Positions 1 to 33,175 of a stretch of DNA of 33,175 bases are shown in pieces. A program made the translations under genes and the position numbers. Below the pieces are notes generated by a model that did no database searches, was not told the DNA's origin, and was given only the letters and a program-made list of their open reading frames with translations. This DNA is from a virus. Its lineage: Duplodnaviria; Heunggongvirae; Uroviricota; Caudoviricetes. The DNA lies in the IMG/VR virus record IMGVR_UViG_3300035034_003552; one strand, given 5' to 3'. The number at the start of each line of letters is the position of its first letter. Positions within the stretch are counted from its first letter, which is position 1.

Positions 1-1
1 G

Positions 2-622
2 TTCAAGATGATAGATCCAGATATAAGAGGATTTTTATCAACAGTATTACCATTTTATGATCATAAATTTGATGGTTTTCTGAAGGGCGACAAAATACTT
101 GAGAAACTAGAAGAAACTTTTGAAGATAAGGACGAAAATATTCCATTTTATTCTATGGCCACAGATATAGTTTCTGGAGAGTCACTAACTTTAAGAACTA
201 CCGAACCACACAAACAGATAAGAGCGAGTATGTCTCTACCTGGAATTTTATCAACTTTCGAAATGAACGGGAAAACACTTGTTGATGGTGGAGTAAATAA
301 CAACTTTGCTATCAATGTGGCCCTAAGAAAAGGTGCAGATGAGGTAGTGGCCGTAAATGCAGTCGATAGCAAGTTCGACTGGAATAAGCCTCCAAGAGAT
401 GCATTTGAGTGCCTGGAAAGATTTATAACAATTAGAGGTGAGGAAATATCAGCCCGACAAAAAAGTCACGCAGAAAATAAGTTGGGGGATAACTTCACAT
501 TAATAGAACCTGACTTAAGGCCGGGTAATGGTACCGACCCAGGACTAATAAATACATATTCAGAACAAGGGTACAACAAGACAAGAAGCGTCTTAGGGGA
601 GGCTAATAATGGAGTCATATAA
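2..622 (+). CDS. Patatin-like phospholipase, C-terminal part (5' end outside the window)
   Basis: Frame is open from base 2. Typical patatin C-terminal motifs: 'IPFYSMATDIVSGES', 'IRASMSLPGI', 'LVDGGVNNNFAI' (DGG at 284..292), 'GADEVVAVN'. The GxGxxG and GxSxG motifs are not in the window. Confidence 0.85.
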   Translation, partial: FKMIDPDIRGFLSTVLPFYDHKFDGFLKGDKILEKLEETFEDKDENIPFYSMATDIVSGESLTLRTTEPHKQIRASMSLPGILSTFEMNGKTLVDGGVNNNFAINVALRKGADEVVAVNAVDSKFDWNKPPRDAFECLERFITIRGEEISARQKSHAENKLGDNFTLIEPDLRPGNGTDPGLINTYSEQGYNKTRSVLGEANNGVI

Positions 623-1424
623 TAGAGATTCAGTTTATATACTATACAGTAACTTTACAGACAGAAACGGGACTCCAGTAGATCCAGAATCAATGAGCGC
701 TTCTATCCATTATGTTAATGAAACTGTTAACTACCCGTTAGTAGAAGATCTTACAATGGAGAGACTGCAAACCGGTCTTTATTACGCAAAGTATCAGATA
801 CCAGAAGATGCAAAATACGGAACCTACCTCTCAATAATAGAGTGCACAATTGGCGGCATAGATTCAAGAGGCACAGAGACATTTGTAGTTGGAGACCCAA
901 GTGGAAGTGCGGGTTCCAGTCTAATTTCAGTTGTTGGGAAACTGCAGGATGATGACAATGTACCACTTGACAGTGCAGAAATAAGTGCAACAGAAGGCAA
1001 TGAAGAAGTGGCGCGCACAAGAAGTGATAATGATGGTAAATGGGGACTAAGACTCTCCCCAGGTGAGTACACGCTTCATATAAGTCGTAACGGATATCTT
1101 GCCAGAATGTTAGAGATAGTAGTCCCAAGCAATCAGTCATGGTACAACCTGGATATCATAGAGCTTAAGACTAAAACGGCAACAATAGATCAGGGTGATG
1201 GAACCAGAAAAGTAACTGACAAAATCACCGGGCCAGACGGTAAGTCAATGGTCAATGTTAGGGTAAGAGCTTATGCAGCAGATAATGAAGGTGAAATAAT
1301 AGCCCAAGACTATACTGATGAAGATGGTAGATGGGTACTATACCTAGACCCTGCAAGATACAGAATCAAATTCTATAAATATGGATATTCAGTACCAGAT
1401 CCGTTGACATGGGATGTAGATTAA
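609..1424 (+). CDS. Putative virion structural/decoration protein: Ig-like domain plus two carboxypeptidase-regulatory-like (transthyretin-like) domains
   Basis: Two similar repeats: 'VVGKLQDDDNVPLDSAEI...RSDNDGKWGLRLSPGEYTLHISRNGY' and 'VTDKITGPDGKSMVNVRV...YTDEDGRWVLYLDPARYRIKFYKYGY'. Overlaps the patatin stop by 14 nt. Confidence 0.65.
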   Translation: MESYNRDSVYILYSNFTDRNGTPVDPESMSASIHYVNETVNYPLVEDLTMERLQTGLYYAKYQIPEDAKYGTYLSIIECTIGGIDSRGTETFVVGDPSGSAGSSLISVVGKLQDDDNVPLDSAEISATEGNEEVARTRSDNDGKWGLRLSPGEYTLHISRNGYLARMLEIVVPSNQSWYNLDIIELKTKTATIDQGDGTRKVTDKITGPDGKSMVNVRVRAYAADNEGEIIAQDYTDEDGRWVLYLDPARYRIKFYKYGYSVPDPLTWDVD

Positions 1425-1437
1425 AGGAGTGAACTAG

Positions 1438-2037
1438 ATGGCCACACAGATAAACAGCCTTAATTACAATGAATACGGAACAGAAGATACATTATTACCC
1501 AACAATAAATATAGAGTATTTTTAGAACTAGATGACTTAAAAGTAGGATTTAGTTTTTCTTCTAAATACACTCCTTTATATTCAGATGTGGAAACTATAG
1601 ATAGCGATATAGGTCCATTCATAGAGGGCTTTAGTGATGATGAGATAAACAGACAGATACACACTGTAAGCATAGAAGCTCAGAACATGGCTTTTAATGA
1701 AAATGAATTCGCCTCAGATGAAGCATTTGATTATGAAAACCCTCCTTATAACGTAACCCAATACGTAAGATACAAAACAGAATACAATCTTGCTAAAAAG
1801 CAGTACATGAAGATGGCCCGAGCGAGTGGAAGTAAAAAATCTCTCGGGGATCTTAATATAGATAAAGGTTACAGCCTAGGTGATTTAAAAGATTTACTTG
1901 AAATGTTAAAAGACGACCTAGCACCATGGGTTGACCAATTAACAGGTAGAACTGGTAGAGGACAGGCGGGCATGGTTTATTTCACCAAATCTGGAAATAC
2001 GGAATCTCCTCTAACCAATGAACGGACTGGTTTTTAA
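1438..2037 (+). CDS. Putative head-tail adaptor (neck) protein
   Basis: RBS AAGGAG at about 1424..1429. Helical adaptor-like core ('PLYSDVETI...FSDDEINRQIH...VTQYVRYKTEYNL...SKKSLGDLNI'). Positioned just before the second neck gene and the sheath. Confidence 0.55.
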   Translation: MATQINSLNYNEYGTEDTLLPNNKYRVFLELDDLKVGFSFSSKYTPLYSDVETIDSDIGPFIEGFSDDEINRQIHTVSIEAQNMAFNENEFASDEAFDYENPPYNVTQYVRYKTEYNLAKKQYMKMARASGSKKSLGDLNIDKGYSLGDLKDLLEMLKDDLAPWVDQLTGRTGRGQAGMVYFTKSGNTESPLTNERTGF

Positions 2038-2558
2038 TGGGCGTAGACTTAAGAGAAGAACTTTCGGAGATATTAAATGAATACGGTCACAAGATTCTAC
2101 TGCAGAGAAGAAGTAAAAAGATGCACTGCAGGTGCTGGAATTCAGATACAAATGAGGCTGATCCAAGATGTCCTTATTGCAATGGATCTGGCTGGGTAAA
2201 CAGGATGGAAAGCCACATGGTAAGAAGAGACCGGGGCAGTCTGCCGGTATCATGGGCTAGTAGAGATAAGAATACTGAGATTGGAAAACAGATGCAGGAT
2301 GCTGACGTTTATTACTTCATGCATGATGTTTATCCAAGAGTTGGGGATATTCTGTATGAAGTTGGATGGGATGAACGAAATCAGCCTACTCACATAATAA
2401 AAGCTGCAGAAATAAGTTATACATTTCCTCATAGATCAGATAATGGAAGAATAGAATACTTTCAGGCAAGCTGTTCCAATAAGATAATGGATAAATCATT
2501 TAAGTCTATTCAAGTAAGAAACATAGGTAAAATAAAAAACTATGAACCTATTAAATAA
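2037..2558 (+). CDS. Putative head-closure/neck protein with Cys cluster
   Basis: TAATG stop/start overlap. 'HCRCW...ADPRCPYCNGSGW' Zn-finger-like insert of the kind seen in neck proteins of large Firmicutes myoviruses. Position supports the call. Confidence 0.55.
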   Translation: MGVDLREELSEILNEYGHKILLQRRSKKMHCRCWNSDTNEADPRCPYCNGSGWVNRMESHMVRRDRGSLPVSWASRDKNTEIGKQMQDADVYYFMHDVYPRVGDILYEVGWDERNQPTHIIKAAEISYTFPHRSDNGRIEYFQASCSNKIMDKSFKSIQVRNIGKIKNYEPIK

Positions 2559-2576
2559 AAAAAGTAAGGTGTTTAT

Positions 2577-4145
2577 ATGTTATCAACAACAATAGAGTAT
2601 AACTTTAAAAAATACAAAAATATGATACCAGATGACATAGATTCTACTGGAAGACTTGTTATCTTAGGGACGGCAACAGATGGTCCAGTAATGTCCCCTG
2701 TGCCAGTAAGAGACCCGGCCAATATAGATAGGATATTTGGACCACCATCAGAAAGCAGGTTATCAAGATTTGGCAGATCGGCCTTTTTAAACGGTGTTGA
2801 TGAGGTAATACTATTTCGAATAAGTGGTAAAGAAGCCGATGGAAGGCTGTACGGTTTAAATAGTAGGCTCGATGTTGTAGAAGGTCTTAAATTAAGATCA
2901 CTGTTCGGTGGAGAAAAGTACAATGAAATTAATGTAGAGATAACAAATAATCAGCTGATATTCAACTATGAAGACTTCACTAAAAGTTATGATTTTAAAG
3001 AGTACCCAAATCTCGGTTCTTTAAGTTATGCAATTAATAAGGACGCCGAAAAGGGTGAGAATTTAGTTTATACTCATACGGAAAATAATAGCATTAAATC
3101 AACATCTTTGGCAGTTATAAATGACAGAGAAATAACACTAAGCGGCGGCAGAGATGGGCTGGATTTAACAAAGAATGAAATATACATACAACTGAACAAT
3201 GCTTACGATATACTCTCAGATTACCCCGCAGAAATCTACCTTCCAATAGATGCTTATATAGATGACACTTACCCCTACTCCTATTATAACGTATCTCCTT
3301 TCGATGAAGGGTGGTACTCAAACCCCCACAAGCTGGATGAAGATATCTGGCTCACCTTAGTAGAAGATAATGGAACCCCCGCAAATTTCGGTAAACAACT
3401 CATAAGATTTTGCAAAGAAAGACAGGACAAAGGATTAAGAGGAATAGGTGTTATAGGGACAAAGCCAGCCTATAGAGATTCGACATCACTAAGAGGTAGC
3501 GAGTATTCACATATCGGTAAAAAACTGGCAAACCCGATAATAAAGAATTCCTTTAATGGAATAGCAGATAACTACATTTTAAACAATCTGTATCTTTTAT
3601 CCATAGTAGGATCAGATGCAGTCACTACTTACAGCCACTACGGCTACGAAGAAAACGGAGCTATAAATTACGCTTCCCTCGTTTCAAAGCTTTCCCCTGG
3701 TACTTCTACCACTAATAAATCCTTAGAAAATACCGAATTACCCTATGAATACGAAGATGAAGAATTGATCGAGTTAGATGACATGAAATATGTAGTTTTC
3801 AAAGAGTCTATCAGAAAAGGGCTTGTCCCTGTTAATGGAACCACATTCGCCTCTCAAGAAAGTGGGCTGCATTATCTAACCTCAGTAAGAATTCTACAGG
3901 GAGTATTAAATGACATACAGCGTTTTACGGATCCAATGATAGGAGAACCCATCAGAACTACTAACAATTTTGAAACTATCGATGAGGAAGTAGAAAAGAT
4001 ACTTTCTGAAAACAATAATATTAAAAACTATGACTACGATCTTATTGTAAATGATAGTGAAGGTTATATGAAGATTAAATTAGAGATAGAACTTCACTAC
4101 GAAATCAATAAGATCAAGACAAATGTAAGGTTCAATATCAAATAG
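2577..4145 (+). CDS. Tail sheath-like paralog (522 aa)
   Basis: Aligns by eye with the main sheath: 'LVILGTATDGPVMSPVPV' vs 'ILLLGTAVDGPVKTPVPI'; 'LRSLFGGEKYNEI' vs 'FNSLYGGTLYNNI'; 'LSGGRDGLDLTKNEIY' vs 'LRGGKDGMAFSKDELY'; 'STTNKSL' vs 'APTNKRV'. Confidence 0.85.
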   Translation: MLSTTIEYNFKKYKNMIPDDIDSTGRLVILGTATDGPVMSPVPVRDPANIDRIFGPPSESRLSRFGRSAFLNGVDEVILFRISGKEADGRLYGLNSRLDVVEGLKLRSLFGGEKYNEINVEITNNQLIFNYEDFTKSYDFKEYPNLGSLSYAINKDAEKGENLVYTHTENNSIKSTSLAVINDREITLSGGRDGLDLTKNEIYIQLNNAYDILSDYPAEIYLPIDAYIDDTYPYSYYNVSPFDEGWYSNPHKLDEDIWLTLVEDNGTPANFGKQLIRFCKERQDKGLRGIGVIGTKPAYRDSTSLRGSEYSHIGKKLANPIIKNSFNGIADNYILNNLYLLSIVGSDAVTTYSHYGYEENGAINYASLVSKLSPGTSTTNKSLENTELPYEYEDEELIELDDMKYVVFKESIRKGLVPVNGTTFASQESGLHYLTSVRILQGVLNDIQRFTDPMIGEPIRTTNNFETIDEEVEKILSENNNIKNYDYDLIVNDSEGYMKIKLEIELHYEINKIKTNVRFNIK

Positions 4146-4159
4146 GAGGCTTTAATTAA

Positions 4160-4726
4160 ATGGGGGACTTTTTACAAGCAGATTCATTTGCAAATATATA
4201 TGACTTTACTTCCCTACTTAAAGATTTAACAGGTAAAGCGTGGGGAGAAGATTGGGGTCAATTGAGGCCACATTTTTCATCTACTGAAAATGCAGAAGAT
4301 GTCCCACTCCCAATAATAACTCATGAAGTTGTTAAAAGAATTCCAACACCAGAAAGGGGTGAAATAAAGCCTAGAATACGAGATAAAATACAAGATCCTG
4401 AAACTGGTGAATACATTAATTTATATGGCCAATGGTTTGATTACACTCTCCAGTTTAATATTTGGGATAAAACAGTTTCTAATGTGATAGAACTTCTTAA
4501 CGACCTTGAAGAGTTGATACTAACATATACGGGATACTTCAAACAACAGGGAGTATCTGAAATCTATTTCGACGAACAGCTTAGAGACGATAAGCTTACC
4601 AGCTGGGACGACTCTTTAAATGTGAGAAGCATTAGATACAAGGTCAGAATAGAAGCCCTACAGGTCATTAGAACTGGAGTCTTAGAAGATGTCGACATTG
4701 AAACAGAGATTAAAGATAAATTATAG
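4160..4726 (+). CDS. Putative tail terminator/completion protein
   Basis: RBS AGGAGG. 188 aa, immediately upstream of the sheath. The 'YTLQFNIW...ELLNDLEELI...RSIRYKV' pattern fits tail-terminator folds. Mainly a positional call. Confidence 0.5.
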   Translation: MGDFLQADSFANIYDFTSLLKDLTGKAWGEDWGQLRPHFSSTENAEDVPLPIITHEVVKRIPTPERGEIKPRIRDKIQDPETGEYINLYGQWFDYTLQFNIWDKTVSNVIELLNDLEELILTYTGYFKQQGVSEIYFDEQLRDDKLTSWDDSLNVRSIRYKVRIEALQVIRTGVLEDVDIETEIKDKL

Positions 4727-4741
4727 AGGAGGAATAAATAA

Positions 4742-7081
4742 ATGCCAGAATTGACAAATAATTTACCAGGGTTCAAGACTGAACTCAAAGATGGCGGACT
4801 TACTATTTCCAAAGACACAAATGCTTCGACAAATAGTATCCTGTTGCTTGGTACAGCAGTAGATGGTCCAGTTAAAACTCCAGTACCTATTTCAAGACTG
4901 GAAGACGGAAAGACAGTATTTGGCAAGATCAGTGAATATGGGGTGAGTAATGGTGCCACCCTGCTTAGAGGCTTAAACGAAGCTTGGGATGCTGGTGCTC
5001 GTGATGTTAGATTGATGCGTGTGACAGGTGCTGAAGCTGAAGGAGCTCTAGAAGCAGATACCATTACAACAAATATCCGTAGAGAAAAGCATGAAAACCT
5101 TGGGCTTGCAGATGGGAACTTAGAGTTTACATTTACAGTTTCTAATGCGCCAGTTTACGACAAGGAGAGAATGACAGTATATGCTAACGGTTATGAGATT
5201 GACCCTACAGACGTTACTGTAGATACAGCTTTAGGTGAAGTAACAATCGCCAAAGATGCCGTAAACAGTGGATCTGAAATCAGTCTTCAGTACACATACC
5301 CTGAAGAAACCATCCATAGTATAACAGGAGAACCTTTAGTATCCAATGACCAGACAGAATATATTTCTCAAAATGGATATATTAACTGGGCAACTGGAAG
5401 CGAGATTGTATATGTTAACGGGACAGAGCAGACAGAAGCTACAGATTACACAGTAGATGAAGTCTCTGGAACTATTACATTCTTAAGTCCGCTTGCAGAA
5501 TCAGATGAAGTAACAGCAGATTTCGATTACATTGAAACTGAGGATGTTACCACAACTGAAAGTACTGATGATCTAGGTAACAAGTGGGTTGCTACTGGTA
5601 GTGCACAGGTAATGGATATTGAGTACAAAGCAGTATCTACATCAGTTAACCTTTATGCTGATAGTCAGCCTGTAAGTGAGGAGAACTTCACAGTTAACTC
5701 CGATCAAAAGAAAATTATACTCCAGAGTGGTGGAGCTCCAGTTAATGCATCTATCACAGTATCCTATGTTTACAGAACAACAAAGACAGTAACACCTAAG
5801 ATAGAGTTTAATTCTCTATATGGTGGAACTCTCTACAACAACATCACATTAGCTGTAGAAGATCTACTGGATAAAGACGATAACGTAATCGGTAAAAAAG
5901 TTATCATAACAAAGCCTAATGAGAAAAAGGCAGAGATGGATGAGCAGCCGTTAGAATTTACATCTATCGAATATCCTAGATTCAACTCGCTAGTTAAGGC
6001 TATTAACGATGCAGCTGATAATAACGTAGTTAAAGCTGATACATCTGATGGAGCTACTCAAACAGTAGATCTCCAGCTAACACCAGCCAAACCGCTTAGA
6101 GGCGGGAAAGATGGCATGGCGTTCAGTAAAGATGAGCTTTATGAAACCCTAGAAGGTAAAGTGGATGAAAACGGAGACAAGATCGAAGAAGGTATCTATG
6201 ATCTGCTTAGAAACTACAGTGTAGATATGATAGTACTTCTCGACGGTTTTGCAGACGACATCCTAGCATCCGATCTTAATGATTTCGCTTACCAGCTGGC
6301 AGAACACTGTGCGATTGTAAGTGCCCAGAACAACGAAACATTTGGTCTGATAGGTACTAAGTCAATCGAAGATTCCAGTCTTGCAGGAGTGAATCAATTT
6401 GTAAGAGATAAGATCGAAGAGGGAGAGAATGAATACTTCCTTAGAAATGATAGAGGTGCCTTAATCTTGGATGATAATGGTAACCCAATCGATATTGGTA
6501 ACAGTATCGGTGTAGTTGCAGGTCCTGACTTCGTATTCGAACACCAGGAACTTGGTAACTACTATGCTAATGGCACAGCTGCTATGGCAGGATTGATCTC
6601 TACATTAGAACCAGAGAGTGCTCCTACAAATAAAAGAGTTAAGGGTGTTAAAGGATTAAGATACACACTTTCACCTAGCCAGTTAGGTAAATTAACTGAC
6701 AATCAGTATCTGACAGCAAGAAGTAAGTACGGTAAAGGAGTCGTTATAACAGACGGAGTTACCGCCGCACTTCCTGATAGTGATTATGCAAGAATTTCAA
6801 CAATGCGTATCACAAATGCTGCAGTTTCAACAGTTCGCGAGGAAGCAGATCCTTATGTAGGTGAACCAAACGAATTGGAGTATAGAAACGCATTAGCAAC
6901 AGCCATTCAGAGCGGTCTTGACCAAATGAAAGGTGATGGTGCACTGAGAGATTTCGAATTCTCAATCCACTCTAGCCTGCAGGATCAAGTACTAGGTAAG
7001 TCCTTAATTGAGCTTACTCTTGTACCAGCCTTTGAAATGCGTGAAATAACAATAGTAGTATCTTTGAAAGCACAGCTGTAA
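4742..7081 (+). CDS. Major contractile tail sheath protein (779 aa) with inserted Ig-like repeats
   Basis: RBS GAGGAGG. Sheath N-terminal 'LLGTAVDGPVKTPV' and C-terminal 'DSDYARISTMRI...YVGEPN...LRDFEF...IELTLVPAFEMREITIVVSL'. High-expression codon style (GCT/ACT/GGT/AAC). Confidence 0.92.
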   Translation: MPELTNNLPGFKTELKDGGLTISKDTNASTNSILLLGTAVDGPVKTPVPISRLEDGKTVFGKISEYGVSNGATLLRGLNEAWDAGARDVRLMRVTGAEAEGALEADTITTNIRREKHENLGLADGNLEFTFTVSNAPVYDKERMTVYANGYEIDPTDVTVDTALGEVTIAKDAVNSGSEISLQYTYPEETIHSITGEPLVSNDQTEYISQNGYINWATGSEIVYVNGTEQTEATDYTVDEVSGTITFLSPLAESDEVTADFDYIETEDVTTTESTDDLGNKWVATGSAQVMDIEYKAVSTSVNLYADSQPVSEENFTVNSDQKKIILQSGGAPVNASITVSYVYRTTKTVTPKIEFNSLYGGTLYNNITLAVEDLLDKDDNVIGKKVIITKPNEKKAEMDEQPLEFTSIEYPRFNSLVKAINDAADNNVVKADTSDGATQTVDLQLTPAKPLRGGKDGMAFSKDELYETLEGKVDENGDKIEEGIYDLLRNYSVDMIVLLDGFADDILASDLNDFAYQLAEHCAIVSAQNNETFGLIGTKSIEDSSLAGVNQFVRDKIEEGENEYFLRNDRGALILDDNGNPIDIGNSIGVVAGPDFVFEHQELGNYYANGTAAMAGLISTLEPESAPTNKRVKGVKGLRYTLSPSQLGKLTDNQYLTARSKYGKGVVITDGVTAALPDSDYARISTMRITNAAVSTVREEADPYVGEPNELEYRNALATAIQSGLDQMKGDGALRDFEFSIHSSLQDQVLGKSLIELTLVPAFEMREITIVVSLKAQL
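5123..5773 (+). repeat. Three degenerate beta-sandwich (Ig-like) protein repeats inserted in the sheath
   Basis: 'TVYANGYEIDPTDVTVDTALGEVTI...ISLQYTY' / 'IVYVNGTEQTEATDYTVDEVSGTITF...VTADFDY' / 'NLYADSQPVSEENFTVNSDQKKIIL...ITVSYVY'. This block is absent from the sheath paralog. Confidence 0.7.
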
Positions 7082-7116
7082 TTTAATAGAACATCATAAA
7101 TTATAACAGCATAAAA

Positions 7117-7142
7117 GTCCCGGGCTATTAAGGCCCGGGCAC
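7117..7142. terminator. GC-rich hairpin after the sheath gene (no + strand U-tract)
   Basis: CCCGGGC-tattaag-GCCCGGG. Followed by acaaaaac on +. The upstream AAAA would give a short U-tract on the - strand. Confidence 0.55.
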
Positions 7143-7167
7143 AAAAACACAAGAGGAGGCACAAATA

Positions 7168-8175
7168 ATGAGCAAAAAAACTGGTAATAACTTAGTTGAC
7201 CAGTATAGAAAGACATTTACATCTTTTAGTGGTGCTGATATTGTTGCTACATTTGCTGGAAAGGTAATCGGTGAATTGCAGCAGATTAGTTACTCTGTTA
7301 GCAGAGAGAAGGCTCCTATATATACTTTAGGTAGCTCAAACCCAAGAAGTTTCTCTCGAGGTAAAAGAGGTGTTGCTGGAAACCTAGTGTTTGCAGTATT
7401 TAATAGAGACGCACTTGTTGAAACCTTGAAAGAAGAGTTGGGTGACAGCTTAGGATATACAGCGGCTGGTAATACATCTGGCGGACTTAATAACATCAGT
7501 AAAGGACAGGATGACTTACTAAGAAAGAATAAGATCCTGGCTTCTACTATGGAAGATTGGAACGCCGCAACAGAAGAATTTGTTGGAGATGACGGTGGAG
7601 GTTTCGTTCAGATGGACGAAGTTAACCACGCAGATCAGCTGCCACCATTCAATATCGGGGTCAAATTGGCCCATATAGCGTAAACTGCTGGAACGCCCTA
7701 AAGCCATCTATACCACAACAGAACTGGTGACAGTAAATGTGATGGTTTAAAAAATAGATGGATAACATAATGGGTAATCAGCATCCAAGGGGCTATGGCA
7801 ACATAGTTCAAGGTTCAACGACTACTAAAAGTATCCTTCACGGATATGAGTAAGGGGTAATTGAGGTAACTCTTTTATCTGACACGTTACTGGCAATTTG
7901 CAGAAGATATAGTCTGTTCTTGTGTGAGAGCATAAGAGGTAGGCAGAGATGACCTATCTAAATAACAAAAAAGCAACTTCGCTAATGAATATGGACAGCA
8001 GGCACACTTTGAATTATTCGGCGTAGAAATCTTAAATGAGGGCGCTGGAATGTCTATCGATGATGTAGTAACAGAAAAGGCAGTAAGTTTCGTTGCTAGA
8101 AATGTTTCTTCTATCACATCTGGACCTAAAAATAGCGGTTCTTCCATTAAGGAAAGAGCTGGCAAAATTAGATAA
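7168..8175 (+). CDS. Major tail tube protein, split by a group I intron: join(7168..7661,7974..8175), 231 aa
   Basis: Exon 1 '...DQLPPFNIG' plus exon 2 '(V)NFANEYGQQAHFELFGVEILNEGAGMSIDDVVTEKAVSFVAR' aligns without gaps to the next paralog 'ELPPFDIVISFGSEYSKKSKMVIKGVTIVDEGQVMSINDMITENTMSFVAR'. The 171-aa ORF-track call is the unspliced read-through to TAA at 7681..7683. Confidence 0.9.
7662..7973 (+). ncRNA. Group I self-splicing intron (IA2-like), 312 nt, no homing endonuclease ORF
   Basis: 5' exon ends in U7661 and the intron ends in G7973. P1: GGGU with GCCC (U.G pair). P10: TTG 7666..7668 with exon 2 CAA. P3: TAGCGT 7676..7681 / ACGTTA 7884..7889. P4: TGCTG 7686..7690 / CAGCA 7779..7783. 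P6a: CTATG-GCAA-CATAG. P7: GACTA 7820..7824 / TAGTC 7910..7914 (R 'TCAACGACTA', S 'AAGATATAGTC'). P7.1/P7.2 hairpins present. P9 carries a GAGA tetraloop. Confidence 0.93.
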
Positions 8176-8185
8176 CACAATAAAT

Positions 8186-8207
8186 GCACGGGGTTTGCGC
8201 CCCGTGC
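8186..8207. terminator. GC-rich hairpin after the tail tube gene (no U-tract)
   Basis: GCACGGGG-tttgcg-CCCCGTGC, 10 nt after the exon 2 stop. This also supports 8175 as the real gene end. Confidence 0.55.
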
Positions 8208-8223
8208 CAAGGGGGTAAAAGAC

Positions 8224-9465
8224 ATGGGTAATCTCACAAAACAGCTTAAGAATACATATCAGTCTTATTCTGGGGTTGATATAATCGCAACATTAAATAT
8301 ACCAGGACATGGTGCCCTGACTGTAGGAGAACTGCAGACAGTAAGTTATTCTACACACAGAGAAAAGTGGCCAGTAAGAGCTTTGGGGCATACCAAAACT
8401 AAAGGTTACACTTATGGACCGCGGACTGTAGCAGGGAATTTAATATTTACTGTTTTTGATCACCATGTTTTTTACAGATTATTAAAGAAAACAGAAGCGA
8501 AAAATACCAGAATTCTATCAGACGAACTACCACCCTTTGATATAGTAATATCATTTGGTTCAGAATATAGTAAAAAATCTAAGATGGTAATAAAAGGTGT
8601 AACAATCGTAGATGAAGGACAGGTAATGAGTATCAACGACATGATAACAGAGAACACGATGTCTTTTGTTGCAAGAGATGTTGACCTCATGAAACCTATA
8701 GATTCAGCTTATCATTCAAGTGTAGATAACGTTGACAGAAATAGTATATATAATCAATTATCAACAGAAGTAAAAACTGAGCCTCAAAAAACAAATGACA
8801 AAATAACATACAACAAGGGGCCAACCGGCAGTCTTACTGGAACAGTAGAAACAGATGATAAACCAGCACATGGACTAAGGGTATCACTTACCTCTGAGGA
8901 AGCCGGGAGAAAAGAAACAGTATTTACCCAGAAAGATGGAAGGTTCACTTTTAAAGACACCTTACCTGCAACCTGGGACCTGGAAATAGACAAGCCCGGT
9001 TATGAAGATTATGAAGACAGGATAGAGATAAAGGCTAATAAAACTAAAGAACTCGGTAAACTGATACTAAGTAAGAATTTCAGTAATGTTGCTGAGATAA
9101 GACCTTCTGAGAATATGGATACAGATAAGAATATAGGCGGCTTTAGGGAAAGAGATGTAACACTAGAAGCCGAGACTATTTCAGAATATGGCTTTTCTGT
9201 TCCTAATATCATGGTCCAATGGGATATAAAAATAGATACAAAATCACAGGAAATTATAGATGAGTACGGAAAAGAATGGGTCTATTATGGTATCCATGAA
9301 ACAAATAATGATGGAATATCGAAAAACACCATAGACATACCTGAAAAGCTCGATCCCGGTGACAGCATAAACGTCAGGGTTAAGGTAATAGGAGATTATA
9401 TAGATTCCGTAAAGCCGTTTATGTTCACTATAAGAATCGAAGAAGGTGATGCTATTGGCAGGTAA
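8224..9465 (+). CDS. Tail tube-like paralog with C-terminal carboxypeptidase-regulatory-like and Ig-like domains
   Basis: N-terminal about 155 aa match the tube ('YSGVDIIAT...VGELQTVSYSTHREK...RTVAGNLIFTVF'). Followed by 'GSLTGTV...FTQKDGRFTFKDTLPATWDLEIDKPGYEDY'. Confidence 0.8.
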   Translation: MGNLTKQLKNTYQSYSGVDIIATLNIPGHGALTVGELQTVSYSTHREKWPVRALGHTKTKGYTYGPRTVAGNLIFTVFDHHVFYRLLKKTEAKNTRILSDELPPFDIVISFGSEYSKKSKMVIKGVTIVDEGQVMSINDMITENTMSFVARDVDLMKPIDSAYHSSVDNVDRNSIYNQLSTEVKTEPQKTNDKITYNKGPTGSLTGTVETDDKPAHGLRVSLTSEEAGRKETVFTQKDGRFTFKDTLPATWDLEIDKPGYEDYEDRIEIKANKTKELGKLILSKNFSNVAEIRPSENMDTDKNIGGFRERDVTLEAETISEYGFSVPNIMVQWDIKIDTKSQEIIDEYGKEWVYYGIHETNNDGISKNTIDIPEKLDPGDSINVRVKVIGDYIDSVKPFMFTIRIEEGDAIGR

Positions 9466-10168
9466 TACAAAAATATACCCAGAAGAATACTTTTCCTCCG
9501 CTGATGTTGGAATTTATATAGGAAACACTCTAATAGATGAGGTTAATACAATCTCATTTCAGCTGCAGGAGAATGTTCAACCAATCTCTGGTTATGCAAG
9601 CAGAACCTATGATGCAATAGCTCGCGGGAAAAGGAAGATAACAGGTAGTTTTTCTATTAATTTTAAAAGAAATAACTATCTTAACAATATACTACAAGAA
9701 TATATATCAAAGAAAATAGGGACAACTAAAAAACAGGTAGATACCTTAAGAAGAGAAAACTATTTATCCCCTGGAACAGGGCAGGATCTTAAATCCCTAC
9801 TCGAAAAGTCAGAAAATGATGAAGAAGTCCAGGCGATACTAGAAAAAAGAAGAGAAGAATATTGGGAAGCAGAAGAAGTTGATTCAGTTGAAGCTGATGA
9901 AGACACACCTTACTTTTTTGGCTATGATCCTGACAATTTCCCCGGTTCAGAAAAAGAAGCCTATGAGCAGTATGAAAAACTGAAAGAAATAGGTTTTACC
10001 ATAGAGATACAGTATGGAGATAAAAGTAATAGGCCGGGAATGTTAAATAATGAAGCTGTTCGTAAGATATATGGCGTACAACTGGCAGGATTAGGCCAGC
10101 GTATAAACCTAGAAGGACAGCCAGTTAGAGAGGTTTATTCTTTTATGGCCAAAGATTTAAGCAGATAG
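9446..10168 (+). CDS. Third tail tube-like paralog (possible tube initiator); start may be ATG 9449 or TTG 9455
   Basis: 'YFSSADVGIYIGNTLIDEVNTISFQLQENVQPISGYASRTYDAIARGKRKITGSFSINF' and 'IYGVQL...VREVYSFMAKDL' mirror the tube N- and C-terminal motifs, with an acidic insertion between them. Confidence 0.7.
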   Translation: MMLLAGNTKIYPEEYFSSADVGIYIGNTLIDEVNTISFQLQENVQPISGYASRTYDAIARGKRKITGSFSINFKRNNYLNNILQEYISKKIGTTKKQVDTLRRENYLSPGTGQDLKSLLEKSENDEEVQAILEKRREEYWEAEEVDSVEADEDTPYFFGYDPDNFPGSEKEAYEQYEKLKEIGFTIEIQYGDKSNRPGMLNNEAVRKIYGVQLAGLGQRINLEGQPVREVYSFMAKDLSR

Positions 10169-10207
10169 TAGTACTAAATAATATATTAAAAAAAGGAGAG
10201 GTTCAAG

Positions 10208-10555
10208 ATGGCAGAAGAAACTAAAACAGAACAGATTTTTCCAGGTGGTCCAACTAAAGAACAGGTAGCAGGATGGAAGACAGAACATAATGATAAAGTA
10301 TATATGAGTGAATTTGAGGACCAGGCATTTATCTGGCGTCCTCTAACACGATTTGAATATAAATCAATACTTAAATTGCAAAATGCAGATGCATTATTTA
10401 GAGAAGAAAGAATATGTGAAACATGTATTCTATACCCAGAAGGTTATAACTATGACAATATGGCGGAAGGTGAAGCTGGTGTTCCGAGTCTGTTGGCAGA
10501 ACAGATAATGGATGCTTCAGGATTTACTAGCTCAGGTGCTGCAAAAAAGCTCTAA
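10208..10555 (+). CDS. Tail assembly chaperone (gpG-like), 115 aa
   Basis: RBS AAGGAG. Small acidic protein ('FIWRPLTRFEY...GVPSLLAEQIMDASGF') between the tube genes and the TMP. Ends in a slippery site. Confidence 0.8.
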   Translation: MAEETKTEQIFPGGPTKEQVAGWKTEHNDKVYMSEFEDQAFIWRPLTRFEYKSILKLQNADALFREERICETCILYPEGYNYDNMAEGEAGVPSLLAEQIMDASGFTSSGAAKKL

Positions 10556-10887
10556 ACTACTATCGCGATGAGGTCGAAAATTTCGAGTCTCAGGCGGAAT
10601 GTTTAATCAAAGAAGCTTTCCCAAATACTTCTTTCGAAGAAATGCAGCATTGGACAATAGATGAATTCATGCACCATCTAGCAAGAGCAGAATGGATATT
10701 AGAAAATCTAAGAGGAATTGAATTAGAAGAAGAGACAGATAATAACAACCAGACACAGGATAAAGATAAGCTCGCAAGAGAACTCGTAAAAGAAGGACGA
10801 GATCCCATGTTCGAGCTTTATTCACCAGATAAAGAAAATAGTAACGAACCAGATATCCAAGGGATTGACTGGAGAGGAGAACTATAA
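10208..10887 (+). CDS. Frameshifted tail assembly chaperone (gpGT-like), about 226 aa; includes ORF 10642..10887
   Basis: The -1 frame reads ...AKKALNYYRDEVENFESQAECLIKEAFPNTSFEEMQHW... and runs into the 81-aa ORF, which has no obvious RBS of its own. Confidence 0.8.
10543..10549 (+). other. Programmed -1 ribosomal frameshift site A AAA AAG
   Basis: gc-A AAA AAG-ctc-taa. The -1 frame is stop-free from 10543 into the ORF ending at 10887. Confidence 0.85.
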
Positions 10888-10910
10888 AAGAGAGGAGTTA
10901 ACTAATACTT

Positions 10911-13900
10911 ATGCCACCATACGAAAACAGTAATAGGCAGTATTTAGCAGATGACTCTGATCATACTAGTTCTTCAGAAGCACGAGATAGGTTACAGCAG
11001 AAAGAGGGAAGTATTCTCTCACCGCTCTTAAAGATAGGAGCGGTAGCTGCTGGAGCTTATGGTGCTTACCGGTCAGGGCTACTACAAGCCCCCCTTGGAT
11101 TTGTTACTAAACAGGCGGGGCAATATAGATCAAGATATGTTGACGGACCTGTTTCGGGAATAAAAAGATGGGTAAATAATTTCGGCGCAGAAAACGGAAA
11201 ACCCTTAATAGATGAAGTATCTGAAGAGATGAGTAGAAGAGCAGCTAAGGAAAGTGATGAGCTTCATGGTAGAATAAGCAATTTTGAAGAACTGCTATTC
11301 GAGAAAGAAAGAACCATAAGACAGACAGAAGATGTAGTAAAAACAGAACTAAGATACAAAGAAACAATGGACTATCTAAATAAGGAAATGTCTGATGACG
11401 GATTAAGTCAGCTAGAAGAAGAACTAAGAGACGGCCCTTCTGGCATGAAGCAATTATTAAATGATGCCGATTTAGATACCAGACTTAACAAAAAACTTAA
11501 TGATACAGATTATAATACCTACCTAAATAGGCCAGAATATTCAGCAGGCACAAGTGAGCTAGAAGAAAAAATAATAGCAAAGAATAAAAGGTTTATAGAA
11601 AAACAGTATCAGGAAGAAATGAACCGTAAATTTGCAGGAGATAGTGGTCGAGTTAAACAGACTACTGGCCTGGATAAGCTTACAGTAAAAGATTTATATG
11701 ATAGGAATTTAATTGGCCAGGAAGGTACCATAACAACAAAAAGTGGACTGGAAGAGTTTGACGCCAGAAAAGCTGTAGAGAAGTTAGCAGAAGATAATCC
11801 AGATGTATGGAATATGGCAGCCGGCAAAGGATTGTTAAAAGAAGAAACTGGAGATGTAGTAGACTTAAGGGGCATAGGGGAAACAGGAAGTAAGGTAATG
11901 AACTCTCTTACTTATGATTTTAAAATACCCTTTGTAAACTTTAACCCACTACAGATGCTTCATCTGCAAGATTTTAAGATGAAAAGGGAAGCACCCAGCT
12001 TCTCAATACTATCTGCTGGGCAGAGACAACCTGTAATATCAAGTAACAAGATGGATGAATCATTGCTATATGCTGGCGGTTCGGTACAGAGAATATTAAA
12101 GCCGGATGATGGTCCAATAGCAACAGACACCTATCTTACTTCAAATAGATTCGGTTTAATGTCAAGAACTATGAATGAGTTGTCAGGCAATAGTACCATG
12201 CCAAAACAGCAAAGAGAAGAAGGCTTTGGGAAATTTGTTGATAAAGTAAAGAATACTTTTGATATTTTTCAGCAGGATCAACCTAGTCTTTTTAAGGAAT
12301 ACAAGTCAGCCTTTTCTAAATTCAACAATGATGACTGGGTTAAAAATCAAACAGCAGATTTAATAAACGGAAATAAGTTTGATGATCCAGAAAAAGCAGT
12401 AGGGAACATAAGAGGTTTTCTAGATTCGCGCTCAAAAGGATTTAGAGGAGAAGTCTGGGACGCATTAGATGATGATATATCAAATGTATTCCACGACATA
12501 GACAACATAGACCTAAGAGATGACGATGAAGTAATAAACCTGTTAAGAAAGTTTGCAACTGACAGAAATACTCAAGTTTCTGATAAATACAGGGCAAGAT
12601 TTAAAGGATTATGGAATAGGTATGCAAAAGACCCACAGCGGTTTAAAGATGGTAAGAGAGTATTAAGTAATAAATCAGCAATAGATAGACTTCAAAATAC
12701 AGAAATGATATCTAATGTTGACGATGCTAGAAAGTTAATCTCGAAAGAGTTTACTTATAGATATGGAACGGATAATTCGGATCAGCTGATAAAACAACTC
12801 AGTAGGGCAAAAAAGAACAAAGAGATAACAGTATCTGGATACAGAGAAGCGGTAGAAACTATAACATCTACTAACTTCGATGATATAAGCACTCCAGACT
12901 TCAAACAGACCAAAGAAGATGCGATTAGACAAACAGTCAATTTCTTTGGTTCAGAGAGTAAAAAGGCAAAGCAGAAACGCAAAAACTTAATGGATGTTGT
13001 AAATCAGCATTCTAAATTCTGGCAAAAAGGTCCTTCAGGCCTAAAGAAGAATCTGCCAAAATCAGACTGGTTGATAATGAATAAATCAGTAACACCAGCT
13101 GACGCCATAAAGAGCAAAGAGGGAGCCTCTAAATTTGTAGGACAATTCTTTGCAGGCAGAGACAATATGCAGGATGTTACTACAGCGACCACTCTACCTT
13201 TTTATATGTTCGAGAGACTCAACAGGGGTCTAGGTATGTTTGGTATGGGTTTATCGGGTCGCAGTATGAGCTCCCCCCAGGCTATGTACGGCAATCTCAT
13301 GACCAAAAGGGTTCTACCGGTCGTTGGAGTAATGGCAGGGGCTAAGTACGCCTCTTACGAGTACGAGAAGGCAACAGGTAAAGACCTTGATGATGAGTTT
13401 GCAGACTTGGGCGCAAGGGCGAAATTAGACTTTGCAAGATTAAGAGATAAAACGGGAGCAACAGACGCTTTTAAAAGACTTGATATGCTCACACCGGGTA
13501 ATGAGAATATATCAGAATTCCCTGGAATAAACTTTTTAGATTATGCAAAAACCGAAGAAGAAGTAAAAGAAGATCTAACAACTGGCCGGGAACCCGTAAG
13601 AAAAGGTAGATACTGGCCATTTGGAAACACTCCATTCATAGGTGATAGAACAGAGTATTTTGTACCCAACTGGTATAGAAGAGCAAAGAGTGACTATGAA
13701 TATACAGACGTAAAATACGGTTCAAAAGATGAATACTGGGAAAACAGTGCGATACCTACACCAAGACACCCAACCTCACCAATAAAACATTTTATAACAG
13801 ACCAGTACCATTATGAAAAGAAGCATTATAATAGAAGACCTTATCCTAAAACAGGCAAGATGGGGTATGAAATACCACTAATAGGGCCAGCAGTATCAGC

Positions 13901-16526
13901 AACCATAGGGGAGATTATAAAACCCCAAAAAGATATGCACCTTGAAGATATGCAGCAGGGAGCTGGCAGTGCTGATGGTGAGAGTACTGGTAGTAATGCT
14001 GGCAGAGTTGCTGTTAAAAGTGATGGCAAGACTACTGACAGGGTTACTGGTAAATATACTGGTGGAACCGAAGAGGAAAGCCACATACCAGAGGGGGAGA
14101 GTGTCTATTATGTTCCTCCTTCCAGTATGCCAGAAAAAAGAAAGATGGTATCCAAAGGTAAAATAAGCATTGAAGAAATAAATAGACAGATCAAAGAAGA
14201 TGCCAAGAACAAAAACTTCATCACAATGAGACCACCTTATATGGATGATGATGTTGAGACTGCACCTGTTGAATCAGGAGATCCAAACTCAGCAGAATAC
14301 ACAGCAAGCGAAACCTACTATCGTGCCTCTGAAATGGCAGGTTTTTACGGGTTTGGGATTAGTGAAGTGACAGGACAGGGCGGAATAGAAAAACCAGTTC
14401 TGGCCAGTGCAGATGATATGAACTCCTATAGAAGAGGATTCTGGGATATGAACCTCGGTGGACTAGGTGGTGAGTTATCTGAGATAGTAAGAAGATTTAT
14501 TCCAAATAGACCCTACGGTCAAAAAGAAGCACAGATTAACCACATAAGAAATGAAATGCCAAACTGGATGCCCGGCAGTGATTACTTTAAGAACTTTAAA
14601 GAGGGAGATCCATTTACTAAAATCCCTAGAGGAGAAGCAAGGCTACCAGGTGAGGGTTATGAATCATTAAACGAATTACATCCAGATGAGTACGGAGAAG
14701 AATACGGCTCATACGATAGATTCAAGATCTTAGCGGATGTTGCCCCATATAGTCAAGAATACCAATACTATCGGGAAATAATTGAAAACAATGATGACCT
14801 ACCAGAAGAACTCAAAAAAGAAGCGGCACAGATAAAAAGAGAAGTATCAGAGAGGAAAAAGGACAGAAAGTTTCATCCTTATAGATTCCAGACTTCAAAC
14901 ATCAAAAAAGAAGAAGTTACGATTGAAAAAGTATTAGACTCTAATAATTACATGGTTGAAGAGTATCCAGATACGCCCATAAGATTAGCTGGATTACATG
15001 TGAGTACTGCAAAGAACAATGAAAAAGCCGAAAAAGCCAAGGAGTACTTAAACAAAAGAATTGAAGAGAGCGATAAAGTAACTATAGGTATTAATGAAGA
15101 TAAACTAAATAGAGTCAGAGATGATACCTATGGTACGATGCATGCTGTTATATATTCTGATGGAGAAAATATAAACAGAGAACTGATAGAAAAAGAACTA
15201 GCCAAGGAAAAAGAGAGCGATTATTCCCCAGAAGCAGTACATGCAAGATTCTCCAAATCAGAAATAGCAGTGGGTAAAGCGTGGGAACAGTTTGCTCACA
15301 TGGACACTCCCGCTCATACAAAGTACATGCAGGTAAGATCACCATTAGAGTCCTATAAAAGAAGAGACGTATATGGTAAGGACTGGCAGAGTTGGTCTGA
15401 GCCAGTTGATGACTTCTTAAAACCTACTTATGACAAGTTCATTACAAGAAATCCAGTTAAGGCAACTGTTGCCGGTGCTTTCATTGGTAGTCTATTCGGA
15501 AGAACTAAAAGAGGTAAAGCAATAGGCGCAATCGCAGGTGCCCTGACAATAGGAATAGGCTCTTTAACCAGAAGTATCAAAGAAAGAACTACTGGAGAAA
15601 AATGGGTACCAGAACGGGTTGAGAAAAAAAGAGAAATCAACAAGTATTTTGACATATTAGAATACGTAAAATATAAAGGACTATACGAAAAAACTATTGA
15701 TGAAGCCGAAGATGCAGGTATAGATGCTGAAGGAAAGATAGAAGAATATGCAAAAAGCGGCGAAGAGATCAAAATAGAGCGAAAGAAATTAACTAAAAAG
15801 AAAAGAGAGCTTTATAGAAAAGGAACATCTAAAGCAGAAGCAGAGATATCAAAGATAAATAAGAGGCTTAAGGAGCTATCCAAAGAGCGGAAAAAAGTAA
15901 CCAAGTTAGATGATTACACAGCTCAGGCTCTAGAATACAGAAATGAATATGAGTCAACACTCCAAGGAGCAGACCTAGGTGGATCACTTCAGAAATTATT
16001 CGGGGCAATACCAGATCCAGAGAGGTCGTATTTTACTGACTTCCTTGAAGCACCAGAAGAAGACAGAGACGAGATCGGAGAATTAGTACCAGATAATTTA
16101 AGAAGAATACTCCAGGCACATTGGGGTAAGGAACCAGATGAAAAGACCGACTTAAAATCTTACTTTAAAAAATACAAACTACCAGATAAAGACTGGCGCG
16201 GCTGGGAAGAATCAAACAGTCTTGATGACATAAAGCTTAAAGTAGTACAAAGTGAGAACGAAAACATGATTGAGTATGGTTACTGGGATGATGATATTGA
16301 GCAGGCAGACCTGAAAGGTGCAGAGCCTGTTGACTATGATGAAGGCACAAGTGTCTCAGAACTTAGAAAAAATCTCCAGGAGGTATTAGAAGGAGAAGGG
16401 CTATCAGATGTATCCATAGAAGTAGGGTCCTCAAATACTAATGGAGATAGATTTGATATTAATATAGAAAAGGACAGACGAGAAGAAATAAAACAGAAAC
16501 TAAATGAAGAAGGAATTAAATTTTAA
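10911..16526 (+). CDS. Tape-measure-like protein (1871 aa) with Gly/Ala hydrophobic segments and a degenerate SNase-fold domain
   Basis: Directly follows the G/GT chaperone. Largely helical. Hydrophobic segments near 11013..11069, 13310..13360 and 15450..15570. SNase-like domain at about 14910..15210. Confidence 0.72.
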   Translation: MPPYENSNRQYLADDSDHTSSSEARDRLQQKEGSILSPLLKIGAVAAGAYGAYRSGLLQAPLGFVTKQAGQYRSRYVDGPVSGIKRWVNNFGAENGKPLIDEVSEEMSRRAAKESDELHGRISNFEELLFEKERTIRQTEDVVKTELRYKETMDYLNKEMSDDGLSQLEEELRDGPSGMKQLLNDADLDTRLNKKLNDTDYNTYLNRPEYSAGTSELEEKIIAKNKRFIEKQYQEEMNRKFAGDSGRVKQTTGLDKLTVKDLYDRNLIGQEGTITTKSGLEEFDARKAVEKLAEDNPDVWNMAAGKGLLKEETGDVVDLRGIGETGSKVMNSLTYDFKIPFVNFNPLQMLHLQDFKMKREAPSFSILSAGQRQPVISSNKMDESLLYAGGSVQRILKPDDGPIATDTYLTSNRFGLMSRTMNELSGNSTMPKQQREEGFGKFVDKVKNTFDIFQQDQPSLFKEYKSAFSKFNNDDWVKNQTADLINGNKFDDPEKAVGNIRGFLDSRSKGFRGEVWDALDDDISNVFHDIDNIDLRDDDEVINLLRKFATDRNTQVSDKYRARFKGLWNRYAKDPQRFKDGKRVLSNKSAIDRLQNTEMISNVDDARKLISKEFTYRYGTDNSDQLIKQLSRAKKNKEITVSGYREAVETITSTNFDDISTPDFKQTKEDAIRQTVNFFGSESKKAKQKRKNLMDVVNQHSKFWQKGPSGLKKNLPKSDWLIMNKSVTPADAIKSKEGASKFVGQFFAGRDNMQDVTTATTLPFYMFERLNRGLGMFGMGLSGRSMSSPQAMYGNLMTKRVLPVVGVMAGAKYASYEYEKATGKDLDDEFADLGARAKLDFARLRDKTGATDAFKRLDMLTPGNENISEFPGINFLDYAKTEEEVKEDLTTGREPVRKGRYWPFGNTPFIGDRTEYFVPNWYRRAKSDYEYTDVKYGSKDEYWENSAIPTPRHPTSPIKHFITDQYHYEKKHYNRRPYPKTGKMGYEIPLIGPAVSATIGEIIKPQKDMHLEDMQQGAGSADGESTGSNAGRVAVKSDGKTTDRVTGKYTGGTEEESHIPEGESVYYVPPSSMPEKRKMVSKGKISIEEINRQIKEDAKNKNFITMRPPYMDDDVETAPVESGDPNSAEYTASETYYRASEMAGFYGFGISEVTGQGGIEKPVLASADDMNSYRRGFWDMNLGGLGGELSEIVRRFIPNRPYGQKEAQINHIRNEMPNWMPGSDYFKNFKEGDPFTKIPRGEARLPGEGYESLNELHPDEYGEEYGSYDRFKILADVAPYSQEYQYYREIIENNDDLPEELKKEAAQIKREVSERKKDRKFHPYRFQTSNIKKEEVTIEKVLDSNNYMVEEYPDTPIRLAGLHVSTAKNNEKAEKAKEYLNKRIEESDKVTIGINEDKLNRVRDDTYGTMHAVIYSDGENINRELIEKELAKEKESDYSPEAVHARFSKSEIAVGKAWEQFAHMDTPAHTKYMQVRSPLESYKRRDVYGKDWQSWSEPVDDFLKPTYDKFITRNPVKATVAGAFIGSLFGRTKRGKAIGAIAGALTIGIGSLTRSIKERTTGEKWVPERVEKKREINKYFDILEYVKYKGLYEKTIDEAEDAGIDAEGKIEEYAKSGEEIKIERKKLTKKKRELYRKGTSKAEAEISKINKRLKELSKERKKVTKLDDYTAQALEYRNEYESTLQGADLGGSLQKLFGAIPDPERSYFTDFLEAPEEDRDEIGELVPDNLRRILQAHWGKEPDEKTDLKSYFKKYKLPDKDWRGWEESNSLDDIKLKVVQSENENMIEYGYWDDDIEQADLKGAEPVDYDEGTSVSELRKNLQEVLEGEGLSDVSIEVGSSNTNGDRFDINIEKDRREEIKQKLNEEGIKF

Positions 16527-16537
16527 GGGGTGTAAGT

Positions 16538-19500
16538 ATGGCTAACAACATTGAATCTAATTTAGACATAAAAAGTGGAACTATATGGGAACAACTGGAA
16601 CCAGAAGTAAGAGACCAGCTTAGGTATTCTGGGTTTTTTACAAAAGATTCTTTAGCTGAAAACACCTCACCTTCATATATTCCTTTCAAAAAAGTAAAGG
16701 GTGTGCCAAATAGTAATAACAGAAATTATTCTGGCAGCGGCGAAGACTATGAGCAATTACATAATAACTTAATAAACACCATACAAGAAAGACAGCAAGC
16801 AAACCAGGCAATTTTAGATGTTGATAGTTTTAATAGCCAAATGCTCGATGAATACAGGGATGTATCAAGATCAGATACCAGAAAAGCCAAACTTGATTGG
16901 ATAAAAAGTCAGGGGATAGAAAAATATGATTCAAATGCTAGAGACTGGAGCTGGAAGAGGATATACAAAACCTATGGCCAGAACACGGAAATAGATATCT
17001 GGCGCGATGTTACTAATATGCACAATAACAATAAACCACAACAAGCACTAGAGTCGTATATGAGCATGAGAAGAGACAGTCAGAGTGCGATGTTTTTTGA
17101 CCTTGAGACTTTTGGTAGTTTCGATCAAAGGACTGGTGAAGTAGGCAATTACTTCATGCCCTATCAGGCAAGTTTTACTGAGGGGAGATTTATTGACGGT
17201 GAGTTTAAAAGTTCAAATAATACAAGATCATTTCTTATAAATCCAGAAAGCACCAAGCAGATAGACGGGATAAGAAGTGCTATAGATAAACTTAAAACAA
17301 GTGGATCTAGTCCAGCATCCCTAACTGATGCAGAATATAGAACCGTAAGAGATCTTATAAAGATTTCAGAAGCGGATGTAAATAATGGAGAAATTACTAA
17401 TATACCATCATGGGTTGATAAAGAAATACCAGAACAAGGTGTAACAGACTTAAGTAAGTATGTAACAAATGCCGAAAAGGGATTAGAAAAGTTGAAGAAA
17501 GAAGGTCAGTCTCCAGAAAAATTATACGATTACTGGAATAGATTAACAGAAAACAACATGGTTGCAGGACATAATATTACAAATTACGACATGCCCGCAC
17601 TGCAGACTTTCGCCAGAGAGGAAGGCATTAAGGCAAATACTACTGATAATGTTTTCGATACTCTAAACTTATTTAGATCACTCAGTACAGACCCAGAAAG
17701 AGATATGTTTGGTGGAAATAACACTTCAAGTAAGGGCCCGCTAACACTCGATGCTTTTAGGGAAAAGCACGGGATTATCGGTGATAGTCATACTGGTACT
17801 TTTGATAATAGATCCCTGGTAGAAATACTGAATAGAGAACAAAACAATATAGATAATTCTTTAAATAATATGCTTTACAAATCTGACGCTGATCGTGCAA
17901 CAAAAGAAACTATGGATAATATATTTCAAATAGATAATAAATCAATTAGAACAGGAGATGTACTATTTGCTCCACAAGGCCAGCACCAATATGGAGAGGC
18001 TGCAGCAGATATGGTACTTAACCCTACCGAAGAAGGCCTATCGAAGCAGATGTTCCCTGAAGTATCAGTAAGAAGAAAGTCCTTTTATCAAGTATCAGAC
18101 GCTTTTGGGGATCAGGGTAGATTTAATGTAGTATTAAAGAACTTATCTGATGAAAATGTTCATGTAATATCAAGAGAAAATAAATCAGATCTACAAAACT
18201 ATATACAAAAGATGTTTAACTATCACGGCAGAGAAGTAGGTGACGAGTTAAATACTATAAAACAATCCTATCAAAGTGACCTTGCCAGAGGAAGATATAG
18301 AAGATTATTTTCTGGAGATAACAGGTCGTTTAAAAATAGCAAAATGTTTTTTGATGCTTTAGATATAGAAGATGAATCAGAACTATTAGAACATTTCAAT
18401 TCTGAACAGCAACTTAGGGACTTTGAGAACATGAGGCCAAGGTTGGAGTCAGAAGTAGAAGTAGTAAGACCAGCGTTAGAAAGAATAGAAGAGCAGTTCG
18501 GAGAAAACAATCCGAAATCAGATAAAGCTATGATTCAGCTTAAGAGGTTCATGGATGACAGCTTTGGGTCACATAGAGAAGAAATAGATTTATTAGATTT
18601 TGAGCAGCGAAGAGTCGATATACCAACAATTGACGGTAAAACTTCTTCAGTAAACATCCCAAACTTTGAAGAAGGTAGTCAAAACATGTGGTGGAAAGTT
18701 TACAATGAGACCAAAGGCAAAGAAAAAAGAGCCAGAGATGTCTACATGAAGGATATCCTATCAAGATTAGAAAGAGACGAAATAATCACAGCTCAAAAGA
18801 GGCAGAAAATAGCTGAGAAAGATAATGTGAGATATCAGATACAAGCATTAGTGGATGATCTGATGCATAATGACGAACTGGCAAAGGCAAATCAAACACT
18901 TGAAGTAGAGTCAGTCAAGGCAAGAAATATAATGGTAAGTGGAGAAGAAGCTGTAAAGAAGGGTAGAGCCTTCGGGTCCCAGGCGATTGATATAACACAA
19001 AAAGGGGATTTTAATGGTAAATATATTCAGAATGAACTTGATAAATTAAGTACCAAAGCGAGCAAGACTCTGCCTGATGGATTTAATTACGACTTTAAAA
19101 AGAACGTAGATGAAATAAGTAATATATTAGACAAATCATATAAAGGAAAAGGCGTAGGGTTTACATTCAGCTTTTCTGAGGAAACAGGTAATTTAACCCT
19201 GACAGTATCTGATAGAGAGATGGTAGATAGCGTAGAAAAAAGCTTACTTAAAGGTACTCCGTCCAGAAAAGCCGCTTATGTAAATATTCCAATGCCAGAT
19301 GAGGACGGGTTAATACATCAAAAGAGTATAACTAAGGCAGCACAGGGTTTTATAAAAACAGATAATACAAGAGGTGCACCCAAATACGGAGTCAGAACAG
19401 CAACCGTAACCGATGAGGTTGTAAGAGGAATAGACAGAAAAGCAACTCAGATAAGACAGACTATAGAAGATGGGAATATAGAAGAAGCCCAAAGACAATT

Positions 19501-22500
19501 AAACCATGCAGTAAATAATGTCTTAGAAGATCTGCCTGATACATCAAAAGGCATAACTTCAGGTGGGAAAAAGTACACAACACCATCTGATACTGCTAAG
19601 AGGAACTATATAAGAGCTGACGGAATAGCTCCAAAAGTGGCCAGTGATTTAGGGTTAGAGGAAAAGAGCGCCTATAAAGATATAATGGCCGACAAAGGAT
19701 TCTTGGAATTAGATGATTTAAGATTAGGTGACAGAATGAAGGTCATAAGAGAGATGCCAGCCTATCTGGAAAATAGTGGTGCCTCACAGGTTCCTGGAAT
19801 GGAAGACTTAAATCTTAAGGTAAACAGTGGATCAGTAAAGGCAAAACATGTAGGTAATGCAAACTTTTCAGCTATGGACTTAAGAGATTACAGACCATTT
19901 GCACACTACACATCCGCTACTAGACCTAACATTATTCAGATGAATAGACACTATCAGCTAGAAGATGAAGCTATAGAGGCTGTTAGTAAAAGCGGAACAA
20001 TGTCTTTCGGGAATAACATTATGACAGAAGAAATGTTTGGTCTGGAAAAAGCCCAGGGCAGCAAACCATCTAACATATCAATGAACGTGGCAATGTTGTA
20101 TGACAATAGAGTCTTAGATAATTTGTATGAACATTACGGTGAAAATAGTAACTTTATAACTAAAGGTAGTACTTATGAAAATACAGCCGTAATCAGGGAA
20201 AGTAATATGCAGTTATTCGATGGGTACAGGCAGAAATCACTAAGTATCCCCGATGTTGTAGATGCTGATATAGAGTTCAGCGGTGCAGTAAAAAGAGCTT
20301 CTGAGGGTGAAGAAGTAATATTAAAACCCAACGATATAATAGCAAAATATATAGATGAGGGCGGAAGAGAACGACAGTTAAGATATACCGAAAACACAGA
20401 GGGAATTATAAGTAATATAGACCTTAGACCAGGACAGGAACGGGTAGAAGTGGCAGTTAATATGCCAGGCCAGACATCAATGAAAATGGATGTTGAAGGT
20501 GAAAAAGTAACAGTTATCCCTATGGCTGATGAAACAATGGATAAATTCTTCGGTAAAGATATAGGGATGGCCTATGCAAGTAATATAGAAAAACACGAAG
20601 ACTTTGGGTCCCCAATAGCAGGTCAGGTAAATAAGGTAATAGATAAGATAGAAAACATAGATGACGACAAACTTAGGTCAGACGAGAGAAAAAGATTCGT
20701 AAATAAATTTAATGAAGTATTTGAACAGGATATAACCACAGATAATTTTGTAGAATATAACGGTGACACCGTATTAAAAGTCGGAGGAAGCTCGGAGAAC
20801 TGGACTAATGACATAAAACCAAAAGAAGTTCAGCAGCTGCTAAAAGATTTTGAAGTCGATGAGACAAGGACTCTGGCCACAGGAGATCAAGTAGTAACAC
20901 AAAAACAGGCTGTAGGAAGACAGCAGGTCGACGAGCATCTGAGACTAAAAACCTCAATCGGCGGAACTCCAGAATGGGATGTTCAAGATGTTGGAGTCAA
21001 ATTCGGACCGCGTCAAACATTTGCCGTAGAAGAATTATGGGGAATGGAAAAAACAGGACAGTATATAAGAGGCAAAGCACTAGAAGACAGCAGTGTTGAT
21101 GGGCAGGTCCGCGAATCTATAAGAGCAATGAGGTTCATGGAAGAAGGAATACCAGAGAATGCACCAGTAAACGCCCCAGAAGACTTTAATAGAGCAGTAA
21201 GAGGTATCAACGGTTACTTGGACGAAAGCCTAGAAGGCACCGTTATAAACCCATCTCAGACCTCTGAAGGCGTTGGAGCTTTTATGAAAATACCAGAGGT
21301 TCAGATAGATGATGGAACCGGTAAAAGAGTCAATGTAGATAGTGTTTACATGGCAAGCAGAGAGCTGGGTAGAACAAGTGGCGGCAGAGCAGAGTTAGAT
21401 AAGATACAGAGCCTGCAGTCTAGGATTCATGATCTTTCACTAGAATACAATGAGCGGATGGTAAGACCGGATGATGTAAAAACTACCGACCTTAGACCAT
21501 TCAGTAAAATAACAGAAGATCTAAGTAAGACAGTTGAGAACTATTACAAAGAGCTTTCTGATAGTGTAGCCGGTAAGAGTGGGGATGTGGCTAAAAACTT
21601 AACGGTTAGAATGCCTACATCAGGACATGGAAGAATAAGGATAATGAGTCCGACTACTCCTACTGCAGAAAGTGTATTTAAAGAAAGTGACTGGAATGAA
21701 ATATTAGGAGCAGAAGGAAGCGAGTCATATGACATATTCCAGGATAAAGTTAGTAAGTACCAGAAAGAACTAGGTACAGATATAGTGGAAGAAAACACCA
21801 TGTATATCTCAAAAGAGCGGGCCAGAGAAATGGCCACAGATAAGATTACCGGTGAGGTTGATGATCAGCTATTAAAACAGATGGGTGGAGAAGGATCCTA
21901 TGGCTTAGGGATAAGATATCCTATGTTCTTCAAAGAGGCAGCCCAGCCGGTAAAGTTCAAGACTCACGGAGATGTAACTGGTAATGACTTATGGATGACT
22001 CCAGGTACAGCAGACATCTTGAACGCTGATAGTGATGGTGATACTGGAGCCTTTTTCATAACAAGAGATTTCCATGAAGATAAAAGCATAAAAGGAAAAA
22101 CAAAAAGGATCAGAACTCAATCTTCACTCGATGCAGAAAATGAAATAAAAAATAAATTCCAGAGTAAAGAGTTAATAAATGCCAGAAGAGAACAGGCGAC
22201 AAATGCAGTATCAGACTATATGCAAAAGATGAATACTACGAACGAAGAGTTCGTTAAGAACTTCAATGAAAACATACAGTCTGCAGCCAGGAAAAAAGGT
22301 ACAGGACTTCAGACATTGGATAATCTAGTACCTGACAAAGTATTTAAAGCCAATGTTGGTGCTGAGGCGGACGAGGCGGTCATGCACTCCAAGCTCGGTA
22401 AGATGGGTATTGGTTACCTATCCAACATAAACATGAAAATTAAGCAGCTTGCAAAAGGTGTAGAGAATAAAAACTCAAAAGTATTTAACAGAATGTTTAA

Positions 22501-23584
22501 GGATATAGACACAGGAGATAAAACAGCCTTTCAATCCATAGAGCGTTTCGGACAGATGCTAGAGCAGGAATTCATTGATGTTAAACATGATGACCTTATA
22601 ACAATAGGAAGCGCTGGCAAGGGTATGGAAGGTGTACACATCTCCAAAGAGGTTGGAACAGCCATCAATCAAGGCAACTTCGACTTCTTAAGTAGTATAA
22701 AGAAAGAGAGTACTGGTGAAAAAATATTCGACCAGGCAGATCTTGAGGTAGTAGAACAATTTACTAAATCAATGAAAGATATAGATGCCTGGTATGCTCC
22801 AGAAACAAGAATGTTTTTAAGTAGTCAGATGGCAGACTACGGAGGTGGGGCTGGCGGAATAATGGATCTTGCGAAAAGGTCCGAAACTGGTGATACAGTT
22901 CTAACCCCTTATTTAAAGGATGTACTGGGAGAAGCTGGTATTAAAGAATCAGCTGACAGTAATGTGATAAGAAGATTGAAGAATCTATCACCAGATAGCA
23001 TAAGTGGTTCACAGGCTGCAAAGGGTGCGACCACAACTAGTATTGGTGCTACTAGAAACCTTGCTCCAGATCAGATAGCAAATTCTGCAAAAAGCTTTGT
23101 GGATAAAGCAGGTAAAACACTTAAGGGAGCTGGAGCTATCGCAGGAGTGGCGGCAGGTGCATACGCTGTAAGTCATTTCTTCAGAAAAGATCCAATTAGC
23201 CCCGAAGATCTTCCACAGGCCGATAAGTCTCCAGATGTTAATGGTAAGTATGACATGAATAAATATAAAATCGAGAGAGAAAGACAGCAGGAGAGAGAGC
23301 AACAAAAAAAACAGGCCGAGCAAAGAGAAAGAGGTAATAGAAAAGTAAACACCGAGTCCAATCAAGCCTATATCCAGAATAACGGGGCCGGCAAGAACAT
23401 AAAGATATCTGGAAAAGGAAATGTGGATACCGAGAGGATAGCATCAGTAATAGAGCAGCAGGCCTCACAGAGAGGTTCAGAAGCTAACATCAACATGAAT
23501 ATAAGAGACAATACAGATAATATAGATAATGCGTGGATGCAGCAGAGAGTTTCAGAAGCTATAAATGATGGTTATACGCATTAA
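16538..23584 (+). CDS. Single-chain two-barrel (beta+beta'-like) RNA polymerase fused to an N-terminal DEDDh 3'-5' exonuclease; probable virion RNAP
   Basis: Colinear motif matches to cellular RNAP beta then beta', including NADSDGD at 22022..22042 (aa 1829-1835), 'GIRYP', 'GKSGD...KNL.VRMPTSG' and 'KMDVEGEK'. Exonuclease motifs DLE (D188/E190), 'GHNITNYD' (D351) and 'HTGTFD' (H418/D423). Confidence 0.85.
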   Translation: MANNIESNLDIKSGTIWEQLEPEVRDQLRYSGFFTKDSLAENTSPSYIPFKKVKGVPNSNNRNYSGSGEDYEQLHNNLINTIQERQQANQAILDVDSFNSQMLDEYRDVSRSDTRKAKLDWIKSQGIEKYDSNARDWSWKRIYKTYGQNTEIDIWRDVTNMHNNNKPQQALESYMSMRRDSQSAMFFDLETFGSFDQRTGEVGNYFMPYQASFTEGRFIDGEFKSSNNTRSFLINPESTKQIDGIRSAIDKLKTSGSSPASLTDAEYRTVRDLIKISEADVNNGEITNIPSWVDKEIPEQGVTDLSKYVTNAEKGLEKLKKEGQSPEKLYDYWNRLTENNMVAGHNITNYDMPALQTFAREEGIKANTTDNVFDTLNLFRSLSTDPERDMFGGNNTSSKGPLTLDAFREKHGIIGDSHTGTFDNRSLVEILNREQNNIDNSLNNMLYKSDADRATKETMDNIFQIDNKSIRTGDVLFAPQGQHQYGEAAADMVLNPTEEGLSKQMFPEVSVRRKSFYQVSDAFGDQGRFNVVLKNLSDENVHVISRENKSDLQNYIQKMFNYHGREVGDELNTIKQSYQSDLARGRYRRLFSGDNRSFKNSKMFFDALDIEDESELLEHFNSEQQLRDFENMRPRLESEVEVVRPALERIEEQFGENNPKSDKAMIQLKRFMDDSFGSHREEIDLLDFEQRRVDIPTIDGKTSSVNIPNFEEGSQNMWWKVYNETKGKEKRARDVYMKDILSRLERDEIITAQKRQKIAEKDNVRYQIQALVDDLMHNDELAKANQTLEVESVKARNIMVSGEEAVKKGRAFGSQAIDITQKGDFNGKYIQNELDKLSTKASKTLPDGFNYDFKKNVDEISNILDKSYKGKGVGFTFSFSEETGNLTLTVSDREMVDSVEKSLLKGTPSRKAAYVNIPMPDEDGLIHQKSITKAAQGFIKTDNTRGAPKYGVRTATVTDEVVRGIDRKATQIRQTIEDGNIEEAQRQLNHAVNNVLEDLPDTSKGITSGGKKYTTPSDTAKRNYIRADGIAPKVASDLGLEEKSAYKDIMADKGFLELDDLRLGDRMKVIREMPAYLENSGASQVPGMEDLNLKVNSGSVKAKHVGNANFSAMDLRDYRPFAHYTSATRPNIIQMNRHYQLEDEAIEAVSKSGTMSFGNNIMTEEMFGLEKAQGSKPSNISMNVAMLYDNRVLDNLYEHYGENSNFITKGSTYENTAVIRESNMQLFDGYRQKSLSIPDVVDADIEFSGAVKRASEGEEVILKPNDIIAKYIDEGGRERQLRYTENTEGIISNIDLRPGQERVEVAVNMPGQTSMKMDVEGEKVTVIPMADETMDKFFGKDIGMAYASNIEKHEDFGSPIAGQVNKVIDKIENIDDDKLRSDERKRFVNKFNEVFEQDITTDNFVEYNGDTVLKVGGSSENWTNDIKPKEVQQLLKDFEVDETRTLATGDQVVTQKQAVGRQQVDEHLRLKTSIGGTPEWDVQDVGVKFGPRQTFAVEELWGMEKTGQYIRGKALEDSSVDGQVRESIRAMRFMEEGIPENAPVNAPEDFNRAVRGINGYLDESLEGTVINPSQTSEGVGAFMKIPEVQIDDGTGKRVNVDSVYMASRELGRTSGGRAELDKIQSLQSRIHDLSLEYNERMVRPDDVKTTDLRPFSKITEDLSKTVENYYKELSDSVAGKSGDVAKNLTVRMPTSGHGRIRIMSPTTPTAESVFKESDWNEILGAEGSESYDIFQDKVSKYQKELGTDIVEENTMYISKERAREMATDKITGEVDDQLLKQMGGEGSYGLGIRYPMFFKEAAQPVKFKTHGDVTGNDLWMTPGTADILNADSDGDTGAFFITRDFHEDKSIKGKTKRIRTQSSLDAENEIKNKFQSKELINARREQATNAVSDYMQKMNTTNEEFVKNFNENIQSAARKKGTGLQTLDNLVPDKVFKANVGAEADEAVMHSKLGKMGIGYLSNINMKIKQLAKGVENKNSKVFNRMFKDIDTGDKTAFQSIERFGQMLEQEFIDVKHDDLITIGSAGKGMEGVHISKEVGTAINQGNFDFLSSIKKESTGEKIFDQADLEVVEQFTKSMKDIDAWYAPETRMFLSSQMADYGGGAGGIMDLAKRSETGDTVLTPYLKDVLGEAGIKESADSNVIRRLKNLSPDSISGSQAAKGATTTSIGATRNLAPDQIANSAKSFVDKAGKTLKGAGAIAGVAAGAYAVSHFFRKDPISPEDLPQADKSPDVNGKYDMNKYKIERERQQEREQQKKQAEQRERGNRKVNTESNQAYIQNNGAGKNIKISGKGNVDTERIASVIEQQASQRGSEANINMNIRDNTDNIDNAWMQQRVSEAINDGYTH

Positions 23585-23601
23585 AAAAAGGATGATTATA
23601 T

Positions 23602-26600
23602 ATGGCTAAAGAAGTCTTTTTCGGAAGAGATGGAATAAAAAAGATAATAGACGAAAGACAAAATTACAAGGTAGAACCTGTGGACGATTTAGATGAAGTC
23701 CACGGGTCTCCTGATAATATGTACTTTATGAGGATAGGGGATGTTCAGTTTCTAATACCTCCTACAGCGATAAAGACAGAAAAGAATGTTCCTTCTGATA
23801 AGATACATCCACTCAGGAGTAATAAGACATTGAAGTATAATAACGGACATAGGCTGACAAGAATTTCAGTTGAAATATACTTTCATAACATAAATTCCAT
23901 AAACGGATTTAAAGAAAGAAATCCCGTAGCCGGCAGTAGAAGCGACAAGAATAACAGCATAAATAAAGTAAATAGTAACGACTATTATATAGATGGTTTA
24001 AGGAGTCTTATCGCACAATTTAATAAAGCTCCATTCCTACCAATAGAGAATGAATACATAAACAATGTATTGGGAGTTGATGGTGTCACATTAAATGGAA
24101 TGCAGACAGAGACGATGGACGGCTTCCCTAATACATTAAAATGCACATTAACCATGTACGAATTTAATTATCGTTCATATATACCGTGGATTGATGAAGT
24201 AGTAAATGACAAGTTTTTGGCATTCAAGAATATTTTTAACTGGCCACTTTTTAGATATCACTACCAAAAAGATATAGATAACTATAAGCCAATAGAAGGC
24301 AGACAGGTTAGTGATGAAATAACATTTAGAGAAGTAGACGAGGACCAGTTAAGAAGGAGAAAAGAAGCAAGAACAGAGCTTACTCAGAATGCAGAAAAGT
24401 ACGAGAAGACACTAAATGATATAAGAATTGAAGAAGACAAGTTTTCCGAAAGCTTCTTAGAAGATATAGAATCATATAACAAAGGCAAAACAGAATACCT
24501 TGAGCTTAAAGAAAAGCAGAGAATAAAAGGAGAGGACTTTTCTCTTGGTGATTTAGATAAAAGCCCTAACAATATGATAACTGAAAAAGAAGGGGACTTC
24601 GGAGCAATAAAGATAGAATCACCATCACCTGCACTAATGGAATTAGCAGTCAAAGGCAATAGAGTATCGGGGTCTAATACGGTATTAATATACCCAGAAG
24701 GTCATGATAAATACAACCTTGAAGATGAGAAATTAATAGATTATATAAAAAATAATGAGGATAAAGATGCAGTAGAACGGGCCAGTGCTCGTCACAATAA
24801 GTTGATCATGGAAAAAGAAAGACTGGAAAATCAAGCTCAAATATCTGAGATAGAACTTGAAATGAATAAGGTTCCTCTTGATGACTTATACCTTAAAAGC
24901 CTTTCCTTAAAACAGGAGAATACGGTAAGTCAGATCAGACTTGATCAGCAGACAGAACCAGCTCACCAGTTTTTCGGTGGCCAGGATGTTTTAGGCTATG
25001 CAGAATTCCAGGCTACAAGTAGAGAAACGGTGGCGATCTTTAGAAGAATGCTTGATGCTGCTAACGAAAAGACTCAAAACTATAGAGACGAGATAATGCC
25101 GGGATTTTTTGGAGTAGAAAATGATTTATTAAACCTCTTTGGTGTAGATAACATCATAGTCGAAAGTGCGAACATCTCTACCACACAGTCACCAGAGGTT
25201 TTTAATATATCCATAATGTTTTACGAGTTCAGCGCCGACCAAAAAGACCAGGAAGAAATAAACGGGATAAGCGGTAATCCAGATAGAGTACAACCACAAA
25301 AAGAAGAATTGAAAAACCTTAATAACATAAATATGGTACAAAATACTCTTATGCTAAAAAAGAATTTAAGCAGTAAAAGCCCCTATCCTGACCTTAACTT
25401 ACCTACCTTCGAGGAAATAAGGGCGTTTATGGATCTCCACAGTGAGGATTTAGGAGGGGTCAGAGAAGGTCTAGAACCAACCTATGTTGATCCTGACTTC
25501 TATATAATGACTATGCCAGACTTAATAGATTTCGTAATGGAATCATTAAAAGATAACTCGCCTATTGTACTCAAGGACAGATACGGTCAAAAAACAAATT
25601 TCTCAACTCCAGATTTTAACTTTGATGGAGGCAATGACGATAGTGGAGGCTTTAGGTATAATGAAAGTGTAAAAAATAAGAATGAAGAGATACTAGATGA
25701 AGTATCTGGATCTGCAGAAGAAACAGACGAGGTGGATGCTAAGACATACGGCAATATAAGGGACGACCTGGAACAAACTAAACAGAGTAATGGAGAGTAT
25801 GAACTAAACTCCAGTATGTTCGACGGTAACATAACTTCAATAGAACACCCAATAAATGGCGAAGTGCCTACCACTAATGAAAGATTTTTTGGTATGCTGC
25901 ATGATCTAATCAATTACTCCCATCAGGGGCGATTATCAAGAGCGTTCCCGGCATTCAACCTTTTCTTCATAGAGGAAGGTAAGGAGCTGGGGCAATACAA
26001 GCTATGGGATAATCTTTACGGGGTCAACGGTATTTCATCAATAGATATATCGAAATCCAGAAAGCAGGCGGCAGACACCTGTTATATAGAGATATCAAAT
26101 ATTTATAACAATCTATACAACGATTCTTCAAAAGATCCAGATATAGATGAAGAAGATCAGTACAGCTTCTTAAACTATTTTAGTGATAACCTCAACCAGA
26201 GTATGATAGATGAACATACAGAACTTAAAGACAGGCTAAATATATTACCGGGCGCCAGGGTTCAGATAAGAATGGGTTATGGAAGCAACCTAAACAGTAT
26301 GCCTTTAGTATTTAACGGAACAATAGCAGAGATAAATACTAATAAAAAGACTGTAATAATGGCCCAGTCGGATGGGGCAGAGCTAACAAACTTGATACCA
26401 GCCGACAAAGAAGAAAAGACAAGTCGCTTAAATTACGGTGTGGAACCAAGAGATATAATAATGTCGATACTAAAACAGGAGGTAAGTCTTGCTAAAGAGA
26501 TAGGTAAGCATGTTACAGCTGGTAAATTCTTTTCTCAAAATTATTTAGGTATAGAACACTTCGGGAAAGAAAGAAGAAAATATTATGACCCTTCGGAATC

Positions 26601-28983
26601 ATACGGTGATGGGGGTGGACTTATTCACTATGCCGGTCTAGACGATTCCGCTATAGGTCTTAATGTTTATCCTGGATTACCAGAACTTGTAGAAAAAGAA
26701 AGAACAAGATTTGGCAGCTTCGTCAGAGGATTTTTAGGAGAGCCCAGATCAGATGAACAAAACATGAACTTCTATCTATACAATCAAACCCCCTGGGATA
26801 TTTTCCACAAGCTCTCTTATGCGTTAGAAGACTTTATAGTGAGTGCGGAACCATTTGAATTAAGGAGCACTCTTTATTATGGCAAGCCAGACTGGCCGAT
26901 TACCTACGGATTCGGATATGATGGAGACTGGTCTTCAGTAGAACAAGCAAGTGATTTTGACCCTGGCAGTCTAGTGAATAAGAAAAAGACCTTCCAGCAG
27001 GCACACTTTATAAGCAGTAATTTAGACATCATAAACAATGGGATAAAAGCAAGCAGCAGAGATGTCCACACTTATGGAATAGCCTCTTATAAGGATGACA
27101 GGGTATATCATTCTGGATACAAAGAATATCATACCATGAAGGTCTGGGCGGATACGGATATAGATAACCAGTACCAGAAATTAATAAACGTAGATACAGG
27201 ACTTGTCCATAAGGGTATATTACCTTTCTGGTCAACGAAAAAAGTGGCAGAAAATATGGCCGCCTGCACAATCAGGGATAGCTTAAAAGATATGTACAAG
27301 GGAAATATTACAGTTATTGGTGATGCCAGCATAAAACCACATGACTATATAAATATGAATGACTCTTATAATATGATGAACGGTGCTTTTTCAGCAGAAC
27401 AGGTAGTACATCATATGGGTGTAGATACTGGTTTTGTAACTAATATAACACCAGACGCACTTAGTTATGTATCAAACGCTTCCCTTAAGCCTTACACATT
27501 CCTTGATGCTACTTTTGGAGCTGTTGGGGTTGCTACTACACTTGCCGGCCTAAAGGCTATAGCAAGAGTAAATGACGCAATGAATATAACTGACAAACTA
27601 AAAGTTCTTGGGAGTAGTTTTAAATGGGCTAAAAGCGGAAGTTCCATAGCAAGTGATGCAGCCTCTGGGGTGTTAAAATCCTTAAAAGGCAGCAAAACGG
27701 CAGCAGAGATAACCAGCAATATAAATTTACAGCTTGCCTCAAAGATAATGGATCAAGTAGACGAAGGGACAGATGCTTATAAAATAGCTCTGAAACTAAA
27801 GAATGGTACTTTAAAGATTTCCGATGCTGTCTCAGAACTTTCAGCCCTTTCTAATACGGGTAATAGTTCTGTAATAAAAAGCCTAGTTAACTCAGCCGAG
27901 ATAATGAGTAAGACAAGCAGTAAAATATCAAAAGCTGGAGATGCAGGTAAAGATGTATTTAGTGTTGCAAAAACAGTACTAAAGGGTGTCAAAAGCTCTA
28001 CTAGAGTAGTAAAGGTACTCGGATATTTAAAGACAATAGGTCTTTTATTAATAGCAGAAGGCATACAGGATCTATTCTTTAGGTGGGCCAAGAACCGACA
28101 GAGATGTATAGTTATTCCTATGAAAAAGGATAACAAGGAATTTTCGGCCGGGATAAAAGGCCACCAGGGATTAGTATGGGGAGAACCAAAGGGTTACTGG
28201 GATAAAGGAGTAAGTCTGGTAGGTAAGATAGGCGGAATCCCGATGTTTAACTTCGATATGTGGACAGATGATATGTACTCTCCAGGAAATACTGAAGATG
28301 ATCTAACAATAGGAAGAATATTTGATATGATAACTAGCTTATATGATGAAAGAGTGGAGCTAGCAGGATATGCGCCAATACCCACAACAAGAACAAAAAC
28401 TATCAAGAGTGAAGGTTATTTTGAAGAAGTGCTTGAAAAACAGCAGGAAGAAAATCCCGATGATGAATTCGAGCTCTATGACTACAAAGAAATATATGAT
28501 GAAGACTTTTATAGCTTCAACAGTGAGTCCGAAAGACGGCTAAATATAAGAACCATTGAAATAATGAGAGAACTGCAAAATCAGCTTGAAAGTTTTGGTA
28601 TGAACTCTGCAGATATAATAACTGGTCGCCACCAGAATGCAGCAGAAAAATTAGGACCAAATCCAAGTATAAATGTGTCGGGCACATTCCTTGACGGAAC
28701 GGTTTTTGATTTTGATTATTTCCTCAGGGGTATGTATGAAAATATTACTGGGCCACATGCGACCGGTTTTGCTGTGGATATAGAATATGAAAATCAGGAA
28801 GAAAAAGAGATTCTTATAGCCGCTATAGAAAACCTAAAGATAGGCCTGGATGGAGAAGCGGTTGGAAGTTATCTAATTAATAAAGACCAGAGCTATATAC
28901 AGATAGATGTATTAGGAAAATCATATAATGGGACAATATCAAGTTCTGATCTTCAATACGATGTAGACACAATAGCAAGATAA
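23602..28983 (+). CDS. Large multidomain baseplate hub protein (gp27/VgrG-like core) with duplicated N-terminal domain, hydrophobic region and C-terminal M15-like domain
   Basis: 'ILPGARVQIRMGYG...VFNGTIAEI...IMAQSDG' (about 26242..26400) and 'GNITVIGDASIKPHDYI...VEQVVHHM...GFVTNI' are typical hub motifs. Lies just before the spike/gp25/J genes. Confidence 0.72.
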   Translation: MAKEVFFGRDGIKKIIDERQNYKVEPVDDLDEVHGSPDNMYFMRIGDVQFLIPPTAIKTEKNVPSDKIHPLRSNKTLKYNNGHRLTRISVEIYFHNINSINGFKERNPVAGSRSDKNNSINKVNSNDYYIDGLRSLIAQFNKAPFLPIENEYINNVLGVDGVTLNGMQTETMDGFPNTLKCTLTMYEFNYRSYIPWIDEVVNDKFLAFKNIFNWPLFRYHYQKDIDNYKPIEGRQVSDEITFREVDEDQLRRRKEARTELTQNAEKYEKTLNDIRIEEDKFSESFLEDIESYNKGKTEYLELKEKQRIKGEDFSLGDLDKSPNNMITEKEGDFGAIKIESPSPALMELAVKGNRVSGSNTVLIYPEGHDKYNLEDEKLIDYIKNNEDKDAVERASARHNKLIMEKERLENQAQISEIELEMNKVPLDDLYLKSLSLKQENTVSQIRLDQQTEPAHQFFGGQDVLGYAEFQATSRETVAIFRRMLDAANEKTQNYRDEIMPGFFGVENDLLNLFGVDNIIVESANISTTQSPEVFNISIMFYEFSADQKDQEEINGISGNPDRVQPQKEELKNLNNINMVQNTLMLKKNLSSKSPYPDLNLPTFEEIRAFMDLHSEDLGGVREGLEPTYVDPDFYIMTMPDLIDFVMESLKDNSPIVLKDRYGQKTNFSTPDFNFDGGNDDSGGFRYNESVKNKNEEILDEVSGSAEETDEVDAKTYGNIRDDLEQTKQSNGEYELNSSMFDGNITSIEHPINGEVPTTNERFFGMLHDLINYSHQGRLSRAFPAFNLFFIEEGKELGQYKLWDNLYGVNGISSIDISKSRKQAADTCYIEISNIYNNLYNDSSKDPDIDEEDQYSFLNYFSDNLNQSMIDEHTELKDRLNILPGARVQIRMGYGSNLNSMPLVFNGTIAEINTNKKTVIMAQSDGAELTNLIPADKEEKTSRLNYGVEPRDIIMSILKQEVSLAKEIGKHVTAGKFFSQNYLGIEHFGKERRKYYDPSESYGDGGGLIHYAGLDDSAIGLNVYPGLPELVEKERTRFGSFVRGFLGEPRSDEQNMNFYLYNQTPWDIFHKLSYALEDFIVSAEPFELRSTLYYGKPDWPITYGFGYDGDWSSVEQASDFDPGSLVNKKKTFQQAHFISSNLDIINNGIKASSRDVHTYGIASYKDDRVYHSGYKEYHTMKVWADTDIDNQYQKLINVDTGLVHKGILPFWSTKKVAENMAACTIRDSLKDMYKGNITVIGDASIKPHDYINMNDSYNMMNGAFSAEQVVHHMGVDTGFVTNITPDALSYVSNASLKPYTFLDATFGAVGVATTLAGLKAIARVNDAMNITDKLKVLGSSFKWAKSGSSIASDAASGVLKSLKGSKTAAEITSNINLQLASKIMDQVDEGTDAYKIALKLKNGTLKISDAVSELSALSNTGNSSVIKSLVNSAEIMSKTSSKISKAGDAGKDVFSVAKTVLKGVKSSTRVVKVLGYLKTIGLLLIAEGIQDLFFRWAKNRQRCIVIPMKKDNKEFSAGIKGHQGLVWGEPKGYWDKGVSLVGKIGGIPMFNFDMWTDDMYSPGNTEDDLTIGRIFDMITSLYDERVELAGYAPIPTTRTKTIKSEGYFEEVLEKQQEENPDDEFELYDYKEIYDEDFYSFNSESERRLNIRTIEIMRELQNQLESFGMNSADIITGRHQNAAEKLGPNPSINVSGTFLDGTVFDFDYFLRGMYENITGPHATGFAVDIEYENQEEKEILIAAIENLKIGLDGEAVGSYLINKDQSYIQIDVLGKSYNGTISSSDLQYDVDTIAR

Positions 28984-28998
28984 AAAGGAGGGTGGATT

Positions 28999-29895
28999 AT
29001 GGCAGATAACCCACTTAGGCAAACAATAGTAGATATAGTCAGAGGAGAATTAAATAGATACCTGGAACCCCAGACGGCTACGGTATTAAAATATGAAAAA
29101 AAAGAAAATCTGGCAAAAATTAGAGTAGACGATATTAAAGCTGGAGGAATAAGGGTAATTGAAGATGTTCCAGTTAAAATAAGTAAAGGACTGATAGATT
29201 ACGGTATAAATCCCGGGGACCGGGTGATGGTAGAATTTCACTCGGGAGACCCAGATGCACCATACATCTCAATGCTGATGGATGAAAAGTATGAGAGTAA
29301 CACCAGAGAAAATAATAAAGCTCCAGAGGATGTACCCAAAACAGGGAACACTATAAATGGCTCGAAAGAATATGAAGACCCAGAAAGTAAAAGGTATATG
29401 GAAAACGGAAGAATGGGTATAATCCACCCTCAACATAAATCGACAATGAGAATAGATAACGAAAGTGGTGATGTAGACCTCATAGCATCTAAAAACCTTG
29501 TAGAAGGAGAAGATGACCCACAGGCCACTTCAGCATTTAGGGTAAGATCAGATGGAAATATAGAGTCCATAGCAGGCAGGGTTGATAACTACTCTGCTGA
29601 ATACAACATAAACACAGATAAGAACGGCTTTTATTACAATAATTATCCCTTAAATCAAAAGATGGCCGCGATGAACCAGGGTTTAATGTCTGGTGGTACA
29701 ACTAGAGCCAAAGAAAGTATCATGGCCACCAAAGAAGACATAAAAAGATTAATGGGTGCTATCCAGACATTACCAGGGGCTCAAGGAGTAAGATTAAAAG
29801 GGGCAAAGACATATGGTGATAAGAGAAGTAACATCATGACAGACTACGCTGAAAGAGCACATGATATAGTATCAGAATATTTCCCAGAATTGTAG
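28999..29895 (+). CDS. Putative baseplate central spike (gpV/gp5-like OB-fold N-terminus)
   Basis: 'ATVLKYEKKENLAKIRV...IEDVPV...INPGDRVMVEFHSGDPDAPYI'. RBS AGGAGG. Position supports the call. Confidence 0.65.
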   Translation: MADNPLRQTIVDIVRGELNRYLEPQTATVLKYEKKENLAKIRVDDIKAGGIRVIEDVPVKISKGLIDYGINPGDRVMVEFHSGDPDAPYISMLMDEKYESNTRENNKAPEDVPKTGNTINGSKEYEDPESKRYMENGRMGIIHPQHKSTMRIDNESGDVDLIASKNLVEGEDDPQATSAFRVRSDGNIESIAGRVDNYSAEYNINTDKNGFYYNNYPLNQKMAAMNQGLMSGGTTRAKESIMATKEDIKRLMGAIQTLPGAQGVRLKGAKTYGDKRSNIMTDYAERAHDIVSEYFPEL

Positions 29896-29905
29896 GTGAT
29901 ATAAA

Positions 29906-30328
29906 ATGAGTGATTATATAGATATTGATCTTAAAATGACCAAAGAAGGAGACCTTGCCCTCGGTGAGACCGATGAAGAAGGCAAACAGGACCTTGCTGT
30001 AACCGAGGACCTTGAATCACTGGAGCAGGATATTCACAATAGGATAATAACCAATTCCCCTGACTGGGAACTGCATACAGAAATAGGTGGAAACCTAGAG
30101 GATATAGTTGGCGAGAAAAATACAAGAGAGGTAGCAGAAATGGCAGAAGATAGATTACGTAAAACTCTAACCTTCGACTCCAGGATAAACAATGAAGATC
30201 TAAGTGTTACTGCCATACCTACAGCACATGATGAAGTCACATTTTATATAAAAGTAGATATAGAAAACAAGCTAGAGCCATTAGTAATACCAATACCATT
30301 CAACTTTATAAGAGGAATGATGAACTAA
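29906..30328 (+). CDS. gp25/gpW-like baseplate wedge / sheath initiator protein
   Basis: 'GDLA...LEQDIHNRIITNSPDWELHTEIGGNLEDIVGE...LRKTLTFDSRI'. 140 aa, upstream of baseplate J. Confidence 0.78.
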   Translation: MSDYIDIDLKMTKEGDLALGETDEEGKQDLAVTEDLESLEQDIHNRIITNSPDWELHTEIGGNLEDIVGEKNTREVAEMAEDRLRKTLTFDSRINNEDLSVTAIPTAHDEVTFYIKVDIENKLEPLVIPIPFNFIRGMMN

Positions 30329-30340
30329 AAGGAGGTAAAT

Positions 30341-31162
30341 ATGATACTAAATACTAAAAGTTATAACGAATTAATGGAAGAAGCTCTGTATCTTATACCC
30401 AGAAATACTGATATCACCAACTTCAAAGCGGGTGCGGTGGCTAGAAGCCTAACAGAAATACTCAATAAGAATCTATCTGATTATTACGGCAAACTATCAG
30501 TAAAAGACGCACTTGGTTTCCTATCAACCTCGGAAGGTGAACATCTTGATTTAATAGGTGAGATGCTTGATTGTACCAGAAAAGAAGGAGAAAGTGACGA
30601 AAACTATAGATACAGGATAGGCAACAAAGTAAATACTGCAGCCAAAGCAAATAAAACGGCGATAAGGTTGGCTTGTTTAAGTGTTGATGGAGTAAATGAC
30701 GTTAAGATGAAAAGATGGGTCCAGGGTACAGGATCTTTTGCAGTCTATATAGTAGCAGAGGAAGGAATAGTTTCAAATGAGTTACTGGATAAAGTCCAAG
30801 AAGAGATAAATGAAGTACAGGCCTTTGGTAATAAGGGAATAGCGGTAAGACCAGAGGAGATACCAATAGAGATCAAAGTAAGGTTAACCTACAACAGTGA
30901 CACAACAGAGATAGAAAGAAGAGATATAGCACTGAGTGTCCGTAGAAACTTAAGACAATACATACAGAATCTAGGCATCGGAGAAGACTTTATCATAAAT
31001 GAAGCAATAGAAAAAGTGATGTCTACTAATTCCAGTATCAAGAACATGAATATCTATCATCTAAGCTTAAAGAATGAACCGGTACTGTTAAGCGATCAGA
31101 CAGCCTACTGGGATGAAAGAATAGTGGAATCAGATAAGCCAAATTCCGTATATATAAGCTAA
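30341..31162 (+). CDS. Baseplate J-like wedge protein
   Basis: 'ITNFKAGAVARSL...FLSTSEGEHLDLIGEMLDCTRKEGESDENYRYRI...ACLSVDGV...GTGSFAVYI'. Confidence 0.82.
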   Translation: MILNTKSYNELMEEALYLIPRNTDITNFKAGAVARSLTEILNKNLSDYYGKLSVKDALGFLSTSEGEHLDLIGEMLDCTRKEGESDENYRYRIGNKVNTAAKANKTAIRLACLSVDGVNDVKMKRWVQGTGSFAVYIVAEEGIVSNELLDKVQEEINEVQAFGNKGIAVRPEEIPIEIKVRLTYNSDTTEIERRDIALSVRRNLRQYIQNLGIGEDFIINEAIEKVMSTNSSIKNMNIYHLSLKNEPVLLSDQTAYWDERIVESDKPNSVYIS

Positions 31163-31284
31163 TTTTAATAGAAACGGGATTTGGTTAGGAAAATGAGTTT
31201 CGACTTGGCAAAACACCCCCTAAAACGGGTATTATATATATAGAGGTACTTTTAATATAGACGTGCAAAAAAGGAGAGATTATA

Positions 31285-32664
31285 TTGTCATACAACGAAG
31301 AATATCCTTATTCTGATAAAACTAAAGAGATGTTTGAACTAATGCCGAGTTGGATGAAGATGGCAAAAGACAAAGACTCGGTAGGTCAGCAGTTTATGAA
31401 CTTCTTTGGTTTAAAGTTAGAAGAAATAGAGGATGTGTTAGATGAACTATTAGAAAACAGAATACTCATAACAAATAATACTGACCAGCCAGATATTATC
31501 TATAAATTCGATCTCCCCTCTGTTTATGTTAACAGTACAGATGTAACTATAATCGGAGCTGGACGAGAGCTAGAAGAAAAACAAAAGCTCAAAGAGTTTT
31601 ATAACACAAACGACACATTTATAATAGACGGAGAAAAAAATATAGCATATCTCAGAGACTCCTACGGTGGAGGCGATGGTGCTGAAGGCGTGGTGAGCGT
31701 AACCATTGAGTATAATGGAGAAGAAATATGGGACAAACGAGTAGGACTCAGGACACACCATGTATGGAATTCCTTAGACGAATTCGGAATGCTGCTCAGT
31801 CTGCCTAGAAATTATAACGAGAATAATATTAGATACAAGAATAGATTACTTAATGTTTTCAAGTACCTCCCGAACTCTACCCATAAAGGATTAACCTATG
31901 GGATATCAAATGAGCTCGGGCTCATAAAAACAGTAGACTGGGAAAACGACTCTGAAGACCTTGTAATAGAAGGTGAACAGATACTAAAAAGTTCCATAAA
32001 GATTGACGGAAAAAGAGTCGAAGATGACCAGTTAATTAAATTAAGCGATAGCAAATACAGTATAAAAGCCTTAAATGAAGATAAATCACATAAGGTTAAA
32101 TTCATACACGGGGTTGAGTTACATGCCCTTAACGATGAAGATGATATTAAATTTCAAAACAAGTTGTATAAGACGAATAAAACAGCCACAGAAAAACTAA
32201 AGTATTATGTAGACAGGATAACTAACGATATACCTTTGATGTGGGGTTCTTTCTTGTGGGATAAAGGCTGGTGGGATCCTGCCAATAAAGACCTGTTAGG
32301 AATAAGTTTCCTCCCATCTATCTGGGATCCAAATGTAGAAGACTGGATTTACCTAGAAGAGGAGAAAAGACAGCCCTTAGATGTAGAAGGTATGGAGCAT
32401 TTTATGTTCTCAAGTTATTATGATGAAAGCCAGCAAAACGGTAAGCTCGGTTTTAATAAGGGTAAATTGTACGGAATACCTGTAGGAGACTTCAGTTTTT
32501 CAAAGCAGGGTGATAAAGTCACAGAGGATGTATCAACCAGTTTCGATAAAGGTGAACTTGTTGATCTTGAAGTCGGAGAATTTAAGTTCTCAAGCAAACT
32601 GGGAGAAGTTGAATACAGCATGAAAGAAGGTTTCGATTATGGGTTATTCACAGAGGAGGGTTAA
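31285..32664 (+). CDS. Putative baseplate wedge protein (gpI/gp7-like); TTG start
   Basis: RBS AAGGAG then TTG. 'LDEFGMLLSLPRNYNENNIRYKNRLL...NSTHKGLTYGI' resembles gpI-type repeats. Follows baseplate J. Confidence 0.55.
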   Translation: MSYNEEYPYSDKTKEMFELMPSWMKMAKDKDSVGQQFMNFFGLKLEEIEDVLDELLENRILITNNTDQPDIIYKFDLPSVYVNSTDVTIIGAGRELEEKQKLKEFYNTNDTFIIDGEKNIAYLRDSYGGGDGAEGVVSVTIEYNGEEIWDKRVGLRTHHVWNSLDEFGMLLSLPRNYNENNIRYKNRLLNVFKYLPNSTHKGLTYGISNELGLIKTVDWENDSEDLVIEGEQILKSSIKIDGKRVEDDQLIKLSDSKYSIKALNEDKSHKVKFIHGVELHALNDEDDIKFQNKLYKTNKTATEKLKYYVDRITNDIPLMWGSFLWDKGWWDPANKDLLGISFLPSIWDPNVEDWIYLEEEKRQPLDVEGMEHFMFSSYYDESQQNGKLGFNKGKLYGIPVGDFSFSKQGDKVTEDVSTSFDKGELVDLEVGEFKFSSKLGEVEYSMKEGFDYGLFTEEG

Positions 32665-32671
32665 CATATAG

Positions 32672-33175
32672 ATGACAAAAAGACTAAAAGCTTTTCAATC
32701 TGGTATAGGTGATAATACAGATTTATTATCTAAAGCGCCAGAATCAATAGATATAGTAGAGAATTTTGATTACTATGTAAGACTAAAAGGGTTACAAAAA
32801 ACCAACAAAACTAGCTTTCCAAGAACTGAGTTTAACGGAATGTTGACCCTTCAGGCAACAGAAAAACAGGCAGACCACCCAAAAGAGGATTACAATTTAT
32901 TACTAAAGGGTTATCCTCTTTTCAAGACAAGTTATAAAGTTGAGAGTGAAGCTGAATATCAGCCGCTATCTTTTAATTACAAGATAAGTATTAAGACAAA
33001 TTCCTGGTATAGAGAAACAAACACCAAAAGTGGTGGAGTAGTAAATACTGGTCAATTGTACAAAGCCTCAACGACAAAGGTAGGTAATATAATAACTTCT
33101 GATCCCAACTTTCCTTCAGACTTGTTTGGTGGTACATATACCATAAAAAATATCACAATAGAAGAAGTCGGCACC
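32672..33175 (+). CDS. Baseplate/tail-fibre-associated protein, 3' truncated by the window end (at least 168 aa)
   Basis: RBS GAGGAGG at about 32653..32659, ATG at 32672. Frame is open to the end (MTKRLKAFQSGIGDNTDLLSK...TIEEVGT). Not in the ORF track because there is no stop. Function is positional only. Confidence 0.7.
   Translation, partial: MTKRLKAFQSGIGDNTDLLSKAPESIDIVENFDYYVRLKGLQKTNKTSFPRTEFNGMLTLQATEKQADHPKEDYNLLLKGYPLFKTSYKVESEAEYQPLSFNYKISIKTNSWYRETNTKSGGVVNTGQLYKASTTKVGNIITSDPNFPSDLFGGTYTIKNITIEEVGT

Follow-up and report, generated by a model that had tools for sequence, protein, structure and literature searches.

Three giant genes in a myovirus tail module

The window, by which we mean the whole 33,175-nt stretch analysed (IMG/VR virus record IMGVR_UViG_3300035034_003552), contains a myovirus tail module from an uncultured jumbo phage of Bacillus type, a relative of Bacillus phage 0305phi8-36. 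Three consecutive giant ORFs run through it at 10911-16526, 16538-23584 and 23602-28983, encoding proteins of 1871, 2348 and 1793 aa with gaps of only 11 and 17 nt, which reproduces the sizes and spacing given in the initial annotation of this DNA; they and all features described below lie on the + strand. Each of the three ATG codons is preceded by a Shine-Dalgarno-like purine run, and the chance of finding a 1793-codon open frame at the local base composition is ~3e-61. A terminator scan of positions 10000-29999 returned no + strand terminator between the giant genes, promoter and terminator counts over the same interval were not above those of shuffles, and a DNA-level search of the phage collection with the window gave zero matches. 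Two small ORFs of 115 and 81 aa (10208..10887) sit immediately 5′ of giant 1; the first matches phrog_29362, and by position only the pair are the counterparts of a two-gene tail chaperone, namely orf143/144 of 0305phi8-36 (PMC2147016) and gp097/098 of WH1. On the 3′ side of the giants the ORFs match baseplate wedge and J families, so that the tail-module setting proposed in the initial annotation is borne out by the neighbouring genes. From sequence, the triad is predicted to supply the hub and the inner tail of a jumbo myovirus with a long tail, a relative of 0305phi8-36. A hydropathy scan found hydrophobic helices at conserved positions in giant 1 (aa 32-52 and 1515-1556), giant 2 (aa 2194-2216) and giant 3 (aa 1298-1324 and 1467-1495). 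These were initially described as Gly/Ala helices in every giant, a description that holds for giants 1 and 2 but less so for giant 3.

Giant 1 (10911..16526, 1871 aa) occupies the canonical tape-measure position, and it is giant 1, not giant 2, that adjoins the chaperone-position ORFs. It is homologous to 0305phi8-36 gp145 (the family profile matches gp145 and WH1 gp096 at E=0 each) and corresponds to KLEB27-3 gp031 and gp033 fused; at E<1e-3 the family comprises 645 proteins, most of them ~1900 aa long and most on ~200-kb contigs. Its N-terminal Gly/Ala-rich hydrophobic helix (aa 32-52; 11004..11066) is found at the same position in five homologues, and a Gly/Ala-rich hydrophobic helix pair (aa 1515-1556; 15453..15578) is kept in 5/5 aligned homologues. 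Between them lies an SNase-like (OB-fold) domain (aa 1372-1442; 15024..15236), which matches Pfam PF00565 over the OB-fold core with 22.8-24.6 bits (gathering score 21), while the family profile matches thermonuclease structures in the PDB at E 2e-3. The position of SNase Arg35 is kept, and those of Asp40, Glu43 and Arg87 hold other residues in the family consensus, as read from one HMM alignment. The SNase fold assigned in the initial annotation is therefore retained as a fold, with PF00565 above its cut-off, but on these substitutions the domain looks non-catalytic. An Atlas feature search with aa 740-1300 gave no usable match.

Giant 3 (23602..28983, 1793 aa) is the baseplate hub giant, a homologue of 0305phi8-36 gp147 (family profile E 5e-250) and of KLEB27-3 gp035. 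Taking the gp27 domain from the literature, where gp147 is assigned as a homologue of T4 gp27 (PMC2147016), giant 3 is by homology a gp27-type hub with a variable, probably cell-wall-directed C-terminus. Its conserved core (aa 755-1530; 25864..28191) matches phrog_20474 at E 9e-191 and contains invariant columns and both helices. The C-terminal domain (aa 1600-1793; 28399..28980) is possibly LAS/M15-like, a lead that comes from an H-x2-G-x-A-x-D motif and an Atlas feature similarity of 0.83 to Peptidase_M15_3/Hedgehog; by eye, a Gln stands where the third zinc ligand (His) of the M15 type is expected. Pfam gave nothing for any of three C-terminal pieces, and for aa 1540-1793 and 1640-1793 nothing even at E 1-10, leaving the M15-like peptidase of the initial annotation as an unconfirmed lead. 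BLASTP returned a 47-residue match (E 1e-3) to the C-terminus of one relative, and a homologue search with aa 1600-1793 returned solely a 99%-identical fragment. In relatives of giant 3 this end is formed instead by M23, glucosaminidase, SLT or LysM domains, and the M23 matches of the family profile stem from the C-termini of relatives and not from the window protein.

Enzyme modules of giant 2

Giant 2 (16538..23584, 2348 aa) consists of an exonuclease, a middle domain, a single-chain RNA polymerase (RNAP), a membrane helix and a C-terminal anchor. A Pfam scan of giant 2 returned zero domains, a PDB search with the single sequence a chance match only, and an IMG/VR scan with the single protein nothing. 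Homologues of the RNAP half numbered two by a word-based search vs 15 by an exhaustive one. Conservation was read from 14 homologues sharing 17-28% identity.

The exonuclease spans aa 175-448 (17060..17881). All catalytic residues of the DEDDh class (D188, E190, D351, H418 and D423), together with N346, are invariant in the 14 sequences, giving motif I as D-x-E, motif II as D and motif III as H-x4-D on an RNase H-like fold. The domain matches phrog_403 at E 6e-8, and the giant 2 profile matches the PolC exonuclease in the PDB at E 8e-8. Fold comparison by VIA gave Z-scores of 14.5, 14.4 and 13.5, with matches to DinG-exo, ExoI and Pol III epsilon; the alignment to 9ii8_A (Z 14.5) covers 178 residues at an rmsd of 3.1. 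As judged from sequence and modelled fold, this is an intact exonuclease of the DEDDh 3′-5′ type, in agreement with the initial annotation.

The polymerase is made up of two modules, each built around a double-psi barrel. For the beta/Rpb2-like module with the first barrel (aa 1111-1469; 19868..20944), a Foldseek search of the pdb set gave at least 500 matches at E<=0.001, and all 50 of the matches listed are second-largest RNAP subunits at probability 1.00 (best E 2e-7). By VIA the module aligns to 4c2m_B with Z 16.1 (rmsd 4.5, 276 residues), to phiKZ 7ogp_C with Z 15.5 and to AR9 7s00_C with Z 15.2. K1316 is present in 14/14 homologues and K1323 in 13/14, and position 1214 is acidic throughout, with Glu in 12 sequences and Asp in two. 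Going by motif spacing and the fold match of the module, as opposed to a residue-level superposition, K1316, K1323 and position 1214 are the likely equivalents of Rpb2 K979, K987 and D837. The beta′/Rpb1-like module with the second barrel (aa 1532-2129; 21131..22924) gave matches to 7ob9_A (Z 11.7, rmsd 5.1, 422 residues), 9mu7_A (Z 11.5) and 6edt_D (Z 10.2), with Rpb1-type chains aligning over 390-420 of its residues. It contains the metal-binding motif NADSDGD (aa 1828-1835; 22019..22042), with R1793-x-P1795 35 residues upstream. Both R1793-x-P1795 and D1831-x-D-G-D1835 (including D1833) are invariant in the 14 homologues, and HMM alignment to beta′ sets them on NRAPT...NADFDGD, which makes the Arg and Pro the counterparts of Rpb1 R446 and P448.

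Sequence profiles suggest that this polymerase may belong with the multisubunit enzymes. The best match of the giant 2 family profile is to phiKZ gp55 (E 9e-9), and it matches Thermus beta′ at E 1e-4. Pfam PF05183, which marks the YonO/QDE-1 branch, has no match in giant 2, whereas the beta′ profile alignment starts ~80 residues before the barrel and runs through the Asp triad. This pre-barrel stretch may be the switch-2 region, which is reported to be absent from RNA-dependent RNAPs (PMC2919709). The AF2 model of the RNAP half has a pLDDT of 67. Taken together, conserved residues and modelled folds indicate that giant 2 carries a complete single-chain beta-beta′ two-barrel RNAP (aa ~1110-2130) with all universal active-site residues, and the two-barrel RNAP named in the initial annotation is upheld by the invariant R-x-P and D-x-D-G-D motifs, the lysines and fold matches of Z 15-16 (beta) and Z 10-11.7 (beta′). 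An RNAP profile search of Acinetobacter phage ME3 and Microcystis phage MaMV-DC returned nothing, despite BFVD fold matches. A literature search found no publication describing the giant 2 RNAP, and in the papers searched no other two-barrel RNAP is described as joined to a DEDDh exonuclease.

The two enzymes are joined by an alpha/beta middle region (aa 470-1089; 17945..19804; AF2 pLDDT mostly 70-90), which is common to middle giants without an RNAP: profile A4 aligns it to the middle giants L019 and L022. A fold search with aa 470-1089 gave no match specific to this region, as the exonuclease filled the match lists. Downstream of the RNAP follow the Gly/Ala-rich helix (aa 2194-2216) and a conserved terminal domain (together 23117..23581). 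Here the family profile (positions 2075-2236) aligns to aa 2369-2530 of 0305phi8-36 gp146 with an i-E of 6e-12, the part of the profile with the best match to gp146. The AF2 models of both halves of giant 2 are multidomain alpha/beta and largely globular, with no single long helix.

Related phages and virion location

The order of the giant triad is kept in 12/12 related loci examined. The conserved synteny of tape measure, RNAP giant and hub that the initial annotation foresaw therefore holds for the triad, but only some of the middle giants contain an RNAP module. The RNAP profile finds KLEB27-3 gp034 (E 4e-68) and WH1 gp095 (E 1e-24), while 0305phi8-36 gp146 and three of the four sampled metagenomic middle giants are RNAP-less, showing that the triad can do without the module in many relatives. 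Exonuclease and polymerase are also uncoupled from one another: an RNAP with no exonuclease occurs in one relative and an exonuclease with no polymerase in others, which makes them independent modules.

Annotation supports a virion location for the giant family. Both gp145 and gp146 of 0305phi8-36 are annotated as 'identified as virion protein by mass spectrometry', gp146, the 'hypothetical tape measure', being of the RNAP-less type, and KLEB27-3 gp031/033/034 and WH1 gp094-096 carry a deposited 'structural protein' label.

Phages whose middle giant has no RNAP appear to fill the need for a phage polymerase with a YonO-like gene. A YonO-like RNAP (PF05183) is present in 0305phi8-36 (E 1e-20) and in a Paenibacillus 206-kb element (E 3e-18), both with RNAP-less middle giants, and is absent from KLEB27-3, WH1 and Edson, whose middle giants bear the RNAP. 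This complementarity is read from five complete genomes, of which WH1 and Edson are close relatives. If it is general, 0305phi8-36-like jumbo myoviruses would supply a phage two-barrel RNAP by either of two interchangeable routes, a tail-injected beta-beta′/exonuclease giant or a separate YonO-like gene at the end of the genome that enters first; we put this forward tentatively, at somewhat under even odds. The either/or pattern is a natural experiment on why such phages need a polymerase of their own. Sigma-factor genes are also found in relatives, from which it follows that the host RNAP is used as well, and the description of the giant 2 enzyme as 'host-independent' in the initial annotation was too strong.

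Proposed role at infection and closest known systems

RNAPs delivered with the virion have been described in N4-like podoviruses, in crAss-like phages, in phiKZ-like jumbo phages (in the head) and in one siphovirus, P23-45 (on the tape measure). The position and domain content of giant 2 suggest that the window phage does likewise, bringing to its host at infection an RNAP of its own that travels in the tail. In such a model giants 1-3 would be built into the tube lumen and hub of the tail at a late stage of infection, and upon sheath contraction the hub end would breach the wall. Giants 1 and 2 would then exit the tube and their Gly/Ala helices insert into the membrane, so that the RNAP module could reach the cytoplasm and transcribe the genome end that enters first, ahead of all phage protein synthesis, while the exonuclease might act on nucleic-acid 3′ ends at the entry site. 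To pass the tube lumen giant 2 would have to unfold or take up an extended state, both of its modelled halves being largely globular. We assign this explanation as a whole, ejection of the tail giants including the exonuclease-RNAP giant 2 for pre-early transcription, a probability of about 0.6; ejection and the early role are the steps that we infer.

If it is correct, a tail-tape route of RNAP delivery would operate in myoviruses too, here with a beta-beta′ enzyme in a contractile-tail jumbo phage. No virion RNAP would have been known before from the tail of a myovirus, nor any RNAP with a native fusion to a DEDDh exonuclease, and the protein would possibly pair transcription with 3′-end editing or an attack on host nucleic acid at the entry pore. 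How some 1000 residues of enzyme get through a tail tube would then need explaining, and entries in KLEB27-3, WH1 and Edson that currently go by 'structural protein', 'hypothetical tape measure' or 'hypothetical protein' would have to be re-annotated. As these three are cultured Bacillus phages, the idea is directly testable.

The likeliest of the alternatives, though itself improbable, is that the RNAP is mainly a DNA-entry motor at the membrane channel, pulling in the leading part of the ~200-kb genome, or a primer maker, with the exonuclease preparing the DNA end and gene expression secondary. Transcription-driven DNA entry has precedents in T7 and N4. The membrane helix of giant 2 adjoins its RNAP module, and a possible role of an RNAP in injection was raised by the authors of the 0305phi8-36 study (PMC2147016). 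Relatives without the RNAP module nevertheless still infect, and a motor is compatible with pre-early transcription. Next in order, and also unlikely, giant 2 could be made late and act inside the cell, as a middle/late transcriptase or in RNA or primer processing, without ever being packaged; its place in the tail operon would then reflect timing only. The middle giant verified by mass spectrometry is the RNAP-less gp146, the modelled domains are globular, and a non-virion YonO-like RNAP apparently substitutes in relatives, all of which would suit such an enzyme. Against it, giant 2 shares its position and C-terminal domain with the mass-spectrometry-verified gp146, its homologues are deposited as structural proteins, its gene lies between the tape-measure-position and hub genes in all loci, and its conserved membrane-type helix would have no role in a soluble transcriptase.

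Two further readings concern what the domains do, and we consider both very improbable. The RNAP-like and nuclease-like folds could be exapted structural scaffolds of a tape-measure-type protein that catalyse nothing, as the SNase fold of giant 1 with its substituted catalytic positions might suggest; moreover, the positional counterpart in 0305phi8-36, the middle giant gp146, was called a tape measure from a correlation with tail length (PMC2147016). The universal catalytic residues of both the RNAP and the DEDDh exonuclease are, however, kept among homologues at 17-28% identity, the pattern expected from selection for catalysis and not for shape. Alternatively, exonuclease and two-barrel polymerase might together form a proofreading polymerase with an unusual product, such as a PolD-like DNA polymerase or a QDE-1-like RNA-templated enzyme. 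Proofreading DNA polymerases are typified by a DEDDh exonuclease fused to the polymerase, the Asn of NADFDGD that contacts the sugar of the incoming NTP in E. coli beta′ is not conserved in the giant 2 family, and QDE-1 is among the fold matches with Z 11.2. Yet it is DNA-dependent multisubunit RNAPs that match best in both fold and profile, the pre-barrel stretch included, no PolD chain is among the 50 matches listed, and the separate occurrence of the two modules in relatives marks them as independent.

Among known systems, the analogy that the initial annotation drew with P23-45 and crAss-like phages is apt, and the closest precedent for delivery of giant 2 by the tail is gp96 of Thermus phage P23-45, a tape-measure-fused virion RNAP (PDB 8H2M/8H2N, PMC10770324). 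As proposed for giant 2, it places a two-barrel RNAP in a giant tail-internal protein with transmembrane segments in a very long-tailed phage, and its proposed role, pre-early transcription at the entry pore, is the one proposed here. P23-45 is, however, a siphovirus whereas the window phage is a contractile-tail jumbo phage, and in gp96 the RNAP is N-terminal and followed by ~3800 aa of tape measure, whereas in giant 2 it occupies the C-terminal half behind the DEDDh exonuclease with little tape sequence. The two align with a fold Z of 8.2 over 197 residues, weaker than the Z 15-16 to multisubunit RNAPs, and no sequence similarity was detected between them.

Closest in lineage, gene order and approximate size is the gp145/gp146/gp147 triad of 0305phi8-36, whose gp145 and gp147 are clearly homologous to giants 1 and 3, respectively. 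Its gp146 shares with giant 2 the C-terminal domain, an exonuclease stretch with motif I and some of the middle domain, but has neither the D-x-D-x-D motif nor a match to the RNAP profile; the phage has a YonO-like enzyme instead, gp99, encoded close to the right end of the genome. YonO of SPbeta and gp99 resemble giant 2 as single-chain two-barrel RNAPs of Bacillota phages, but they are PF05183 relatives, whereas giant 2 has no PF05183 match and aligns with beta′ from the pre-barrel stretch on.

The RNAPs of phiKZ and AR9 (PDB 7OGP and 7S00) are top-tier fold matches (Z 15.2-15.5), but these enzymes are split among four or five subunits and do not belong to the tail, in contrast to the single chain of giant 2. 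Both gp66 of crAss-like phi14:2 (PDB 6VR4) and the N4 vRNAP are virion-delivered within giant multidomain proteins encoded among structural genes; they differ in that gp66 is of the QDE-1/YonO-like two-barrel type and the N4 enzyme is T7-like, and both are carried in the head of podovirus-type virions. Crass-like phage proteins in BFVD match the giant 2 RNAP at a probability of 0.9 and E ~5e-4 only. Finally, compact single-chain phage RNAPs of ~900-1260 aa are present in AFDB and the ESM Atlas, the AFDB entry A0A0F9QJZ1 spanning both barrels at E 1e-23 and a cluster of ~911-aa Uroviricota proteins in the Atlas combining PF00562 and PF00623 in one chain. These stand alone, whereas the module of giant 2 is set inside a 2348-aa tail giant together with an exonuclease and a membrane helix.

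Tail module and giant triad

Re-reading of the open reading frames agrees exactly with the initial annotation in the size and spacing of the three giants, as giant 1 (10911–16526, + strand, 1871 aa), giant 2 (16538–23584, + strand, 2348 aa) and giant 3 (23602–28983, + strand, 1793 aa) follow one another with gaps of 11 and 17 nt. A purine-rich ribosome-binding stretch lies 5′ of each ATG, and the chance of a 1793-codon open frame at the base composition of the window is ∼3e-61. The terminator scan gave no + strand terminator-like site between the giant genes, and the promoter scan no enrichment of promoter-like sites around them. Giant 1 starts directly after two small ORFs at the chaperone position. 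Further upstream are two tail-sheath paralogues of 522 and 779 aa (2577–4145 and 4742–7081) and three consecutive ORFs (7168–10168) matching one PHROG, phrog_9206. This PHROG is labeled 'major head protein' but also takes in the tube-position genes of relatives, and the ORFs themselves sit at the tube and tube-paralogue gene position of relatives. With gp25/W-like and J-like baseplate genes downstream of the giants, this region forms the tail module of a phage with a contractile tail. The duplication of sheath and tube-position genes is also seen in Bacillus phage 0305phi8-36 and in KLEB27-3. Between the tube-like ORF 7168–7683 and the next ORF at 8224 there is a probable group I intron (7652–7936, + strand; Rfam RF00028, 44.7 bits, E 4.8e-10, full model 1–253, below the gathering score of 50).

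Among cultured phages, similarity to giant 2 is detectable only in three Bacillus jumbo phages, namely vB_BauM_KLEB27-3, vB_BceM_WH1 and Edson. Together with 0305phi8-36 they share one gene order (sheath, sheath paralogue, tube paralogues, two chaperone-like genes, three giants, baseplate genes), the giants measuring 1340+677, 2434 and 2326 aa in KLEB27-3, 2025, 2515 and ∼2320 aa in WH1 and Edson, and 1930 (gp145), 2537 (gp146) and 1903 aa (gp147) in 0305phi8-36. The triad is also seen in all metagenomic contigs recovered via giant-2 and via giant-1 homologues, and the three-giant synteny is kept at every locus examined.

RNA polymerase and exonuclease of giant 2

Giant 2 is unannotated because Pfam finds no domain anywhere in it. 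An exhaustive HMMER search of 1.84 billion representatives with aa 1150–2150 returned only 15 proteins at E ≤ 1e-3, 12 of them full-length giants of 2216–2454 aa. In an alignment of these 12 with the query and KLEB27-3 gp034 (14 sequences, identity to the query 17–28%) R1793, P1795, D1831, D1833, G1834, D1835, K1316 and T1325 are among the invariant columns, K1323 is kept in 13/14 sequences, and an acidic residue occupies position 1214 throughout. They match the universal signature of two-barrel RNAPs, which consists of three Asp, one Arg and one Pro in the largest subunit and two basic and one acidic residue in the second-largest subunit (PMC2919709). A family profile of giant-2 C-terminal halves (A1) matches the phiKZ non-virion RNAP subunit gp55 (E 9e-9) and Thermus beta′ (E 1e-4), in alignments that begin ∼80 residues N-terminal to the barrel and take in both NRAPT and NADFDGD.

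For an AlphaFold2 model covering aa 1090–2159 (pLDDT 67, pTM 0.49), Foldseek gave matches with probability 1.00, each of the 50 listed being a second-largest RNAP subunit. A second, independent all-against-representatives search divides the model cleanly into aa 1111–1469, resembling A135/Rpb2/beta-type chains (Z 16.1 for 4c2m_B, 15.5 for phiKZ 7ogp_C and 15.2 for AR9 7s00_C), and aa 1532–2129, resembling A190/Rpb1/beta′ chains (Z 11.7 with 422 residues aligned, 11.5 and 10.2); the scores of QDE-1, P74-26 gp62 and P23-45 gp96 were 11.2, 8.5 and 8.2. Given the invariant signature residues, the profile matches and the fold matches, the two-barrel RNAP proposed for giant 2 is correct, and this beta-beta′ fusion probably belongs to the multisubunit type and not to the YonO/QDE-1 type. 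Both barrels are also covered by compact single-chain phage proteins, namely A0A0F9QJZ1 (AFDB; E 1e-23) and a 208-member Uroviricota cluster of the ESM Atlas with PF00562 and PF00623 on one chain. Among BFVD/AFDB entries the model also matches, over both barrels, a protein labeled 'Minor tail protein' (uncultured Siphoviridae sp. ctnpt50, E 3e-19) as well as proteins from Acinetobacter jumbo phage ME3 and Microcystis phage MaMV-DC that are uncharacterised. The RNAP sequence profile had no match in the ME3 and MaMV-DC genomes. Tail- or giant-embedded RNAPs may be spread more widely.

The DEDDh exonuclease suggested for giant 2 is likewise borne out. D188, E190, N346, D351, H418 and D423 are invariant across the 14 sequences, the N-terminal-half profile matches the PolC exonuclease domain (E 8e-8), and in an AF2 model of aa 1–1089 (pLDDT 74) aa 175–448 resemble DEDDh nucleases (Z 14.5 for the S. 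aureus DinG exonuclease domain, 14.4 for ExoI, 13.5 for Pol III epsilon). Among the matches listed in fold searches with this model none gave a fold for aa 470–1089, though this part is confidently modelled. Near the C-terminus a single hydrophobic helix rich in Gly/Ala (aa 2194–2216 in the window) is common to all giant-2 homologues and precedes a conserved terminal domain.

Modularity of the middle giant

In 0305phi8-36 the middle position is held by gp146, annotated as 'hypothetical tape measure protein; identified as virion protein by mass spectrometry', in which neither a D-x-D-x-D motif nor an RNAP-profile match was found. It has in common with the giant-2 family the C-terminal ∼160 residues (i-E 6e-12) and a stretch at exonuclease motif I (i-E 4e-7), with a weak match to part of the middle domain (i-E 1e-2). 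Among middle giants sampled at four giant-1-family loci (L019–L022), that of L022 (L022:15810–21749, 1979 aa) contains the RNAP (A1 profile E 6e-109, motif GDADGD) with no match to the exonuclease-holding part of the giant-2 profile, so the two are independent modules. Those of L019 and L020 combine the exonuclease motif region with the C-terminal domain but contain no RNAP, and that of L021 (at least 3329 aa, continuing past the locus end) matched none of three giant-2 profiles, aligning by BLASTP with gp146 over a short stretch only. As RNAP and exonuclease vary separately among gp146 and these loci, the middle giant is a modular inner-tail protein in which they are separable cargo modules. 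Of the conserved RNAP-bearing triad anticipated in the initial annotation, the three giants thus hold at every locus examined, but the RNAP is missing from some middle giants (gp146, L019, L020).

The YonO-like polymerase of 0305phi8-36, gp99, is already known and is encoded close to the right end of the genome (PMC2147016, PMC7824862). We searched five complete genomes with PF05183, the Pfam family used to detect YonO-like RNAP genes (loci L016 and L024 for 0305phi8-36, L019 and L023 for Paenibacillus, and L001, L009 and L018). Such a gene occurs exclusively in genomes whose middle giant is without the beta-beta′ RNAP, namely in 0305phi8-36 (E 1e-20) and a 206.5-kb element of Paenibacillus sp. 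EC2-1 (CP186007, the contig of L019; E 3e-18), and none was found in KLEB27-3, WH1 and Edson, whose middle giants bear the RNAP. This is consistent, in 5/5 genomes of a small sample that includes two close relatives (WH1 and Edson), with each phage having one two-barrel RNAP in either of two forms. Both KLEB27-3 and WH1 have a sigma-factor-like gene.

The literature searched yielded no paper that connects the tail giants of the 0305phi8-36 lineage with an RNAP, and in deposited records they are called 'structural protein', 'virion structural protein' or 'hypothetical protein'. P23-45 already provides an example of a virion RNAP fused to a tail-internal giant; what is new here is the setting in a myovirus, the beta-beta′ fold of probable multisubunit type, the fusion with a DEDDh exonuclease and the either/or relation to YonO-like genes.

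Flanking giants and a proposed ejection scheme

Giant 1 corresponds to a fusion of KLEB27-3 gp031 and gp033 and is homologous to 0305phi8-36 gp145, a virion protein verified by mass spectrometry. Its family is much larger than that of giant 2, with 645 proteins at E < 1e-3, mostly of ∼1900 aa and from contigs of ∼200–230 kb. The Gly/Ala hydrophobic helices noted initially are conserved among homologues here (aa 32–52 and 1515–1556) as in giant 2. The SNase fold also stands, with a match above the Pfam gathering score, but the positions of Asp40, Glu43 and Arg87 are occupied by other residues in the alignment to thermonuclease, for which reason we read the domain as a putative non-catalytic OB-fold. 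The core is strongly conserved and rich in aromatics, and inteins or homing endonucleases (PF14890, PF14528, PF13403) are found again and again in homologues (L005:3456–9914, L007:1956–9059 and many family proteins). Since inteins usually lie in highly conserved functional sites, their recurrence hints that this core is more than a spacer.

Giant 3 is homologous to gp147 (E 5e-250, giant-3 family profile A3), which has been assigned as an enlarged T4 gp27-type hub (PMC2147016). The C-termini of its relatives bear differing wall-directed domains (M23, glucosaminidase, SLT, LysM, phage lysozyme). The M15-like peptidase domain proposed for giant 3 stays a candidate. The C-terminus of the giant 3 in the window resembles LAS/M15 peptidases at motif level only and has, by eye, Gln at the expected last zinc-ligand position.

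Domain content, catalytic-residue conservation, tail-module position, synteny and, for the counterparts in 0305phi8-36, presence in the virion are established, and on this basis a scheme can be proposed in which the three giants would be assembled into the tail, contraction and the wall-directed end of the hub would open the envelope, and giants 1 and 2 would be expelled and then anchored in the membrane via their Gly/Ala helices. The RNAP module would transcribe the first-entering DNA, while the exonuclease might act on 3′ ends at the entry site. The model proposed for P23-45 gp96 (PMC10770324) parallels this scheme, and both pose the same puzzle of how a globular enzyme, ∼1000 residues in giant 2, is stored in or passes through the tube. 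Transcription is unlikely to pull in ∼200 kb by itself, a view likewise taken of genome entry by the 0305phi8-36 authors (PMC2147016).

At the locus of one relative it is the hub giant (L008:8023–15369, 2448 aa) rather than giant 1 that shows a faint SNase match, together with a weak Peptidase_M23 match, which suggests domain shuffling among the three giants.

Follow-up and report, generated by a model that had tools for sequence, protein, structure and literature searches.

What does a giant protein encoded in the middle of a phage tail module do, when databases leave its homologs as hypothetical or structural? The window (the whole analysed stretch of 33,175 nucleotides from a tailed-phage record of IMG/VR) carries one such gene at 16538..23584 on the plus strand. 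Its product of 2348 amino acids, taken from the list of open reading frames and their translations and called P0001 here, is a giant tail-module protein comprising an exonuclease and an RNA polymerase. The first-pass annotation had anticipated both the uninformative labels and a single-chain beta-beta' RNA polymerase, which it placed at 19860-22600. A polymerase module does lie there, but its actual extent is wider, from ~19706 to 22747, and it makes up one part of the reading frame 16538-23584.

P0001 is the central one of three giant genes, which are separated by gaps of 11 and 17 nt and surrounded by genes for tail sheath, tube paralogs, chaperones and a baseplate wedge. The upstream giant P0002 (10911..16526, plus strand, 1871 aa) is an ortholog of gp145 of phage 0305phi8-36 (BLASTP E 4e-149), itself a virion protein by mass spectrometry according to its record annotation. 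The downstream giant P0003 (23602..28983, plus strand, 1793 aa) is an ortholog of the 0305phi8-36 baseplate hub gp147 (phrog_20474, E 9e-191); with tblastn it finds gp147 at E 2e-65 as well as the gene at the hub position in Edson, KLEB27-3, WH1 and MTATph1. The hub is thus located next to P0001, as had been proposed. The same three-giant cassette occurs in a 213-kb contig, where the P0001 homolog is 21% identical, and the homologs in KLEB27-3, WH1 and Edson likewise lie inside it, so that the slot between gp145 and hub orthologs is kept in five independent loci. The closest cultured relatives are Bacillus phages. Together with the sheath, tube and baseplate context, this agrees with the initial view of a contractile-tailed, Firmicutes-type phage, and the source of the DNA is an uncultured Bacillus-type giant phage of the 0305phi8-36-like lineage.

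There are about 23 representative homologs of P0001, nearly all of them 2200-2600 aa long. In three cultured Bacillus phages, KLEB27-3 (gp034), WH1 (gp095) and Edson (XXQ04534), the homolog is annotated just as "structural" or "hypothetical" (the depositors' label in KLEB27-3 and WH1 reads "(virion) structural protein"). Literature searches for the family, and for KLEB27-3 and WH1, turned up no paper that describes it. These cultured-phage homologs were recovered solely by a profile of 24 sequences: megablast and tblastn with residues 1000-2050 against 50,697 phage records gave zero matches, as did tblastn with two divergent family members against phage records. Loci related to P0001 were not found in IMG/VR, and contig scans for the BtI1/BwK1 Bacillus elements mentioned by Hardies et al., performed with poor peptide patterns, yielded zero matches.

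Is there a polymerase in sequence terms? P0001 reaches none of the Pfam gathering thresholds for RNA polymerases and matches zero Pfam families; by this criterion it stands outside the known RNA polymerase families, and the homology is visible just through the family profile and structure. A phmmer search of P0001 against PDB sequences returned one chance match (E 0.25). The 24-sequence profile, searched against the same PDB sequences, found phiKZ gp55 (7ogp_A, beta'-N; E 1.3e-8) together with dozens of beta'/Rpb1 chains of cellular enzymes (E ~1e-5 to ~1e-3; bacterial beta' at 1.5e-5 to 2e-3), in alignments that cover the GKQGRFR..SGR, NRAPTLH and NADFDGD blocks. PF00623 is matched weakly by eight of the 24 members (E 2e-4 or weaker) and PF00562 by none of the 24. 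A profile of the beta-like half alone had zero matches in PDB sequences, and support for that half therefore comes from predicted structure and motifs.

To follow these motifs, 24 homologs that share just ~20% identity were aligned over their full length. Invariant residues include Q1134, K1316, K1323, T1325, R1492, R1793 and P1795, and further D1831, D1833, G1834, D1835, G1959 and K2016. In the beta-like half, the elements PFG..x..R.N..Q, YEQQ, K-x6-K and G..FG.RE are kept across homologs; P0001 has RPFAHYTSATRPNIIQ at residues 1119-1134 and GVKFGPRQ from residue 1486. The basic pair of the beta-type barrel, K1316-x6-K1323-x-T1325 (20483..20512, plus strand; invariant in 24/24), is situated within MKMDVEGEKVT. 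Its lysines are spaced by seven residues, and the corresponding basic residues of E. coli beta by eight. In the beta'-like half, LSDSVAGKSGD begins at residue 1673 and GIRYPMFF at residue 1791, followed by the catalytic loop NADSDGD (residues 1829-1835, 22022..22042, plus strand), which HMMER aligns with the NADFDGD of beta'. It contains the only DxDxD of P0001, and the metal-binding triad D1831, D1833 and D1835 within D-x-D-G-D is invariant in all 24 sequences, as the first reading of the locus had noted for P0001 itself. The F-to-S change in this loop, regarded there as a variant, is real and represents the most frequent state among homologs.

Candidates for the bridge helix and the trigger loop follow the beta' barrel in the expected order, within the range spanned by alignments to largest subunits. 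A 37-residue helix of the AlphaFold2 (AF2) model at the bridge-helix position (residues 1942-1978, 22361..22471, plus strand) carries KMGIGYLSN from residue 1955, with G1959 invariant and K1955 and S1962 conserved. At the trigger-loop position (residues ~1997-2045, 22526..22672, plus strand) the AF2 model has a helix at 1997-2017, a low-pLDDT loop at 2017-2032 and then another helix. The motif EQ..I..KH is present here as EQEFIDVKH at 2009-2017; K2016 is invariant and H2017 occurs in most homologs.

The AF2 model of the polymerase module (pLDDT 81.8, pTM 0.76) gives at least 500 RNA polymerase matches in Foldseek, with Rpb2/beta at the top (E 5e-9). The beta-like half (residues ~1057-1516; 19706..21085, plus strand) comprises the predicted fork, hybrid-binding region and first double-psi barrel. 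In VIA-align it reaches Z 17.0 to phiKZ nvRNAP beta-C (8que_C), 16.3 to AR9 7s00_C and 16-17 to residues ~537-1297 of E. coli and Vibrio beta (rmsd ~3.9 A over ~385 residues). Its barrel holds a small beta-sandwich insert (residues ~1229-1311, 20222..20470, plus strand; model residues 190-272), whose VIA local matches to HlyD, CusB and NusG hybrid-motif domains are weak (Z ~6); in the model it bears a weak resemblance to a sandwich-barrel hybrid motif. Beta subunits of the cellular, killer-plasmid and phiKZ types contain this motif and RdRP/YonO enzymes lack it (PMC7824862). The beta'-like half (residues ~1532-2070; 21131..22747, plus strand) is recognised by the family profile against PDB, weakly by PF00623, and by VIA, in which Pol I A190 (Z 11.2), Sulfolobus A' (10.9), Rpb1 (10.7) and M. 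tuberculosis beta' (9.4) align to it. Isolated double-psi barrel domains (CDC48-N and a designed one) match model residues 655-845.

There are also matches which span both halves. The single-chain enzyme QDE-1 aligns over 383 residues between model residues 27 and 1031 (Z 11.1), and the other single-chain enzymes P74-26 gp62, P23-45 gp96 and crAss gp66 follow at Z 9.3, 8.1 and 6.0. Because single-chain polymerases align over both halves, the two barrels of the model are paired as in real enzymes, that is, two double-psi beta-barrels are predicted to face each other in one catalytic unit.

Taken together, sequence profile, predicted fold and conservation agree that this module is a single-chain two-barrel RNA polymerase, in which a beta part is fused to a following beta' part. 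This is what the first-pass annotation had proposed for the tail module. All motif strings which it quoted were found in the P0001 translation where it had put them, and they exceed chance: key residues in them are invariant in 24 homologs, profile matches over the same stretches have E 1e-8 to 1e-3, and AF2 Z-scores are 9-17. The comparison it suggested, AlphaFold and Foldseek against RNA polymerase, gp66 and gp96, returned a paired-barrel fold with Z 9-17 to RNA polymerase subunits. We suggest that P0001 is probably a modular giant with a complete two-barrel RNA polymerase, which is delivered in the virion and transcribes the incoming genome.

A second enzyme precedes the polymerase. Residues ~179-444 (17072..17869, plus strand) form an intact DEDDh 3'-5' exonuclease domain, identified by conservation, phrog_403 and AF2, with D188, E190, D351, H418 and D423 as catalytic residues. 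An RNase H-like fold carries the complete set of Exo I (DxE), Exo II (D) and Exo III (H-x4-D) residues; all 24 homologs have D188, E190, N346, D351, D374 and D423, and 23/24 have H418. A second AF2 model, covering residues 140-1075, matches the exonucleases of PolC and DinG and ExoI at Z 14.1 and Pol III epsilon at 13.5, in an overall range of 12-14 that includes TREX1-like domains. Foldseek points to RNase T and TREX, the family profile to DnaQ-type domains. The exonuclease is followed by a middle alpha/beta region (residues ~460-1050, 17915..19687, plus strand), predicted in the same model with pLDDT mostly >80. Fold searches with this model, aimed at beta N-terminal lobes in the middle region, gave lists taken up by exonuclease matches; by hhalign, the post-exonuclease region has a weak match to residues 1719-1820 of gp146 of 0305phi8-36 (probability 28%).

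The fusion raises the question whether the polymerase is real, but of another chemistry or template: primase-like, RNA-dependent as QDE-1/RdRP, or PolD-like with exonuclease proofreading, its task being to prime or repair the incoming genome instead of making mRNA. Proofreading DNA polymerases classically have such a layout, with a DEDDh 3'-5' exonuclease joined to the polymerase, and in this family the residues of the exonuclease are as invariant as those of the polymerase. QDE-1, which uses RNA as well as DNA templates (PMC9508822), aligns over both halves at the Z of 11.1 given above, and a two-barrel active site is also found in PolD (PMC10770324, PMC7281927). With Z 16-17 and 9-11, each half is nevertheless nearest to subunits of DNA-dependent multisubunit RNA polymerases and not to RdRPs or PolD; among the 50 best VIA representatives PolD is absent. 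Moreover, the family profile finds just beta'/Rpb1 chains, while PF05183 (RdRP/YonO) is unmatched by P0001 and by the 23 other members, although it detects gp99 of 0305phi8-36, used as positive control, with 67.6 bits. P0001 also has a predicted trigger-type loop, in which K-H is conserved, and a hybrid-binding motif of beta type. We therefore consider another chemistry unlikely and keep to a DNA-dependent RNA polymerase.

Whether this polymerase travels in the virion is a separate matter. The C-terminal region (residues 2142-2347; 22961..23578, plus strand) consists of a hydrophobic segment (~2196-2216) and a conserved end domain; D2324 of this region is invariant across the 24 homologs. Kyte-Doolittle windows at a threshold of 1.5 call no transmembrane helix in P0001, and the segment is accordingly termed just Gly/Ala-rich and hydrophobic. 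Residues 2142-2347 match residues 2357-2534 of gp146 (BLASTP E 3e-5), which is the sole part common to both proteins. The gp146 protein was found in 0305phi8-36 virions by mass spectrometry and is named "hypothetical tape measure protein". From the gene position and the C-terminus common to this virion protein we infer that P0001 is delivered in the virion; the depositors' structural-protein labels on the KLEB27-3 and WH1 homologs may point the same way. A cell-type RNA polymerase core in a tail-gene protein implies that the phage probably brings its own transcription enzyme into the host.

The same C-terminus invites a different interpretation, namely a mainly structural tail or ejection protein, tape-measure-like or channel-forming, whose polymerase module is a non-catalytic relic or serves as a DNA-binding clamp or plug. 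The published tape measure assignment of 0305phi8-36 is the gene in the P0001 slot (PMC2147016), there without a polymerase module, and its own conserved C-terminal parts, the hydrophobic segment and the end domain, have the look of an element for assembly or membrane contact. A relic, however, would not retain the aspartate triad, the lysine pair and the bridge- and trigger-position residues unchanged across lineages of just ~20% identity. For residues 140-2070 the prediction is a series of compact domains of mixed alpha/beta type and not an extended, mostly helical ruler whose length is proportional to that of the tail, and the P0001 gene is the second, not the first, after the tail chaperone genes. 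A purely structural role thus appears very unlikely to us, and catalysis remains our reading of the module.

Another polymerase is known in this lineage. So far just the YonO-like gp99 of 0305phi8-36, or none, has been recognised there (PMC2147016, PMC7824862). In a complete 206-kb relative, a 1233-aa gp99/YonO-like protein with GGADNDGDE coexists with the giant polymerase. Searches with PF05183 and gp99 found no YonO-like genes in KLEB27-3, WH1 and MTATph1; PF05183 also misses a divergent copy known from another member of the group. An active DNA-dependent RNA polymerase that stays unpackaged and works late in the cell, for example on late genes, with its place in the tail operon a genomic accident, would have a parallel in gp99, a free-standing non-virion gene (PMC2147016, PMC7824862), but this is highly improbable given the constant position between gp145 and hub orthologs in five independent loci, the C-terminus common to a mass spectrometry-verified virion protein, and expression at tail time, which would presumably come too late for the same infection cycle.

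For the virion-delivered RNA polymerase we propose the following course of events. P0001 consists, in order, of the DEDDh exonuclease (~180-445), the middle region, the RNA polymerase (~1057-2070) and the C-terminal hydrophobic segment with end domain. Fork and hybrid-binding elements belong to the beta-type half, along with a barrel that bears the two invariant lysines; the D-x-D-G-D metal site lies in the barrel of the beta'-type half, which would also contribute the bridge-type helix and the trigger-type loop. P0001 would be made late, along with the tail, and built into the particle via its C-terminal end, the part held in common with gp146. At infection it would exit through the contractile tail and then act on the incoming genome as DNA-dependent RNA polymerase, so that transcription of the first phage genes would be independent of the host RNA polymerase. 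The YonO-like second polymerase may take over later in at least some relatives. With ~1900 residues in globular domains, P0001 could not traverse the tail tube while folded. This counts against the proposal, as do the missing Pfam matches of P0001, the lack of a PDB sequence match for the beta-like half, the absence of a polymerase from the P0001 slot of the nearest well-studied relative, 0305phi8-36, and the replacement of the trigger-position histidine in a few homologs.

A bolder version may be formulated, in which P0001 is a new beta/beta' RNA polymerase lineage in one chain, linked in cis with a DEDDh exonuclease of proofreading type that cooperates with the polymerase, and reaches the host via the contractile tail, as a component of the tail core. 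Its exonuclease may then trim backtracked or mis-incorporated 3' ends of transcripts, or prepare the incoming DNA end as template. We regard this version as speculative and rather doubtful. If true, P0001 would be the first case among two-barrel RNA polymerases in which a dedicated exonuclease domain replaces Gre/TFIIS-type factors.

To our knowledge, virion-borne two-barrel polymerases come from few phage groups, the phiKZ-like, crAss-like and P23-45-like ones, and each earlier discovery altered the understanding of early infection. The P0001 family would add a fourth case in another lineage, the 0305phi8-36-like giant Bacillus myophages and their uncultured relatives. Its polymerase is much nearer to true beta/beta' than other single-chain examples, none of which has the exonuclease. 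As three cultured Bacillus phages carry the gene, the idea is directly testable. It bears on the passage of large folded enzymes through a contractile tail, on how minimal a beta/beta' enzyme can be, and on whether this slot simply holds a tape measure gene that diverges fast, as has been claimed.

Among known systems, gp96 of Thermus phage P23-45 (PMC10770324; PDB 8H2M/8H2N) offers the best model for the putative mode of action of P0001. It is likewise a single-chain two-barrel enzyme with D-x-D-G-D inside a giant tail-module protein; in this type, with relatives in P74-26, G20c and TSP4, a virion two-barrel RNA polymerase is fused to the tail tape measure protein. Hydrophobic segments are common to both, and in each case at least some relatives possess a further single-chain polymerase of non-virion type. 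However, fold similarity to gp96 is just Z ~8 and sequence similarity is not detected. The gp96 polymerase, with a flat core that is clamp-less and without exonuclease, is N-terminal in a 5002-aa tape measure protein, and the tail is long and non-contractile. P0001 belongs to a contractile tail, its halves resemble true beta and beta' far more closely (Z 16-17 and 9-11), and a DEDDh exonuclease lies in front.

The best matches for both halves are the phiKZ and AR9 RNA polymerases (PDB 7OGP/8QUE, 7S00/7S01; PMC7598289). Like them, P0001 is of beta/beta' type and not of YonO type, and their virion versions are injected. Yet these enzymes consist of four or five polypeptides, their genes lie away from the tail and the virion form is packaged in the head, while P0001 is one chain from a tail operon in an unrelated, 0305phi8-36-like lineage. 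By description, the 982-aa Rpb2::Rpb1 fusion Orf6 of the K. lactis plasmid pGKL2 (PMC2919709) resembles P0001 in the order of second-largest and then largest subunit. It is also a minimal polymerase of ~1000 residues with barrels, bridge helix, hybrid-binding and fork elements, but is encoded by a linear plasmid of a eukaryote and acts free in the cytoplasm; a recognisable trigger loop is reported to be missing from it (PMC2919709).

The gp66 protein of crAss-like phi14:2 (PDB 6VR4; 10.1101/2020.03.07.982082) is a giant of ~2200 aa with giant neighbours, one chain, two barrels and the aspartate triad, as is P0001. Structural similarity between them is weak (Z 6.0, rmsd 6.3 A), and gp66, a virion protein of a podovirus-like particle, is closest to QDE-1-type enzymes. 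In 0305phi8-36 itself, gp146 occupies the same slot between gp145 and gp147 and has ~200 C-terminal residues in common with P0001, but is without DxDxD and without a polymerase-profile match; with an hhalign probability of 0.3%, the idea that it is a diverged polymerase was ruled out. The polymerase of that phage, gp99, is a separate 1218-aa PF05183 protein, unrelated in sequence to the module of P0001.

The open reading frame at 16538-23584 on the + strand encodes a protein of 2348 aa (P0001), which contains the whole of the finding described here, a module homologous to RNA polymerase (RNAP). Three independent lines of evidence agree on this homology: the sequence profile, the fold of the beta-like half, and the fold of the beta'-like half together with the pairing of the barrels. 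Taken by itself, P0001 escapes standard annotation. A Pfam search with the protein alone gave no family, its sole PHROG match was an exonuclease (aa 320-385), no PDB sequence was matched, and megablast and tblastn against 50,697 phage records gave no match to it. The first-pass annotation, made from the sequence alone, expected such a protein probably to be labeled hypothetical or TMP, and "hypothetical protein" is indeed the name of all named family members from protein searches. The family is small (five clusters in one large protein search, 23 representatives at 50% identity in another), its members are nearly all 2200-2600 aa long, and the 24 which we aligned over their full length are about 20% identical to P0001.

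When the family profile of aa 1040-2070 was compared with all PDB sequences, 122 chains were returned, the best 60 of which are all RNAP largest subunits except one flagellin chain (E 0.005). The top match is the phiKZ non-virion RNAP subunit gp55 (7ogp_A, E 1.3e-8), followed by beta' of Thermus, Taq and E. coli and by the largest subunits of ASFV, Pol II and Pol V (E 1.5e-5 to 7e-3). The beta' pairings originally proposed by eye are reproduced by HMMER, which aligns the same three blocks, the last of them being NADFDGD against ADsDGD. Scanned singly, 8 of the 24 members touch PF00623, all below threshold, and the beta-like half by itself has no sequence-level PDB match.

The AF2 model of the polymerase module, with the 24-sequence alignment as input, has pLDDT of 81.8 and pTM of 0.76. 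Foldseek gave 500 or more matches with E under 0.001 (best 5.5e-9), with second-largest subunits in all the leading positions (Pol I A135, bacterial beta, ASFV and archaeal B). In VIA-align, model residues 18-477 (aa 1057-1516) superimpose on E. coli beta residues ~537-1297 with Z of 16-17 and rmsd of ~3.9 A over ~385 residues; the beta-C subunits of phiKZ and AR9 score the same. Residues 493-1031 (aa 1532-2070) align in a representative-wide search to Pol I A190 (Z 11.2, 373 residues), and this beta'-like half also aligns to Sulfolobus A' (Z 10.9), Rpb1 (10.7) and M. tuberculosis beta' (9.4); stand-alone double-psi barrels match model residues 655-845. QDE-1 was aligned across both halves at once (Z 11.1, model 27-1031), as were P74-26 gp62 (Z 9.3), P23-45 gp96 (8.1), RDR2 (8.0) and crAss gp66 (6.0). 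Because these single-chain enzymes span both halves, the two barrels of the model pair in the way seen in solved polymerases; such pairing of double-psi barrels was the structural point on which the initial proposal had been staked. The model further contains a 37-residue helix (aa 1942-1978), then a helix, a disordered loop and a helix (aa 1997-2045) with a conserved K-H. Judged by order and appearance, the former is probably the bridge helix and the latter the trigger loop.

P0001 is encoded by the middle one of three consecutive giant genes (1871, 2348 and 1793 aa, with gaps of 11 and 17 nt). Two tail-sheath genes, tail-tube paralogs and small genes in chaperone position precede them and baseplate-wedge genes follow, and therefore we assign the giants to the tail module of a contractile-tailed phage. 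Sequence comparison confirms its relationship to Bacillus phage 0305phi8-36: the upstream giant matches gp145 (E 4e-149) and the downstream one the baseplate hub gp147 (E 2e-65), as well as hub-position genes of Bacillus phages Edson, KLEB27-3 and WH1 and of Moorella phage MTATph1. The gp145 ortholog has a weak match to the Pfam staphylococcal-nuclease family PF00565 (22.8 bits, cut-off 21; aa 1372-1442, window 15024-15236), thus the polymerase's upstream neighbor may also hold a nuclease-derived domain. Within 7168-8223, the first tail-tube paralog ends at 7683 and the next one starts at 8224, and the ~540 bases between them have no long + strand ORF.

The same three-giant cassette is seen around a homolog of 21% identity from a metagenomic contig of 213 kb and around the homologs of three cultured Bacillus phages. 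KLEB27-3 gp034 (2434 aa, family profile E 5e-70) has the motif DYDGD, WH1 gp095 (2515 aa, E 7e-51) has DHDGD, and the Edson copy shares 90% identity with the WH1 protein in a 301-aa comparison that covers the catalytic loop. Depositors labeled these homologs "structural protein", "virion structural protein" or "hypothetical protein"; no publication explaining these labels was found. In 0305phi8-36, the slot is occupied by gp146 (2537 aa, 9600-17213 of the locus L003), a virion protein by mass spectrometry, published as putative tape measure (PMC2147016). Only the last ~200 residues are common to gp146 and P0001 (E 3e-5); in this part P0001 has a hydrophobic segment rich in Gly and Ala, together with an end domain that is conserved. 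gp146 lacks a DxDxD motif, is not matched by the polymerase profile and gives nothing in Pfam. It has an exonuclease-like string DIETTG near residue 1235, and hhalign weakly matches gp146 to the post-exonuclease region of P0001 (probability 28%). Conservation of the slot, the neighbors and the C-terminal end, combined with a different body, fits a C-terminal anchor that places varied cargo in the tail.

Hardies et al. reported that gp146 and its BtI1 and BwK1 counterparts align over the last 60 residues only, and ascribed this to fast tape-measure divergence (PMC2147016). gp146 relates to the polymerase-bearing proteins in just this way, so these B. cereus-group elements may encode this polymerase, and we suggest as an alternative to fast divergence that some gp146 counterparts are polymerase-bearing. 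Two genome scans aimed at BtI1 and BwK1, with poor search patterns, found nothing. In MTATph1, the slot (L004:9778-17134, between the first giant and a hub-like "endolysin") holds a 1309-aa ORF followed by a transposase and three small ORFs, and no part of the MTATph1 genome is matched by the polymerase profile; the gene once in this slot may have been interrupted or exchanged for another. A classical ruler function is improbable for P0001, whose aa 140-2070 are predicted to form compact domains and whose gene is the second after the chaperone-position genes. A less likely reading is that P0001 polymerizes but stays out of the particle; the conserved position in the tail slot speaks against this, and we infer a virion location for P0001-type proteins.

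As to the type of polymerase, each half lies much nearer to genuine beta and beta', and to the enzymes of the jumbo phages phiKZ and AR9, than to single-chain enzymes of the YonO/RdRP, crAss and P23-45 types. PF05183 matches none of the 24 members, P0001 included, while the control, 0305phi8-36 gp99, gives 67.6 bits. A small sandwich domain within the beta-type barrel weakly matches hybrid-motif domains (Z ~6). According to PMC7824862, beta of the cellular, killer-plasmid and phiKZ types is distinguished by an insert of this kind, which the RdRP/YonO clade lacks; these matches are thus consistent with the beta-type assignment and no proof of it. A second AF2 model (aa 140-1075, pLDDT 83.6), with structure and profile comparison, places a DEDDh exonuclease at aa ~179-444, with Z of 14.1 to the PolC exonuclease, ExoI and DinG-exo and 13.5 to Pol III epsilon; Foldseek adds RNase T and TREX. 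The region of aa 460-1050 folds confidently as well, and the listed matches of this model, all places being taken by exonucleases, gave no assignment for it. An exonuclease of proofreading type, and relatives such as QDE-1 and PolD, would suit a polymerase of different chemistry, yet the similarity to DNA-dependent RNAP subunits is closer.

All peptides quoted in the first-pass annotation are found in the translation, with the residue numbers correct. Of the residues it had flagged, Q1134, K1316, K1323, T1325, R1492, R1793 and P1795 are invariant or nearly so in the 24-member alignment, and R1129 is kept in 22 of 24. The same holds for the three aspartates said to be retained (D1831, D1833 and D1835), for G1834, G1959 and K2016, and for the exonuclease residues D188, E190, N346, D351, D374 and D423 (H418, 23/24). 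Conserved blocks of the beta-like kind are PFG.Y...GR.N..Q (cf. PF..H....R....Q of beta/Rpb2), YEQQ (cf. FED), K-x6-K-x-T and G..FG.RE...L...G (cf. GQRFGEME). Further blocks are SSKG......L....P.SG.G (compared with a stretch of 20 protein letters), RYPTFH..A.Q (cf. NRAPTLH..GIQ), ADSDGD, K.GK..IG..SN.N...RQ and LEQ..IS.KH; DSDGD is the sole DxDxD in P0001. A structural protein with an inactive polymerase relic is hard to reconcile with this invariance of the catalytic residues.

Homology, fold and conservation of the catalytic site are results of this analysis; we infer the activity of P0001, its template, packaging, delivery route and timing, and take the following course as the most likely one. 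P0001 would be synthesized late, at the time of tail production, its C-terminal end serving for incorporation beside the gp145 and hub orthologs. Upon contraction it would be expelled and would refold at or in the membrane. The entering DNA would then be transcribed by P0001 independently of the host polymerase, and the exonuclease may work on 3´ ends of RNA or DNA. The chief difficulty is that ~1900 residues of folded domains cannot go through the tail tube while folded.

Full-text searches on the 0305phi8-36 RNAP, two-barrel and virion RNAPs, tape-measure fusions and each of the cultured phages, and of recent reviews of jumbo phages, turned up no description of the family; the 0305phi8-36 group is credited with the YonO-like gp99 only (PMC2147016, PMC7824862). 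A 206-kb IMG/VR relative (CheckV 100% complete) encodes a giant tail-module polymerase of this family (profile E 7e-290) and also, at 1393-5094 on the - strand of its locus L012, a 1233-aa protein with GGADNDGDE and BLASTP similarity to gp99 (E 1e-10). PF05183 does not match this protein, which probably represents a second polymerase, one not packaged in virions; gp99 is of YonO/RdRP-like type. Low-sensitivity searches did not find a gp99-like gene in KLEB27-3, WH1 and MTATph1. The two polymerases of the 206-kb relative recall the arrangement in P23-45, in which the virion enzyme transcribes the first genes, including that of the non-virion enzyme (PMC10770324). The order of fusion, beta followed by beta', is the same in P0001 as in the yeast killer-plasmid protein Orf6 (PMC2919709), and a cryptic virion two-barrel RNAP within a giant structural protein is a kind already known from crAss-like phages and P23-45.
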